Shown: positions 1 to 64,000, numbered from the stretch's first letter. The stretch is DNA of 64,000 nucleotides from Bacteriovorax stolpii (GCA_945860415.1 CAMAQA010000006.1:959-64958), one strand, 5' to 3'. Numbers and translations: made by a program. Notes: a model not told the origin generated them from the letters alone.

Positions 1-304
1 TATCGACCGTTTTCTGACCGAGAATTCGTTCAAGTCTTCGGATCTTGGCTTCGAGCTCACGAACCTGGCTTTCCGGAATCACCTTTTCTTCAGAGCCAAC
101 AGCAGTCAGTGCGCCTTCTTCCATTCTTCGCCTCCAGTAAAATAACTGGCTTGGCGGAATACCATGCCTACGCGCAACCAGGGAAACAGTTACTCCTGGC
201 TCGTAAGTCTCCTGAACGATGTGCTTTTTCTCGGCAGGAGCCCACCGCCGGCGTCGTTCCTTGGAGGTCATCACCTCGATTTGTTCCCGCTTATTACTAG
301 TCAT
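1..304 (-). CDS. IS3/IS66-family transposase accessory protein OrfA (Transposase_8-type HTH), 5' part only. The gene runs off the window start.
   Basis: Minus-strand translation from the ATG at 304 gives MTSNKREQIEVMTSKERRRRWAPAEKKHIVQETYEPGVTVSLVARRHGIPPSQLFYWRRRMEEGAL...ELEAKIRRLERILGQKTVD. The RRRW..EK..IV....G.SV..VARRHG....LF.WRR motif plus a C-terminal leucine-zipper-like coiled coil is typical of IS OrfA/TnpA. It is missing from the ORF track because it is truncated by the window edge. Confidence 0.7.
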   Translation of the reverse strand, partial: MTSNKREQIEVMTSKERRRRWAPAEKKHIVQETYEPGVTVSLVARRHGIPPSQLFYWRRRMEEGALTAVGSEEKVIPESQVRELEAKIRRLERILGQKTVD

Positions 305-330
305 ATTCCTAGTCTTATTCCTATGTCTTA
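1..330 (-). mobile_element. Edge of an insertion sequence whose body lies beyond the window start. The putative IS end is in the AT-rich stretch 305-330.
   Basis: Transposase OrfA fragment; local drop in GC; an imperfect direct repeat TTCCTAGTCTTA / TTCCTATGTCTTA at 305-330 abuts the stop of the neighbouring DUF2442 gene. Confidence 0.45.
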
Positions 331-594
331 GCGACTCAGACTGGGCCGGTCGAAAGCGGGGCTACTACAAAACCAAAGCGAATCTGCACAAAATTCTACT
401 TCACCGGGCCATTCGATAGCGCGCCCATCCCTGGTAATCTTCACTTGTTTAAAGACATCGGGGTTAGCGAGAGACTCCGTAACGGTATCTTTTTCAATTT
501 TGTTCGTAAAATCGATCTCTATGGTTTTTCCGTCGTCGTAATTGATCTTTATTCGAAAGTTAGAAAGGACCTCACAGGATAGGATCTTTCTCAT
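328..594 (-). CDS. DUF2442 family protein
   Basis: MRKILSCEVLSNFRIKINYDDGKTIEIDF...ITRDGRAIEWPGEVEFCADSLW matches the DUF2442 pattern. AAGGAG lies 8 nt upstream of the ATG at 594. The internal Met was chosen rather than the 702 start of the ORF track. Confidence 0.7.
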   Translation of the reverse strand: MRKILSCEVLSNFRIKINYDDGKTIEIDFTNKIEKDTVTESLANPDVFKQVKITRDGRAIEWPGEVEFCADSLWFCSSPAFDRPSLSR

Positions 595-611
595 GGTGCA
601 CTCCTTAAAAT

Positions 612-872
612 TTATTCTAGCGGAGCAATATCGACCGGTTTTTGCTTTTTCACGCAAAGGTCCCAATCGACCATCAGCTCGACCTAGTGAAGAGCCGCCC
701 ATTCAAACACGAGCGACTTTACCCGGTTTGGAAGATTCCCCTCGAGAATCTGAATGGGTGAGATCCCTACAAGAGCCTCAAAATCACCGTAAACGGCGTG
801 AAAATGCGGCGGGTTGTGATCACTGTAAAACATATGAATCGTGATTCCGAAAAATGTCGAAATAGTCGGCAT
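612..872 (-). pseudogene. DUF4160 family gene interrupted by an in-frame TAG (amber) at 684-686. The conserved C-terminal coding sequence continues in frame to a TAA at 612-614.
   Basis: The N-terminus MPTISTFFGITIHMFYSDHNPPHFHAVYGDFEALVGISPIQILEGNLPNRVKSLVFEWAALH has the DUF4160 hallmark HNPPHFHA. Directly after the TAG, the same frame reads VELMVDWDLCVKKQKPVDIAPLE*, which resembles the usual DUF4160 C-terminus (..ELLENWELA....IEPLE). Confidence 0.6.
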
Positions 873-1396
873 TAGACTTGGCCTCTTTTGAGCGATTGCT
901 CGATCTGGTGAGAGATCTCGGCTTGCTCGTTCTTGGAAAAGCCAGGAACCCCACCCCGAACCTCAGGCCAGACCGCCTCGTTGAAGTGACTCCGCAGGGA
1001 GCTTTCACGGGCGCTCGCGATATGACGAACCACTTCAGGAACCAGGGTGCCAAGCTGCTCGGAACTTAACCCCCTCCTCCACTCTGCAAACTCCAGTTCC
1101 ATGAGTTCCCGCTCCTCGGCCTGCCGGCGCTCCTCGATACGTCGTTTGCTTTCGACGTAAAGACGTCTGGCTGCCTCTACAGGGATCTCAAAGTTCTCGG
1201 GTGGGGCATAGAGTACCCCTTTTCGTAAAATGCCCATGAAGAAGCTTATAGGCGGTCCCTTGAGGTTCTGACCCTTCCCGTTCTGCTTCAGGTCAAAGGC
1301 GAAGTGGTGGATGGAATCTTGGACCTCGTCAGGGGTGAGCTTGCCATGACGGGCGAGTTGAACCAGGTGCGCGGGACCGAACCCCACATCGGCCAA
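872..1396 (-). CDS. Hypothetical protein (174 aa), translationally coupled (TAATG overlap) to the downstream DUF4160/DUF2442 pair.
   Basis: Long ORF whose stop overlaps the DUF4160 start by 1 nt. I recognise no domain. Confidence 0.5.
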   Translation of the reverse strand: MADVGFGPAHLVQLARHGKLTPDEVQDSIHHFAFDLKQNGKGQNLKGPPISFFMGILRKGVLYAPPENFEIPVEAARRLYVESKRRIEERRQAEERELMELEFAEWRRGLSSEQLGTLVPEVVRHIASARESSLRSHFNEAVWPEVRGGVPGFSKNEQAEISHQIEQSLKRGQV

Positions 1397-1501
1397 TGGG
1401 GTCAGGTCGACCTCCGCCCATGCGCCGGAAAGTTGTGCAGGCGCGTCATGGAAAAACTCCGGTTCGCCAGTAGTAGTAGTTTTTGAATTCCCTAAATCTA
1501 A

Positions 1502-2173
1502 ATGATTTCCATGCTTCGATCATTGCCGCTGACCGTATGGCTGATTGGCATCATCAGCCTCGTCAATGATAGCGGCAGCGAGCTGCTTTATCCTTTGATT
1601 CCGATTTACCTGTCTTCGGTTCTCATGGCCGGTCCCCGTGCGATGGGCCTCATTGAAGGCGTCGCAGAGTCGACCGAAAGCATCCTGAAGCTCTTCTCGG
1701 GGGTGATCGTGGATCGCTTCCATCGCTTCAAGCCCTGGTTCGTTTTTGGCTACGGTATTGCCGGCGTTGGTCGCCCATTGATTGCTTTCATCACCTCCTG
1801 GCCGATGCTGCTAGTGATTCGATTTGCGGATCGTGTCGGAAAGGAGCTCAGAACATCGCCCCGCGATGCCCTGCTGGCTTCAAGCGTTCCTCCAGAGAGG
1901 CATGGGCTGGCCTTCGGCTTTCACCGTGCCATGGACAATGCCGGAGCAGTGGTTGGTCCTATTACAGCAGCATTCCTTCTCTCGCGCGGCGTTGCACTCC
2001 GAGATCTGTTTCTCTGGTCGGCCATTCCGGCCGCAATCTGCATCATGCTCGCCGTCCTGATTCGAGAAGAGAAGCCGGCGCTCGCGCAGCATCCTGCGCC
2101 GCTGTTTCGCCAGTATGTCGATTCAGCCGGAATCACGGCCGATGATCGACTGGGGGTGCAGGGGATCGGCTAG
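1502..2173 (+). CDS. MFS-type transporter, N-terminal six-helix half only (223 aa). Possibly a truncated remnant.
   Basis: Hydrophobic segments plus MFS motif A (GVIVDRFHRFKPWFVFG). The ORF stops in the central loop and sodB begins 45 nt later, with no continuation in another frame. Confidence 0.55.
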   Translation: MISMLRSLPLTVWLIGIISLVNDSGSELLYPLIPIYLSSVLMAGPRAMGLIEGVAESTESILKLFSGVIVDRFHRFKPWFVFGYGIAGVGRPLIAFITSWPMLLVIRFADRVGKELRTSPRDALLASSVPPERHGLAFGFHRAMDNAGAVVGPITAAFLLSRGVALRDLFLWSAIPAAICIMLAVLIREEKPALAQHPAPLFRQYVDSAGITADDRLGVQGIG

Positions 2174-2217
2174 CCGCTTGCCGGGCGAATGGAGGAGGAC
2201 TTGCAGCACGATACTTC

Positions 2218-2817
2218 ATGAAGCTGCACCAGCTGCCGGAGCTGAAGTATTCGCTTTCCGCGCTCGAGGCCATGGAGTTCCACTATGGGCGCCATCACCA
2301 GGGCTATGTCGACAAGTTGAATGAACTAGTCCGCGGAACGCCGCAGGGCGAGATGAGCCTGACGGAGCTGGTGCGTTCGGCTCCAGAGGGGCCTCTGTAC
2401 AATAATGCCGGCCAGCATTGGAACCACTCCTTCTTCTGGAACAGCCTGACTCCTCGAGCGGCAGTAATTCCTCGAGGTGAACTGCTCCAGGCCATGGAGC
2501 GGGATTTCGGATCGGTTGAGGAGTTCCAGAAGGAGTTTGAACGTCAGGGCGTGGCTCACTTTGGTTCGGGTTGGGTGTGGCTCGTTCGCGAGGATGAAGG
2601 GGGCGGGCTTTCGATCCGGACGACTCACGATGCCGGAAACCCACTCCGTGACGGAGGGGGGCGACCCCTGCTCGTGTGCGACCTTTGGGAGCACGCCTAT
2701 TACATCGACTATCGGAATGAGCGCGCCCGGTACCTCCGGACGTACTGGAGCTTCGTGAACTGGTCCTTTGCACAGGCCTGCTATGAATCGGAGCGCATCC
2801 ATCCTGCCGTGGCTTGA
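2218..2817 (+). CDS. sodB: Fe/Mn superoxide dismutase
   Basis: ELPELKYSLSALE, HHQGYV, NNAGQHWNHSFFW, GSGWVWLV and DLWEHAYYIDYRNERARYL are all classic Fe/Mn-SOD motifs. Confidence 0.95.
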   Translation: MKLHQLPELKYSLSALEAMEFHYGRHHQGYVDKLNELVRGTPQGEMSLTELVRSAPEGPLYNNAGQHWNHSFFWNSLTPRAAVIPRGELLQAMERDFGSVEEFQKEFERQGVAHFGSGWVWLVREDEGGGLSIRTTHDAGNPLRDGGGRPLLVCDLWEHAYYIDYRNERARYLRTYWSFVNWSFAQACYESERIHPAVA

Positions 2818-3727
2818 GCTCTTCGCAGGCCTTCTGGCTGCTGCAGTGCTTGCGCCCGAGTTGAAGCCTGTGCCTGCCTGGCAGGCATCGAAGGGAATCG
2901 CGTATCGACTGAGGAGCCCACCCACATCGACAGGGCAGTCAGGCACCGACTCGGAGCTTCCAGCGCGATCTGTGGCAATCCAAGCGTCAGCCGAAACTGA
3001 TTCCGCACTTCGCGAGGTGCAGGACCGAATCGCTGCCGCCAGCCTGAAGCAGTTCAGTGATGAAAATGAACTTGCACGAATCGAAGACTCTCGCCGGCAG
3101 GACATGGACCGCGCTGCGGAGCTCCGCGCTCGGATCAGCCGGATTTCGCGAGACTTGCTGATCGCCCGCGAGGAGCGTGATTCGGCCTCGCGAGACGTCC
3201 TTGCCAGGCAGGAGCAGAAAGATGCCGTGGTGGAAGCGCAAAGAGTTCGCAGCCAGGGATTGCTGGCAACACTTCAGGCTGATCTGGCCGACAAGAATCT
3301 GGAGCACCGGGTGACCGTCCAGAAGGTCAGAGATCTCGAGTCACAGAACTTCGAGAGCGATGAGCTCGTCTCGGCTCGTGAAAGAGAACGAGTCGTTTCG
3401 GGGGAGCGCGCTCAGCTTGCGGCCCGCGTGGAGGAGCTGCGCACCGAGTTGAGGACGCAGGAGCTCGCGGTCAGTGAGTCGCGGAACTGGGCGCTCGAGC
3501 AGCAAAAGGACGACATCTATCGACAGTATGAGTCCAGGGTCCGAGAGCTCCAGTCGCAGTACGCGGCACTTCAGGAAGAGCTCGATACGATCGAGCTTCG
3601 TCAGGACCAGAGTCGAAGCCAGCTTGCGGAAGTGGATGAGCGTCTGCAGCTCGGACAACAGCAGATCGACGAACTGGAACAGCGCCGAAACGAGATCCTG
3701 ACCCGGATTGCCAACCGGGCTTCCTGA
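2783..3727 (+). CDS. Secreted coiled-coil protein (hypothetical)
   Basis: Signal-peptide-like N-terminus (MNRSASILPWLELFAGLLAAAVLA) followed by a long heptad-rich, E/R/Q-rich sequence. The start is uncertain and overlaps the sodB 3' end. Confidence 0.5.
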   Translation: MNRSASILPWLELFAGLLAAAVLAPELKPVPAWQASKGIAYRLRSPPTSTGQSGTDSELPARSVAIQASAETDSALREVQDRIAAASLKQFSDENELARIEDSRRQDMDRAAELRARISRISRDLLIAREERDSASRDVLARQEQKDAVVEAQRVRSQGLLATLQADLADKNLEHRVTVQKVRDLESQNFESDELVSARERERVVSGERAQLAARVEELRTELRTQELAVSESRNWALEQQKDDIYRQYESRVRELQSQYAALQEELDTIELRQDQSRSQLAEVDERLQLGQQQIDELEQRRNEILTRIANRAS

Positions 3728-3763
3728 TTGCCTTTGCCAGTCTGGCGGCAGAGAATCGGGTCC

Positions 3764-4681
3764 ATGAAATCTCGTTCCTGGATGCTCCTCTCGGCAGTAG
3801 CCTGCTCACTCTTCGCGACCAGCGCTCATGCGCAGCCCCCCGGATATCAGGCCCGCACGGATCGCAGGTACCCGCAGGTCGTGGAATTCCTGAAACGGCT
3901 CGAGTCGAAGCATCCGGGACGAGTGTCGCGATTCGTGCTGGGGAGATCGGATTCCGGGGCGGACATCGAAGGCCTTCGGATTGGAAGTGGGCCGGGCCGT
4001 GGTATGATCGTTGCCACCCACCACGGCAACGAATACGGATCCTCCGAAGTGGCACTTGCCGCGGCTGCCGATCTCTCGGAACAGCCGATCTCGACGATGA
4101 CGGTTTATGTCGTTCCTGTGCTCAATGTCGGTGGCTACAACTCACGATCGCGTGAAGAGAAGGCGTCAGGAAGGTCTCATGATCCGAATCGCGATTATCC
4201 AGGCCCATGCGGCAGCGACAGCGAGTTTGCGCTTCGGTCCACTCGTGCCTTGGCTGAATTCGTTGCACGTGAATCGATCGTGAGCGTGGCCACCCTTCAT
4301 ACCCATTATCCCGCGGTCGTCTACCCCTGGGGCTTCAGTACTCGCGATCTCGAAACCGCGCACCAGGCCGAGTTCGTGAAACTGGTCGAAGCGTCCGTGG
4401 TCGAGAGCCGGTATGAGACGGGCAATTCCAGTACGGTCATTTATCCCGCAAACGGAACCTTCGAGGACTTCGCCTTCTGGAAGCATGGAATCTGGTCGCT
4501 GCTCTTCGAGCTCGGCTTCTCGCACTCTCCTCGGGTTGCCGAAATCGAGGAAATGGTCCGCGTGAATTTTCCTGGGCTCAGATCCCTGATCGAAACTGCG
4601 CCGAAGAGGCGGGCTTCGCGGCATGCGTTCACCGGCAAGTGTGACGACTCGCTTCGGATTCTCGATCGTCGCGACGAATGA
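3764..4681 (+). CDS. M14-family zinc carboxypeptidase, secreted
   Basis: Signal peptide MKSRSWMLLSAVACSLFATSAHA, then VATHHGNEYGS and HDPNRDY motifs typical of M14 metallocarboxypeptidases. Confidence 0.7.
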   Translation: MKSRSWMLLSAVACSLFATSAHAQPPGYQARTDRRYPQVVEFLKRLESKHPGRVSRFVLGRSDSGADIEGLRIGSGPGRGMIVATHHGNEYGSSEVALAAAADLSEQPISTMTVYVVPVLNVGGYNSRSREEKASGRSHDPNRDYPGPCGSDSEFALRSTRALAEFVARESIVSVATLHTHYPAVVYPWGFSTRDLETAHQAEFVKLVEASVVESRYETGNSSTVIYPANGTFEDFAFWKHGIWSLLFELGFSHSPRVAEIEEMVRVNFPGLRSLIETAPKRRASRHAFTGKCDDSLRILDRRDE

Positions 4682-4693
4682 TCGGCGGGATGA

Positions 4694-6088
4694 TCACCCC
4701 TGGTCGTGCGCGAGCGTTCCTCGCGGCGACCTGAGGTACACGAACGGAGTTGCCTCCAGGAAGTGCCCGACCCGCGAAGTGTACACGTCGGCATAGCGCT
4801 CGAGCTGAAACGCCAGGTGACTCTTGTCGTTACCCGCGCGCATCAGGGGCCCCCAGATGGGGTGTCCCAGCTCGGTCGACTGGCGCGCCAATGGGGCAAT
4901 CTTTCGGTCGACCTCTTCGAGCTGGAGCTTCAGCTGCTGCATGCTTGCCTGAGTGGAGGCAGGGTCGCCAACCTGAGGCCCATAGCCCTTTTGGATGCGC
5001 TGCAGATTCAGCCGGAGCGCCGAGTACTGGGCCTCGAGCCGTTCCTTCTCCTTCATCAGTTCCGCCAGGAGCAGCTGGCTGGCGTGAAACGCCTCGGCAG
5101 CGACAATCTCCTCCTCGAGTTCGTTGACGATCAGGGCCGTGCGCCAGCGCAGGATGCTTTTGGTCACCTGGACATCACCAAAGACATGGTCGCCCACATA
5201 GAGAAGCTCGTCGCCGGAAAGCCCCAGGTGGCGTTCCACGGCGCGTGCGCTGCCGCCGAAATACACCGCGCCTTCCTTCAGGTCTCCAACGAAGGGTCGG
5301 AGCAGCCCCTCGCCGTTGACAACCTCAAAGAAGGAATTAGTGGTGGTGAAGAAGTCGGGCTTGCGGGCACTCACGATCACCACGTCAAAGAGCGATCGCC
5401 AGCCCATTCCTTCCGGAAGGAATCGGTCGAAGGCAAAGCTCATCATGTGCTGCGTGTAGCTCCACTCGGAGTTCGTGATCAGGAGAAGCTTCTTTCCGGA
5501 GTGCTTCTGATCGAGAAGCGCGAGCGGGACATCCGGATCAAGCCGGACGAAGTGCTCGGGATGGGCCATGATCTCAGCTTTCAGGCGGCCCTCGGCGTGG
5601 ACGGCATCGAGCGTCCGGCGTACGCGGTGGTAGAGGTCGACATAGCCCAGATGCTCGGGAATCTTTCCTTCGTCGAGAAGGTCGACGAGCTGCGCGTAGA
5701 AGCAGCCTTCTGAGAGCGAGAAAAAAGTATTCAGGAAGATCCATCGCGTTTCATTGAGGTCGACGATCGTGCGTTGATACGCTTCGCGAAGTCCGTCGTA
5801 CTCCAGCAGTTTGGTGCCATGCACGGCACGCTTCACGAAACCAAAGCGATTGGTCTTGAGGATGTTTCCCTTGTGGGCGTCGATGACCAGTCCTCGTCGC
5901 ACGAGGTTCGGATCGAACTGAAGGTGGTCGACCGGCCAGCCTTCCTGGACGAATCGTTCCTTGAGGTACTTGTAGGCGCGCTCCTCCCACTGGTGCACGT
6001 CGTAGTGGATGAGGGTGTAATCCATGTCGTAGCCGACGGCCTGGATGGAGCGCAGATTCAGGGTACGGTTGCAGTAGAGGTGCATCAC
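4694..6088 (-). CDS. HAD-superfamily 5'-nucleotidase (cN-II / PF05761-like)
   Basis: N-terminal NRTLNLRSIQAVGYDMDYTLIHY (DxDxT HAD motif in a cN-II context); 464 aa. Confidence 0.8.
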   Translation of the reverse strand: MMHLYCNRTLNLRSIQAVGYDMDYTLIHYDVHQWEERAYKYLKERFVQEGWPVDHLQFDPNLVRRGLVIDAHKGNILKTNRFGFVKRAVHGTKLLEYDGLREAYQRTIVDLNETRWIFLNTFFSLSEGCFYAQLVDLLDEGKIPEHLGYVDLYHRVRRTLDAVHAEGRLKAEIMAHPEHFVRLDPDVPLALLDQKHSGKKLLLITNSEWSYTQHMMSFAFDRFLPEGMGWRSLFDVVIVSARKPDFFTTTNSFFEVVNGEGLLRPFVGDLKEGAVYFGGSARAVERHLGLSGDELLYVGDHVFGDVQVTKSILRWRTALIVNELEEEIVAAEAFHASQLLLAELMKEKERLEAQYSALRLNLQRIQKGYGPQVGDPASTQASMQQLKLQLEEVDRKIAPLARQSTELGHPIWGPLMRAGNDKSHLAFQLERYADVYTSRVGHFLEATPFVYLRSPRGTLAHDQG

Positions 6089-6144
6089 TGCCGATTCTAG
6101 CGAGAATTTGCGGCCCGGACGAGGACCGTTTTGTCAGGATCGAG

Positions 6145-6705
6145 TCAGTTCTGGAGCTTGAAGACGAAGGATAGATTGAGCTTGCGGTCGGGCAGGGTCC
6201 CCGGTGGCACGTCGAGTCGTGTGGATTCTAGAAAGTTCAGAGCGGCATTGTCCAGGCGAGTGTGGCCGCTGGAGCGGGCGATGGCCACCTCGGCAGCCCT
6301 GCCATCGCCTCTCAGCATGAATTCCAGTGTCACAGTGCCTTCTTCTCCCGCACGACGTGAGAGTGGAGGGTACTGCGGCGCACCCTGTGGTGCCACGAGC
6401 GTTCCTGCGGGCAGGAGTTGTTCTCCGTGCTGACCCACGGTCGCCGCAGGTGGCGATGCGGCAGCTCCTGTTGACTGCGGTGTGCTCATCGAGGGGCGTG
6501 CCCTTTGCCGAGCTTTCCTGGGGGGCGAGTCTGTGCCGCTCGGACCGCTCCATCGCATCTCGACCACTGCCGACGGGTGGGCGGACCCGAGGCGAAACCG
6601 TTGTTCGATCCATCCCCCGCCCAGACCGAGTCCCAGCACCACCACACCTGCGATGAGCAGGTGAGTGATGGCGGATCGGACCAGCGCGAGGGTGAATGGT
6701 TTCAT
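6145..6705 (-). CDS. tonB: Energy transducer TonB
   Basis: N-terminal TM helix, Pro-rich spacer, and a C-terminal TonB_C-like segment (YPPLSRRAGEEGTVTLEFML...DGRAAEVAIARSSGHTRLDNAALNFLE). It lies immediately downstream of the TonB-dependent receptor. Confidence 0.8.
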   Translation of the reverse strand: MKPFTLALVRSAITHLLIAGVVVLGLGLGGGWIEQRFRLGSAHPSAVVEMRWSGPSGTDSPPRKARQRARPSMSTPQSTGAAASPPAATVGQHGEQLLPAGTLVAPQGAPQYPPLSRRAGEEGTVTLEFMLRGDGRAAEVAIARSSGHTRLDNAALNFLESTRLDVPPGTLPDRKLNLSFVFKLQN

Positions 6706-6711
6706 TCGAAC

Positions 6712-8601
6712 TCAGATTTCCTTCTGCAGGCCGACGTACAGCGATCGCCTTGCTGTGCCATATCCGGCGACCTCCTCGTACTCGCGATCCAGCACGTTGT
6801 CGAGCCTTCCGAAGGCCTTGTATCCTCCGCCAATCGTGTAGGAAGCATCAGCATTGAAGACGGTGTAGGAGGGCATGCGGATGGTACTAAAACCCGGGTC
6901 GGTGTCGTTTCTGATGCCGACATAACGGGCATTGATCCCGAAATCGAGGCTCTGGAGTAGCTTGCGGCGAGCGCTCAGGTGCAGGCTTTGTCTGGGACGC
7001 CTGATAAGATCCTCGTTCTTGTCATTGTTCCTCGCCATTAGAAATGTGTGTTGGATCGTCAGGCTGGAGCCCGAGGGTGATGAGTAGCTGAAACTGGTTT
7101 CAAGGCCCTTGTTTGTTGCGGAACCGATGTTCTTGTACTTGAACATATCCGTCGGATCGCCAAGGATGAGATTCGAGAACTGGGATTGGAACCATGTGGT
7201 CTGGAGAGTGAGACCTGGGCCCAAATCCTGTTGCATCGACAGATCATAGCTGAAGCTGGTTTCTGATGAGAGTGAAGGATTGCCGTAAATTGGGGCGTAA
7301 ATCTGATCGAGGCTGGGGATCTTGAATCCTCTTCCCAGGCTTCCCTTGAGCGTTGTCCCAGTACTCTCGAATCGATGCCCCGGGCCCAGTCGGTAAGTCA
7401 GTTGGTTCCCAAAACCGTGAAACCGATCTCCGCGCAGTGCCACGCTGGCGAAGCTGCTTCCTGATTTCCACCTATTCTCGGAAAAAATTCCTGTTACGGA
7501 TTGGCTTACTGACGGCATCGCGCTGATGTAGGCGCCGTACTGGTCGTAAATCGAACCTCGGTCAATTTGGCTGTCGATTCCGATAGTCAGGGTGTTTGAG
7601 TCATTCAGGATGAATTGGTTCAGCTGCTCGAGACGGAATCGAGCGCCATGATAGCGCCCGGTAGCCGAATCGGCATGGATAAGGTCCGGTGCGTTATCAG
7701 TCTTTCGAAAGGTCTTGAAAAAAGAGAGCGCGATCGTCGGTTCCCAGTTGGAGTTTCCTTGGTAGCTCACTTCGGCCCGAGCAGTTCCTTGTGTCTCAAA
7801 CTGAACGTGATTGGGATCATCTCCGCCGCTTCCCCCTGAGAAAGGAAGTTCAGAGCGCGCCTGATATGCCCTTGCCGTGGTCCGAAGGTGCCACGCGTCT
7901 TTCAATTTGGTCTCGGTGGATACAGTTCCTGAAAAGTTTCGGTACCCGCTATTGATGGAGTTGCCGTACCTCGAGGAAGCGGCTGGAAATCCTTCACTCT
8001 CATCGTATCCGAAGTTGAGATTGACTGTACTTAATCCCACCTCTCTCGCTGCGAGTATTGATCCACGTCGAGTATCGAAGGCACCATATTCTCCGAAAAT
8101 CGACGCAGAGTTGCTTTGCTGGCGGCGGGTGATGATGTTGATCACGCCTCCGATGGCATTCGCACCGTGCACTCCGCTCTGTGATCCACTAAGGACTTCA
8201 ATTCGGTCCACCTGTCGAGCGTTGAGCCTGCCAAAGTCATAGCCTCTAGCCGGGCTGGATGGATCGTTCATCACCACTCCGTCGACCATGACGAGTGTCT
8301 GCTGGTATCCTGATCCCCGGATATAAACTTCGGTGAGTCTACCCGGCCCTCCGGAATTCATCACGCTCACTCCAGGGGCCGAACGTAGGAGCTCGAAGAT
8401 CGGTTTGCCGGACTGGCGGTCCGACTCGGTCGGTTCGATTACTGCGATGGACTGAGCAACCTCATCCTGGGGAGTCGTAATGCGGCTTGCCGTAATCACC
8501 ACCGGCTCGAGATTTTCGGTCTCTTCACCGTATGCCTGGGAAAGGGTCGCACAGACCGTGACCGCGCTGATGATGCAGAGCCTGTAGAGAGATCGTTGCA
8601 C
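6712..8601 (-). CDS. btuB: TonB-dependent outer-membrane receptor, inferred cobalamin transporter because a B12 riboswitch sits upstream
   Basis: Signal peptide, plug domain (VVITASRITTPQDEVAQSIAVIE... TEVYIRGSG), 629 aa barrel. GTG start. A cobalamin riboswitch lies in the 5' leader. Confidence 0.8.
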   Translation of the reverse strand: MQRSLYRLCIISAVTVCATLSQAYGEETENLEPVVITASRITTPQDEVAQSIAVIEPTESDRQSGKPIFELLRSAPGVSVMNSGGPGRLTEVYIRGSGYQQTLVMVDGVVMNDPSSPARGYDFGRLNARQVDRIEVLSGSQSGVHGANAIGGVINIITRRQQSNSASIFGEYGAFDTRRGSILAAREVGLSTVNLNFGYDESEGFPAASSRYGNSINSGYRNFSGTVSTETKLKDAWHLRTTARAYQARSELPFSGGSGGDDPNHVQFETQGTARAEVSYQGNSNWEPTIALSFFKTFRKTDNAPDLIHADSATGRYHGARFRLEQLNQFILNDSNTLTIGIDSQIDRGSIYDQYGAYISAMPSVSQSVTGIFSENRWKSGSSFASVALRGDRFHGFGNQLTYRLGPGHRFESTGTTLKGSLGRGFKIPSLDQIYAPIYGNPSLSSETSFSYDLSMQQDLGPGLTLQTTWFQSQFSNLILGDPTDMFKYKNIGSATNKGLETSFSYSSPSGSSLTIQHTFLMARNNDKNEDLIRRPRQSLHLSARRKLLQSLDFGINARYVGIRNDTDPGFSTIRMPSYTVFNADASYTIGGGYKAFGRLDNVLDREYEEVAGYGTARRSLYVGLQKEI

Positions 8602-8609
8602 GCCGTTGC

Positions 8610-8805
8610 CTTTCGTCGTTGCCAGTCACGACGAAAGGAGGTCGAGCGACCTAAAGACGAGGCTCGGTTCCCGGATCCAGAATCCCTTTTCCACGAGGAT
8701 TCGACCCCTGACGTCATTCTGGCAGTGGACCCTGGAGGGCGATCGGACTTTCACCGTTGCGGGCCAGCGCCGGAATTTCACCGGACTTCAGCCGTTCCAG
8801 GACAT
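8610..8805 (-). promoter_or_regulatory. Cobalamin (B12) riboswitch with an RBS-sequestering expression platform, in the btuB leader
   Basis: The minus strand reads ...CCGGTGAAATTCCGGCGCTGGCCCGCAACGGTGAAAGTCCG (8783-8743), matching the conserved GGUGAAAUUCC...GCUGCCCCCGCAACGGUAA core. The B12 box GTCCACTGCC is at 8730-8721. A 10-bp hairpin (CCTTTCGTCG / CGACGAAAGG, forward 8609-8638) can occlude the GAAAGG Shine-Dalgarno 9 nt before the GTG start. Confidence 0.8.
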
Positions 8806-8842
8806 TTCCTCAAGGGTAGGCACGCAAGAAGTCGAAGTCAAA

Positions 8843-9322
8843 TCAGCCGAGCAGTGCCTCGACCTGTTTCTCGAGTTTTTCAGGAGCGGTCTGCGGGGCA
8901 AAGCGCTCGACGACATTTCCCTGACGGTCGACGAGGAACTTCGTGAAGTTCCACTTGATGGCTTCCGTCCCGAAAAGCCCTTTTTCCTCGCTTTTGAGGT
9001 GCTGGAAAAGCGGATGGGCTCCGGGACCGTTGACCTCGATTTTCGACAACATCGGAAAGGTCACGTCATATTTGAGTTTGCAGAACTGCTGGATTTCCTT
9101 CTCGTCGCCGGGCTCTTGGGCGCCGAACTGATTGCACGGAAAGCCGAGAACGACGAGTCCACGATCCTTGTACTTGCGATGCAGTTTTTCCAGTCCGTCG
9201 TACTGCGGCGTGAATCCGCAGGCGCTCGCAACATTGACGATCAGCAACACCTTGCCTTGGTGCTGCTTCAACGATGTCAGATTTCCGTCGATGTCCTTCA
9301 GTTCAAAATCGTAGATCTGCAT
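8843..9322 (-). CDS. gpx: Glutathione peroxidase (BtuE-like)
   Basis: LLIVNVASACGFTPQY, LGFPCNQFGAQEPG and WNFTKFLV are GPx family motifs. Confidence 0.9.
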   Translation of the reverse strand: MQIYDFELKDIDGNLTSLKQHQGKVLLIVNVASACGFTPQYDGLEKLHRKYKDRGLVVLGFPCNQFGAQEPGDEKEIQQFCKLKYDVTFPMLSKIEVNGPGAHPLFQHLKSEEKGLFGTEAIKWNFTKFLVDRQGNVVERFAPQTAPEKLEKQVEALLG

Positions 9323-9342
9323 GTCCTCACCCTAGTGGATCC

Positions 9343-9399
9343 TCGTGAAGATTGACAAGGTTTCGCGCACACCGAACACTGATCTTTGGAGGAGTGCTC
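9343..9399 (+). promoter_or_regulatory. Divergent promoter region between gpx and the lipoprotein gene, with a TTGACA -35-like hexamer and a GGAGG RBS
   Basis: ATTGACAAGG at about 9343-9352. GGAGG at 9388-9392, 7 nt before the GTG at 9400. Confidence 0.25.
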
Positions 9400-10605
9400 G
9401 TGTCGAGATCGATCCTGCGTCACACCCTGATTCGTCCCGTCACGGCGGCGATCCTGCTCTCGAGCCTGCTCGCGTGCGGTGGTGGAACAGGAAACGTGGC
9501 TCTTCGCTTCATTCGCGTCACGTCGGAAGTTCCGATCATCGAAGACCCTCTTCCGGATCCGAGCGATACGCCGAGCGATACGCCAACTCCCGAACCGAGC
9601 GTCACTCCGACGCCCCTGCCCACACCGACCTTCAGCCCGCTGGAGCTGAGTTCGACCTTCTATTACGACTCGTTCAAGATTCCGGTTCGTGCCGTCGAGC
9701 TCGTCGGTTCGGCGGTTTCGTCCGAGGTCTACTATTGCGATGCCGATACGAACGATTCCTGCCTCGTCGAGTGGAACCAGGAAGTGGGGATGGACAGCCT
9801 CACTGGCCGAGCAATCGAAGTGGACGCTGGAACCTACCAGGAGATGGTAGTTCACACGTGCTTTGACGAGGGTTCCTACACCCTGACTGTCCAGGGTTCT
9901 GTAGATATCGGTCTAGCAACTTATGTCACGCAGAGCGACGGTGTGCCCGTGATCGATTCCTTTCCGCAGGAATCGAGAATCGAGGTGTCCTCGTGCCAGT
10001 ACACCATTCCGCTTCCGACACCCATCACCGTGGAGAAGGGCTCATCCACTTCGCTGAACGTCTTTTATGATCTCCGAAACATGGTCTGGATCGGCCTTCG
10101 TTCCTCCGCGCTTGCGTCGCAGACTCCTGCGCCCTGGAGCACTTCTGGATGTACTGGAAAGCTGAATGGCCAATATGATGTGGGCGCGGATGCCTATGTT
10201 TGTGCTTCCTTTCCGCTCCTTCATCCCAAGCTGGGCGATGCGCCGGTGCTCGAGCGATACCGAATCAATAATCGTGCGATCGTCGGCGTCTACTTCGAGG
10301 CCTCGGACTATTACGTCGGAACCAAGACACCGATCGGAGGCTACCTTCGCCGGTATTATGGTGCTGAAACCACGGCCGGAGCAGATTTCGGGTTTGATGT
10401 TCCCTTGAAGACGATCACGAAAAACATCGACGGAACCTATTCCATCGACAGCTACGGAGCCAGCGCCACTGGGGCGCCGTACTTCAGCTCACTCGACTTT
10501 CCAGGAGACCTCACGACAACGGACAAGCCGGTCGGCAGCGGCACCTTCATCGGAGTGCTCTCGGGTCCGACCAGCAATGCCTTTCTGGCCGAACGGCTCG
10601 AGTAG
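9400..10605 (+). CDS. Lipoprotein with a Pro/Thr-rich linker (hypothetical)
   Basis: GGAGG lies 7 nt before the GTG at 9400. Lipobox LLACGG. Linker PDPSDTPSDTPTPEPSVTPTPLPTPT. No domain recognised. Confidence 0.55.
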   Translation: MSRSILRHTLIRPVTAAILLSSLLACGGGTGNVALRFIRVTSEVPIIEDPLPDPSDTPSDTPTPEPSVTPTPLPTPTFSPLELSSTFYYDSFKIPVRAVELVGSAVSSEVYYCDADTNDSCLVEWNQEVGMDSLTGRAIEVDAGTYQEMVVHTCFDEGSYTLTVQGSVDIGLATYVTQSDGVPVIDSFPQESRIEVSSCQYTIPLPTPITVEKGSSTSLNVFYDLRNMVWIGLRSSALASQTPAPWSTSGCTGKLNGQYDVGADAYVCASFPLLHPKLGDAPVLERYRINNRAIVGVYFEASDYYVGTKTPIGGYLRRYYGAETTAGADFGFDVPLKTITKNIDGTYSIDSYGASATGAPYFSSLDFPGDLTTTDKPVGSGTFIGVLSGPTSNAFLAERLE

Positions 10606-10617
10606 TCGGCGCAGGTC

Positions 10618-13600
10618 CTACATGTTTCTGCGATACTGGCCGCCCACTTCAAAGAGGGCCTGGGTGATCTGGCCGAGCGAACAGACCTTCGTGGCCTGCA
10701 TGAGCTGGTCGAAGATGTTTCGCCCCTGGGCCGCCGCCGAGCGAAGCTCGATGAGCGATTGGCCACACTCCTCCGAGCGGAAGCGATGAAGCGCCTTCAG
10801 CATGGAGATCTGGTACTCCTTTTCGTCGTTGGTTGCTCGGATGACCTCGCGTGGAATCACCGTGGGTGAACCCTCCGACGAGAGGAATGTGTTCACGCCG
10901 ATGATCGGGTATTCGCCCGTGTGCTTGAGCATCTCGTAATGGAGCGACTCTTCCTGGATCTTGCCGCGCTGATACATCGTTTCCATCGCGCCCAGCACGC
11001 CACCGCGTTCGGTGATCCGGTCGAACTCCGCCATGACGGCCTGCTCGACGAGATCTGTGAGCTCCTCGATGATGAAGGATCCCTGGTTCGGGTTCTGGTT
11101 CTTGGCGAGGCCCAGCTCGTGGTTGATGATCAGCTGAATCGCCATCGCACGGCGCACAGAAGCCTCTGTCGGGGTCGTGATGGCCTCGTCATAGGCATTC
11201 GTGTGCAGCGAGTTGCAGTTGTCGTAGATGGCGTACAGGGCCTGCAGCGTCGTGCGGATGTCGTTGAAGTCGATCTCCTGGGCGTGGAGCGAACGTCCGG
11301 AGGTCTGGATATGGTACTTGAGCATCTGCGAGCGCGAGTCGGCACCATACTTGTGCTTGAGTGCCTTGGCCCAGATTCGTCGCGCCACGCGTCCGATGAC
11401 CGAGTACTCCGGATCGACGCCGTTCGAGAAGAAGAACGATAGGTTCGGCGCGAACTGGTTGATGTCCATGCCGCGCGAGACGTAGTACTCGACGAAGGTA
11501 AAGCCGTTGGCGAGGGTGAAGGCCAGCTGCGTGATCGGGTTCGCGCCGGCTTCGGCGATATGGTAGCCCGAGATCGACACCGAGTAGAAATTCTTGACCT
11601 GGCTTCGGATGAAGTAGTCCTGGATGTCGCCCATCATGCGCAGGGCAAACTCCGTCGAGAAGATGCAGGTGTTCTGGGCCTGGTCTTCCTTGAGGATGTC
11701 GGCCTGGACGGTGCCGCGCACCTGGCTCAGGGTGTGCGCCCGGATCTTTTCGTAGACATCCTTCGGCAAAACCTCGTCACCCGTCACTCCCAGCAGCATC
11801 AGTCCGAGGCCGTCATTTCCGGGGGGCAGCTCTCCCTGATACCGTGGGCGTGGCAGGCCCTTGGCCTGGAATAGCCCATCGATGCGCGCGTTCACTTCGT
11901 CCGTGAGACCGTTCTGGCGAATGTAGCGCTCGCACTGCTGGTCAATCGCGGCGTTCATGAAGAAGCCCACGAGCATCGGCGCGGGCCCGTTGATCGTCAT
12001 CGAGACCGAAGTCTTCGGGTCGCAGAGGTTGAAGCCCGAGTAGAGCTTCTTGGCGTCATCCAGGCAGCAGATGGATACGCCGGCGTTGCCGATCTTGCCG
12101 TAGATGTCCGGCCGTCGATCCGGGTCAAAGCCGTAAAGCGTGACCGAGTCAAAAGCGGTGGAGAGGCGCTTGGCTGGCATCGCGCGCGAGACGTAGTGGA
12201 AGCGTCGGTTCGTGCGCTCCGGGCCGCCTTCGCCAGCGAACATGCGCGTCGGGTCTTCTCCCTCGCGCTTGAACGGAAACACGCCGGCCGTGTACGGAAA
12301 TTCTCCCGGAACGTTCTCCTGAAGGCTCCAGCGCAGGATGTCTCCCCAGGCGCGGTAGCGGGGGAGGGACACCTTGGGAATCATCAGGTGCGACAGGGAT
12401 TTCGTGTGCGTCTCGACGCGAACATCCTTGCCGCGGACCTGGTAGATGAACACCGGATCGCGATAGGCCTTCACTTTTTCGGGCCATTTCGCGAGAAGGT
12501 TTCTGCATTCAGCATCGAGCTTCAGCTCGAGCTCGGAAGCCTGCTTCGCAAGGGCGTCGCGGGCTGGCTTCAGTTCAGCGCTCTCCGGAAGGACCGCCAG
12601 TGATTCACGAAGCGACTGAAGCTGGTGAGCGAGTTCCGCCTGTTTTGACGTCCACTCGTCGTAACGGCGGATGGTTTCGGTGATCTCCGAGAGGTAGCGC
12701 GTGCGCTCCGGCGGTATGATGTGGATCTTGCGCGACTCCTCGCGCGTGGCTGCCACGGATGAGGTGAACGGACTTCCGGTCTTGTTGACGATCGTGTCAA
12801 TGAGCGTCCGGTAGAGGCGGTTCATTCCAGGATCATTGAACTGCGAGGCGATGCTGCCGACCACCGGCAGGTCCTCATCGCTGCCTTCAAAGAGCTTGTG
12901 GTTGCGGCGGTACTGCTTGCGCACGTCGCGAAGCGCGTCCTGGCCTCCTCGCTTGTCGAACTTGTTGAGCGCGATCACGTCGGCAAAATCGAGCATGTCG
13001 ATTTTTTCGAGCTGGGTCGCGGCGCCATATTCCGGAGTCATCACGTAAAGCGACACATCCGAATGCTCAGTGATTTCGGTATCGCTCTGGCCGATGCCCG
13101 ACGTCTCGAGAACGATGAGATCGAAGCCTGCGGCCTGCGCGATGGTGAGCGCCTCCTTGACGTGCTTCGAGAGCGCAAGGTTCGCCTGGCGCGTGGCGAG
13201 CGAGCGCATGTACACGCCCTGGTGGTGGACGGAGTTCATGCGGATGCGATCGCCGAGGAGCGCGCCGCCGGTCTTTCGCTTCGAGGGGTCGACCGAGATG
13301 ACGGCAATGCTCTTGTTTGGAAAGTCCGTGATGAAACGACGGACGAATTCATCGATCAGCGAGGATTTTCCTGCGCCGCCAGTTCCGGTGATTCCGAGTA
13401 CGGGTGCCTTTTTTGTGCGCTTCTCCGCCGTCGCGTGAATGGCTCCGATCAGGCCCGTGTTCTGTTCTGGGGCATTTTCTGCGGCCGAGATGGCATTCCC
13501 GATGATGCGTGATTCGCGCGACTTCAGGCGCGATAGAAACTGATCCAGCTCCTTGCCGGACTGGGGCAGGCCCGAGCCCGTGGCGAAGTCGCTATTTTCG

Positions 13601-14028
13601 ATCAGGTGATTGATCATCCCCTGGAGGCCCATCGCGCGGCCATCATCGGGAGAGTAGATGCGGGTGACTCCCGCAGCATGAAGCTCCTCGATCTCCGAGG
13701 GCAGAATCACGCCGCCACCCCCGCCGAAGATTCGGATATGGCCGCAGCCGCGCTCTTTCAGCAGCTCGACCATGTACTTGAAGTACTCGACATGGCCGCC
13801 CTGATAGGAGGTCATGGCGATGGCCTGGGCGTCTTCCTGGATGGCGCAGTCCACTACCTCGGCAACCGAGCGGTTATGGCCCAGATGGATGACCTCGGCG
13901 CCGGTCGACTGCAGGATTCGCCGCATGATATTGATCGCGGCGTCGTGCCCGTCAAAGAGCGAGGCAGCCGTCACGATGCGGATCTTGTTTTTTGCCGGGT
14001 AAGCTGAGACTTCAGGGTTCTGAGCCAT
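10618..14028 (-). CDS. icmF: Fused isobutyryl-CoA mutase IcmF (B12-binding domain, MeaB-like GTPase, mutase catalytic domain)
   Basis: N-terminal B12-binding DGHDAAIN (DxHxxG) motif, P-loop [13 protein letters not shown]-terminal methylmalonyl/isobutyryl-CoA mutase TIM-barrel region; 1136 aa. Confidence 0.85.
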
Positions 14029-14266
14029 GACGACCGACGTACCAAAAAACCAGCAAAACAGCGAGCATAGCGAAATCGCGGCCCTTCACGAAGTGGCCTG
14101 TCGAAAGGGCGAGCGCTTTTACCTGGATCCCGCCACCCAGTATTGGGTGACCACACGCTGTGCCCACCTGGAGCGCGGGTATTGCTGTGGAAATGGCTGC
14201 CGTCACTGTCCCTGGAACCACGAGGCTGTCCGCAATCCCTCGGCAGGCCGGATCGGTCGCAAGTGA
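14027..14266 (+). CDS. Small Cys-rich protein ([10 protein letters not shown] motif, DUF5522-like)
   Basis: 79 aa with ...[36 protein letters not shown]. Its start overlaps the icmF start divergently. Its stop is 7 nt before the next start. Confidence 0.5.
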
Positions 14267-14273
14267 GTGGCGG

Positions 14274-15083
14274 ATGAGCACCAGACCCATCAGCGACATG
14301 CTGGGGCGGTCGCTGACTGTTCCCATTCAGCCCGCCCGGATCGTTTCTCTGTGTCCCTCTCAGACCGAAACGCTTTTTGACCTTGGCCTGGGGGCTCGGG
14401 TAGTGGGGTCCACCCGATATTGCATCCATCCTGCGCCTGCCGTGACCGCCACGGTCCGGGTAGGGGGTACCAAGAAGGTGGATCTGGAATTGGTCCGCGG
14501 GCTTCGTCCGGATCTGATCATTGCGGAAAAGGAAGAGAACCCTCGCGAGATGGTGGACGCTCTCTCGGAAATCAGCCCGGTCTACGTCACCGATGTCGTG
14601 GATCAGGGCAGTGCGTTTGAGATGATCCGTAAAGTGGGAAGCCTCACCGGCACTTCGGAGTGTGCGACTCGGCTGGTGTCGCAGATCGAAACCGACTGGA
14701 ACGAGATGCCGCAATTCTCGAGAAAGTTGCGCACTGGTTACCTGATCTGGCGCAAGCCGTGGATGGCGGCTGGAGCCACGACCTACATCGATGATTTGCT
14801 TCGGACGGTAGGACTCGACAATGTTTTTTCTTCCGGTAAGCCCTCGGGCAAGCGTTACCCGGACTTCTCGATCGAAGAGCTCATCGAGCGCCAGCCGGAG
14901 CTCGTGCTGCTGTCCTCCGAACCGTACCCTTTTCAGGCGAGGCATGTGGAGGAGCTTCAGGCCGCTCTTCCCGGGGCGCAGATCCTGCTCACCGACGGTG
15001 AGCCCTGGTCCTGGTACGGAAGCCGAATGCGGCTTTTTCCCAAGCTGATTCGCGACTTGCATGCACAAATCAAAACTTCCTGA
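14274..15083 (+). CDS. BtuF-like cobalamin/siderophore-type substrate-binding protein (helical-backbone PBP fold) with no recognisable signal peptide
   Basis: ARIVSLCPSQTETLFDLGLGARVVGSTRYC...VGGTKKVDLELVRGLRPDLIIAEKE... matches the BtuF/FhuD family pattern. The N-terminus MSTRPISDMLGRSLTVPIQ has no hydrophobic h-region. Confidence 0.65.
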   Translation: MSTRPISDMLGRSLTVPIQPARIVSLCPSQTETLFDLGLGARVVGSTRYCIHPAPAVTATVRVGGTKKVDLELVRGLRPDLIIAEKEENPREMVDALSEISPVYVTDVVDQGSAFEMIRKVGSLTGTSECATRLVSQIETDWNEMPQFSRKLRTGYLIWRKPWMAAGATTYIDDLLRTVGLDNVFSSGKPSGKRYPDFSIEELIERQPELVLLSSEPYPFQARHVEELQAALPGAQILLTDGEPWSWYGSRMRLFPKLIRDLHAQIKTS

Positions 15084-15139
15084 ATTGTGTCCGATGCGAC
15101 GCATTGAGGATCGACGGAATTCTGCCGATACGCCTCCAG

Positions 15140-16492
15140 ATGAGCTTCATCGTGCGACATCTGTTCATAGGGATTCTGATTTCGGGCTTTATCTGGACGC
15201 CTTTCGTCGCAGCGGCCACCCCGTTCTGCGCAAAGTACTTCGAGGCGCTTTATGACGAGCCCGTGCCGGCGTTGGCGCTGTATCGACGCTCGGGACTGCG
15301 CGGGTTGGATCGATCAGCTATCCTGGCCGTGGACGCCCACCTTCGGGCGATTCGACTGTCGCAGTACGAAGACAAGTTGCTGCTGAAGAGTGATGTTCAG
15401 GCGCTGCTTGAGATCCAGTGCCTCAGGACCAAGTCCAACTGCAATGAGCTCGTGAAGTGGTGGTCGAGGAATTCCTCACAATACGTCGACAGCCCCCAGT
15501 TTCTCGAGATTTTTGCGAACCCAAAGACGACTCTTCGTGACTTCTCGGAGCTGGCCTCGAGCCAGTTCTACCTCCAGGTGGGAAAGACCAAGGGGAGTGC
15601 GTGGAGGGAGAAGTTCGCCGTTTTCTTCAGCCCTCGAGCGATTGTTGCAACGGTTTCCGCCATTGGCGTGTCCATCGGGGTAAAGGTGCTTGCGACGCTT
15701 TATAATGCCGCCACCCTCGGCACCATGATGAAGCTCTGGAATGCGTACACGGATGCCGCAGTGGCGCCGATCGAGGCGCACCTGAAGCAGCAGGGTACGA
15801 AAGACCTCGCTGGTGTCTCCAACCACATTCAAGAGTGGCTGATTCATCGCGCTGGTGCCCAGCAGCAGCTTGCTGATCTCAAGTCCAAGCTGAACGACAC
15901 TGAGCGCCGGCTGAGCCAGGGAGTGCTTTCAAGCGAAGAGGCCAAGAGGCTCTGGGAGGAGTTTCAGGGCTACTTTTATGGCAAGTTCATGGCTTTCAAT
16001 CAGAGCCTGCCGGGCAACATGCGTGAGGGCCGGGCATTCATCTATTCGACGGAGTTTTCGGAGCCCATGTCCATCGCCAACTTCATCTCAGGGCGACATG
16101 AAAGCTATCGTGAAGGCGTGAGGCTGGTGCGTTCGCTCGAGGAAAAAGTGCTGTCGGGTTCCGCCACGGCCGTCGATCTCGAAGATTTGGAAGGCCAGAA
16201 GCGCTATCTCGAAATCCAGAAGAAGCAGATTGCTGCAGGACTAGCCGTGTTCATGATCCGAAAATACATGTACCGCGATGACGTGTATCGCACCGTTTTC
16301 GATGCCAACAAGCAGCTCGTGATCAAGCTTGACGAACTCCAGCACGATCTGGTCGAGGCCTTTGGCATCCAGTACTTCATGTCCGAGTTCATCGAGCAGC
16401 TCAAGGATGTCTTTCGCCAATATGAGCTGATCTTCCAGGCTGCCGACATCCAGGCGCATCTGGAGCTGCCGGGCGCCAAGCCAGACCGATGA
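15140..16492 (+). CDS. Hypothetical secreted protein (about 450 aa)
   Basis: Signal peptide MSFIVRHLFIGILISGFIWTPFVAAA. No motif recognised. Confidence 0.5.
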   Translation: MSFIVRHLFIGILISGFIWTPFVAAATPFCAKYFEALYDEPVPALALYRRSGLRGLDRSAILAVDAHLRAIRLSQYEDKLLLKSDVQALLEIQCLRTKSNCNELVKWWSRNSSQYVDSPQFLEIFANPKTTLRDFSELASSQFYLQVGKTKGSAWREKFAVFFSPRAIVATVSAIGVSIGVKVLATLYNAATLGTMMKLWNAYTDAAVAPIEAHLKQQGTKDLAGVSNHIQEWLIHRAGAQQQLADLKSKLNDTERRLSQGVLSSEEAKRLWEEFQGYFYGKFMAFNQSLPGNMREGRAFIYSTEFSEPMSIANFISGRHESYREGVRLVRSLEEKVLSGSATAVDLEDLEGQKRYLEIQKKQIAAGLAVFMIRKYMYRDDVYRTVFDANKQLVIKLDELQHDLVEAFGIQYFMSEFIEQLKDVFRQYELIFQAADIQAHLELPGAKPDR

Positions 16493-16501
16493 TGGTGATA
16501 T

Positions 16502-18187
16502 TCAGTTCGCGGCCATCTGCAGAAGCTCGGCTGCGTTTTCGAGGCTCTTCTTCGTCAGCACCGCGCCGCCGAGCATTCGTGCCAGCTCTTCCTTGCGGTC
16601 CTTTTTTCCGAGCTCGAGCACTTCGGTGATCGTGCGCTTGCCCTGGGCACTTTTTCGGACGACGAGGTGATGGTCGCCAAACGATGCCACCTGGGGCAGG
16701 TGGGTGATGCAGAGGACCTGGTTGTGCGAAGCGACGGCCTTGAGCTTTCGTCCGACTTGGAAAGCCGTGTGGCCGCCCATTCCTGCATCAATTTCGTCGA
16801 ACAAGTATACGCCAATGCCTCCGCGATCCGAGATCACGCGCCGAATCGAGAGCAGGATTCGCGACAGTTCTCCGCCCGACGCGATCTTTCCGATCGGATG
16901 CGCGGTTTCACCACGATTCGTTCGCACCACGAACTCGATGTCATCGGCGCCCAGCGACGTGTACTTTTCGAGGTCATCGTCCGCAGGAGTGAGCCAGATC
17001 AGGAATTCGGCATCCGCCATGTTGAGCTCGCGAAGTTCAGTCGTGACTGTGGCGGCGAGACGGGTCGAGGCCTTGGTGCGACCCTGGGAGAGCTTCGTTG
17101 CAATCGCACGGAGCTGAGTCGATTGGGATTCCAGCAGCTTCTGGATCTCCTCAATCCGCTCCTCGCTTCGCGAGAGCTCCTGGAACTCTGATTCGAGCCT
17201 CCCCTGCATCTCGAGCATTTGCGTGGTGTCATCGCCGTACTTTCGGCGCAGGTCAGCCAGCAGCGAGAGGCGCTCAAGGACCTGCTCGAGGCGATCCGGA
17301 TCCAGGTCGACGGATTTCGAATAGCGGTGCAGCGAGAGCGAGGTGTCTTCCACTTCTGCCAGGGCGCGCTCGAGTGATTCCTGAAGCGGCTTCACCCGTT
17401 CATCGAGCTGCGAGAGGTCTCCCATCTTCTGGATCGCGAGCTGAAGCAGTTGAAGCACGTTTCCGTCTTCTCCCTCCTCAAGCAGTCCACGAAGCTGATC
17501 GAGCGACTGGAGTCGACCCTGGGCCGATTGAAGGAGGATCTTTTCCTGCTGCAGTCCTGCCTCTTCTCCGGGCTTTAGGCTGGCGGCCTGGAGTTCTTCG
17601 ATCTGAAAGCTGAGAAAATCGAGCCGCTTGAGTCGGGCGGATTCATCCTGCGACAGCCTTTCGGACTCGAGCTTTAGATTTCGGACCTTCTCGAACGACT
17701 CTCGGTACTTCGCGCGCAGATCATCGAGCTTGCCGTAGCGATCGAGGAGTTCGATCTGGGTGGAGGTTTTGAGCAGCGACTGATGCTCATGCTGGCTGCA
17801 GAGATCGACGAGCCCCACGCAGAGGCTTTGGAGGTTGCCGAGGGTCGCGAGCTCTCCATTGATGGTGATCCGGTGGCGCCCGGCGTGGTGGACGGTGCGC
17901 TTGATCAGAAGCTGCCCGTCTTCGCCCGCATTCAGTCCGAGATCCGCGAGGCGCTGGCGTATTTGCGGTAGCGAAGCGAGGTCAAAGACACCTTCGACGA
18001 CGGCTTCGTCACATCCCGTTCGGATGAGCGAGCTCGTGGCCCGGCTTCCGAGCAGCAGCGAGATGGCTTCGATGACGATGGATTTGCCTGCACCGGTTTC
18101 GCCAGAGAGGACATTCAATCCTGGCTTGAACGGAATTTCCGCCGCATCAATCACGGCGAGGTTCCGGATTTTCAGGGTTTCGAGCAT
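16502..18187 (-). CDS. recN: DNA repair protein RecN
   Basis: N-terminal Walker A (LSGETGAGKSIVIEAISLLLG), long coiled coil, C-terminal SMC-like signature; 561 aa. nadK sits upstream, as in many bacteria. Confidence 0.9.
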   Translation of the reverse strand: MLETLKIRNLAVIDAAEIPFKPGLNVLSGETGAGKSIVIEAISLLLGSRATSSLIRTGCDEAVVEGVFDLASLPQIRQRLADLGLNAGEDGQLLIKRTVHHAGRHRITINGELATLGNLQSLCVGLVDLCSQHEHQSLLKTSTQIELLDRYGKLDDLRAKYRESFEKVRNLKLESERLSQDESARLKRLDFLSFQIEELQAASLKPGEEAGLQQEKILLQSAQGRLQSLDQLRGLLEEGEDGNVLQLLQLAIQKMGDLSQLDERVKPLQESLERALAEVEDTSLSLHRYSKSVDLDPDRLEQVLERLSLLADLRRKYGDDTTQMLEMQGRLESEFQELSRSEERIEEIQKLLESQSTQLRAIATKLSQGRTKASTRLAATVTTELRELNMADAEFLIWLTPADDDLEKYTSLGADDIEFVVRTNRGETAHPIGKIASGGELSRILLSIRRVISDRGGIGVYLFDEIDAGMGGHTAFQVGRKLKAVASHNQVLCITHLPQVASFGDHHLVVRKSAQGKRTITEVLELGKKDRKEELARMLGGAVLTKKSLENAAELLQMAAN

Positions 18188-18321
18188 GGGCGTCTCCTCT
18201 TTTCGGTGAACCGCAATTCCAGCGCCGTGCCAGCAGCCTAAATGCTGGACTTACGGCTGACTTACGGTATTTCAGAAATGAGGGTTTCTGGCAAGGGTCG
18301 ACCGAGGAATGTGCCGTGGAA

Positions 18322-19251
18322 TCAATCGCGATGACCGAACTTGAGTTTCTCTCGAAGCAGCCCGAAGTAGTCGCGTTCCGGCGACGACACGATCTGGAGA
18401 TCGTGCTTCTTGAACCGACGGATGGTGACAAGATCGCCCTCCTTCAGGTCCACGACATCCTGTCCATCGAGGGTCAGGAGCACGTGGCCCGGGCGATGCT
18501 GCAGGCACATCTCCACAACCGAATCATCGCTGATGACCATCGGGCGCTGGGTGAGGGCGTGCGGACAGATGGCCGTGATGACGAGAGCGGGAAGCGAAGG
18601 CTCGAGGATCGGACCTCCGGCTGCAAGCGAATAGGCGGTCGATCCGGTCGGCGTGGAGACAATCACGCCGTCGGCGCGGATCTGGTTCACGTCCTTGCCG
18701 TTGATGCAGACCTGGATGCCGATGATACGGGCGATGGCACCCTTCGAAATGACCGCATCGTTCACGACGGGTCCCTGGAAGACGAGCTTGCCCTGTCGCT
18801 TGACGGTGACTTCGAGCAGCGTGCGCCTGCTGATGATCGGCGCCTTGCCGTTGAGAATCGCCGAAATCGTGGTGGCAGCTTCCGATTTCTTGATCTCGGT
18901 CAGGAATCCGAGCTGGCCCATGTTGATGCCGAGGACCGGAACGCTACGATTCTTCATGAGGCGTGCAATGCTGAGAAAAGTACCGTCGCCACCGAGGACT
19001 ACGATCAGGTCGCAGTGATCGACGAGCTTCGCCTTCGGAATCGCCTTCACTCGCGACTTCTGGATTCCCGGAAGCTTCGAGACACGAGCGGCGAGGGGGC
19101 GGCTTTCGTCAGCGAAGAGCACTTGGCGGCTGCCCGAGCTTCGGCCGTGGGTCAGGACGAATTCGGCAAGCCGGACAGCCAGATCGGCGGCCTGCGCATG
19201 ATGGTGTTTCACGACGAAGCCGACGCGTTTTCCCACGGTTTTCAAGCTCAT
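18322..19251 (-). CDS. nadK: NAD+ kinase
   Basis: CDLIVVLGGDGTFLSIARL... GINMGQLGFLTE, the GGDG motif family. The start was moved to the internal Met (MSLKTVGKRVGFVVKHH); the upstream 140 codons of the track ORF have no homology. Confidence 0.85.
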   Translation of the reverse strand: MSLKTVGKRVGFVVKHHHAQAADLAVRLAEFVLTHGRSSGSRQVLFADESRPLAARVSKLPGIQKSRVKAIPKAKLVDHCDLIVVLGGDGTFLSIARLMKNRSVPVLGINMGQLGFLTEIKKSEAATTISAILNGKAPIISRRTLLEVTVKRQGKLVFQGPVVNDAVISKGAIARIIGIQVCINGKDVNQIRADGVIVSTPTGSTAYSLAAGGPILEPSLPALVITAICPHALTQRPMVISDDSVVEMCLQHRPGHVLLTLDGQDVVDLKEGDLVTIRRFKKHDLQIVSSPERDYFGLLREKLKFGHRD

Positions 19252-19297
19252 GACTTTTAGGATAAGCAATCGGGATCCATTTGGGGAGGGTGATTCC

Positions 19298-20611
19298 ATG
19301 GATTTGTTCATGAACTCGTCAGGCGGTGAGGACGGCGGAAGTCCGGGAAGCCACGCTCCTCTGGCCCACCGCATGCGGCCCCGCGACCTGGACGAGTGGC
19401 TCGGCCATGAGCGGTTGATTGCGCCCGGTCGCCCCCTGCGCCAGTGGATCGATGCCGACCGTGTGCCCTCACTGATCCTGTGGGGTCCTCCCGGCTGTGG
19501 AAAGACGAGTTTCGGCAAGCTCCTCGCGAAGAAGACCCAGTCGCGTTTCGTCATCCTGAGCGCCGTCACGGCCGGAGTGAAGGACCTCAAGGAGAAAGGC
19601 GAGGAGGCTCGCGCGCAGCTCGCGATGTACCGCCGCAAGACGATCGTCTTCATCGATGAAATCCACCGCTTCAACAAATCGCAGCAGGATGCCCTCCTGC
19701 CCTACGTTGAGGAGGGCGCGCTCACGCTGATCGGTGCGACAACGGAAAATCCCTCGTTCGAGCTCAACTCTGCGCTCCTGTCGCGGCTTCGCGTGATTCG
19801 GCTCGAACGGCTGGACGAAGAGGCCCTGGTGAAGCTGCTCGAGCGGGCGCTCGTCGATTCAGAGCGCGGGCTGGGGGGCATCCTGCAGGTCGAGCATGAA
19901 GGGCTCGAGTTCATCGCGAAGTGCTCCGAAGGCGACGCCCGGCGCGCGCTCACGGCGCTCGAAAGCTTGGCCCTGATGGCCGGTTCGCAGAAGCTCCCAC
20001 TCGATGATGTCGTGAAGTTCCTCGGTGACTCGTCGGCACTCACCCGTCAGCCGCTTCCGTACGACAAGTCGGGAGAGGAGCATTACAATGTCGTTTCTGC
20101 GTTCATCAAGAGCATCCGAGAGAATGATCCGCATGCAGGTCTCTACTATCTCGCCCGCATGATCGAAGGAGGCGAGGACCCGATCTTTATCGCGCGCCGG
20201 CTCGTGATCTTCGCGTCGGAGGACGTCGGCAACGCTGATCCGCGAGGTCTGCAGGTGGCGATTGCGGCCAAGGATGCCGTGGAGTTCATCGGAATGCCGG
20301 AAGGACGCATTCCTCTCGCGCAGGCGGTGACCTACCTCGCGCTCGCTCCCAAGAGCCGCGCTTCGTATGAGGGTATTGGTGCGGCGCTCTCGGAGGTGCA
20401 GTCGTCAGGCGCCCAGCCCGTCCCCATGCATCTGCGAAACGCCGTCACGAAGGTCATGAAAGAAGAGGGATACGGCGCGGGCTACGGAAAAATCCGTTCG
20501 CACCTTCCTGAAAAGCTCATTGGAAAACAGTTTTACGGACCCACGGAAAATGGGCTCGAAAGACAAATGAAGGAAAAACTCGAGCGGTTAAATCCGAGTT
20601 TTGACTCCTGA
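19298..20611 (+). CDS. rarA: Replication-associated recombination protein A (MgsA/RarA AAA+ ATPase)
   Basis: LILWGPPGCGKTSFGKLLA (Walker A), IVFIDEIHRFNKSQQDALLPYVE, and a C-terminal MgsA domain. Confidence 0.9.
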   Translation: MDLFMNSSGGEDGGSPGSHAPLAHRMRPRDLDEWLGHERLIAPGRPLRQWIDADRVPSLILWGPPGCGKTSFGKLLAKKTQSRFVILSAVTAGVKDLKEKGEEARAQLAMYRRKTIVFIDEIHRFNKSQQDALLPYVEEGALTLIGATTENPSFELNSALLSRLRVIRLERLDEEALVKLLERALVDSERGLGGILQVEHEGLEFIAKCSEGDARRALTALESLALMAGSQKLPLDDVVKFLGDSSALTRQPLPYDKSGEEHYNVVSAFIKSIRENDPHAGLYYLARMIEGGEDPIFIARRLVIFASEDVGNADPRGLQVAIAAKDAVEFIGMPEGRIPLAQAVTYLALAPKSRASYEGIGAALSEVQSSGAQPVPMHLRNAVTKVMKEEGYGAGYGKIRSHLPEKLIGKQFYGPTENGLERQMKEKLERLNPSFDS

Positions 20612-20612
20612 A

Positions 20613-22346
20613 TCAGGGAGTGGGCTGGAACGCCTCCGGAACGACCGCCATTGGCCGAGCCATCTGTAGAGTGTGCTTGAGCCAGCTTCGCATCAGCTCG
20701 GCACCACGCTCGACCTGCTGCCAGGCCACGGCGGTTTCGCGGCTGACCTCGGCGATGTGTTCGCCATCGAGATTGTGCATCATGACCTTCAGCAGCGTCG
20801 AAAAGCCTGCCAGGTGCTCGTCGGCCTTTGCGAGGCGATCGACCAGGGTCTGGAGCTCGAGGATGCGCTTGCCCCTCGACTCGAGGTCTTCACGATCCTC
20901 GATGGACATGATCTTGGACGACTTCAGCGCCACGGCCCGCTGGTGGAGCTCGCGTGCGCTTCGAACCGCCTCGCGGCTGACCCGCAGGAGTACCGACGAC
21001 GACTCATCCAGAGCGCGAAGTTCCTGCAGTAGTACCGGGCGGATCGCTGCACGCGTGAGTTCCGAACCTTCGGCTGCGGTCCAGCCGCAGTACCAGAGGC
21101 GTGCAATCTGGCCATTGACCACTGCGAGCCAGTCCCTCGGTGCAAGTGGGCGTGTGAACTCGCTCTCGTAGGTCACGCCGCCGCCGTCGTCAGATGGGCG
21201 AATTCGCGAAATACGCAGGTCGATCCAATCGGAGAGGCCGCCAAACCCGAGGCTCTGGAGGTGTTGTTCGAAATTCCGGCTGCGGCGATGAGACCATTCG
21301 AAATGCAGGTAGGACCATGCGGCGTAGGCGGCCTCCGGAACGACAGGTACCGAGAGGTCGGTTGGATGCAGAAAAAGATGGCCGTTGCCATAGGCGGCAC
21401 CGGTGAAATCCGGTGAATGCTCGCGACAGACCTGCAGTGCCCGGGTTCCGAGAATGGAAGACAGGTTTGCAGGCAGGCCGTCTCCAGTAATGATCCAGTC
21501 ACATTGCGTGATGCAGTCGACCCAGAGATCGAGATCTGTCTCACCAACGAGGTTCAGCACGCGCTTTTCGGTGATGGTTGCTCCTGCAGCCTTCATTGCG
21601 TCGCGAGCGAGCTCGCGACGGCTCTCCTCGCCGAGAAGGACAAGCTGGATCTCGGGATGCCGCTCGGTCGTCAGCTCGATCAGGCGTGCCCATTGGCGAG
21701 CGTTCCAGAAATGATCGACCTGGATTCCCACCCAGGTGCGGCTCGGATCCAGAAGCTTGTCTCCAGCGGTGCGAAGCGAAGTGAAGAAGTCCTTGCCCGT
21801 GACCGGCTGGTTTCCTGCATCGATCGGATCGCCGTGGCGGACCTGAAGGGCGGTCAGAAGCTGGGTCGTCAGGATGTCCACTAGGTGGATGTTCTGCGGA
21901 ACTCCCTGCTGGATGAAGGCATGGATGAACTGGCTCCAGCCGTCGCCACTCGAGAAGTCGAGATCGGCTCGCCGCGTGTAGCCGAGGCGGTGCTGCGCCG
22001 GAAGCAGCGCGGAGAGAAAGCTGCTCGAGTCATTGAAGGTCCAGTTGGCAAGGATGTTCCATTGGGTGCCGGCAAGGCGGGCGATGGCCTGTGCGGCTTC
22101 CGGAAGAAGGTCTTCGGTGAGCTTCGCGCCTGCGTTGATCGGGTTTGCCCAGCGAGCGATGGGCAGTGCCACGACGTCCTCGAGCCAGCTCACCTCGGCC
22201 GGAATTCCGGCATGCTCCTCGCGGCAGACCAAGGTGATTTCCATCGCGGGATACAGCTGTTTTGCAGCCTTCAGCGCGATGAGCGATTGGAGGATTTCAG
22301 TGCCCCCACCGAGCTGGAGGACCACGCAGGAAACGGGGTCTTTCAT
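20613..22346 (-). CDS. GT9-family glycosyltransferase (heptosyltransferase-like) with an extra C-terminal domain of about 250 aa
   Basis: N-terminal VLQLGGGTEILQSLIALKAAKQLYPAMEITLV and the second Rossmann half look like GT9. Residues about 330-577 have no match and include a coiled coil. GGAGG lies 7 nt upstream of the ATG. Confidence 0.6.
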   Translation of the reverse strand: MKDPVSCVVLQLGGGTEILQSLIALKAAKQLYPAMEITLVCREEHAGIPAEVSWLEDVVALPIARWANPINAGAKLTEDLLPEAAQAIARLAGTQWNILANWTFNDSSSFLSALLPAQHRLGYTRRADLDFSSGDGWSQFIHAFIQQGVPQNIHLVDILTTQLLTALQVRHGDPIDAGNQPVTGKDFFTSLRTAGDKLLDPSRTWVGIQVDHFWNARQWARLIELTTERHPEIQLVLLGEESRRELARDAMKAAGATITEKRVLNLVGETDLDLWVDCITQCDWIITGDGLPANLSSILGTRALQVCREHSPDFTGAAYGNGHLFLHPTDLSVPVVPEAAYAAWSYLHFEWSHRRSRNFEQHLQSLGFGGLSDWIDLRISRIRPSDDGGGVTYESEFTRPLAPRDWLAVVNGQIARLWYCGWTAAEGSELTRAAIRPVLLQELRALDESSSVLLRVSREAVRSARELHQRAVALKSSKIMSIEDREDLESRGKRILELQTLVDRLAKADEHLAGFSTLLKVMMHNLDGEHIAEVSRETAVAWQQVERGAELMRSWLKHTLQMARPMAVVPEAFQPTP

Positions 22347-22449
22347 TCAACCGCCTCCGTGTGTTTCGTCGCAGTCTGATTCAGGTCCTGCTCTTCCTCG
22401 GCAATCGTCCGAAGAAAGGCGAGAAGCAGTGTTTCGACGTCAGCTTCGG

Positions 22450-23484
22450 TCATGCACGACTCCTGCTGGGTTGTGCGGCATTGGACTGGGCCGTGGCATA
22501 GCGTTCAATAAGCTTGGAAAGCTCGGTGGCCCCGGTATGCGTCGGCTGAATCTGGAGGATGCGAATGACCGTGCTCCGGGCCTCGTCGATCCTGCCGAGA
22601 TGAAACTGCAGGCCGGCAAGACTGTAGAGAAGATTGGCGTTCACGGGAGCGATCTGGACGTAGTCACCCAGGATCCGAGCCGCCGTGGCGTAGCTTTTGA
22701 TCTCGTAGGCGCACTTCACGAGATGGTAGATAGCGTTGGGCTGGTCGAGCTCGATCTGGAGCGACCTCGCGAACTGATCGTGTGCCTCGCGCTTGCGTCC
22801 TTCCGCGAGATAGGCGGCACCGAGGCCCGAGAGTGCGCGCGAATTGGCCGCGTTCGCCACGAGTGCATCCTCGAAAAAACGCTGTGCATCGCGCAGGCGT
22901 CCGGCCTGGAGACACAGGGCGCCGAGATTCGAGGAGATCTGGTCGCTCGTCGGGTCAATGGCCAGTGCACGCTTGTAATGATGCTCGGCCTTTTCCGTGC
23001 GCTGGGCGCGCATCCAGCAGTTTCCACAGGCCTTGTGGATTTCAAAACGCGTGGCAGGTGGAAGTTCGCGAAGGTTCAGCGAACGTTCGAGAGCATCTGC
23101 CGCAGCGGCATCATTCTTCGAGCGGATCTCGAGCATCGCCAGGCAGCGATAGGCCTCGAGGTGGGGCTCATAGGCGATGGCATCCTGGTAGGATCTCCGG
23201 GCCTTTGCAGCCTGTCCGTCCGTTTCGTAGGTCTGTCCGAGAGTGCGAAGGGCCCAGCCAACGAAGGTTCCGCTCCGGATCATCGCAATCAGGATGTTCC
23301 TGGCCAGCATGATGTCGCCGGCGGCAATCAGCATCTCTGCGCTCGAGCGAAGCTCATCGGAATCGGGTGAAAACGGCACGGCTTCGTTGCGAGTGACGGC
23401 TCCGGGCACGCCGGCAAACGAAGTGGTCTGAATCTGCTGGAGAAGTTCATCCACGGTGGGGGTGCGATTGAAATCGAGGCTCAT
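22450..23484 (-). CDS. TPR-repeat protein
   Basis: Multiple 34-aa TPR-like repeats (AYLAEGRKREAHDQFARSLQI...). Its ATG overlaps the stop of the upstream FlgN-like gene (ATGA). Confidence 0.6.
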   Translation of the reverse strand: MSLDFNRTPTVDELLQQIQTTSFAGVPGAVTRNEAVPFSPDSDELRSSAEMLIAAGDIMLARNILIAMIRSGTFVGWALRTLGQTYETDGQAAKARRSYQDAIAYEPHLEAYRCLAMLEIRSKNDAAAADALERSLNLRELPPATRFEIHKACGNCWMRAQRTEKAEHHYKRALAIDPTSDQISSNLGALCLQAGRLRDAQRFFEDALVANAANSRALSGLGAAYLAEGRKREAHDQFARSLQIELDQPNAIYHLVKCAYEIKSYATAARILGDYVQIAPVNANLLYSLAGLQFHLGRIDEARSTVIRILQIQPTHTGATELSKLIERYATAQSNAAQPSRSRA

Positions 23485-23924
23485 AGTGTCTGGTCCAACC
23501 CTTCTCCCTGGTCGGGCATCCACTGGCTCTTGAATTTCGAGAGCTTGTCGCGAAGTCGACCATGATCCTGGATCTCGCGGGCAAGCCCCTGCCGTGCGGA
23601 ATCGATGATCAGGATGATCCTGGCATCCAGCTCTTGCAGGCTACGGGCGAGATCCTGGTGCTGCACAATGATTTCGCGAACGGAACTATTCCACTCGGGC
23701 GAGTGGGAGAGGTGCGGAGAGAGCTCGTTGATGCGGCGGTCGATCAGTTCGATGGCCCGGAATGCGTCTTCGCGCCTGCGGTCGAAGTCAGCAATGAGCC
23801 CGGGCAACGGGCCCTGGGCGGACTCCGCCAACTCGAGGAAGCTCCTCGAAATGTCCACCAGCTGCACGAGGCAGCGCGATTTGCCCCTGAGAAGGGCATG
23901 CACGTCTTTTTGCACATCCATATG
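23481..23924 (-). CDS. Hypothetical protein downstream of fliS (FlgN/FliT-like position, alpha-helical)
   Basis: Placed by synteny only (fliD-fliS-X). Internal Met start MDVQKDVHALL chosen because the TTG-extended track ORF overlaps fliS by 73 nt. Confidence 0.45.
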   Translation of the reverse strand, partial: HMDVQKDVHALLRGKSRCLVQLVDISRSFLELAESAQGPLPGLIADFDRRREDAFRAIELIDRRINELSPHLSHSPEWNSSVREIIVQHQDLARSLQELDARIILIIDSARQGLAREIQDHGRLRDKLSKFKSQWMPDQGEGLDQTL

Positions 23925-23944
23925 CAATTCCGTACGCCGTTTCG

Positions 23945-24364
23945 TCAGCCCGACAATCCATTCGGGCCATTGTTCTGGGGCTGTCCTCGGTTGACCTGAT
24001 CTACGGCCACCCGCCAACCCTCCAAAAGAGTCTCCATCAGTTTCTGGACGTGTTGCAATGGCTCTTTTTTGTTTTCGAGGTTGGCCTTGATCAGCTGTTC
24101 CGACATGAACATGTAGAGGCGCTCGAGATTCTTGGCGATTTCGCCTCCGGTCTCGAAGTCCAGCGTGTTGTTCAGCTCGTTCACGATGTCATGGGCCTTG
24201 ACGATGGCCATGCCCTTGCCTGGAACGTCATTGCGGTCGATGCACTCCGCCGCTTTTTTGACGTTCCGTATGGCTGATTCGTACAGCATGATCAGGATTT
24301 GTCCGCGGTTGGCGGTTTTGACGGAAGTCTGCTTGTATTGGTTCGCTCCAAAATTGCCTGCCAT
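23945..24364 (-). CDS. fliS: Flagellar export chaperone FliS
   Basis: YKQTSVKTANRGQILIMLYESAIRNVKKA...LERLYMFMSEQLIKAN matches the FliS family pattern. Confidence 0.9.
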   Translation of the reverse strand: MAGNFGANQYKQTSVKTANRGQILIMLYESAIRNVKKAAECIDRNDVPGKGMAIVKAHDIVNELNNTLDFETGGEIAKNLERLYMFMSEQLIKANLENKKEPLQHVQKLMETLLEGWRVAVDQVNRGQPQNNGPNGLSG

Positions 24365-24407
24365 GCTGGTTCCTTTCAGTTCGTGTTCAATGCCCCGTTA
24401 ATTCCGT

Positions 24408-25808
24408 TCATCCCAGGAGTTGTCCGATCATGCCGCCGCCGCCTCCTCCTCCGAGCGTCGCCTGGAGGTACTGCCCCTGGCGCTGCATGGAGGAGAGGGT
24501 GCCCTGCAGTCGCGAGAACTGGTCGGTCACCGCCTGGATACGGCGTTCAATGTTCCGGTTCTTCATGTCGATCTGGCCGTCGATCTGCTTGATTCGCTGG
24601 CGCATTCCCGCCTCGCGGTTCGCCAGCAGGCCATCGCCCGTCCGAATGTACCCGTCGAGTGCACGTGCCATCGACTGCCCGAAGCCATTCGGGCCCGTGA
24701 TGGCCTGGCCGAGTCCCTCGAAGTCACGCTCGAGCTCTTTCTTGAACTTGTCTTCCTTGAAGGTCAGGAGGCCGTTCTTCTCGAACTCCACCCCGATCTG
24801 GCTGAGCTGGTAGGTCTTGATGACATCGCCTTCCTCGTCCACCACGGGCAGTGGCTTGTGGATGAGGTTTCGAAGCTGGAACTCGATGTTCTGGAGCGAG
24901 GTGTCGCCCGCGAAAGTAGTCCTGGTATCGGTATTCTGGTCGACCTGGTTCTGCTTGTTGATGAACTCCAGGATCTTGTTGACCTCTTCGACCAGGCCCT
25001 TCACCTTGCCGGCCACCTTCGAGTAGTCCTCGCTGATGGTCATGGTGAACGGGGCTCCCGGCTTTGCCGCCTTGAGCTCGACGCTCACGCCCGTCAGGAA
25101 ATCCGGAACCTGGTTGCCTTCCGTCTCGATCGCGAATCCGTCGATGTACAGCATGGAATTCTGGGCGTCGTGATTGTCCTCGATATAGAAGTCCTGCTTG
25201 CCATCCAAAAAATAGAACTGGGGAAACTCGATCGCATCGTCGGCGCCGTCATTCTTGGCGGAGATCAGCAGTCTCCATGGACGATCCGGATCCGTGCCAT
25301 CCTTGACGACTGAAGCCTTCACGGGAGCTTCGCTCTGGCGATTGATCAAGGTCGCGATCCCGCGCAGGCTCGCATTGTTCTCCTCGACCAGGATCTCCGT
25401 TGTTTCTCCATTCTCGAGATTCATCCGGATATAGCCCATTCCCAGCGATTTTTCTTCGGCGTCCTCGACTGGATTCGAGATGATCGAGCTCCGTTCAGCG
25501 AGCTCCGAAACTTCCAGCGTATAGGTTCCGGGCTCGGCCTTCTCCTTGTCGAGCGAGACGCCCATCAAGTTCGCGCCTTCTCCCAGATCCACCTTCAGCT
25601 CGCGGAATTTCCTGAAGTCGGTGAACTCGCTGATGGCTTTGCTGATGCCGCCGAACTTGGACTTGAAGTCCTGGAAAAGCTTCAGGCGTGCCTCTTCGTT
25701 GGCCTTTCGTGCTTCGAGCGCCTTTACCGGCTGTTTCTCCGCCTCGATCATGGCCTGGACTGCCTGCTTGAATTGGCCTCCCCCGACGGGGTCAAAACGC
25801 AAACCCAT
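24408..25808 (-). CDS. fliD: Flagellar filament cap protein FliD
   Basis: N- and C-terminal coiled-coil FliD segments (..KQPVKALEARKANEEARLKLFQDFKSKF.. ; ..RIQAVTDQFSRLQGTLSSMQRQGQYLQ..); 466 aa. Confidence 0.85.
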   Translation of the reverse strand: MGLRFDPVGGGQFKQAVQAMIEAEKQPVKALEARKANEEARLKLFQDFKSKFGGISKAISEFTDFRKFRELKVDLGEGANLMGVSLDKEKAEPGTYTLEVSELAERSSIISNPVEDAEEKSLGMGYIRMNLENGETTEILVEENNASLRGIATLINRQSEAPVKASVVKDGTDPDRPWRLLISAKNDGADDAIEFPQFYFLDGKQDFYIEDNHDAQNSMLYIDGFAIETEGNQVPDFLTGVSVELKAAKPGAPFTMTISEDYSKVAGKVKGLVEEVNKILEFINKQNQVDQNTDTRTTFAGDTSLQNIEFQLRNLIHKPLPVVDEEGDVIKTYQLSQIGVEFEKNGLLTFKEDKFKKELERDFEGLGQAITGPNGFGQSMARALDGYIRTGDGLLANREAGMRQRIKQIDGQIDMKNRNIERRIQAVTDQFSRLQGTLSSMQRQGQYLQATLGGGGGGGMIGQLLG

Positions 25809-25843
25809 GCTCCGATCAGTATCCTACGGAGAAGAAGCCGGGT

Positions 25844-27910
25844 TCAATCGGCAGAGGTTGCCGGGGTGCCCAGCGAGGAAGTGGGCAACGGAGCGGGACT
25901 CCACTCGACCACTTCGGCGTTGCGAATGGTGAGTGCGCGAAGGTCGCGGCTCCAGGTTCCATCACGGACGGTGATCTTTCCGGTGACTCCGGCAGTGTCA
26001 CGAATTTGTCGGATCCGTGCCGCCACCTTCATGCGATCGACGCTGGAGGACGATGACTCGGCGGCGACGATCCTCGCCAGGATCGAGGTGGTATCGAAGG
26101 CCGTTGCTTCGATGCTCGATGCCTCGATGCCGAAGGTTCCTCGAAACTTTTGTGAAAAATCGCGTACCGAGGCGGAGCCGGCCTTGGAGAAGTAGGAATC
26201 CATGAAGATGGCCGACTCGCCGGACTTGTCTGCACGTTGAAGAAACTCGGACGAGTTCCAGGCGGAGATACCCAGGACCTTCAAGGAATCAATGTCTCGA
26301 TAGGCGAACGTCGGAAGCACCAGGCTTGCAGCCTTGGGCTCGTCAGGAATGAACACCGCATCGAAGTTCACGATGGGCACCAGCCCATAATACTTTTCGG
26401 TCCGACGATTGCGCTTCTTGATCTGGTCGCGCTCCCGGACGCGGGCGAGCTCCACGAGCTCGCGCTTGCGCGAGTCGGTGTAGAAGAGGCCGGCCAGTCG
26501 ATCGATGGGCTTGCGGAAATCGGTTTCGCCCGGGTCATAGGTTTCGTAGGCAGTGATCGAGCCGCCGAGCTCTTCGACGGCGTTCCAGAACTCGCGGCTG
26601 TACTCTTCACCGAAGCGGTCCCTGGGAGCGAGGATCGCGAATCTCGTCAGCCCCATCTTCTCGATGGCGTGACGGGCAAGCTCGGCCGTCTGCATCTTCG
26701 GCGTGACGGCCGCCTGCGTGCTGAATTCACCGAGAGTTCCTGACTGCTGGGCAAGAGAGACGAGCGGAATCGAAAGCTCCTCGGCGCGTTGGATGACGGC
26801 ATCAGCCCCCTTGCTGAGGATCGGCCCGAGGACAGCTGCCACGCGGTGCTCGGAATGCAGGCGCTCCAATGCGCGGACCGCCGTCTCCGCATCTTCTCCG
26901 CTGTCCTCGATCACGAGCTGAACCTTGAGGTCGGGATTCGGTCCGAATACTCCGGTGGCGAGCGAGGCGGCCTGGATGATTTTTTGGCTGATGCGTGAAA
27001 ATCGACCAGACTGGGGAATCAGCAGCCCGATCGACAGGTCTCCGCTGATCACCGCCTGTCTCATTCCACGAAGCAGGGCCTGGGCATCCGAAGCCTTGGG
27101 GCTGTTCGGATGGATCCTTAGAAAATCGCGCAGCTGATCGCGTGCTTCCATGGTCTTTCGTTGTTCGACGAGAAACTCGATAGACCTGAACTGCACGCGG
27201 TCGCTAAAGCTGGAAGGTTCGGCTGCCTTGTCGAGCTCTCTCAGCTGCTCGCGCGAATCCATCGCGGCAAGGAGCCTCTCGACATTGCTCAGGATGTTTT
27301 CCAGCGATATCCGGAGCTCGTCGCGGCGGCGATCCAGCGTGATCCAGGTGGAAAGAGCCTCGCGCAGATTGCCTTGTTTTTCGTGGCATCTGGAGCGGAG
27401 CAGGAAGTACTTGAGGCGATTGGGAGCATCCAGTGATTCCGGGTCAATCGCCTGTAGCTCGCGCGTTGCGTCCTGCAGCTTTCCGGCATCGAGCAGGGCT
27501 GCTGCAAAATTGTAGCGGACGTAGGACTTCCAGTTTCGGTCTCCGAGCAGTGCGTCCGGCGCCCGGGCCAGCGCAGCCTGGAAGCATTCGGCCGCACGAG
27601 AGGCGTCGCGGGTCAGCAGATGGGCGAGCCCCTTGAGGTTCAATACTTCGGGAAGGCGGACACTGGTCGGAAAATCCCGTTCAAAGGCAGTAGCGCGTTC
27701 AATGACCAGGGAGTAGGCTGACCGTCCGTAAAGGGACTGCACTTCGAGGAATCGTTCACGGTCACCATCCTGCACGGATGTCTTCGCCGTAGCGCCGGAA
27801 AGGACCTCGTCCGAAGGCGAGGCTGAGGTCAGTGGCGCGAAAAGGAGCAATGCAAGGTGAGTGGCCGCAAGGACCGCCACCCGGTGACTCAGGACGGGAC
27901 GAGGAACCAT
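25844..27910 (-). CDS. Periplasmic TPR plus type-I periplasmic-binding-fold protein (LpoA/LppC-like)
   Basis: Signal peptide, N-terminal TPR region, C-terminal Leu/Ile/Val-binding-protein-like fold; 688 aa, similar in architecture to LpoA. Confidence 0.5.
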   Translation of the reverse strand: MVPRPVLSHRVAVLAATHLALLLFAPLTSASPSDEVLSGATAKTSVQDGDRERFLEVQSLYGRSAYSLVIERATAFERDFPTSVRLPEVLNLKGLAHLLTRDASRAAECFQAALARAPDALLGDRNWKSYVRYNFAAALLDAGKLQDATRELQAIDPESLDAPNRLKYFLLRSRCHEKQGNLREALSTWITLDRRRDELRISLENILSNVERLLAAMDSREQLRELDKAAEPSSFSDRVQFRSIEFLVEQRKTMEARDQLRDFLRIHPNSPKASDAQALLRGMRQAVISGDLSIGLLIPQSGRFSRISQKIIQAASLATGVFGPNPDLKVQLVIEDSGEDAETAVRALERLHSEHRVAAVLGPILSKGADAVIQRAEELSIPLVSLAQQSGTLGEFSTQAAVTPKMQTAELARHAIEKMGLTRFAILAPRDRFGEEYSREFWNAVEELGGSITAYETYDPGETDFRKPIDRLAGLFYTDSRKRELVELARVRERDQIKKRNRRTEKYYGLVPIVNFDAVFIPDEPKAASLVLPTFAYRDIDSLKVLGISAWNSSEFLQRADKSGESAIFMDSYFSKAGSASVRDFSQKFRGTFGIEASSIEATAFDTTSILARIVAAESSSSSVDRMKVAARIRQIRDTAGVTGKITVRDGTWSRDLRALTIRNAEVVEWSPAPLPTSSLGTPATSAD

Positions 27911-27939
27911 ACTCCTCGTTTTCGCCCCTTTCGCAGACT

Positions 27940-29088
27940 TCAGCCAAAGAAATTTTTTACTTTCTCGAAAAACCGGTGGTGGAGCGGATTTGACGAATCG
28001 CCTCCGAGCTCGTCAAATTTCCGTAGAAGTTCCTTCTGCTCGCTCGAGAGTTTCGAGGGGGTTTCGATCAGCACTCGAACCAGCTGGTCGCCACGGCCGC
28101 GCTGGTCGAGGCGGGTGATTCCCTTGTTTTTCAGACGGAAGATCTTGTGCGACTGTGTTCCTGCCGGAACCTTCATCGTCACCTTGCCTTCGAGCGTCGG
28201 TACCTCGATCTCTGAGCCGATCGCCGCCTGGGTGAACGTGATCGGAACGTCACAGATGACGTCCGAGTCTTCGCGCGTGAAGAAATCATGCGGCAGGATA
28301 TTGACGACGACGTAGAGGTCGCCGGCCATTGCTCCGCGTTCTCCGGCTTCACCTTCTCCGGTGAGCTTGAGCTTCTGTCCTGAATCGATTCCGGCCGGAA
28401 TCTTGAGCGAGATCTGCGTTCGTTTTTTCGTCTGCCCCGTTCCGCGGCAGCTCGCGCATGGGTCTTGGATCATCTCGCCCGATCCTGCGCATCGTGGACA
28501 GGGCTGCGAGATCGCAAAAAAGCCCTGCTGGAAGCTCACCTCGCCACGGCCACCGCACTGCGAGCAGGTGACGGGCTTGGTTCCTGGCTTCGCACCCGAG
28601 CCTTCACACGTGTCGCATGCCACGGTCTTTGGAATCGTGATCACCTTTTCGGTGCCAAAGGCAGCCTCCTCGAAGGTGATGTCCACGGTGGTTCGAATGT
28701 CGTTGCCCGGGCGGCCACCTCGGCGCCTTCGGCCTCCGCGCGGACCACCGCCCATCTGGCCGAAGATGTCGCCGAAGATATCGCCAAAGATGTCGTTGAA
28801 GCCGCCGGCACCTGCGCCGAAGCCTTCAAATCCGCCGAATCCCTGTCCGCCGCCGGCTGCACCCGCGTTGGCGGCATGGCCGAACTGATCGTACATCTGC
28901 TTCTTCTTCGGGTCAGACAGAACTTCGTAGGCTTCGGAGAGCTCCTTGAACTTTTCCTCGGCAGCCTTGTCGCCCGGATTCTTATCCGGATGGAACTGGA
29001 TGGCGAGCTTGCGGTAGGCCCTCTTCAGGTCCTCCGGCGACACATTCCGGGCAACGCCCAGGACTTCGTAATAATCGCGCTTTGCCAT
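27940..29088 (-). CDS. dnaJ: Molecular chaperone DnaJ
   Basis: J-domain (YYEVLGV...HPDKN), Gly-rich linker, four CxxCxGxG zinc-finger repeats. Confidence 0.95.
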
Positions 29089-29104
29089 CGAGTTCTCCGG
29101 CTTC

Positions 29105-29170
29105 GCCTGCCTGTGCAGGCTCTACAATCGCCGAAGCGCCAGCCCGGTTCTGATCCGCGCTGGCGCTTCG
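29105..29170 (-). other. Two stem-loops in the dnaK-dnaJ spacer. One has a perfect 12-bp stem; candidate attenuator or mRNA processing/stability element.
   Basis: CGAAGCGCCAGC (29132-29143) pairs with GCTGGCGCTTCG (29159-29170) around a 15-nt loop. A smaller GCCTG/CAGGC hairpin lies at about 29105-29120. No T-tract follows, so it is not a classic intrinsic terminator. Confidence 0.4.
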
Positions 29171-29195
29171 TCCGTGTGGTCGTGTTGGATCGAGA

Positions 29196-31115
<1,920 letters not shown>

Positions 31116-31163
31116 AAAAGTCCCTCAATTCTCTTGCTGTTAAGGTGTGTTCGGTTTCGGTTT

Positions 31164-31169
31164 TGTCAA
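31164..31169 (-). promoter_or_regulatory. Candidate -35 hexamer (TTGACA) in the dnaK upstream spacer
   Basis: TTGACA on the minus strand about 50 nt upstream of the dnaK ATG. The downstream -10 is weak (CCTTAACA). Confidence 0.2.
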
Positions 31170-31195
31170 TTTTTGCGAGTTAAGCATCCGTACTT

Positions 31196-31780
31196 TCAGC
31201 CATTTACTCCGTTGCCCTGCGTTGCAGGGCCGGCGCTGATGACCACGCGGGCCGGACGAAGCAGGCGTCCATGGAGCACGTATCCCTTCTGGTGCTCTTG
31301 GATCACGATACCCGCCGGGCTTTCCGACGCCTGCTGGCCGACCGCCTCGTGGACGTTCGGGTCAAAAGGTTTGCCGCTCGCGCTGACCGCCTCGACACCG
31401 TGGCGCTGGAGAGTCTGGTTCAGCTGGTCTAGGACCATCTGGATTCCAGCGCGGAGATTTTTGTCGGTGCTTTCCGGAATGTGGTCGACGGCGCGCTGAA
31501 GATTGTCGGCCACCTGGATCACGTCTCGAGCCGCTTTTTCAAAGCCGTACTTCAGGAGCTCTTCGCGCTCGCGGGCGACGCGCTTCTTGTAGTTGTCGAA
31601 CTCAGCGTAAAGGTAGACGTATTTCTGCTGCTCGGCTTTGACCTGCTCCTCGAGCTTGGCGAGCGCGGCGGTCTCGTCCGTCTTCGGGGCCTGCTCGGCG
31701 GCTTCGGAATTCGCGGGGTTGGGAGGAAATTCTGACACGACATGCTCTCTTTCAGGATTGAGGCCCCTTACTATGGGCAC
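31196..31780 (-). CDS. grpE: Nucleotide exchange factor GrpE
   Basis: YLRLYAEFDNYKKR-type core (KYVYLYAEFDNYKKRVARERE) and the GrpE C-terminal beta domain. Confidence 0.9.
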   Translation of the reverse strand: MPIVRGLNPEREHVVSEFPPNPANSEAAEQAPKTDETAALAKLEEQVKAEQQKYVYLYAEFDNYKKRVAREREELLKYGFEKAARDVIQVADNLQRAVDHIPESTDKNLRAGIQMVLDQLNQTLQRHGVEAVSASGKPFDPNVHEAVGQQASESPAGIVIQEHQKGYVLHGRLLRPARVVISAGPATQGNGVNG

Positions 31781-31813
31781 CGGTCCAGGAACGTCAAGCG
31801 AGCGGGTGAACGA

Positions 31814-33019
31814 TTAGGCCAGCGTGGCAATGACCTGGTCGGAAACGGCAAATCCCCGGGCGGTCAACCGCAAGGTCGAGAGCTTAGCCGGGTGGCGCTC
31901 GAGGACGCCCTGTTCTTGGAGCAGGCGGGCCTTACGAAGCTTTTGGTCGCCATCCAACCAGCTCTCAGGAAATCCTTCGGATAGCCGGAGCGCGAGCATC
32001 CACTTTTCGAGCTCGGCATCCTCGGCCTTCAGCTCCTCCGTCCACTCGATCGGAAGCCGCCCCTGCTTCAGGAGTTGCGCGTACTTGTGGAGTGACGAAA
32101 CATTCTTCCACCGGATTCCGGCCGGACCGGGGTTCGGGTCGAAGGCGTGGGCCGAAGGGCCTGCCGAGAGGTAGCCCTCGCGCTTCCAGTAGGCGAGGTT
32201 GTGTCGGGCCTGCCTGCCTGACTTCGAGAAATTCGAAATTTCGTAGTGCTCGAACCCGTGCGACGCCATCCACCGGTCGATCAGCAGCAGGTGCTCGAGC
32301 TGCTGGTCCTCGTTCGGCAGCTCACGATGCATCTTGTGGGTCTTCGGAAGCGTGAGCAGGTAGCAGCTGAGGTGCGTGATCGGGTACCGCGTGAGCGTAT
32401 CGAGCGCCGCTTCGAGGTCCTGGAGCGTCTGCTGCGGAACGCCGCAGAGCAGGTCGACCGAAACATTGTCGAAACCCGCGTCGAAAATGGCATCGAGGCT
32501 TTCCAGCGCCTTGTCGCGCGAGTGCACGCGACCCAGGCGAAGGAGCAGGTCATCGCGGAGGGCCTGGACTCCCATGCTGATCCGGTTCACCCCGAGTGCG
32601 CGGTACTGCCTGAGGCGTTCGCGATCGACTGAGGAGGGATTGGCCTCCATGGTCCATTCCGTGTTGGAGGTCACGCGCGTGGCCTTCCAGAGCGGTTCGA
32701 GGGCACGTGCCATCGAGTCGGGAGGCGTCATGCTGGGTGTGCCGCCACCCATGAAGATCGTGTCGAGTTCCGGCGCGAACCGAGGGTGCGTGGGGGCTTC
32801 GGATGAGGGGCTTCCTGCGGCGACGATCGGAGCGCCCGAGACCAGGAGCTCGAGTTCCGTACGTAGCGCTTCCTCGAAAAGGGGCGCGTCAGAGTCCTTC
32901 GTCCGCTCGCGGCCGATCGAGTAGAAGTCACAATAATGACACTTCGACTCGCAAAACGGAAAGTGCAGGTAGAGTGAGCGAATGCCCGGGCTGTTCCCGG
33001 CCTGGCGTTCCATGGCCAC
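31814..33019 (-). CDS. hemW: Radical-SAM heme chaperone HemW (HemN-like, oxygen-independent coproporphyrinogen oxidase family)
   Basis: LYLHFPFCESKCHYCDFYS (CxxxCxxC radical-SAM motif). It sits in the conserved position upstream of grpE-dnaK-dnaJ. Confidence 0.85.
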   Translation of the reverse strand: MAMERQAGNSPGIRSLYLHFPFCESKCHYCDFYSIGRERTKDSDAPLFEEALRTELELLVSGAPIVAAGSPSSEAPTHPRFAPELDTIFMGGGTPSMTPPDSMARALEPLWKATRVTSNTEWTMEANPSSVDRERLRQYRALGVNRISMGVQALRDDLLLRLGRVHSRDKALESLDAIFDAGFDNVSVDLLCGVPQQTLQDLEAALDTLTRYPITHLSCYLLTLPKTHKMHRELPNEDQQLEHLLLIDRWMASHGFEHYEISNFSKSGRQARHNLAYWKREGYLSAGPSAHAFDPNPGPAGIRWKNVSSLHKYAQLLKQGRLPIEWTEELKAEDAELEKWMLALRLSEGFPESWLDGDQKLRKARLLQEQGVLERHPAKLSTLRLTARGFAVSDQVIATLA

Positions 33020-33057
33020 CTCTCTAACGCGCGAGAACTCTGGCGGTCACCCTCAAA

Positions 33058-35751
33058 ATGGGCCAAAATCGAAGGCTCATGAAAATCCCCTACGACCGGC
33101 CATTTGAAGAGCGTCTCAGTAACGGCATTCCCGTCATTTTCCAACACTTCGACGGGGCGGTGGCCTCGATCTACTGGTGGAACCAGGTCGGTAGCTGCGA
33201 CGAGCAGAAGGGCGAAGAGGGCTACGCCCACTTCCTCGAGCACATGCTTTTCAAGGATACGAGCGCGAAGGAAACGGGCGCCGCATCGAGCGGCAAGACC
33301 GCCCGCGCGATCGAGTCGCTGGGTGGCGACATCAACGCCTACACGTCCTTTGACCAGACGGTCTATCACGTCACCTGCTCCGAACATCACTGGGAGCGCG
33401 TGCTGAAGGAATTCGCCGTCCTCGCCCGTCCGCAGCGATTCCTGAAGGAGGATTTCACGCGCGAGCGCGAAGTCATCCTCGAGGAGCTGCGCAAGAACGA
33501 GGACTCTCCGGAGCGCCAGCATTTCCAGGCGCTCTTCAGCAGCACCTTCAGCCAGCACCCGTATGGACGTCCGGTCATCGGCTTCGTCAAGACGCTCAAG
33601 GCTGCCACCGTGTCGAAGCTCGAAGCCTTCTATCGTCGCAATTACATTTCCGGCCGCATGGGAATCGTCATGGTCGGCCCGATTGCCGATGTCGACGGCT
33701 CGCGCGTGAAGAACCTGATGGCGCTCCTCGAGCGCTACTTCGGATCAGCCGTGTTTCCGCGGCGCGAAGGCCTGCGTCTTCCTCGCAAGCCTGAACCCAT
33801 TCTTCAGCCGAAGATTCGCGTGATTCCTCGCGAGTTCGAAGTGCAGCTGCCGTCGGCAAATTTTGCGTTCCGGGTTCCGGAGCTGGGCCATCCTGATCTC
33901 GCGGCACTTGATCTGCTCTCCGGGGCACTGACCATGGGCGAAAGCTCGCGCCTGTACCAGAGCCTCTTCAACCAGAAGTCGCTCGTCACGGAAGTCAGTG
34001 GCGGCCTCTATGTTCCGCATGATCCCGGAATGCTCTACTTCCACGTCGATGTCGATTCGGCGGAAAAGCTGAATCCGGCGCTCGATGAGACCTTTCGCCT
34101 GCTCGAAGAAAGCCGCGAAAATCCCCCAAACAAGGTGGAGGTCGACCGCATCCTCGCACATGCGGAGAGCGATCGTTTCTACTCGCAGCAGACTGCGGAC
34201 GGCATCGCCGGACGCCTGGGCTTCCTCCGCTTCATCGTCAACGACATGGGGTATGACGAGCGGTACATTGCCGAGCTCCGCTCCGTGACGCCCGAACGCG
34301 TGCGCCATGTCGCACACGAGTACCTGAACTGTGCGCGCCTGAGTGGCGCCTACCTGATTCCGAAGTCGATGAAGGACAAGATCGACATCTCGCACCTGGA
34401 GTCTGCTGCACGCAAGGTGCTGCCGACTGCGGCCAGCGAGCCCGCGTCGCGCGTCGGGGCGAAGAAGGCGAAGGCTCCAAAGGAGAAGATTCCGTACCAG
34501 GAGTGGCAGCTCGACTCCGGCCTGACGATCCTGCATCGCGAACGCAGCCACTCGCACGTGGTCAGTACACAGATCTGCGTCCAGGGGGGCCTCAGGCTCG
34601 AAATCGGCAATCCGCTCTTCTCGAGCGAAAAGGACTGGGGAGTCAGCCAGTGCCTCGCGATGACGTGGAACAAGGGCACTGGTCTCTACTCCGCTCGTGA
34701 CATCGCCCAGAAGGTCGAAGGTCGCGCGGCAAGCCTCGATGGTTTCTCCGGTCGAAACACCATCGGCCTGCAGATGACGTCGCTTGCGCGAGACTTTGGC
34801 GACCTGCAGCCGCTCTTCGATGACGTGCTCGTCGGAGCGAGCTTTCCGGAAGAGGAAGTCGCTCACTCGAGGCGCGTGATGGAGGAATCCATCCGCACGG
34901 TCGAGGACCACTCGAGCCAGCTCTGCTCGAAGCTCTTTCTCGAGGCGCTCTATGAATATCATCCGTATCGCCGGGCTGCGCACGGATCGCTCGAAAGCGT
35001 TGCCGGGTTTGATTCGGCGAAGCTTCGGGCCTACCTCGCGCACTGGCTCAGGCCCGAGCGCGCGGTCGTTTCAGTCGTGGGCAGGATTTCCAGGCAGGCG
35101 GTCGAGGCGTGGGTCGAAGAGCTCGAGAGCCGCTGGAAGGCGGCCTTCTCCGGAGTGGCTCGTCGCCCCATCGATGAGACCCTGGCCTCCGAGCCTGCGC
35201 TCAGGGGCCCACGCTGGGTCGAAAAGCGCCTCGGCCGCGAGCAGGTGCACATCATCGTGGGCGGACTCGGCAGCACCATCGGTGGAGATGATCGCGATGC
35301 GATCCGCCTCATGCACACGCTGCTCGGAGGACAAAGTGGCAGGCTCTTCATCGAACTTCGCGAAAAGCAGGGCCTGGCGTACACCGTCTCGCCGATCGGC
35401 TTTGAGGGTGTCGAGCGCGGATACCAGGGCGTCTACATTGCCTGCTCTCCGGAAAAGGAAAAGCGCGCGATCGAAGGCATCCATGCGGTGCTGAAGAAGC
35501 TGGCCGAAAAAGGTCCGACCGCCGAAGAAATGAAACGCGCAAAGGAGTACTACCTCGGCCGCCGTGCCATGGACCTCCAGAGCGACTCCTCGCTCGCGAG
35601 CTACTATGGACTTGAGCGTGTCTATGGACTCCAGCCCAAGGGCGACGAGCAGTCACGTCGGCGCATCGAGGCCGTCACGGCAAGGCAGGTCCAGGAGACG
35701 TGCCGCAGGTACCTCGTCGATGCGAATCTCGTCACCTCGGTGGTGGGCTGA
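33058..35751 (+). CDS. Tandem-domain M16 (pitrilysin/insulinase-like) zinc peptidase
   Basis: Inverted zinc motif HFLEHM (HxxEH) followed by a second, inactive-looking M16 half; 897 aa. Confidence 0.8.
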   Translation: MGQNRRLMKIPYDRPFEERLSNGIPVIFQHFDGAVASIYWWNQVGSCDEQKGEEGYAHFLEHMLFKDTSAKETGAASSGKTARAIESLGGDINAYTSFDQTVYHVTCSEHHWERVLKEFAVLARPQRFLKEDFTREREVILEELRKNEDSPERQHFQALFSSTFSQHPYGRPVIGFVKTLKAATVSKLEAFYRRNYISGRMGIVMVGPIADVDGSRVKNLMALLERYFGSAVFPRREGLRLPRKPEPILQPKIRVIPREFEVQLPSANFAFRVPELGHPDLAALDLLSGALTMGESSRLYQSLFNQKSLVTEVSGGLYVPHDPGMLYFHVDVDSAEKLNPALDETFRLLEESRENPPNKVEVDRILAHAESDRFYSQQTADGIAGRLGFLRFIVNDMGYDERYIAELRSVTPERVRHVAHEYLNCARLSGAYLIPKSMKDKIDISHLESAARKVLPTAASEPASRVGAKKAKAPKEKIPYQEWQLDSGLTILHRERSHSHVVSTQICVQGGLRLEIGNPLFSSEKDWGVSQCLAMTWNKGTGLYSARDIAQKVEGRAASLDGFSGRNTIGLQMTSLARDFGDLQPLFDDVLVGASFPEEEVAHSRRVMEESIRTVEDHSSQLCSKLFLEALYEYHPYRRAAHGSLESVAGFDSAKLRAYLAHWLRPERAVVSVVGRISRQAVEAWVEELESRWKAAFSGVARRPIDETLASEPALRGPRWVEKRLGREQVHIIVGGLGSTIGGDDRDAIRLMHTLLGGQSGRLFIELREKQGLAYTVSPIGFEGVERGYQGVYIACSPEKEKRAIEGIHAVLKKLAEKGPTAEEMKRAKEYYLGRRAMDLQSDSSLASYYGLERVYGLQPKGDEQSRRRIEAVTARQVQETCRRYLVDANLVTSVVG

Positions 35752-35754
35752 TCG

Positions 35755-36336
35755 ATGTTCCGCAGCTGGCTCAGCTCCTTCACGGCGATCTTCGTGGCGA
35801 TGGACGTGATCGGCATGCTGCCGGTCTATTTCAAGCTCACGGAGCGCATGGAGCCCGAGGAACGGCGGAAGGTCGTCGATTTTTCGGTGATCGTGGCACT
35901 CGGTGTGGCTCTTGTCTTTGCGTTCCTCGGCCAGGCGGTCTTCCGGTTCCTCGGTATCGAGATCGCGGACTTCCGAGTCGCCGGTGGCCTGGTGCTGCTC
36001 CTGATCTCGCTCGCGGATCTTGTCGGAAAGCCCGAGCACGAGAGCCGGATCACCGGCTCCTCGGGCGTGGTGCCGCTCGCGGTGCCGCTCATCTCCGGGC
36101 CGGCCGTGCTGACGACCATTCTCCTGCATATCGAGAGCTACGGAATGATGATCGCGATCTCGGCTCTCCTGACCAATTTCGCGATCACCTGGTTCCTGAT
36201 GCGAAGGTCCGGCGCAGTTTACCGCCTCCTCGGCAAGGACGGTTCAGTCGTGGCTTCGAAGCTTGTGGCGCTTCTGCTGGCCGCGATTGCCGTCTCGATG
36301 ATCCGCGGCGGACTCCTCCAGATGATTCCGCGCTGA
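35755..36336 (+). CDS. marC: MarC-family (UPF0056) integral membrane protein
   Basis: Six predicted TM helices. The ...DVIGMLPVYFKL... and LISGPAVLTT segments match the MarC pattern. Confidence 0.7.
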   Translation: MFRSWLSSFTAIFVAMDVIGMLPVYFKLTERMEPEERRKVVDFSVIVALGVALVFAFLGQAVFRFLGIEIADFRVAGGLVLLLISLADLVGKPEHESRITGSSGVVPLAVPLISGPAVLTTILLHIESYGMMIAISALLTNFAITWFLMRRSGAVYRLLGKDGSVVASKLVALLLAAIAVSMIRGGLLQMIPR

Positions 36337-36337
36337 G

Positions 36338-36962
36338 TCAGTTTTGCTGCGCAGCCGCGTCGTTGTCTGTCGAGGGTGTCTCGTTTTCACCGCGCTCTGC
36401 TTCGAACGAGCAGTGGTACTGGATCTTCAGCCGGCGAAGCGTGCGATGAAAATCTTCTTCGCCATCGGGGCCGGAAAATTCCACGAAGTATTCGCGGACC
36501 TCATCCCAGGCGCGCTGCGAGGGGCCCGCCTTGAGAGCCGCCTGAAGTTTCTTCACTAAGGGGGGGTGTCGGCGCGAATGGATGAGACTGCGAGTAGCTT
36601 CAGAAAAGGCGTTCGCGTCGCCGCTGCGGTGGGCCTTGGCGACTGCTTCCTCGAACCTCAAACGGGCGTCCAGCCGCGACCTCCTCTGGTCGCGGTACTT
36701 CACGAAGGTCGCCGGCAGATCTCCTGCCGATTGGATTCGTTCAAGCGAAGCACGCAAGGCGGCCACACTGTCCGAGAGCGGCGTCTGCTCAGGGCTCACC
36801 TGATGGATCGAGCGGAGCTGGGAACCTGAAAATTCGGAGGGGCCGTCCAGAGAGCAGGGCTGTCCGAAGAGCATCACCTGAACCTGGGCGGCGCCTGCTT
36901 GCGAAATGAGGAGCGCCGATCCTACCAGGAGGGCGAGTGGCAAATTTTTGGCGGTTATTTTC
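36338..36962 (-). CDS. Hypothetical secreted protein
   Basis: AGGAGA lies 9 nt before the GTG at 36962. Signal peptide VKITAKNLPLALLVGSALLISQAGAA. No domain recognised. Confidence 0.5.
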
Positions 36963-37050
36963 ACGGATCTGTGTCTCCTGTGACCTGCCTGGTTTGACTC
37001 CGGATGGCTTGAGCGTAGCATAAAAAGAGGAACAGGAGGGGGCTTGCTCG

Positions 37051-37683
37051 ATGTCAAATGACGGGCCTCAAGGTAGTTCGGGCGACAAGCTTCGGCTGGT
37101 CACTGAACCGAAGGAATTTTTCTACGAACTGATTCGGGATGCGCTTGGTTCGCAGCGCCTGACTGTCCAGCCTGAGACGGAATTCTACCTCGTCCATCTC
37201 ATGGAGAGGTTCATGACGACCGGCTCGCTCTTTCCGCGATCAGGCGATGGTGGCGCGAAAGAGGAGTCGCTCGCGCTGATGATGCTTGATGCGTTCGACC
37301 AGGCTGCGCCGGAGCATCAGCGCTCGATCTTCCGCCACGTCGGAGACTTCTCTTTGTACGTCGCTGGATTTTTCCAGGACAGCCTGAATCGCAAGGTTGT
37401 CGATGTGGACTACTACATTGGCATGGGAGGCGCGGCCTACCGCGCCGTCGCCCAGCGCGAGGAGTCGCAGCAAAAGCAGCGAGTTTACGGAGAGCTTTCG
37501 GAAAAATTCCCGAAGTTCGTCGACGTGCTGGCGCTCATCAGCGACAAGACGACTCCGAAGAGCCAGACCGATTTGTTGAGGATGTATGACGTGTGGGTAC
37601 GCACGCGCAGCGAACGTGCCGCGCGTGCGCTCCAGGAAGCGGGAATCATTCCTTCGCAGTCAGCGAAGAAGACGGTCCAATAA
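37051..37683 (+). CDS. Hypothetical cytoplasmic protein (210 aa)
   Basis: Long ORF in a coding-dense context. No motif recognised. Confidence 0.45.
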   Translation: MSNDGPQGSSGDKLRLVTEPKEFFYELIRDALGSQRLTVQPETEFYLVHLMERFMTTGSLFPRSGDGGAKEESLALMMLDAFDQAAPEHQRSIFRHVGDFSLYVAGFFQDSLNRKVVDVDYYIGMGGAAYRAVAQREESQQKQRVYGELSEKFPKFVDVLALISDKTTPKSQTDLLRMYDVWVRTRSERAARALQEAGIIPSQSAKKTVQ

Positions 37684-37689
37684 CGGAGA

Positions 37690-38355
37690 TTACTCGATCG
37701 TGACGGACGTCATGCGATCGCCAACGGTGATCTGCTTGGCAACGTCCTGGCCCTCCGTGACCTGTCCGAAGACGGTGTAGGAGCGGTCCAGGTGCGGATG
37801 GCGTCCGAGCGAGATATAGAACTGCGAGTCGGCCGAGTTCGGATCGGCCGCGCGGGCCATGGCCACGGTGCCTTCGACATGGCGACGTTCATTGAATTCG
37901 GCTGGAAGCTTCTGGCCGCTGCCACCCGTGCCGTTGCCGCTCGGGTCGCCGCCCTGGATCACAAAGCCCGGAACCACGCGGTGGAAAGTCAGGCCGTTGT
38001 AAAAGCCCTGCTGGATCAGCTCGACCATTCGGGCGACCGTCTTCGGGGCGTCCTTCGAATAGAACTTGTACTTCATCACGCCCTTGGTGGTGGTGATCAC
38101 GACTGTGGAATTCGAAAGTCCGTTGGAATCAGTGTTCAGATCGGCAGCCATTTTCTTCTCCTGTTTGTTCTCGGTGAGGGAAGCGGGTGAGGACGACGGA
38201 GCCGGGCTCGCCGGAGCCAGCGCATCGGCCGCCGGAGCGGTCGTTGCCTGCGTGGCGGGAGCGGTGGTCGTCGGGGTTCGGGTGCAGGCCGCCCAGAAAG
38301 TGAGGCCCGTGGTCATTACTGCAAGCAGCATGTAGGGAACGTGACGCGCATTCAT
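37690..38355 (-). CDS. Cyclophilin-type peptidyl-prolyl cis-trans isomerase, lipoprotein
   Basis: Lipobox LTFWAAC, Ala/Pro/Thr-rich linker, then GFYNGLTFHRVVPGFVIQGGDP...FGQVTEG cyclophilin motifs. The start was moved to the internal Met (MNARH); the upstream part of the track ORF is shadow sequence. Confidence 0.85.
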   Translation of the reverse strand: MNARHVPYMLLAVMTTGLTFWAACTRTPTTTAPATQATTAPAADALAPASPAPSSSPASLTENKQEKKMAADLNTDSNGLSNSTVVITTTKGVMKYKFYSKDAPKTVARMVELIQQGFYNGLTFHRVVPGFVIQGGDPSGNGTGGSGQKLPAEFNERRHVEGTVAMARAADPNSADSQFYISLGRHPHLDRSYTVFGQVTEGQDVAKQITVGDRMTSVTIE

Positions 38356-38400
38356 GAATTGACACCTCTTTGCAACGGGCAATATGACCGACACACTTCC

Positions 38401-39243
38401 ATGGCTCAAGAACAATTGACTCCGAATCTCGCGAAAGGTCCCGTGATGGGAATCTTCGAACATGCCGATGAGCTGCGCTTGCGACTGATGCGCTGCCTGT
38501 ACATCTTCATGGCGGGTTTCGCGGTGTTCTATTTTTTGGCCGAGCCGATGCTGGCATTCCTGAGGCAGCCGCTCTTCGATGTCCTTCCCCCGGATCGCCA
38601 GAGGCTGTACTTCACGTCGCTTTTCGAGAACTTTCTGACCCATCTCAAGGTGGCGGGATATGCCTCCGCACTTTTTCTCTCTCCCGCCTACTTTCATCAG
38701 CTCTGGGGGTTTGTCGCTCCCGGGCTGTATCAAAAGGAAAAGCGCTGGGTGTTTCCATTCCTGGCCGCGGGGGCGGTGTTCTTTTTTCTGGGGGCAGGAT
38801 TCGCCTACAAGGTCCTCTTTCCGGCGGCCTTCAAGTTCTTCGTCCAGTACGGCTCTCCGACGGATGTTCCTCTGCTGACGATCAGTTCGTATTACGACAC
38901 GTGCCTGAAGCTGATGCTGCTCTTCGGACTTTCCTTTGAGCTGCCCGTCATCCTGGTGTTCATGGGATGGCTGGGGCTCCTCACTCCCGTCCAGATGCGG
39001 GTCCATCGCAGGACGGCGATCCTGATCATCACAGTCCTGTCAGCCCTGTTCGCCCCGCCGGACGCCATGTCGATGCTCCTGCTCATGGCTCCCCTGATTC
39101 TGATGTATGAGGGGTCCATTCTGGTCGTTGCGTGGATTCAAAAACGTCGGCCGCCACGGACCGCCGAATCGATGCCTGCTGTTGCGGGAGGCCCTGCACC
39201 CGAGCCTCAGGACCCTTGGAGGGGCCGCTCGATCCGGTCTTGA
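38401..39243 (+). CDS. tatC: Sec-independent (twin-arginine) translocase subunit TatC
   Basis: Six TM helices with TatC-type conserved segments (FMAGFAVFYFLAEPMLAFL ... SFELPVILVFMGWLGLL). Confidence 0.85.
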   Translation: MAQEQLTPNLAKGPVMGIFEHADELRLRLMRCLYIFMAGFAVFYFLAEPMLAFLRQPLFDVLPPDRQRLYFTSLFENFLTHLKVAGYASALFLSPAYFHQLWGFVAPGLYQKEKRWVFPFLAAGAVFFFLGAGFAYKVLFPAAFKFFVQYGSPTDVPLLTISSYYDTCLKLMLLFGLSFELPVILVFMGWLGLLTPVQMRVHRRTAILIITVLSALFAPPDAMSMLLLMAPLILMYEGSILVVAWIQKRRPPRTAESMPAVAGGPAPEPQDPWRGRSIRS

Positions 39244-39358
39244 GGTCCCCGAGCTAGCGTGATAGTCACGCTTCTCACGTCCTTGCTCGCAGGATTTTAA
39301 AAGCGGGCTTTTGGGTATTCGGGGAATTGGCCCCGCCCATCATCCATAAGGAGATACT

Positions 39359-39850
39359 ATGGCTACTCAGACCCATTCGGGCGTTCTGCCCGGATATGAA
39401 ACGACGTTCATCACCAAGTCCGAAATGTCGGACGACGCCCTCAAGGCGCTCAAGGATCGCCTGACGGCGGTTTTTGGCCAGTTCAGCGGAGAGCTCGTGC
39501 TTTCCGAAGACTGGGGCAAGCGCAAGCTGGCATACCCGATCGCGAAGGAAGTTCGCGGTCACTACACGTACTTCGTGTACACCGGCAAGGGAGATGTCGT
39601 CCACGAGCTGGAGCGCAACCTGCGTCTCAACGACCAGGTGCTACGATTCCTGAGCGTTAATCTGGACAAGGAATTCAACGCGGAGAACTTCAAGAAGTCT
39701 CGCTCGGATCAGCAGGCTGCCGCCAAGAAGCGCGAAGAAGAGCGTGAAGCTCGTCGTGAAGAGCGCGCGGGCTACAGCGATCGTCGTTACCGCCAGGACT
39801 CGGTCGAGCGCACGATCGAGCCGGCCACTGCTGCTGACGAAGAAGTTTAA
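39359..39850 (+). CDS. rpsF: 30S ribosomal protein S6
   Basis: YETTFITKSEMSDDALKALKDRL...WGKRKLAYPI...GHYTYFVY. AAGGAG RBS. Acidic C-terminal tail. Confidence 0.95.
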   Translation: MATQTHSGVLPGYETTFITKSEMSDDALKALKDRLTAVFGQFSGELVLSEDWGKRKLAYPIAKEVRGHYTYFVYTGKGDVVHELERNLRLNDQVLRFLSVNLDKEFNAENFKKSRSDQQAAAKKREEEREARREERAGYSDRRYRQDSVERTIEPATAADEEV

Positions 39851-39877
39851 TTTCCAAAGGATACTTAGAGGTTTCAC

Positions 39878-40195
39878 ATGGCTTTCAAGAGAGAAGACAA
39901 GGCTGAAATGGGCGGTCGCGAAGATCGCGGTTTCGAAGGTAAGGACGGAGATGATCGCGGCGGTCGTCGTGGTGGTGGATTCCATCGCAAGAAGGTGTGC
40001 CGCTTCTGCTCCGACAACGAATACATCATGGACTACAAGGATGTCCGCATGATGCAGTCGTTCGTCTCCGAGCACGGCAAGATCGTGCCGCGCCGGATTT
40101 CCGGCAACTGCGCGATGCACCAGCGCAAGCTGACCTCTGCGGTCAAGCGCGCTCGCAACATCGCCCTCGTTGGCTACGTTTCGTCCGGTTTCTAA
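39878..40195 (+). CDS. rpsR: 30S ribosomal protein S18
   Basis: [59 protein letters not shown]. Confidence 0.95.
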
Positions 40196-40200
40196 TCCGA

Positions 40201-41231
40201 TGTCCGTGGAACCCGGTCTGACGCCATCTCAGATCAGCGGACACGGTGTTGGACCAGAGTCCAAGACGGGGCCCGTTTCCGAACCTTCGCAGCAGCGAAG
40301 GACGGGAATGGGCCCTCGTCATTTGTCGGGAGGCGTGCTCCTCGTCCTCTCGAGTGCGTTGCTCTACCTCACGTTTTTCCTATCGGTGGTGGCCCCGCTG
40401 CCGCTGATTTTCGTGCGCCTCACGCGTGGCCGCGTGGCGGCCGCAGGAGCCACGTTCCTGAACATGGCGTTGGTTTTCGTCCTGTCCAGCTGGCCTGGGC
40501 TGGTCGGGTACGCTATTTTTACCGCCGCAACGAGTTGGCTGATTTCAGAGCTTGCGGTTCTTTTTTCCGGTCGCTCGAAAAACAAGGCGGAGGAGGCGCC
40601 TCAAGCGCTCTTTCGGCTGCTATCGAGCAGTGCCGTGGGACTTGCGGTGGTGCTCCTTGTTGCAGTGATCACTTGGGCCACGGTAGCGCAGGTGTCGCCG
40701 TGGACGGAGCTGGCGCGCGGCCTCGACTGGCTCGGCGAGCAGATGATGGCGCAGTCTCCGCCCGGAACGATGGATCCGGCAGATTGGGCGCTTCAAAAAG
40801 AAGAGTGGATTCGGAACCTGCCGTCAAGCGCATCGATTGCCATCCTGCTGCAATGCTGGGTGGCCATGACTCTGATGCTCCGACTCAACCCGGCGCGCAT
40901 CCGCGAACGGCTGGCGATTTCATCTGCTTTTCATCGGCTCTGGAAAAATCCCGAATGGCTGGTGTGGCCGACGATCGCCTCGGGCTTCGGGGCTTTGGTG
41001 CTTTCCGGAGCGGCGGCGGATGCTTCTGGCAACCTGCTCAAGATCCTTCTGGCGTTTTATGGGCTTCAGGGCCTGGCTATTCTGAGCGGGGTTTTTGACC
41101 TGTGGAAGCTTCGAGGATTGGTCCGGGCGTTGGCCTTTTTCCTCGTGTTTACCTTGATGCTTCCGCTGGTTTTGGCGCTGGGCTTTTTCGACCTGTGGTT
41201 TGACTTTCGAGCCAAACTCAGGCAGTCATGA
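40201..41231 (+). CDS. Polytopic membrane protein (YybS/DUF2232-like by synteny between rpsR and rplI)
   Basis: Multiple TM helices. It occupies the position of B. subtilis yybS upstream of rplI-dnaB; no gdpP-like gene is present. Confidence 0.5.
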
Positions 41232-41265
41232 CCATCTCAATTTACTGATAAAGGTGGACTTTCAA

Positions 41266-41712
41266 ATGCAGGTCATTCTTCGCGAAAACGTCGAAAATCT
41301 GGGTCGAGTTGGTGACATCGTCAAGGTGTCCGACGGTTATGCCCGGAATTTCCTGATTCCCCACAACCTGGTTTTCATCGCTGACGAAAGCAACGTTCGT
41401 GCGATCGAGCACAATAAGAAGCTGCTCGAAAAGCGCGCGCAGGAGATGCGCAAGTCCGCTGAAGAGCAGGCTAAGTTGCTTTCGACTGTCATCGTGTCGC
41501 TGGCCCGCAAGGTGGGCGAGCACGACAAGCTTTTCGGCTCAGTGAGTGCAGGCGACGTCGCCGACGCGCTGGCCAAGGCCGGGCACAAGGTCGAGCGTCG
41601 CTGGGTGCAGATCGTTGATCCGATCAAGACTCTCGGCACGCACAGCGTGGCCGTGAAGCTCCTTCCCGAAGTGAGCGCGACTATCAAGGTCGTCGTGACC
41701 AAGGAAGTCTGA
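41266..41712 (+). CDS. rplI: 50S ribosomal protein L9
   Basis: MQVILRENVENLGRVGDIVKVSDGYARNFLIP matches the L9 N-domain. Confidence 0.95.
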   Translation: MQVILRENVENLGRVGDIVKVSDGYARNFLIPHNLVFIADESNVRAIEHNKKLLEKRAQEMRKSAEEQAKLLSTVIVSLARKVGEHDKLFGSVSAGDVADALAKAGHKVERRWVQIVDPIKTLGTHSVAVKLLPEVSATIKVVVTKEV

Positions 41713-41745
41713 TCCGGATCGCCCGGAATCGTGTTTTGATTTGAG

Positions 41746-41783
41746 CGGGCATCTTCGAGTCCTCGGAGATGCCCGTTTTTTTG
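41746..41783 (+). terminator. Rho-independent terminator downstream of rplI
   Basis: GC-rich hairpin CGGGCATCTTCGAG / CTCGGAGATGCCCG followed by TTTTTTT. Confidence 0.7.
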
Positions 41784-41808
41784 GTGACTTGCAGTTGGGG
41801 GAAGTTCA

Positions 41809-43308
41809 ATGAATGTCGGTCATGGAAACCAGGGGAGTGGTGGGTCCTTGCCTCCATGGGACATGGGGGCCTTTCTTGGACAGGAGCAGCCGCCCGCGTA
41901 CCAACCCGGCTCTCGGCAAAGCGCGAAAATTCCTCCGCATAGCCTCGAGGCCGAGCGCTCGGTTCTGGGTGCCGTCCTTCTCAAGAACGAAGCCATCTAT
42001 CAGGTGATCGAAGTTGGCGTCGAGGCGCGCGATTTCTACCATTCAGCCCATCAGAAGATTTTTGAAGTCGTGCTGGCGCTCTCGCACCGGAATGAGCCGG
42101 TGGATCTTCTCACGCTGACGAACGGCCTCAAGGACCGCCAATGGTACGAGGCCGTCGGCGGCGCCTCGGCGCTCACCACCCTGCTCGAGGAGACCTTTGC
42201 CGTCTCCAATATCGCGCATTATGCGCAAATCATTCGCTCGAAGTCCCAGCTGCGTCGAATGATCGATACCTGCACGGATATCGTCGAGGAATCCTACGGT
42301 CCGGTCGAGGACATGGAAGCCTTCATGGACGACGCTGAAAAGCGCGTCTTCGGGGTCTCGGATACCAAGAGCAACAAGACCTTTTCGACCATGACGGAGC
42401 TTCTCGTTGGCGCGATGACTCGGATCGAGGAGCTCGCGAACCAGAAGCAGGAAGTCACTGGTGTCTCGACGGGCTTCAAGGATTTCGACCGGCTCACCAC
42501 CGGCCTTCATCCCGGTCAGATTGTCGTCCTCGCGGCCCGACCCGGAATGGGTAAGACCTCCTGGTTCCTCTCGGCGCTTCAGCATGCCGCGGTCAAGGAC
42601 AGGAAGGTGGTGGCGCTGTTCTCGCTTGAAATGTCGAAGGAAGAACTCTGCTTCAAGATGATTTCCGGACTGGCCCGGATCAACGCGCGAAACCTGAAGC
42701 AGGGCAGGCTGCTGGATCGTGACTGGCAGCGACTGGCCCAGGCCGCCGACGATCTTTCGAAATGCCGTATCGCCATTGATGACTCCGGCTCGCTCACGGT
42801 CATGGATGTGCGTGCTCGTTGTCGCCGCCTGCTGGCGATGGAAAAGCGTCTCGACCTGATCGTCATCGACTATCTGCAGCTGATGAAGGGCTCGAAATCA
42901 TCGTCGAAGGAGTCGAACCGCGAACAGGAAATTTCGGGCATCAGCCGCGGACTGAAGGAGCTCGCCAAGGAGCTCGGCGTTCCAATCATTGTCTTGTCGC
43001 AGCTGAATCGTGGCGTGGAGAACCGCCAGGACAAGCGTCCGATGCTCTCCGACCTTCGCGAATCGGGAGCCATCGAGCAGGACGCCGACATGGTCGTCTT
43101 CATTCACCGCGAAGACTACTACAACAAGGAAACCGAGCAGAAGGGCATTGCCGAGATCATCATCGCCAAGAATCGCGCGGGTGAAACGGATACCGTCAAG
43201 CTGGGCTGGGTCGGAGAATTCACGCTTTTCGTGAATCTTGCCGAAGAGTCTTCAGGTATGCCCGTTTATCCGCAAAGGACCGTGGAAAAAGGCGGACCAA
43301 GCTTCTGA
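41809..43308 (+). CDS. dnaB: Replicative DNA helicase DnaB
   Basis: PPHSLEAERSVLGAVLL (N-terminal domain), Walker A GARPGMGKTS, H4 RecA-like motifs; 499 aa. Confidence 0.95.
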   Translation: MNVGHGNQGSGGSLPPWDMGAFLGQEQPPAYQPGSRQSAKIPPHSLEAERSVLGAVLLKNEAIYQVIEVGVEARDFYHSAHQKIFEVVLALSHRNEPVDLLTLTNGLKDRQWYEAVGGASALTTLLEETFAVSNIAHYAQIIRSKSQLRRMIDTCTDIVEESYGPVEDMEAFMDDAEKRVFGVSDTKSNKTFSTMTELLVGAMTRIEELANQKQEVTGVSTGFKDFDRLTTGLHPGQIVVLAARPGMGKTSWFLSALQHAAVKDRKVVALFSLEMSKEELCFKMISGLARINARNLKQGRLLDRDWQRLAQAADDLSKCRIAIDDSGSLTVMDVRARCRRLLAMEKRLDLIVIDYLQLMKGSKSSSKESNREQEISGISRGLKELAKELGVPIIVLSQLNRGVENRQDKRPMLSDLRESGAIEQDADMVVFIHREDYYNKETEQKGIAEIIIAKNRAGETDTVKLGWVGEFTLFVNLAEESSGMPVYPQRTVEKGGPSF

Positions 43309-43389
43309 TCTAAAAGGGATTTTCCCGTTTTGTGAAGGGGCTTAAAATAGTTGACTAGTTAAGACCATTATTGGAGGGTCTGGCCGCTT

Positions 43390-46300
43390 ATGGATCTGAG
43401 CGCCGCCAACAGTCGCTTTTTCCGCCGGTTTGCGTGGATGCGTCCCCGCGCAGGCTTCCGTGCGCTCCTGGTTGTAGCGACCTCGTCGCTAGGGCTCAGC
43501 GCCTGTTCCATGGGGCTTTTTTCGGACGGCAAGGACGCTTCCGTCCTGGCTCAAAAGCCCTATCGCCCCGACAATTCACTCTGCGCGAACATCGACATCC
43601 GCTCGAGCGACGTGAGTGTTCCGCAATTTCGTGAACTCCTCGCATGCTTGAATTCCAATGGGTCTCTTTCCGAGATCCAGAAGCTCACCGATCTGATGAG
43701 TGACGAGGACCTGCTGCCGCTCGTGCGAGTTGGCAACGAGCAGTTCTTCAAGAACCCCGTCTACCTTTACCAGTTCGAGAAGACGTTTGCCCAATGGGCG
43801 GCCCAAGGTCTTCTTGCTGAAGATCTCGACCAGATCGGCGGACTGATTCGAAATGATGCGTGGATCCGAAGTGTCCTGGCGCTGATGGCAAAGGCCGACA
43901 CGAGGATCTACAGCGCACTCGAAATCATCGCGCGGGATCTGGATGCAGAAAAGCTGTCGCGCAGTTTCGAGGCACTGGTTGCCACGATTGAATCACCGGC
44001 ATTCAAGAGCCTCCAGGACCGCCTGCGCGTTCCCGGCCAGTCTCCACTGACCCTCGACGAGATGGCCGCCGCGATCATGGCTTACATTCGGGCACAGCGT
44101 GCTCCGGGAAGGGTGGACGTCGATCGTCGAGTGCTGCGCGCCATTGCCGACGGCTCTCTCTTCATGGTGCTGGATGACTTTTCGCTCAGCCTCTCTCCTG
44201 CAGGAGATCTTCGAGAAAGCGTGGCCAGGTTTTCTGCACTGTCAAACCAGCTGAGCGCGCGTGAGTCGCGGATCCTTGGAGTGGGGCCGCGCCGTGATGC
44301 CGAGCGTTTCCGTGATCTCCTGGGCCTGGTCAATGGCATGCATGCTCCGATCGCCTGCCTGAAGGGCACGCAAGTCGTTCCGAACGGAGTGATGTTCGTG
44401 CTCCGCGAGCTTTCCAGCCGATCGACGAAAGACGCGGATCACTTCCTGCGACGGGAGAATTTGCTCAACCTTTCGCTCCTGAATTCGATCTGTGAATTTC
44501 CGGATGCGCTATCGAAGCATTACTCCGCTCTCCAGTCGCTGTCGTCGACCGACACGCTCTTTACCGCAGTAGAATTTGCAAAATCCTTTTACCGGAACGG
44601 CTCGGCGGAACTTCTGGTCGACGCTCTCGGCGGAGAGGGCACCGGCGCGGGAGTGCATTCCTCGCTGCCGTCGCCGATGATCGAGCTGATGCCGATTCTC
44701 TCGGAGATGACGAGCCGCGGAGCAATGGAGGATCTCTACCTGCTGGTTTCCTCGATTCGGCAGGAGGATCGCGCCAAGTGGCAGCAGTTCTTTTCTTTCC
44801 TGGTCGAGAGCCGGCCCGAGCTGGGGGGAGCGTCGATCTACGACGTGCTTTACGATACGGTCATCCGAGCGGATGAAGGCGTGATTGCCGATCTGATGCA
44901 GGGCTTCAGCCAGTTCATGTCGCAACGGGACGATATTTTCGCCCCGGCCCTGCGAAGCATGCGCCGGGTGCTGCTCATGAACAATGTCCATCCGATCCAG
45001 GACGTGATCGTGGGCATGCTCAGGAGTCCGGAGCAGAATCGCGACTTCTTCGAGGCGATCTTCAAGACAGCCCGCAGGCACCCGGAGGAATTTGAAGGTG
45101 CCATTCGGCTCGTCGGAGAGATGACCCGCTCCGAGGATGGTCGGCTGAAGGACGTCATTGGCGCGACCGTTCGCGTCTTCTCCAAGTTTGCCGCCCAGGG
45201 CGAAGCTGCGGGCCGGGTGGAGAATCGCCAAGTCCCGGCGTTTGATCCGGCACTTTTGCGTGCGCATCACTGGAGCCGACAGGATCTGGTGGCCGTGGTT
45301 CCACAGCTCCTGCCGGACTGGAAAGGTTGCAGCGGACTTTCTCCCACCGTCAGGCTGGATCAGTATGAAAATCCCGCGCATGCCGAATCTCTGGACAACT
45401 ACCTGCAATGCCTGGATTCGGATGGAAAACACTCGGATATCGTCAGCGTCTTCCAGTACCTGCGAGGCGAAAAAACCTCGAATGGAAAGCCGCTGCTCCA
45501 TCACTGGCTGGACCAGGTTCGGTCAGTCGACCTGAGCCCGACGGCGATCCAACAGCTCATCCGAAGCTTCTTCAACCTGTATGACGAAGGAACACTCTTC
45601 CGCGGGGTGGATCTCCTTCCGTGGTGGCTCAGCTATGACTTCGCAGGCGGTCGCGGTTCGGCTCCGTCAACGCTCCTTTCGCCACTCATCGACGTGATTG
45701 GTGGCGTGGTTCGCAAGGCAGGAGATTCGCTCGTCCGGTTCCAGAAGTTCGGAGGAGAACTCGTCACCGGTGATGCCGTGCCTGGAGCGCTGGATTTCGT
45801 GAACAGCGTCACCAAGACGCTGCCTGCTGCAACGCCTTTCACCGACACGGTGGAATTTCCGGTCAAGCCCTTCCAGGCTCCGCTCTGGCAGTATGAGTGC
45901 CTGGCTCGTCCTGCCGACCAGGCGATGCGCGCGGATCAGCTCGTGCGCGATTACGGCCGGGCCATTTCAGCGTGGCAGGTCAACGCTTCAGGTCGTCCTC
46001 GCTATGGCTGGGGAAAAAGGGAGCTCCGCGACGAGCTGGCTTCCGTGGCACAGAAGTTTTCGGACCCGTCCCAGGGGCCGGTGCTGGCGAAGCTCGTCGA
46101 CTTCCTTCGGATGATGTCGCTTGGAGCGGGCGAGCGCCCGACCCAGGGGCGGCTCCACCACTGGAGCGAGCTCCGAGATTGGCTGGCCCTTCGTGCGACT
46201 GACTGGCACCTGATTCCGTATTTCTATCCGGGCGAGGAGAATCCGCGCCTCAAGATGGCAAGCACGCTCGACCTTTTCGAGATGCTCGTGATCAACGCGG

Positions 46301-47664
46301 ACTTCAACTTCATGCTGCCAGAAAACTATGCGCTGAAGTTTCTCGGACTCGTGGGCAGGGCCTGGGGTGACGAGCCCAGGAGCCTCTGGCCGGCGGATAT
46401 CCAGCAGATGTATTCGCGCGGAGGCCGGCCACAGACCCTTCGAGAAGCCTTCGAAGAAATCAAGAGCACCCAGGGATTGGCGGAAAGCATGCTGGGCTTT
46501 CCGGATCTTCCGGATTGTCCGCGAGGTCGAACCGGCCAGCGCGGCATCTCACTGATACCGCTCGACGTGAAGGCGCGTGTCTTCAACCTCAGTCAGATCG
46601 TGTCGATCATCGAGCGGAATCTTCCCGATTCGCAGGGGCCTTATCGGGGCGGCCTGAAGATTCTCCGCGACATCCTCTACCAGCTTTGGTCGAGCACTCC
46701 CGCGAGCGACCGAGGAACAAGCGATGGATGGAAGAACAATCTGTCCATCGGGCCGAAACTCGCGAGGCTCGGAGCATTCCGCCAGGTTTCGCGCGGGGTG
46801 CGCCTGGCCGTGCTTTCTGAAAATCAAGGGCCGCGCGAGGGCGACCGAGCCTTGGATTCCGCCATCCAGGGTTTGATCGCGGGCTCGATGCAGCCTGCCG
46901 CAGCGTCCGCGGCAAATGCCGTTTTCCGGAACGATCCGGGAAATCGGTTCTTTTTTTCACTCTTTGATTTCGGCTACGACCTGCTTTCGCGCCCCCAGGG
47001 ACAGGCACAGCTTCGCGAAGCGCTGCTTTACGGAGTTGCCGCGATGAGGTCGCCGGTCCTTGCCGATGGAATCGTGCACAATGCGTCGATGATCTTCTCA
47101 AGCCATCGGCCCGAGGTGCTACAGGTTCTGCCGGTTGCCGGCGATCTTCTGGTCTCCGCAGATGTTTCCTCGACGATACGGTCTTTCGAGTCGTGGCAGC
47201 CCCAGTCGCAGGAGGACCTCGATTCTCGACGCGATTTCGATGAGATCGTGCAGAAAATCCTGCGGACCAGGGTCGATGGAAAGGCGCTCAGCGTCGATGC
47301 CATCCGAATGCTCTCGGTTTTCTCGACAATCGACATGAAAGCTCCGTGGGAGGAGTTCCTTCGTCGGAAGCGCCTGCTCGAGTCGAACCCCGATTACGCA
47401 GGGCTGGGAGCATCCGAGCTCGTGGATCGGGCTTTTGAATTCCTCACCGAGAAGGATCCGAGAACGGCCCAGGCTGCTCGGGAGCTCCGTCAATATGTCG
47501 GCAGCCAGCTCTCGGCGGGTCAGTTCCATGAGTACCTGCTTTGGATTGAGCGAGATCCTGACGGCGTGCGACGGTTTCTTGCCGCTATCGGCCGGGCATC
47601 CGGCAATGGCGATCTCAAGGATCTGCTGCGCCTGGCGCGTCGAGCCCTTCCGGATCCTCGCTGA
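43390..47664 (+). CDS. Giant lipoprotein (1424 aa), mostly alpha-helical, no recognisable domain
   Basis: Lipobox LGLSACS after a basic N-terminus. One continuous ORF of 4.3 kb with high-GC third positions, ending 33 nt before moxR. Confidence 0.6.
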   Translation: MDLSAANSRFFRRFAWMRPRAGFRALLVVATSSLGLSACSMGLFSDGKDASVLAQKPYRPDNSLCANIDIRSSDVSVPQFRELLACLNSNGSLSEIQKLTDLMSDEDLLPLVRVGNEQFFKNPVYLYQFEKTFAQWAAQGLLAEDLDQIGGLIRNDAWIRSVLALMAKADTRIYSALEIIARDLDAEKLSRSFEALVATIESPAFKSLQDRLRVPGQSPLTLDEMAAAIMAYIRAQRAPGRVDVDRRVLRAIADGSLFMVLDDFSLSLSPAGDLRESVARFSALSNQLSARESRILGVGPRRDAERFRDLLGLVNGMHAPIACLKGTQVVPNGVMFVLRELSSRSTKDADHFLRRENLLNLSLLNSICEFPDALSKHYSALQSLSSTDTLFTAVEFAKSFYRNGSAELLVDALGGEGTGAGVHSSLPSPMIELMPILSEMTSRGAMEDLYLLVSSIRQEDRAKWQQFFSFLVESRPELGGASIYDVLYDTVIRADEGVIADLMQGFSQFMSQRDDIFAPALRSMRRVLLMNNVHPIQDVIVGMLRSPEQNRDFFEAIFKTARRHPEEFEGAIRLVGEMTRSEDGRLKDVIGATVRVFSKFAAQGEAAGRVENRQVPAFDPALLRAHHWSRQDLVAVVPQLLPDWKGCSGLSPTVRLDQYENPAHAESLDNYLQCLDSDGKHSDIVSVFQYLRGEKTSNGKPLLHHWLDQVRSVDLSPTAIQQLIRSFFNLYDEGTLFRGVDLLPWWLSYDFAGGRGSAPSTLLSPLIDVIGGVVRKAGDSLVRFQKFGGELVTGDAVPGALDFVNSVTKTLPAATPFTDTVEFPVKPFQAPLWQYECLARPADQAMRADQLVRDYGRAISAWQVNASGRPRYGWGKRELRDELASVAQKFSDPSQGPVLAKLVDFLRMMSLGAGERPTQGRLHHWSELRDWLALRATDWHLIPYFYPGEENPRLKMASTLDLFEMLVINADFNFMLPENYALKFLGLVGRAWGDEPRSLWPADIQQMYSRGGRPQTLREAFEEIKSTQGLAESMLGFPDLPDCPRGRTGQRGISLIPLDVKARVFNLSQIVSIIERNLPDSQGPYRGGLKILRDILYQLWSSTPASDRGTSDGWKNNLSIGPKLARLGAFRQVSRGVRLAVLSENQGPREGDRALDSAIQGLIAGSMQPAAASAANAVFRNDPGNRFFFSLFDFGYDLLSRPQGQAQLREALLYGVAAMRSPVLADGIVHNASMIFSSHRPEVLQVLPVAGDLLVSADVSSTIRSFESWQPQSQEDLDSRRDFDEIVQKILRTRVDGKALSVDAIRMLSVFSTIDMKAPWEEFLRRKRLLESNPDYAGLGASELVDRAFEFLTEKDPRTAQAARELRQYVGSQLSAGQFHEYLLWIERDPDGVRRFLAAIGRASGNGDLKDLLRLARRALPDPR

Positions 47665-47697
47665 GTTGCTTGACGGCGGTCCCGCCGGAGCCGGAAG

Positions 47698-48705
47698 ATG
47701 GGATTTATGTCCCAGATTCCAACTGATGTCCGCAGCCTCACGGAAGAAATCCGCCAACGCCGCCAGTTCGTCGATGAGCTCCTCGCGGAGACATCGAAGG
47801 TTGTCGTAGGACAACGGGTGCTTCTCGAACGACTCCTGCTCGCTCTTCTTTGCGACGGCCATGTCCTCCTTGAAGGACTTCCCGGCCTCGCGAAGACACT
47901 GACCATCAAGACGCTCGCTGATGTCATCCACGCGCAGTTTCAGCGAATCCAGTTCACGCCTGATCTCCTGCCTGCCGACCTGATCGGCACGATGATCTTC
48001 AACCCGAAAACCGGCGATTTCACGCCGAAGAAGGGCCCGATCTTCACTCAGCTCGTGCTGGCCGATGAAATCAACCGTGCTCCTGCCAAGGTGCAGAGCG
48101 CTTTGCTCGAGGCGATGGGCGAGCACCAGGTGACCATCGGTGAAACGACCTATAAGATGGCCGATCCGTTCATCGTTCTCGCTACGCAGAACCCGATCGA
48201 GCAGGAAGGCACCTATCCGTTGCCGGAAGCCCAGCTTGACCGTTTCCTCTTCAAGGTGAAGGTCGGTTATCCGAACATCTCCGAAGAGAAGAACATCCTG
48301 AACCGGATGAGCGGCGTCGATGCTCCGAAGGCCGCCAAGGTCTGCAGGCCCGAGCAGATCCTGCAGGCCCGAGAAGTGGCCTCGCGGATCTACATGGACG
48401 AGAAGATCAAGGACTACATCCTGGGCATCGTGTTTGCGAGCCGGTTTCCGGAACGCTCCGGACTGCCCCAGCTCAAGTCGATGGTCCAGGTCGGCGCCTC
48501 GCCGCGAGCGACGATTGCGCTGGCCAGGGCGGCACGCGCGCATGCGTTCATCGAACATCGTGGCTTTGTCACTCCCGAAGATGTGAAGGCGATTGCCTAC
48601 GACGTGCTCCGGCACCGCATCCTCGTGACCTTCGAAGCGGAGGCCGACGGAGTTTCGAGCGAGCAGATCATCCAGAAGATCCTCGAACGTGTTGAGGTGC
48701 CGTGA
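47698..48705 (+). CDS. moxR: MoxR-family AAA+ ATPase
   Basis: GHVLLEGLPGLAKT (Walker A), VLADEINRAPAKVQSALLEAM (Walker B / sensor 1), 335 aa. Confidence 0.9.
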   Translation: MGFMSQIPTDVRSLTEEIRQRRQFVDELLAETSKVVVGQRVLLERLLLALLCDGHVLLEGLPGLAKTLTIKTLADVIHAQFQRIQFTPDLLPADLIGTMIFNPKTGDFTPKKGPIFTQLVLADEINRAPAKVQSALLEAMGEHQVTIGETTYKMADPFIVLATQNPIEQEGTYPLPEAQLDRFLFKVKVGYPNISEEKNILNRMSGVDAPKAAKVCRPEQILQAREVASRIYMDEKIKDYILGIVFASRFPERSGLPQLKSMVQVGASPRATIALARAARAHAFIEHRGFVTPEDVKAIAYDVLRHRILVTFEAEADGVSSEQIIQKILERVEVP

Positions 48706-48721
48706 GGCACGCGGAGGAGCC

Positions 48722-49600
48722 ATGCTGGCGAGCGACCAGATCCGGAAGATCCGGGCCATCGAATTCTCGACGAGGCGCCTGCTCGACGACCTGATGAGCG
48801 GCGGCTTTCGCAGCTCGTTCAAGGGCCAGGGCGTGCAGTTTTCGGAGCACCGGGTGTATGTTCCCGGCGATGACATCCGGCACATCGACTGGAAGGTGAG
48901 CGCGCGCACGCGCGAGCCGCTCGTGAAAAAGTTCGAGGAGGAGCGAGAGCTCTCGGTCCTTCTGGTGGTCGATGCTTCGGCAAGCCTCGCATTCGGCAGC
49001 CGCGAGAAGCTCAAATCGGAGGCTGCTGCCGAGGTCGCGGGAATGCTCGCCTATGCGGCGGCAATGTCGGGCGACAAGACCGGGATGATTCTTTTTTCAG
49101 AGCAGGTCGAAAAGGTGCTGCCCCTGAAGAAGGGCAAGAACCACGTCTCGCGGATCCTCCGCGAGCTCTTCGAACATCGGCCTCGAGGTAGGAAAACCTG
49201 CCTGGCCGACGCGCTCGAGATGGCCGGAAGAGTCATGAAGCACAAGGGCATCGTGATCGTCGTGAGTGATTTCATCGATGAGGAGTACGACATCTCTCTT
49301 CGACGGCTCGCGCGCAGGCATGATGTCGTGGCCATCCATGTGTCGGATCGCCTCGAGTCCGGAATGCCGAAATCAGGGTTCCTGAAGGTGGTCGATCCGG
49401 AGGGCGGGGGCACCCAGGTGGTTGATCCGGGGTCCTACATTTTCCAGCGCTGGCTCAAGGATTTTCACGAGTCGCACCGGACCGACACGGAATCAGCGTG
49501 GAAGGCTGGAAAGGTGGAGTCGGTTCGAATTGATACGCTCCAGGACCCGGCCGACCTGCTCGTCAAGTTCTTCAATGCCCGCGCGAGGAGACGTAGATGA
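48722..49600 (+). CDS. DUF58 protein (VWA-like, MoxR partner)
   Basis: EFSTRRLLDDLMSGGFRSSFKGQGVQFSEHRVYVPGDDIRHIDWKVSAR matches the DUF58 pattern. Confidence 0.85.
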   Translation: MLASDQIRKIRAIEFSTRRLLDDLMSGGFRSSFKGQGVQFSEHRVYVPGDDIRHIDWKVSARTREPLVKKFEEERELSVLLVVDASASLAFGSREKLKSEAAAEVAGMLAYAAAMSGDKTGMILFSEQVEKVLPLKKGKNHVSRILRELFEHRPRGRKTCLADALEMAGRVMKHKGIVIVVSDFIDEEYDISLRRLARRHDVVAIHVSDRLESGMPKSGFLKVVDPEGGGTQVVDPGSYIFQRWLKDFHESHRTDTESAWKAGKVESVRIDTLQDPADLLVKFFNARARRRR

Positions 49601-50574
49601 AGATGTTGTTCGCCCTCGCACTGTTTTTCTCAGCTGCCGGCGCCGCAACTGTCGCTTGGTCCGCGTCAGATGCTGCACCCGTGTTTCTTGCGGAGCGATA
49701 CTATAGTGCGCCGCAGTCGCAGAAGGTTGACCCGCCCATTCGCGTGGGTGACATCCTGCGATTCAGATGGATCGGAGAACAAAAGCCACCCACCAGTGCC
49801 GTGGAGATCGCTCCTGCCGAGGAGGGCAGATCGCTCTCGGAGCTGGGATGGGAGGTCTATTCGCATCCCAAGGATGATGCCACGTCGGCGTTCTCGGTGA
49901 TTCCGATCCGGCCGGGAGAAGTGGAGCTGCCTGCGCTGGCTGTTCGCGATGCGGAGAAGCGCGTCCTGGGCGTCACCAGGCCCGTCAAAATGAGTGTTGC
50001 TCCGGCAGCATCGGCAGAAGAACTCTCGAAGAAGGCTCCGGACTTTCTTCCTCCGGTGGCGATGCGCCTGCCCTGGTCGTGGATCATCGCCCTGCTGGCG
50101 ATCGGAGTGATACTTGCCGGAGTGGTCGTTGCGGTCCTCTGGAGAACGAGCCGAAAACTTCGCAAGCGTCCCCCCTTGAAGGCTTCAGAGCCGTCGCGTG
50201 CACGCCTGCCTGAAGATGAAGAGGCCCTGCGCCTGCTCGAGATGCTGGAACAGCAGCGTCTCTGGGCCGAACAGCGGTTCAAGCCGCATTATTTCGGAGT
50301 TTCGGAAGCCCTGAAAAAGTACATCGAAAGGCGTTTTGGCTTCGATGCCGCTGAATCGACTACTCGCGAAATGCTGCTCGGCCTCAGCGAAAGAGGTATC
50401 GACCGCGAACGCCTTGGCGGCCTTTCATCTCTCTTCGAGAAGCTGGATCGAGTGAAATTCACCGACTTCGTTCCTGAGGAACAGGAGTGCTCCTGGATCC
50501 TGGAGGAGGCGAGGGGCTGGATCCGGGCCACGCGCCAGGCGGCACCCAAAACCGGAGGAGTGAATGCGGTTTGA
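49597..50574 (+). CDS. DUF4381-like membrane protein of the Bat operon
   Basis: Signal peptide, one internal TM helix (WIIALLAIGVILAGVVVAVLW), conserved position between DUF58 and BatA. Its ATG overlaps the DUF58 stop (ATGA). Confidence 0.5.
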   Translation: MKMLFALALFFSAAGAATVAWSASDAAPVFLAERYYSAPQSQKVDPPIRVGDILRFRWIGEQKPPTSAVEIAPAEEGRSLSELGWEVYSHPKDDATSAFSVIPIRPGEVELPALAVRDAEKRVLGVTRPVKMSVAPAASAEELSKKAPDFLPPVAMRLPWSWIIALLAIGVILAGVVVAVLWRTSRKLRKRPPLKASEPSRARLPEDEEALRLLEMLEQQRLWAEQRFKPHYFGVSEALKKYIERRFGFDAAESTTREMLLGLSERGIDRERLGGLSSLFEKLDRVKFTDFVPEEQECSWILEEARGWIRATRQAAPKTGGVNAV

Positions 50575-51547
50575 GTCCTGGCCATTCCTGCTGGCGCTGA
50601 TTCCGCTCTTCCTGCTTTTCAGGATCTGGGTTGCCCGCAATTCGCCGCCGAGCCTGGCTTTTCCGATTCCCGTTGCTGCCAAGGCCGGCGCGCGTGATCC
50701 GGTGCCCTATTCCGTGCTGCTTCGGCTCCTCGGAGTGGCGCTTCTGCTTCTGGCGCTTGCCCGTCCCCAGGCCAGCTTCACTCGCACCGATCGGTCGGTG
50801 GGGGGCATCGACATCATGATGGTGATGGACGTCTCGGCGAGCATGAACATCGAGGACCTGGCTGATCGTCCGCGGCTTGATGTCGCGAAGGAGACGATGG
50901 AGGCGTTCATCAAGGGGCGTGAGAATGATCGAATCGGTTTTCTGATCTTCTCGGGAGAGCCGCTGACGCTTGCGCCGCCGACACTCGATTATGGGCTGGT
51001 GCTCAAGGCCCTTCGAGATGCCAAGATCGGCATCCTCAAGGACGGAACGGGCATTGGTGATGGACTCTCACTGGCCATCAACCGGCTCCGGAATTCGACT
51101 GCCAAAAGTCGTGTGATCATCCTGCTGACGGATGGTGACAACAACGTAGGACAGGTGGACCCCGGAACTGCAGGCGAGCTGGCGGCAGGTTATGGAATCC
51201 GCGTGTACACCATTGCCATCGGTCGCGAAGGCCGGGTTCGGCTTCCGATCCGCACCCAGGGAGTGTTTGGCAATCCAGTCACCACCTATCAGTACTTCGA
51301 TAACGCCTTGAACCCCGAGCTGCTGAAGAAGATCGCCGAGCTGACCCGGGGCAAGTTCTATCGAGTCACCGAAGAAAGCTCGCTCGGATCCGTGTTCAAG
51401 GAAATCGACGGCCTTGAAAAGACGGTGATCCAGTCCAAGAGCGAGGTGCGCCATGAAGAGCGCTTCTCGCTGCCGCTCATCCTGGGAATCGGAGTGCTCC
51501 TGGTGGAGCTCCTGCTCTCTCGCCTGCTCTGGAGGTTTGCCCTGTGA
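50564..51547 (+). CDS. batA: VWA-domain membrane protein BatA
   Basis: Two N-terminal TM helices, then a VWA MIDAS motif DIMMVMDVSASM ... ILLTDGDNN. Confidence 0.8.
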   Translation: MRFESWPFLLALIPLFLLFRIWVARNSPPSLAFPIPVAAKAGARDPVPYSVLLRLLGVALLLLALARPQASFTRTDRSVGGIDIMMVMDVSASMNIEDLADRPRLDVAKETMEAFIKGRENDRIGFLIFSGEPLTLAPPTLDYGLVLKALRDAKIGILKDGTGIGDGLSLAINRLRNSTAKSRVIILLTDGDNNVGQVDPGTAGELAAGYGIRVYTIAIGREGRVRLPIRTQGVFGNPVTTYQYFDNALNPELLKKIAELTRGKFYRVTEESSLGSVFKEIDGLEKTVIQSKSEVRHEERFSLPLILGIGVLLVELLLSRLLWRFAL

Positions 51548-53337
51548 CCTTCGGCGCGCCGAAAAATCTGCTGCTGCTTCTGCTTCCCGCGCTGCTCTTT
51601 CTGGTCCTGCGCTGGGACCTCGCGCGTCAGACCCTGCTATTTGGATCCTGGATCGCACCGAAGTTCTGGTCGAGGCTGGTTCCGGGCTGGCGCCCACGGG
51701 CCCGGCTCCACAAGGCGACTCTCTTTTGCCTCGGCCTCGCCTTCGTGGTTCTTGCCATGGCTCGACCTCAATGGGGCCATCGCGAGGAGACCGTGCGTGC
51801 GAGCGGAGTGGACGTCATGATCGTGCTCGACGTGTCGCGGAGCATGGATGTGGAAGACGTGGTTCCGTCACGGATGAAGAAGGCCCGACACTGGATTCGG
51901 AATTTCATCGACCAGATGGCCGGAAACCGAGTAGGGGTCGTGGCATTTGCGTCGAGCAGTTACGTCGCCTGTCCGCTGACGACGGATCTGGATTACGTCG
52001 TCGAAAGCGTCGACATTCTCGGGCCCTCGTCCGTCCTGAACCAGGGCACCGACATCGGTCTTGGGCTCACGACGGCACTTGCGGCGCTCGATCGAGGAGC
52101 GGAGTCTCCGGACTCCGAGGCCGAGCGCCAGGGTCTGGCTTCGAAGGCCGTCGTCCTCATCAGTGACGGCGAGGACCACGAGGCGGCTTTTGCGGAAGCG
52201 GCATCCCAGCTGGCAAAAAAGGGAGTGAAGCTCTTCGTCCTTGGAGTGGGTACCGAAAAGGGCGGGCCCATTCCGATTCGCGATGAGATGGGTAAGCTCG
52301 AGGGTTACAAACGTCAGGGCGCCGAGCCCGTGGTGAGTCGGTTCGATTCGACGAGCCTCGAGCGTATCGCGGCCGATGGCTCAGGAAAGTACTGGAACAT
52401 GAGCCAGTCGGAGTCCGAGGTTCGCGAAGTCCTGGGGGCGCTGGGCGCTTTGGACCGAAAGCAGTTCCAGGAACGCAAGACTCGTGTGCCGATCAGCCGC
52501 TATCAGTGGCCGCTGGCGATTGCAGTCGTGCTGTTCGTGCTCGAGCTGGCCCTGCCTCTGACCACGATCGCAGGCGCGAAGAGCTACTCCGCTCTCGTTT
52601 TTCTGCTGGTAGTGCTGCTTTCAGGGCGCGCCGATGCAGCGACACCGATTGAAAGCTACGTCAAGAACCGTGAAGGACTGAAGCTTTTCTCGAAGGAAGA
52701 GGTACAGGAAGCAGAGAAGAAGTTCGGAGAAGCGCAGTCCGCGGATCCATCGAGCGTGGAGCCGCAATTCAACCTCGGAGTCGTTCAGCTCAAGAAGGGC
52801 GACGGCCGGTCCGCGATCCACAGCTTTGAAAAGGCCGCCCGGGGAGCGGGAATGGAGGGTAATGCAGCACTTTCCGCGCGTTCGCTCTACAACCTGGGTT
52901 CTGCCTATGAGTTGGACAAGCAGGAGGGAAGTGCGCTCAGGAGCTTTGCCGCCGCAGTGAGGATGGCAGAGCTGGCCAAAGACGAGGCGCTGGCAACTGA
53001 GGCGAGAAAACGAATCCAGAAAATTCAGGAACAGCAACAGCAGCAACAGAAGCAGAAGGGCCAGCAGTCGCAAGATCAAAAGGGTGGCCAGAGCGGCGAG
53101 CAGCAACAGCAGTCTGAAGGCGGCTCCCAGGACAAGAACGAGCAGAAGCAGCCACAAAATGCCCGCCAGTATGAAGACCCCTCGGTGAGCCGCCGCCGGG
53201 AGTTCAAATCCGACAAGATGAGTCCGGAAGATTCCGAACGGGTCATGTCCGAGCTCTCTGCTCGCGAAAAGCAGCTTCAGGCCAAGCTCAAGAAACAGCG
53301 TGGAGCACGACAGGCGAACAATGATAAGGACTGGTGA
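51544..53337 (+). CDS. batB: VWA plus TPR protein (BatB/BatC fusion) with a Q/K/E-rich tail
   Basis: GTG start overlapping the batA stop (GTGA). MIDAS DVMIVLDVSRSM ... VLISDGEDH, C-terminal TPR repeats, and a poly-Q tract QEQQQQQQKQKGQQSQDQ. Confidence 0.8.
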   Translation: MTFGAPKNLLLLLLPALLFLVLRWDLARQTLLFGSWIAPKFWSRLVPGWRPRARLHKATLFCLGLAFVVLAMARPQWGHREETVRASGVDVMIVLDVSRSMDVEDVVPSRMKKARHWIRNFIDQMAGNRVGVVAFASSSYVACPLTTDLDYVVESVDILGPSSVLNQGTDIGLGLTTALAALDRGAESPDSEAERQGLASKAVVLISDGEDHEAAFAEAASQLAKKGVKLFVLGVGTEKGGPIPIRDEMGKLEGYKRQGAEPVVSRFDSTSLERIAADGSGKYWNMSQSESEVREVLGALGALDRKQFQERKTRVPISRYQWPLAIAVVLFVLELALPLTTIAGAKSYSALVFLLVVLLSGRADAATPIESYVKNREGLKLFSKEEVQEAEKKFGEAQSADPSSVEPQFNLGVVQLKKGDGRSAIHSFEKAARGAGMEGNAALSARSLYNLGSAYELDKQEGSALRSFAAAVRMAELAKDEALATEARKRIQKIQEQQQQQQKQKGQQSQDQKGGQSGEQQQQSEGGSQDKNEQKQPQNARQYEDPSVSRRREFKSDKMSPEDSERVMSELSAREKQLQAKLKKQRGARQANNDKDW

Positions 53338-53340
53338 CGC

Positions 53341-55269
53341 GTGAAGACTCTCCGGACGCTCCTGCATCAGTCGGTGTTCATCGCGGTTCTGGCTTCGGCA
53401 GCGATCGCCGGCGACCCGGTTTTTCAGGCTTCCGTGGATCGCGCCACGATCGGGCAGGACGAGTCCGTCGCATTGAAGTTCCGCATCGTGACCGATGGCA
53501 TGGGGGGATCCGAGGAGCCCGAGTTTCAGGCGCCCGACTTCGACCTCGTCAACCAGTACTCGAGCGTGTTCGTCGAGTCGTATTACGAGAACGGCAAGTT
53601 TGGAGCACGAAACAACAGGCAATTCACGAAAGTCCTTCGTCCAAACCGGACCGGCGAGCTGACGATTTCGGGCATCCAGCTCAAGGCCGGTGGCCGCACA
53701 TTCTCTCATCCGCCGATTCGCGTGGTTGTCTCCGCAGGAGGTCGAGGAACTCCGCCTCCGCAGGGTTACGGCGGCAGTGGCGTGGGTCTTCGCGGCGCGG
53801 GCAAGCGCCCGCGCGGAGCGACGATTCCCTTTTTCATTCGCGCCGAGGTGGACCATGCCCGAGTGGTCAAGGGCCAGCAGATTGTCGTCAGCTACTTCCT
53901 TTACCAGCGGGTACGCGCCCACAACATCCAGGTCGACAAGTATCCGGTGCTCGATGGATTCCTTCGCGAAGATCTTGAACTTCCGATCCTCGGTCAGCGA
54001 TTGACTGATCGAGAATCGGTGGTCCTGGACGGAGTGGCGTATGAGCGCGTGCTCCTCGCGCGCTATGCCGCCTATCCACTGAAGGAGGGCAGGCTGTCCA
54101 TCGACTCGATGGCGATCAAGGGCAATTATTTTGCACCGCCCGGCGGAATTGCGGACTCTCAGGATCCGATCGAAGATGCACTGCAGAACTTCATGCAGCA
54201 GTTACAGCCGCGCGTGTGGAGCCATCGCTCCGATCCGGTGCCTGTTGAGGTACAGCCCCTGCCGCTCGATGGTCGTCCGGCAGCCTTTGCAGGTGGGGTT
54301 GGTGACTTCGAAATCACATCCACGGTCGACAAGACCACGGTCCGGGTGAATGAACCGGTCACGCTGGTACTCAAGATCGAAGGACGCGGCAACACGGCTG
54401 CCATCGGGCAACCGCCGGTGAAGTGGCCTGCTGATCTGGAGGTATACGAGACGAAGTCCAGGGTGGCCGGCTCTCCAGGCGGAGTTTCGGCAAAGATCTT
54501 CGAGATCCTGCTGATCCCGAGACGGGGGGGCAGCTTCACGCTTCCGGAGCAGGAACTCGCCTACTACTCGCCGCAGGAGGGCGCCTACCGCACGAAAAAG
54601 GCTCCCGCGCTCGACATTGTCGTGGAGGGACAGGGGGACGGTTTTGTTCCAAAGTCGAGTTCCGCCACGTCGTCGACGACATCATCCATCACGCCGGGCG
54701 GTGATGGTCTCCTCCTTCCGGAACAATGGACGGGTCGGCGTTCAATGTCATCTCCTCTCGCACAGTGGATCGTCCAGGCGCTGGTTCTTCTCAGTGGCCT
54801 CCTTCTCGCTGGAGTCGGAGCGCACAAGATCTGGCGTCGTCGACACCTGCTCGGTTCGGTTCGCTCGGCGCTGACCCGCCAACGACGCGGATCGGCGAGC
54901 ACGCCCTGGACAGCCTTGCGGAGCCAGTGTGCGCGGGCCGATCGGTTTTCCGCAGGCGAGCTCGTGGCTTTTTACCAGTCGATCGCGCAGGGATTGTATT
55001 CTGAGCTGGAATCACGCCTGTCTCTGCCGGCACGGGCATGGTCTCGTGCTGAGATTCGACGCCAGATCGAAGAGGCATCGCATGACGGCAGTTGGATGCC
55101 CGATTCGGTGCTTTGGCAGAGGATTGAGAACATCCTCGAATATTCCGAAGCACTTCAGTTCTCAGGCGCGCTCCAGGAGCAGGAGGCGCGCAGCCGGATG
55201 GAGACCACCTTGAATGAAGTGGAGCGGATCCTGGCCTTGCTTCAGAAGGAACCGGAAGGAGGGTCATGA
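53341..55269 (+). CDS. batD: BatD-like (oxygen-tolerance) protein
   Basis: Signal peptide, large periplasmic domain, C-terminal TM helix (LVLLSGLLLAGVGAHKIW) and cytoplasmic tail; 642 aa. GTG start. Confidence 0.65.
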   Translation: MKTLRTLLHQSVFIAVLASAAIAGDPVFQASVDRATIGQDESVALKFRIVTDGMGGSEEPEFQAPDFDLVNQYSSVFVESYYENGKFGARNNRQFTKVLRPNRTGELTISGIQLKAGGRTFSHPPIRVVVSAGGRGTPPPQGYGGSGVGLRGAGKRPRGATIPFFIRAEVDHARVVKGQQIVVSYFLYQRVRAHNIQVDKYPVLDGFLREDLELPILGQRLTDRESVVLDGVAYERVLLARYAAYPLKEGRLSIDSMAIKGNYFAPPGGIADSQDPIEDALQNFMQQLQPRVWSHRSDPVPVEVQPLPLDGRPAAFAGGVGDFEITSTVDKTTVRVNEPVTLVLKIEGRGNTAAIGQPPVKWPADLEVYETKSRVAGSPGGVSAKIFEILLIPRRGGSFTLPEQELAYYSPQEGAYRTKKAPALDIVVEGQGDGFVPKSSSATSSTTSSITPGGDGLLLPEQWTGRRSMSSPLAQWIVQALVLLSGLLLAGVGAHKIWRRRHLLGSVRSALTRQRRGSASTPWTALRSQCARADRFSAGELVAFYQSIAQGLYSELESRLSLPARAWSRAEIRRQIEEASHDGSWMPDSVLWQRIENILEYSEALQFSGALQEQEARSRMETTLNEVERILALLQKEPEGGS

Positions 55270-56561
55270 AAACCGGAAGCAGGATTGCCGTTGTCGGAAG
55301 TGGAATTGCCGGGATGTCGTGCGCCTATTTTCTGGGCCGCTCACATGAGGTCACGCTGTTCGAGAAGGACTCGAGAATCGGCGGGCACTCCAACACGATC
55401 ACGGTGAATGCTCCGCGCGGCCAGGCGATCTTCGATACGGGCTTCATGGTCTACAACGAGGTGACTTACCCTTGCCTGACTCGCTTGTTTGGTGAGCTCG
55501 AGGTTGCCACCCAGCCGACCGACATGTCCTTCAGCGTCCAGTATCGTCCTGCCCGACTCGAGTACTGCGGGTCAGGGTGGAACGAGCTCTTTGCCCAGAG
55601 GCGGAACCTCTTCAGCCCGCGCCATTGGCGAATGCTGCTGGCGATCGATCGATTCAACACCGAAGCGGTGAGGCACCTGCGCGATGCTGCGCTCGAGCGT
55701 CGAATCGAGGCGATGACTGTTCGCGAGTTCGTGGATCATCATCGGCTCGGCGAGGATTTTCTTGATCGCTTCCTGGTGCCGATGAGCTCGGCCGTGTGGA
55801 GCACTCCCCGCGACCGGATGCTGGAGTTTCCGGCCCTGACCTTGATCCGGTTCTTTCATAACCATGGTTTTCTGGGTCTGCACACGCAGCACCCCTGGCG
55901 AACGGTGACGGGCGGATCCCGCTCCTATGTGAGCAGGATCACCGCCGGGTTCGCCGACCGTATTCGGAGCGGAGACGCCGTGCTCAGGGTCGCGCGCTCG
56001 GATGAAGGAGTCACCCTTCGCACCGCCTCAGGCACTGAGTCGCGATTTGATGCGGTCGTGCTGGCCTGCCATGCTGACCAGTCTCTTTCACTTCTGGATT
56101 CGCCGACAGCCCGAGAGTCAGCACTTCTCGGCACTTTTCGGTACCAGCCCAATCCGACGGTCGTCCACACCGATACCTCGGTGCTTCCGCGAAGTCGCCG
56201 TGCCTGGTCCTCATGGAATTATCGCGTCGAGAAGGATGGGGCAGCATCGACGCATTACTGGATGAATCGGCTCCAGTCGCTGCCCGGCGAAGAGCAGGGA
56301 AGACACGAGTTCATCGTGAGCCTGAATGATCCCGGAAAAATCGATGAATCGAAGGTGCTTCAGCGCATTGGTTATGACCATCCGCTATTCAGCCTGGATG
56401 CAGTCCGCGCGCAGTCGGAGCTGCCTGGACTGAACCGCGAAGGGGCGAGCACTCGAACGTACTTTTGCGGCAGCTATTTTCGATACGGTTTCCACGAGGA
56501 TGCCCTGATGTCTTCCGTCGGGCTGTGCCGGCAGCTGCTGGGAGCGGACTTTTGGAACTGA
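55266..56561 (+). CDS. FAD/NAD(P)-binding oxidoreductase (amine-oxidase-like) of the DUF1365/CFA-synthase cassette
   Basis: Dinucleotide-binding IAVVGSGIAGMSCAYFL...LFEKDSRIGGH. GGAGG RBS. Its ATG overlaps the batD stop (ATGA). Confidence 0.8.
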   Translation: MKTGSRIAVVGSGIAGMSCAYFLGRSHEVTLFEKDSRIGGHSNTITVNAPRGQAIFDTGFMVYNEVTYPCLTRLFGELEVATQPTDMSFSVQYRPARLEYCGSGWNELFAQRRNLFSPRHWRMLLAIDRFNTEAVRHLRDAALERRIEAMTVREFVDHHRLGEDFLDRFLVPMSSAVWSTPRDRMLEFPALTLIRFFHNHGFLGLHTQHPWRTVTGGSRSYVSRITAGFADRIRSGDAVLRVARSDEGVTLRTASGTESRFDAVVLACHADQSLSLLDSPTARESALLGTFRYQPNPTVVHTDTSVLPRSRRAWSSWNYRVEKDGAASTHYWMNRLQSLPGEEQGRHEFIVSLNDPGKIDESKVLQRIGYDHPLFSLDAVRAQSELPGLNREGASTRTYFCGSYFRYGFHEDALMSSVGLCRQLLGADFWN

Positions 56562-57343
56562 AGCAGTCATCACTCTATGACTGCAGCATCCTGCATGTGC
56601 GGCTCTGGCCGAGACGCCACCGCCTGAAGTACCGATTCTTCTGGTTCGCGCTCGATCTCGACGAGGCCGCCAGTCTACCTCGAGCCGGAATTCTCGGAAC
56701 GGGACGATGGAGTCTTTATCGTTTCCTCGAGTCCGACCACCTGGACCTGCGAGGCAGGGCAATTCTCCCGGGAAGCCTCAAGCGCGAACTTCTGGCCCTC
56801 GTTCGGAATTCCGCAGTGGAGTGGGATGGATCTCGGGCGATCCTGCTCACTCAGGCCCGATTTCTTGGCTACGTTTTCAATCCGGTATCGTTCTATTTCA
56901 TGTGGAACTCTGATGGCACACGCGCCGCGGTGGTCGCAGAGGTCGGAAATACATTTGGAGAATTGAAACCCTACGTCCTGGGACCAGTGACCGACAACGG
57001 CGGAGACTGGTGCCTGCGGGTACCCAAGCACTTTTATGTCTCGCCCTTCACCGACCTCGAGACGGAATTTGAGTTTCGAGTCGAATGGCCGGCGGATCGA
57101 CTCCTGATCGATGTTGATGATTTCAAGGCAGGCGAAAAGATCCTGGTTTCTCGGATGGAGGGATCGCGAACCGCCTGTGCGACTGGTTCCTTGCTCTGGA
57201 GGACGCTTCGGTTTCCATTCGTCACCCTGCAGATCATTTTCCTCATCCATTGGCATGCGCTCTTGCTCTTTCTCAAGCGGGTGCCGTACTTTGCCAAAAA
57301 TGACAGGAAAGACCTTCAACGCGGGGTGATGAGGCCCCACTGA
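56552..57343 (+). CDS. DUF1365 family protein
   Basis: SSLYDCSILHVRLWPRRHRLKYRFFWFALDLDE matches the DUF1365 N-terminal pattern. No ATG is available, so the start is a TTG at 56552 or a GTG at 56525; either overlaps the upstream gene. Confidence 0.65.
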   Translation: MELKQSSLYDCSILHVRLWPRRHRLKYRFFWFALDLDEAASLPRAGILGTGRWSLYRFLESDHLDLRGRAILPGSLKRELLALVRNSAVEWDGSRAILLTQARFLGYVFNPVSFYFMWNSDGTRAAVVAEVGNTFGELKPYVLGPVTDNGGDWCLRVPKHFYVSPFTDLETEFEFRVEWPADRLLIDVDDFKAGEKILVSRMEGSRTACATGSLLWRTLRFPFVTLQIIFLIHWHALLLFLKRVPYFAKNDRKDLQRGVMRPH

Positions 57344-57344
57344 C

Positions 57345-58625
57345 ATGGCTCTTCAAAAGGCTCAAGTCCGCGCCGTGCAACCCAAGGCAACGATCTATCA
57401 AAGGCTGCTCATTCATGCGCTGACAGGAATGCGCCGGGGTCGCCTCTCGATCGAGCTTCCGGACGGCGGCAATCTGGTCATCGGAGCAGGCGAGCCGGGA
57501 GGTGTCGATGCCTCAATGAAGGTCGTGGATGGGAATTTTTTTCGACGGTGCGTGCTTTTCGGCGACATCGGTTTCGGTGAAGCCTTCACCGAGAACGAGT
57601 GGATCTCTGAATATCCATCGCAGGTGGTGGAGTTCTTCATCGCCAATGTCGAGGATGCCCCCGGCCTTTCTGGCAGTCGCCGCAAGTGGGCGCCAACGAA
57701 TTTGATGGGCTGGGTCAATCGTTTTCGGCATCTCGCACGCCCCAATCACCTGTCCGGGTCGCGGCAGAATATCCGCGAGCATTACGATTTTTCGAACGAT
57801 TTCTTCAAGCTCTGGCTCGATCCGACGATGACGTACTCCTCGGCTTATTTCAGCTCTCCGGAGGTCTCGCTCGAGGACGCACAGCTGGCGAAGATCGACC
57901 GCCTCCTCGAGCGGCTCGAAGTCCGTCCGGGCCTCCATATTCTGGAGATCGGATCCGGCTGGGGCGCCTGCAGCATGCGTGCTGCAGAGAAGTACGGATG
58001 CAAGGTCACCACTCTCACGCTTTCAGAAGAGCAGCGCGCAGAGGCCATGAAGCGGATTGCCGAGCGCGGGCTGTCTGATCTCGTCGAGGTCCGCCTCGAG
58101 GACTATCGAAAGACCGAAGGACGCTTTGATCGAATCGTCTCGATCGAGATGATCGAGGCGGTCGGCCATGAGTTTTTCGAAGACTATTTCTTCCAGTGCC
58201 ATCGCCTCCTCAAGCCGGACGGTCTTCTTGGAATCCAGGGCATCCTGTGCCCGGATGCGCGGTACGAGGAGTTCCGGAAACGGGTGGACTGGATCCAGAA
58301 GCATATTTTTCCAGGAAGCCTGCTTCCTTCCTTCGGAAGGATCCAGGAGGCGTTGCGCAAGACCGGAGACCTGGGGCTCCATTCGTTCGAGGACATGGGG
58401 CTTCACTATGTCGAGACGCTCGAACGCTGGAATCGTTCTCTGCTATCTAAGCAGGCGGAGATCCGTGCGTTGGGATATGATGATCGGGAGATCCGCCGCT
58501 GGAGCTACTACTTCAACTACTGTGCGGCAGCCTTTGCGATGAGGAACATCACCGTGGCGCAGATGGTCTTTACTCGTCCCAACAATCGCAATCTTTGCCG
58601 TCTTTCGAGGGCGGGCCAGGCATGA
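57345..58625 (+). CDS. Cyclopropane-fatty-acyl-phospholipid synthase-family SAM methyltransferase (paralog 1)
   Basis: HYDFSNDFFKLWLDPTMTYSSAYF...LEIGSGWGACSMRAAEKYGCKVTTLTLSEEQ...RLEDYR matches the CMAS/PF02353 pattern. Confidence 0.85.
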   Translation: MALQKAQVRAVQPKATIYQRLLIHALTGMRRGRLSIELPDGGNLVIGAGEPGGVDASMKVVDGNFFRRCVLFGDIGFGEAFTENEWISEYPSQVVEFFIANVEDAPGLSGSRRKWAPTNLMGWVNRFRHLARPNHLSGSRQNIREHYDFSNDFFKLWLDPTMTYSSAYFSSPEVSLEDAQLAKIDRLLERLEVRPGLHILEIGSGWGACSMRAAEKYGCKVTTLTLSEEQRAEAMKRIAERGLSDLVEVRLEDYRKTEGRFDRIVSIEMIEAVGHEFFEDYFFQCHRLLKPDGLLGIQGILCPDARYEEFRKRVDWIQKHIFPGSLLPSFGRIQEALRKTGDLGLHSFEDMGLHYVETLERWNRSLLSKQAEIRALGYDDREIRRWSYYFNYCAAAFAMRNITVAQMVFTRPNNRNLCRLSRAGQA

Positions 58626-59656
58626 GCTGGGTGGATGCTGCTCTCGAGAAGGATCTTCTTCCGGACTGGATGATCCGGCTCGGCATTCGCAGGCTATTGC
58701 GAGAGCGCCTTGTCGAGATCGATTCGGGAGAGGCCGAGAGGAATCGCCAGCGTTACAGCGAGTACGTTCGGATGCTCAAGAGCAGTCCTCTGGCAGTCCA
58801 CACGCGCGCGGCCAATGAGCAGCACTATGAGGTTCCGACCGAATTCTTCAGGTACTGTCTCGGGCCGCGAATGAAATACAGCTGCGCTCTCTATGACACA
58901 GGCAGCGAGACGCTGGCGGAAGCCGAAGAAAAGATGCTCGCCCTCACCTGTGAGCGCGCCCGTCTGAAGGATGGCCAGGACGTCCTGGAGCTGGGATGCG
59001 GCTGGGGCTCGCTGACTCTCTGGATGGCGGAAAAGTATCCGAACTCGCGGATCACCGCCGTTTCGAACTCGCGAACCCAGAAGCAGTGGATTGATTCGCA
59101 GCTTGAAAAACGCGGATGGAAGCATGTCCGGATCATCACCCGCGACATGAATGATTTCGAGGCCGATGCGTCGGCCTACGACCGTGTGGTGTCGGTCGAG
59201 ATGTTTGAGCACATGCGGAACTACGAGCTGCTGCTTGAAAAGATCTCTCGCTGGCTGCGTCCCGGAGGGCATCTTTTCGTGCACATCTTCGTCCATGCGC
59301 GATTTCCGTACCTGTTCGAGGCGAAGAGCGATTCTGATTGGATGTCGCGGTACTTTTTCACCGGGGGCCAGATGCCTTCCGATGATCTTTTGGGTCAGTT
59401 TCAGTCGCATCTCCGACTGACGGAGCAGTGGCGTGTCAATGGTCGCCACTACGAGCTCACGGCGGAGGACTGGCTTCGGAATATGGACAAAAACAGTCAG
59501 GAGATCGAGCCTCTTCTGGCCTCGGCCTACGGGTCTGGCCAAATGCGCAAGTGGCGCGTCTACTGGCGGGTGTTCTACATGGCCTGCGCCGAGCTCTGGG
59601 GTTTTGCAAAAGGCCAGGAGTGGTTCGTTTCGCACTACCTTTTTACGAAGCCTTAG
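58622..59656 (+). CDS. Cyclopropane-fatty-acyl-phospholipid synthase-family SAM methyltransferase (paralog 2)
   Basis: HYEVPTEFFRYCLGPRMKYSCALY...LELGCGWGSLTLWMAEKYPNSRITAVSNSRTQ... Its ATG overlaps the stop of paralog 1 (ATGA). Confidence 0.85.
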   Translation: MSWVDAALEKDLLPDWMIRLGIRRLLRERLVEIDSGEAERNRQRYSEYVRMLKSSPLAVHTRAANEQHYEVPTEFFRYCLGPRMKYSCALYDTGSETLAEAEEKMLALTCERARLKDGQDVLELGCGWGSLTLWMAEKYPNSRITAVSNSRTQKQWIDSQLEKRGWKHVRIITRDMNDFEADASAYDRVVSVEMFEHMRNYELLLEKISRWLRPGGHLFVHIFVHARFPYLFEAKSDSDWMSRYFFTGGQMPSDDLLGQFQSHLRLTEQWRVNGRHYELTAEDWLRNMDKNSQEIEPLLASAYGSGQMRKWRVYWRVFYMACAELWGFAKGQEWFVSHYLFTKP

Positions 59657-59684
59657 CTAATGTGTTCGCCAAAGGGGTGAGTGC

Positions 59685-61913
59685 ATGGCGAACGGCGAGT
59701 GGGGATCTTCGGCAAGGTTTCAGGCAATTCGCGAAATTCAGGCGAGGAGCCCGCGGAAAATCGCTTTTCCGACGGATGAGGCGGGCCGCCCGCTCCGCAT
59801 CTCGGAGTACTTCGGACAAAACACTTTCAATCTCGAGCAGATGAAGCGAAGGCTTCCGAAGGAAGTCTTTCAAAAGCTCCAGTCCACGATCGAAGCGGGC
59901 AAAAAGCTCGATTTGGAAATCGCCAATACCGTCGCGCAGTCGATCAAGGAGTGGGCTCTTGAGCGTGGTGTCACCCACTTCTGCCACTGGTTCCAGCCGC
60001 AGACCGGATCGACCGCCGAGAAGCATGACGCCTTCGTGTCCTTCGATGGCCAGCAGCGCGTGATTGAAAAGTTTTCGGGATCGCAGCTGATTCAAAGCGA
60101 GCCCGACGCATCGAGTTTTCCTTCTGGCGGAATGCGGACGACCTTTGAGGCGCGAGGCTACACGGCGTGGGATCCTTCGAGCCCAGTGTTCGTGATGGAG
60201 TCGACGAACGGAAAGACCCTGTGCATTCCCTCGGTCTTTCTTTCGTATCACGGTGATGCCCTCGACGAGAAAACCGCACTGATCCGAAGCATGGAAGTTC
60301 TCTCCGAAAAGGCCCGAGACCTTCTTCACCTGATCGGCGACTCGGCCGTGGCGCGTGTGACACCGACCCTCGGCGTGGAGCAGGAGTATTTCCTGATCGA
60401 CCGTGCCTTCGTGGCCCATCGTCCGGATCTGATCATGACCGGACGTTCGCTGGTCGGAGGGCAGCCCCCGAAGGGCCAGCAGCTCGAAGACCATTATTTC
60501 GGCAGCATTCCTTCGCGCGTTCAGGCCTTCATGAGCGAAATGGAGCTCGAGCTGTACAAGCTCGGCGTGCCGGTGAAGACCCGGCACAACGAGGTTGCGC
60601 CGAGTCAGTTCGAGACTGCTCCGATTTTCGAGGAGGCCAATGTTGCGGTCGACCACAACCAGCTGACGATGGAGGTGCTGCGCAAGGTCTCTCTTCGCCA
60701 CCAGTTCCAGGTGCTCCTGCACGAAAAGCCTTTTGCCGGAGTCAACGGCAGCGGAAAGCACTGCAACTGGTCCATGGGCGTATCGGGGCCGGGCTCTGAT
60801 GAAGGAGAAAACCTCCTCGAGCCAGGACGCACTCCGCACGAAAACCTGAGGTTCCTGCTCGTGCTGGTATCGGTGCTTCGGGGTGTCCAGAAGCACGGCG
60901 GCCTGCTTCGCGCCGCGATCGCCTCGTCGGGCAATGACCATCGACTGGGCGCCAACGAAGCTCCTCCGGCGATCATCTCGGTATTCCTGGGTGAGCAGCT
61001 CACGCGGATCCTCGATTCGATCGAGCGGGGAGAGGCCAGCGGAAAGAATACGGACGCTGCCGTATTGAAGCTCGGCGTGAACAAGCTTCCTGAGGTGATG
61101 AAGGACAACACGGATCGAAACCGCACCTCTCCGTTTGCGTTCACCGGAAACAAATTCGAGTTTCGAGCCGTCGGATCCTCCGCCTCGCCGGCATTTCCGG
61201 TGACTGTGCTGAATTCCGCGGTGGCGGAAGCCATGGCTGAAGTCAGCGGGCGCCTGAGGGCCGAAATGGCGGCTGGAAAGGACCGAGACGAGGCAATCCT
61301 CGACGTGGTTCGAGAAATCGCGATCGAAACGAAGGCCATCCGCTTCGAGGGCAACGGCTATAGCGAGGAGTGGGTGAAGGAGGCTGAAAAGCGCGGACTC
61401 CTGAACCTGCGCAAGAGCCCCGAGGCCCTGCTGCAGATGGTATCCGAGTCCTCCAGAAAGCTGATGAGCGGAATGGGGGTGCTCAGTGAAGCCGAGCTGG
61501 TCTCGCGCTGCCATGTGCGCACCGAAAGATACATCAAAAACCTGCTGATCGAGGTGGATACCATCCGCCAGATGGTCGACACTCAGATCCTTCCCGCGGG
61601 ATTCGGTTATCACGGCAGGCTTGCAGGTGAGGTGGCTGCCTGCAGGGCTGCCGGTGTCGATGCTCCCCAGGCGGAAGCACTCCAGAAAATGACCTCGTTG
61701 CTGAACTCTCTCAAGCTCAAGCGCGAAGAGCTCGAGTCCGCCTTCCAGCGTGCAGAGTCGCTGGCAACGGAGGAAGAAAAGGCTGCTGCGCTGGCGGGTC
61801 CGGTGAGCACTCGAATGGCCGAGCTTCGCCGCTCCTGCGACGATCTCGAAGCGGTGATGGCCGACGAGTACTGGCCCCTTCCCAAGTATCGCGAGATGTT
61901 GTTTATCTCGTGA
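59685..61913 (+). CDS. glnN: Type III glutamine synthetase (GlnN-like)
   Basis: 742 aa, the GS-III size. It shows GS catalytic segments in the GS-III arrangement (…GVEQEYFLID…, …KPFAGVNGSGKHCNWS…). Confidence 0.85.
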   Translation: MANGEWGSSARFQAIREIQARSPRKIAFPTDEAGRPLRISEYFGQNTFNLEQMKRRLPKEVFQKLQSTIEAGKKLDLEIANTVAQSIKEWALERGVTHFCHWFQPQTGSTAEKHDAFVSFDGQQRVIEKFSGSQLIQSEPDASSFPSGGMRTTFEARGYTAWDPSSPVFVMESTNGKTLCIPSVFLSYHGDALDEKTALIRSMEVLSEKARDLLHLIGDSAVARVTPTLGVEQEYFLIDRAFVAHRPDLIMTGRSLVGGQPPKGQQLEDHYFGSIPSRVQAFMSEMELELYKLGVPVKTRHNEVAPSQFETAPIFEEANVAVDHNQLTMEVLRKVSLRHQFQVLLHEKPFAGVNGSGKHCNWSMGVSGPGSDEGENLLEPGRTPHENLRFLLVLVSVLRGVQKHGGLLRAAIASSGNDHRLGANEAPPAIISVFLGEQLTRILDSIERGEASGKNTDAAVLKLGVNKLPEVMKDNTDRNRTSPFAFTGNKFEFRAVGSSASPAFPVTVLNSAVAEAMAEVSGRLRAEMAAGKDRDEAILDVVREIAIETKAIRFEGNGYSEEWVKEAEKRGLLNLRKSPEALLQMVSESSRKLMSGMGVLSEAELVSRCHVRTERYIKNLLIEVDTIRQMVDTQILPAGFGYHGRLAGEVAACRAAGVDAPQAEALQKMTSLLNSLKLKREELESAFQRAESLATEEEKAAALAGPVSTRMAELRRSCDDLEAVMADEYWPLPKYREMLFIS

Positions 61914-62839
61914 GCATGGCGCCAGGCGCAAAAGATCAAGGTTCGGTGGTCACCATCGGAAACTTCGATGGTGTCCACCTCGGACATCAGCAGATCATCC
62001 AGGAATGCATTCGTCAGGCTCGCTCGCGCGGGCTTGTGGCCCTGGCCTTCACTTTCTGCCCGCACCCGCAGTCGGTGCTCCGTCCGGAGCGGGCTCCTCC
62101 CCTGTTGCTGGATTACTCCGAAAAAAAGGAGATCCTGCTGTCGCTGGGGCTGGACGATGTGGTGGAGCAGCGCTTTGACGCTGAGTTTGCAGCAACACCT
62201 CCAGAGGAATTCTTCCGCTCGATCCTCCGTAGGTCTCTTCAGGCCAGTTCGATTGTCGTCGGCTATGACTTCAGCTTCGGCCGCGCTCGTTCAGGACATT
62301 TGCAGGTTCTCGAAAATCTCTGTGCTTCGGAGGGCGTGACCCTGACCGTCGTGCCGCCCCAGCGTGTTTCCTCCGAAATCGTCAGCAGTTCGGTGATTCG
62401 AACCCATCTGGGGCAGGGCAGGGTTGCCGATGCCTGTTTGGGCATGGGGCGACCGTTTTTTTATCGCGGTTTCGTTCAGCCGGGGGATCGCCGAGGGCGG
62501 ACCATGGGATTTCCAACGGCCAATCTGGCTTTGGAGAGTCCAGGAAAGCTGACCCTGCCCTTCGGGGTTTATGCCACCCGTTTGACGGCGGATGGGCTGG
62601 AGCGGGCGGCTGCCGTCACGAATATCGGTGTTCGTCCGACATTCCATTCCGGTGGCGACCATCCGGCGCCAGTGCTCGTGGAAACCCATGTGCTGGAGGG
62701 GGCTCCTGATCTTTACGGCCGTGAAGTGAAGGTGGAGTTCATCGATAGGATTCGCAGCGAGCAGAAGTTTTCATCCTTCGCGGAGCTGCAGTCGCAGATT
62801 GCGGCGGACGTTGCCCGAGCTCGTCAAATTCTTGTCTAA
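61910..62839 (+). CDS. ribF: Bifunctional riboflavin kinase / FMN adenylyltransferase
   Basis: VTIGNFDGVHLGHQQII (nucleotidyltransferase HxGH), C-terminal flavokinase GFPTANL...PTFH. The start overlaps the glnN stop. Confidence 0.9.
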   Translation: MSMAPGAKDQGSVVTIGNFDGVHLGHQQIIQECIRQARSRGLVALAFTFCPHPQSVLRPERAPPLLLDYSEKKEILLSLGLDDVVEQRFDAEFAATPPEEFFRSILRRSLQASSIVVGYDFSFGRARSGHLQVLENLCASEGVTLTVVPPQRVSSEIVSSSVIRTHLGQGRVADACLGMGRPFFYRGFVQPGDRRGRTMGFPTANLALESPGKLTLPFGVYATRLTADGLERAAAVTNIGVRPTFHSGGDHPAPVLVETHVLEGAPDLYGREVKVEFIDRIRSEQKFSSFAELQSQIAADVARARQILV

Positions 62840-62905
62840 ACGCCGATTTGCGCAGCATTCCAGCATGCGTTGACACGATTTATCCGGCCCCTCACACTGG
62901 AAGTC

Positions 62906-64000
62906 ATGTCGCGGCAGCTTGCTGAAATTCTTGCGAAAGATCGCATCATCACTCCAGCTCAGTTGAATGATGCAGTAGAGGCCGCGAAGACCGGGCGAAG
63001 CCATGTCCAGCACCTCATTGATTCGAAGGTGATCGACGAGGTTCGCCTCGTCCAGTACCTCAGCCAGAAGTTCGGGTTGCCCAGCATCAACCTTGCCAAG
63101 TTCGAGATCTCACCCGAGGTGATCAAGCTGGTTCCCGTGGAAATCGTCCGGCGCTCGAGGGCAATTCCGATTCAGGCCAACCAGGGAGTCCTCGTCGTCG
63201 CGATCTGTGATCCGTCGCAGCTCCAGAAGCTCGACGAGATTCGTTTTGCCACCAAGCTCACTGTCGAGGCCGTGATCACCAGCTTTTCGGCCTTTGAGAC
63301 GGCCCTTTCCAAGCATTATAGCGGTGTTGCGATGGCGAGCGTGGCGATCGAGAGCTTCAAGAAGGACTCGACTGCCGAGGGCGCCTCTTCCGCCGTCGAG
63401 CAGGTTCAGATCCATGATGCGGAAGGTGACGCGAACATCGATGGACCGGTCATCTCGTTCGTGAACAGCATCCTTGTGGAGTCGGTCAGGCGCGGAGCCA
63501 GTGATATCCACGTCGAGCCCTACGAAAGGCGCTTTCGAATCCGAATGCGCGTCGATGGCACCATGCTCGAGGTTTCGCAGGCGCCACTCGAAATGAGGCG
63601 CGCCGTGGTGGCCCGGCTCAAGGTCATGTCTCGAATGGACATCGCCGAGTCGCGAATTCCACAGGACGGCCGAATCAAGTTAAGGGTCGGTGGAACCGAA
63701 GTGGATTTTCGAGTGAGCACGCTTCCCACACTCTATGGAGAGAAGGTCGTGCTTCGTCTCCTGAATAACAGGAACCTGCAGCTCGATCTTACCAAGATCG
63801 GTTTTGAATCCTCTCAGCTCGAGATTTTCAAGAAGGGCATCTATGCTCCGAACGGCATGGTGCTCGTCACAGGCCCCACGGGCAGTGGAAAGACGACCAC
63901 GCTCTATTCCGCGCTGGCCGAGTTGAACAAGATCCAGGACAACCTGAGCACGGTCGAGGATCCGGTGGAGTACAACCTGGAAGGCATCAACCAGGTGCAG
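62906..64000 (+). CDS. pilB: Type IV pilus assembly / type II secretion ATPase (PilB/GspE family). 3' partial; it runs off the window end.
   Basis: My own translation from the ATG at 62906 gives N-terminal T2SSE_N-like domains, then ...DIAESRIPQDGRIKLRV..., and Walker A VLVTGPTGSGKTTTLYSAL. It is not in the ORF track because no stop codon falls inside the window. Confidence 0.85.
   Translation, partial: MSRQLAEILAKDRIITPAQLNDAVEAAKTGRSHVQHLIDSKVIDEVRLVQYLSQKFGLPSINLAKFEISPEVIKLVPVEIVRRSRAIPIQANQGVLVVAICDPSQLQKLDEIRFATKLTVEAVITSFSAFETALSKHYSGVAMASVAIESFKKDSTAEGASSAVEQVQIHDAEGDANIDGPVISFVNSILVESVRRGASDIHVEPYERRFRIRMRVDGTMLEVSQAPLEMRRAVVARLKVMSRMDIAESRIPQDGRIKLRVGGTEVDFRVSTLPTLYGEKVVLRLLNNRNLQLDLTKIGFESSQLEIFKKGIYAPNGMVLVTGPTGSGKTTTLYSALAELNKIQDNLSTVEDPVEYNLEGINQVQ

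Follow-up and report, generated by a model that had tools for sequence, protein, structure and literature searches.

The window analysed here is a 64,000-nt stretch from a Bdellovibrionota MAG. Between positions 47698 and 62839 it carries twelve plus-strand genes that abut or overlap one another, and their identities agree with those in a first-pass annotation of the same DNA. The first six form a Bat-type array. A MoxR-type AAA+ ATPase (47698..48705; AAA_3, E 1.2e-64; AAA_lid_2, E 8e-24) precedes a DUF58/VWA protein (48722..49600; DUF58, E 8.8e-68), for which the ATG at 48722 is preferred over a GTG at 48689 because GGAGGAG precedes it and the resulting length of 292 aa equals that of the gene calls in relatives. 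Next comes a 325-aa membrane protein with two hydrophobic segments (49597..50574), a conserved member of the Bat array present in nearly all relatives. Its earlier assignment to DUF4381 falls below threshold (E 3.7e-4, 21.2 bits versus a cut-off of 27.2). A BatA-like VWA membrane protein (50564..51547; VWA_2, E 4.8e-18; VWA, E 1.1e-17) has a hydrophobic segment at each terminus. It is followed by a BatB/BatC fusion (51544..53337) that combines a VWA domain (VWA_2, E 2e-19) with TPR matches and scores below the cut-offs of the NCBIfam models BatB (E 1e-41) and BatC (E 1e-10), and by BatD (53341..55269; E 1.4e-26). A gene for a 1424-aa predicted lipoprotein (43390..47664, plus strand) lies 33 nt upstream of moxR. 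This protein has no Pfam or NCBIfam match, but a single N-terminal hydrophobic segment (residues 25-44) contains the lipobox-like LSAC. Homologues with 21-60% identity lie upstream of moxR in many relatives, and the gene is probably the first of the Bat-associated array.

The order of MoxR AAA+ ATPase, DUF58 protein, BatA, BatB, the TPR protein BatC and BatD is the canonical order of the Bacteroides fragilis batI aerotolerance operon and of the Leptospira and Borrelia bat clusters (PMC3557215). In contrast to those systems, the window has BatB and BatC fused, no BatE (TPR plus SH3), the large lipoprotein upstream and a lipid cassette downstream. Deletion of bat genes in Leptospira gave no oxidative-stress phenotype (PMC3557215).

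The downstream cassette comprises four genes. The first encodes a UfaD-like FAD-dependent fatty-acyl desaturase of the amine-oxidase/phytoene-desaturase fold (55266..56561; Amino_oxidase, E 2.3e-25; NAD_binding_8, E 7e-15), with an N-terminal IAVVGSGIAG motif and LkcE as the best PDB match (E 3e-33). The second encodes a UfaO-like DUF1365 protein (56552..57343; E 9e-63) with a TTG start and a length of 263 aa, the same as in relatives; no solved homologue was found for it. Two SAM methyltransferases follow. CMAS1 (57345..58625; CMAS, E 4.3e-87) is a two-domain member of the CFA-synthase family that matches two CFA synthases in the PDB, 5z9o with E 3e-59 and 6bqc with E 5e-50, over residues 50-414. 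CMAS2 (58622..59656; CMAS, E 1.5e-45) is coclaurine-N-methyltransferase-like and matches the plant CNMT 6gkv over its full length (E 2.4e-73). The run closes with a type III glutamine synthetase, GS-III (glnN, 59685..61913; GSIII_N, E 3.5e-76), and the housekeeping bifunctional riboflavin kinase/FAD synthetase RibF (61910..62839; FAD_syn, E 1e-46; Flavokinase, E 2e-37), which also scores above the NCBIfam NF004160 cut-off (E 5e-91). A plus-strand gene for a PilB-like MshEN/T2SSE ATPase (62870..64000; T2SSE, E 3e-70; MshEN, E 2e-20) is truncated by the window end; a pilB-like gene also lies 3' of ribF in relatives.

These gene families and the junctions between them are direct observations. Start/stop overlaps of the ATGA or GTGA type are present at 49597, 51544, 55266, 58622 and 61910. 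Of two overlaps annotated as 11 nt, the one at 50564 has that length, but the ufaD/DUF1365 overlap at 56552 is 10 nt. The largest gap is indeed 28 nt (59657-59684), and the remaining gaps are 16, 3 and 1 nt. In the rest of the window, a crude gene call places 12 of the 22 pairs of same-strand neighbours at most 33 nt apart. Tight packing is normal for this genome; eleven consecutive such junctions are still unusual. The co-directional run also exceeds the moxR-ribF span, reading rpsF-rpsR-DUF2232-rplI-dnaB-lipoprotein-[moxR..ribF]-pilB; it begins at 39359, continues past 64000 and has no gap above 96 nt. Because it extends through ribosomal-protein genes, dnaB and pilB, tight co-directional spacing does not define a regulon. 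A consensus scan gave no plus-strand sigma-70-like site. Terminator-like matches are at background (21 versus 16.6 +/- 3.8 expected), and the plus-strand ones within 47698-62839 are all intra-coding; these outcomes do not count as support.

The cassette had been regarded as poorly characterised. Its families and gene order, however, are those of ufaD-ufaO-ufaM, a described furan fatty acid (FuFA) pathway (Lemke 2020, PMC7380195). UfaD is an FAD/NAD-binding desaturase of the amine-oxidase/phytoene-desaturase family, UfaO a DUF1365 protein and UfaM a SAM methylase (PMC7380195). In Rhodopseudomonas palustris the same three families occur in matching order by consecutive locus tags, RPA2571 (ufaD), RPA2570 (ufaO) and RPA2569 (ufaM), and suffice for 9M5-FuFA, with the second methyl coming from FufM (PMC7380195). 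The likeness is one of family and order. R. palustris fufM (RPA0924) is unlinked, whereas the window has a second SAM methylase inside the cluster, and the window cluster has no upstream intergenic region, overlaps batD and resides in a Bdellovibrionota host. The CMAS1 gene directly follows ufaO, as in R. palustris and in Halomonas, where ufaM is consecutive with ufaD and ufaO and its product makes 11-methyloctadec-12-enoate in E. coli (PMC12089945). Family, gene order and these indirect links make CMAS1 a candidate UfaM, the cis-vaccenate 11-methylase. On similar grounds CMAS2 may be a FufM-type second methylase; FufM itself shares 37.9% identity with LIME1/AT4G33110 of Arabidopsis (PMC10940516).

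The Rhodobacter (Cereibacter) sphaeroides operon RSP1091-1087 (ufaD, ufaO, RSP1089, RSP1088, RSP1087) resembles the window in that a CMAS-like gene follows ufaD-ufaO. There, however, the linked gene RSP1089 is not the FuFA methylase; FuFA synthesis proceeds without it, and the actual ufaM (RSP2144) is unlinked. Linkage to the cassette thus does not by itself identify a methylase as UfaM. Counterparts of RSP1088 and RSP1087 are absent after the window cassette. [quoted passage not shown]

We infer from its homologies and the order of its genes that the cassette would act as a FuFA pathway on acyl chains already in membrane phospholipids. CMAS1 would methylate cis-vaccenate to 11Me-12t-18:1, which the UfaD-like flavoenzyme would desaturate to 11Me-10t,12t-18:2. 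The UfaO-like protein would then introduce an oxygen atom from O2 and close the furan ring, giving 9M5-FuFA, to which CMAS2 would probably add a second ring methyl, as FufM does, to yield dimethyl FuFA. FuFAs have been described as membrane antioxidants and scavengers. Five residues, including C139 and H266, are taken by us to form the bicarbonate site of E. coli CFA synthase. CMAS1 replaces two of these five (C139 to S, H266 to Q), and six cassette-linked CMAS1 orthologues from two phyla share the Q at H266. Cyclopropanation by the cassette is unlikely.

The physical fusion of the Bat module with the lipid cassette is borne out by comparison: it recurs in a P0122 contig, L001, L002/L003, L011 and a JGI contig, that is, in five assemblies beyond the window. 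The batD-cassette-GS-III order occurs only in these five and the window, all members of a single small clade; four of the five relatives are sequenced and the fifth is known from gene calls. About 45 related genomes without the cassette have the order lipoprotein-moxR-DUF58-x-batA-batBC-batD-GSIII-(...)-ribF, with GS-III directly after BatD. By gene-order comparison this arrangement is ancestral, and GS-III and ribF stood beside bat before the cassette arrived. The cassette is absent from four relatives interleaved with cassette-bearing ones, and a neighbour-joining host tree of four linked genes (BatA, BatBC, BatD and GS-III), which carries no bootstrap support, mixes cassette-bearing and cassette-less lineages. 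The window's CMAS2 3' end with its 28-nt spacer (59480..59684, plus strand) persists as a non-coding remnant in cassette-less relatives. In L081, one of the four, this is clear: the 159-nt batD-glnN spacer matches the segment at 85% across 75 nt (E 4e-19) and represents a decayed 3' part of CMAS2. The relic, likewise a direct observation as is the distribution itself, consists of two matching blocks, the second upstream, and an internal 63-nt deletion. Its direction is fixed by the C-terminal EW.xSH.LF.K motif, which is conserved across the CNMT family. The pattern fits one cassette gain followed by at least three deletions. The cassette of L082 is slightly incongruent in placement, so lateral exchange may be involved instead of a simple succession of gain and loss.

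Outside this clade, the same relative order is found in Verrucomicrobiota (Prosthecobacter vanneervenii, L004; Opitutaceae, L005; and L006), where orthologues of UfaD (55-59%), UfaO (39-44%), CMAS1 (48-50%) and CMAS2 (56-62%) are present and CMAS1 shares the H266 to Q signature. Unlike in the window, the verrucomicrobial cassettes lie elsewhere, with no Bat neighbours, have upstream regions of their own and an upstream FA_desaturase gene, and carry DUF1475-DUF2062-DUF1295 between the methylases.

The batD/ufaD junction bears on expression. The ufaD ribosome-binding site lies within the last batD codons (GGAAGGAGGG), and overlap or abutment of the two genes is kept in all six cassette-bearing assemblies, among which BatD identity falls to 48%. 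The junction is ATGA in the window and L001, and according to their gene calls the P0122 and JGI contigs have an overlap of equal length, 4 nt; it is TGATG in L002 (1-nt overlap) and L011 (TGA, then ATG directly). In cassette-less L081 the BatD frame stops 9 codons sooner. Given this retention in all six assemblies, batD and the cassette are likely to be co-expressed, and co-transcription of the cassette with bat is likewise likely from gene arrangement. The cassette lacks an intergenic region to itself. With the ufaD start over the batD stop and a Shine-Dalgarno sequence inside batD, transcripts from the bat promoter(s) would most likely read through into the cassette, whose translation would be coupled to that of batD. 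Expression of the cassette appears to be borrowed from bat, unlike in R. sphaeroides. An 11-gene bat cluster of Leptospira, operon-like in appearance, had independent promoters (PMC3557215). Internal promoters may also be present in the window array. The CMAS2 3' end and spacer at 59480..59684 may hold an internal control element for glnN: a CCTTTTT-N-GCCTT-N-TA-AGT motif of the CMAS2 3' end is kept in cassette-less L007, L009 and L012. In outgroup genomes GS-III is preceded by a conserved non-coding element, which suggests that it has a control region of its own.

We favour, with a probability of roughly 65%, a composite array rather than a purpose-built regulon: an old Bat-glnN-ribF run that gained a FuFA cassette and later lost it repeatedly. 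The first-pass annotation had proposed instead that moxR through ribF form one envelope/oxidative-stress regulon whose parts are co-regulated because they cooperate: Bat, the methylation or cyclopropanation of lipids, RibF as the source of FAD, and GS-III. Eleven junctions in a row of at most 28 nt, five of them start/stop overlaps, and conservation of the entire order in five other assemblies speak for this proposal. A shared oxygen theme is also plausible, given that a B. fragilis bat mutant is less aerotolerant (background in PMC3557215) and the FuFA pathway is O2-dependent. We nevertheless consider it very improbable. GS-III and ribF still follow batD in the cassette-less genomes, so their position predates the cassette and has nothing to do with it, and delivery of FAD by RibF to the flavoenzyme does not account for the arrangement. 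The adjacency is limited to one clade, the cassette was repeatedly deleted while bat, glnN and ribF remained, it occurs elsewhere without Bat, and an equally tight run reaches rpsF, rplI, dnaB and pilB. The outgroup element upstream of GS-III and the loss from CMAS1 of two presumed bicarbonate-site residues also count against it, and we found no paper connecting Bat with FuFA or DUF1365.

A stronger, though still doubtful, competitor is neutral hitch-hiking, in which the batD/glnN boundary is simply a site that tolerates insertions within a highly expressed co-directional array, the cassette that landed there is expressed by read-through with no functional link to Bat, and its frequent loss reflects dispensability. 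Patchy distribution in the clade with at least three deletions is consistent with this, as is the fact that other lineages have unrelated genes at this site: L058 has an ABC transporter, and L020 and L024 have ORFs without known function. A MAG with a Bat contig of this clade carries the four-gene cassette at another site, with a separate upstream region of 273 nt. Yet the batD/ufaD overlap or abutment persists despite the divergence of BatD, which suggests selection on coupled expression, and a Melioribacteraceae MAG shows an independent adjacency of Bat, CMAS and flavoprotein genes. As to the chemistry, it is unlikely, if less so than the single regulon, that the cassette makes another product, such as a methyl-branched, conjugated-diene or cyclopropane acyl chain, or uses a non-phospholipid substrate, with the second methyltransferase acting on something unrelated. 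The dispensability of RSP1089, plant alkaloid N-methyltransferases as the closest solved relatives of CMAS2, the extra verrucomicrobial genes, which imply varying chemistry, and a UfaD without DUF1365 in L083 would fit such a product. Against it stand the sufficiency of UfaD, UfaO and an adjacent CFAS-type methylase for 9M5-FuFA in R. palustris, the FuFA precursor made by Halomonas UfaM, and the homology of FufM to plant LIME1.

The composite array can be described as follows. A Bdellovibrionota lineage would have inherited a packed leading-strand run of rpsF...dnaB, a large lipoprotein, moxR-DUF58-x-batA-batBC-batD, glnN, ribF and pilB. At the base of a small clade, a compact four-gene cassette would have been inserted exactly between batD and glnN, and it would since have been deleted at least three times. 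Through read-through and coupling, FuFA synthesis in this clade would depend on the expression of Bat. An adaptive synergy of the cassette with Bat is hypothetical. The link between Bat and the cassette is real yet local and optional, and the pathway itself is one already known.

The first-pass annotation described twelve consecutive plus-strand genes from moxR at 47698 to the end of ribF at 62839. The ORF map and family searches support these genes and their families, except that the 325-aa membrane protein, although encoded as described, matches DUF4381 with a score (21.2 bits) below the cut-off of 27.2. MoxR belongs to the AAA_3 family (E 1e-64), and the set expected of a Bat operon is present and co-directional: the MoxR AAA+ protein, DUF58, the VWA membrane proteins BatA and BatB, the TPR protein BatC, and BatD. 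A single 597-aa ORF (VWA plus TPR) encodes a BatB-BatC fusion. As for BatE (TPR plus SH3) at the operon end, none of the 13 ORFs contains an SH3 domain, and ufaD lies directly after batD (53341-55269). Direct reading of the junctions verified ATGA or GTGA overlaps at 49597, 51544, 55266, 58622, and 61910, an 11-nt overlap at 50564, and a widest gap of 28 nt just before GS-III (59685-61913); the overlap at 56552, also claimed as 11 nt, measures 10 nt. Close spacing is usual in this genome: of 22 same-strand pairs in the rest of the window, about 12 are separated by at most 33 nt. The co-directional run is also longer than claimed, comprising rpsF-rpsR-DUF2232-rplI-dnaB, a 1424-aa predicted lipoprotein, the twelve-gene run, and pilB, and cumulative GC skew climbs steadily on this strand. 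Because rpsF through dnaB (39359-43308, gaps of at most 96 nt) are packed on the same strand directly 5' of the Bat array, co-directional packing characterises the region as a whole.

The 1424-aa predicted lipoprotein (43390-47664) has a lipobox-like LSAC within residues 25-44 and no Pfam or NCBIfam match. Its position directly 5' of moxR is kept across the clade, and it may be a lineage-specific Bat-associated component. The only Rfam match in the window, unrelated to the gene run, is an AdoCbl-II riboswitch at 8729-8803 on the minus strand (39.9 bits; gathering score, 36.5), just 5' of the minus-strand ORF at 6712-8601.

The cassette behind batD (55266-59656) had been called poorly characterised. 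Its families and gene order are those of the known furan fatty acid (FuFA) pathway (PMC7380195). In that pathway, methylation is the task of UfaM, a SAM methylase resembling CFA synthases; UfaD (RSP1091), a relative of amine oxidases and phytoene desaturases, acts as an FAD/NAD-binding desaturase; and UfaO (RSP1090), a DUF1365 protein, builds O2 into the furan ring. The three enzymes turn cis-vaccenate bound in phospholipids into 11Me-12t-18:1, then into 11Me-10t,12t-18:2, and finally into 9M5-FuFA, with a second methyl group supplied by FufM (PMC7380195). The R. palustris genes RPA2571 (ufaD), RPA2570 (ufaO), and RPA2569 (ufaM), whose locus tags are consecutive, suffice for the pathway (PMC7380195). 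Halomonas ufaM, consecutive with ufaD and ufaO, yields 11-methyloctadec-12-enoate in E. coli (PMC12089945). The flavoenzyme, DUF1365 protein, and 426-aa CFA-synthase-family protein (CMAS1) of the window have the same families and order as R. palustris ufaD-ufaO-ufaM. Like UfaD, the product of the gene at 55266-56561 falls among the FAD/NAD-binding desaturases akin to amine oxidases and phytoene desaturases; it matches PF01593 (E 2.3e-25), PF13450 (E 7e-15), and the amine oxidase LkcE (E 3e-33) and carries the GxGxxG motif IAVVGSGIAG. The adjoining gene (56552-57343), which overlaps the ufaD stop by the 10 nt already noted, encodes a DUF1365 protein as ufaO does (PF07103, E 9e-63 over positions 1-233 of the 235-position model). 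CMAS1 (57345-58625) follows ufaO, as in R. palustris and Halomonas. No specific NCBIfam model matched the cassette proteins.

The two methyltransferases had been read as CFA-synthase-family enzymes of membrane-lipid methylation or cyclopropanation. CMAS1 is a two-domain protein that matches PF02353 (E 4e-87) and 5z9o (E 3e-59) and aligns with residues 32-376 of 6bqc. At the bicarbonate site of E. coli Cfa, which we take to consist of C139, E239, H266, I268, and Y317, CMAS1 has S, E, Q, I, and Y, respectively. Because Ser replaces C139 and Gln replaces H266, CMAS1 is, judging from its sequence, probably not a classical cyclopropane synthase. Gln occurs at position 266 in six of six cassette-linked CMAS1 orthologues from two phyla. 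The cassette-linked CFAS-type methylases (57345-58625 in the window and those of L001, L002, L004, L005, and L006, homologous loci in other genomes) have EAVG instead of EHVG, and their position 139 varies among S, C, and A. Gln266 and EAVG may be a signature parting UfaM-type methylases from cyclopropane synthases. CMAS2 (58622-59656, 344 aa) resembles not CFA synthase but plant coclaurine N-methyltransferase (CNMT), which it matches end to end (6gkv, E 2.4e-73). With two site residues substituted in CMAS1 and CMAS2 in a CNMT-like branch, cyclopropanation is unlikely.

Arabidopsis LIME1 is presumably a CNMT-like protein. Because CMAS2 matches CNMT and FufM resembles LIME1, CMAS2 is plausibly a FufM-type enzyme. 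FufM is 37.9% identical to LIME1/AT4G33110 (PMC10940516). From family, gene order, and indirect links, we treat CMAS1 as a candidate UfaM and CMAS2 as a candidate FufM. A caveat for CMAS1 comes from R. sphaeroides, in which the cassette-linked CMAS-like RSP1089 is dispensable for FuFA synthesis (PMC7380195). Genes annotated as amine oxidase, DUF1365, and CFA synthase in Bdellovibrionota and Verrucomicrobiota most likely constitute a compact FuFA pathway of the ufaD-ufaO-ufaM-fufM type.

BatD homologues and a BatD-alignment scan of the genome collection gave 74 loci, and the window's 13 proteins were mapped onto all of them. Seventy are from Bdellovibrionota MAGs labelled Oligoflexia, Bdellovibrionales, or Bacteriovoracaceae; together with the BatD relatives, they rule out the verrucomicrobial origin of the window that the first named UfaD matches suggested. 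The order (lipoprotein)-MoxR-DUF58-x-BatA-BatBC-BatD-GS-III-(...)-RibF is common to about 45 genomes, with a BatD-to-GS-III spacer of typically -4 to 170 nt. GS-III and RibF were therefore neighbours of bat before the cassette arrived, and the idea that RibF lies here as a supplier of FAD to the flavoenzyme does not explain the layout.

Adjacency of bat and the cassette extends to five other assemblies of one clade and has been lost repeatedly within it. The cassette lies between batD and GS-III in the window (BatD identity, 100%), in the P0122 contig (BatD 89% identical to that of the window), in L001, on the same contig as L008 (~60%), in L002/L003 and L011 (~48%), and in a JGI contig. GCA_964432565.1 and GCA_041445565.1 are among the genomes that carry it. 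It is missing from L081, a 1.59-Mb scaffold (82%), from L007 (61%), L009 (49%), and L012 (47%), and from every more distant relative mapped, in which BatD identity is lower. A neighbour-joining tree of BatA, BatBC, BatD, and GS-III has the topology ((L002,(L009,L012)),(L001,(L007,(L081,window)))), with cassette-less L013 as sister, so that presence and absence of the cassette are interleaved.

The cassette-less spacers bear on the direction of this change. In the 159-nt batD-glnN spacer of L081, two blocks split by a 63-nt deletion align to the 3' part of CMAS2 (85% over 75 nt against the window, E 4e-19), and L007, L009, and L012 retain a shorter piece of the CMAS2 3' end. The same similarity would arise if a pre-existing spacer had been recruited as CMAS2 coding sequence. 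That explanation is ruled out by the presence of the encoded motif, EW.xSH.LF.K, in plant CNMT, and outgroup spacers carry a different element. CNMT-family enzymes share this C-terminal motif, so the L081 spacer derives from a CMAS2 gene. The simplest history would be one insertion at the base of the clade, followed by at least three deletions. A recent foreign origin of the cassette was rejected, as neither GC nor GC3 gives a compositional signal: GC is 0.581 in the cassette versus 0.605 in the bat genes, and GC3 is ~0.70-0.73 in three of the four cassette genes (ufaO not called), within the range of flanking genes. In the cassette tree, the sequences of the clade group together, apart from those of Verrucomicrobia.

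Cassette-less Bdellovibrionota outside the clade carry a conserved element of ~45 nt in the BatD-GS-III spacer, GCTAT(A)...(C)AGGG-yTGGCAT-N5-GTCC-N-CCCTCAATTGAAAAC...GGAGA...ATG. It occurs in L014-L017, L019, L022, L025 (11886-11963), L027-L029, L033, L037, L039, L045, L049, L052, L055, and L063 and was not found in the window's clade. It gave no Rfam match at E <=1 that would mark it as a known riboswitch, and RNAalifold support was weak (-1.03 kcal/mol). The element may be a glnN promoter/operator or leader, and its conservation suggests that GS-III was at first controlled from a region of its own. In the window's clade, the motif conserved at the 3' end of CMAS2 could act as an internal control element for glnN. 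A sigma-54 promoter 5' of glnN, for which L007 offers TGGCTACAGTATTGC, was also considered and rejected; the window, L081, L001, and L009 lack the GG/GC doublets. Other genes occupy the batD/GS-III slot elsewhere, namely an ABC ATPase with a solute-binding/permease fusion (L058:7878-10180) and ORFs without a Pfam match (L020:5175-7400 and L024:11983-15382). Apparent inserts of 1-4 kb at batD/glnN in L044 and L071 are really split GS-III genes.

These comparisons speak against a single moxR-ribF regulon. The gene order is not kept beyond what common ancestry accounts for: the cassette has come and gone independently of bat, glnN, and ribF, and in relatives other genes separate batD from GS-III or GS-III from ribF. 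We regard GS-III and RibF as bystanders and the link between Bat and the cassette as clade-specific. A consensus scan detected no plus-strand promoter, and terminator-like matches were at background level; both scans were uninformative. Intergenic gaps from moxR to ribF are at most 28 nt, and promoters could be located inside coding sequence. The 11-gene bat cluster of Leptospira looks like an operon, yet its promoters are independent, and deleting bat genes in Leptospira caused no oxidative-stress phenotype (PMC3557215).

At the batD/ufaD junction, the start codon of ufaD overlaps the stop codon of batD, and the ufaD Shine-Dalgarno sequence lies within the last batD codons; the BatD reading frame of cassette-less L081 is 9 codons shorter. 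Overlap or abutment of batD and ufaD is found in all relatives with the cassette behind batD, as ATGA in the window and L001, as TGATG in L002 and L011, and, by gene calls, as the same 4-nt overlap in the P0122 and JGI contigs. Because intergenic space is too small for a separate cassette promoter, the cassette would be transcribed by read-through from bat, with translation coupled to batD. FuFA synthesis on membrane phospholipids would then track Bat expression in this clade.

Cassettes and related pairings also occur in other settings. Prosthecobacter, an Opitutaceae MAG, and a third metagenomic contig share the order FA_desaturase-UfaD-UfaO-CMAS1-DUF1475-DUF2062-DUF1295-CMAS2, with no Bat genes nearby. 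A compact UfaD-UfaO-CMAS1-CMAS2 cassette away from Bat (L082:2604-6964, GCA_039800365.1) has a 273-nt upstream region and is flanked by Peptidase_C11/TAtT genes and, downstream, by genes for an 801-aa protein of no named family and a PP2C-cNMP protein. The Bat contig of the same assembly (L047) belongs to the window's clade, which points to relocation, to exchange among relatives, or to a binning error. In the cassette tree, L082 lies within the Bdellovibrionota group, closer to L002 than expected from its Bat genes. A variant at L083:1317-7339, adjoined by a phage-type integrase, has FA_desaturase-UfaD followed by genes for an outer-membrane efflux protein and a squalene-hopene cyclase and contains no DUF1365 or CMAS genes. 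In another phylum, a Melioribacteraceae MAG (WGCV01000002.1, L077:9986-14754) has batD, batE (TPR plus SH3), and a gene for a 375-aa CMAS-family methyltransferase, then an overlapping FAD/geranylgeranyl-reductase-like gene and a PAS histidine kinase gene.

Physical coupling of bat and the cassette is real and locally conserved; on present evidence, the link is local and optional. The FuFA pathway itself is known, and its setting behind bat is unusual but labile. A functional link between Bat MoxR-VWA envelope systems and in-membrane acyl-chain methylation or FuFA synthesis is an unlikely reading, to which we assign a probability of roughly one in eight. Under such a link, selection would have preserved overlap or abutment at the batD/ufaD junction even as BatD identity fell below 50%. 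In the Melioribacteraceae locus, independently of the window's clade, genes for a CFA-synthase-family methylase and a flavoprotein come immediately behind batE. A full-text literature search found no paper joining Bat with DUF1365 or furan fatty acids.

The practical gain is a re-annotation that would extend the FuFA pathway past the Proteobacteria in which it was characterised, in the form of a four-gene unit of ~4.4 kb usable for testing or for FuFA production. Close relatives that differ only in the presence of the cassette behind batD provide a natural experiment, and L081 clearly keeps a datable deletion scar. If the link to FuFA synthesis were functional, it would offer a handle on the role of Bat proteins: the cassette would be their first concrete biochemical partner, with oxidation-sensitive membrane lipids as the read-out.
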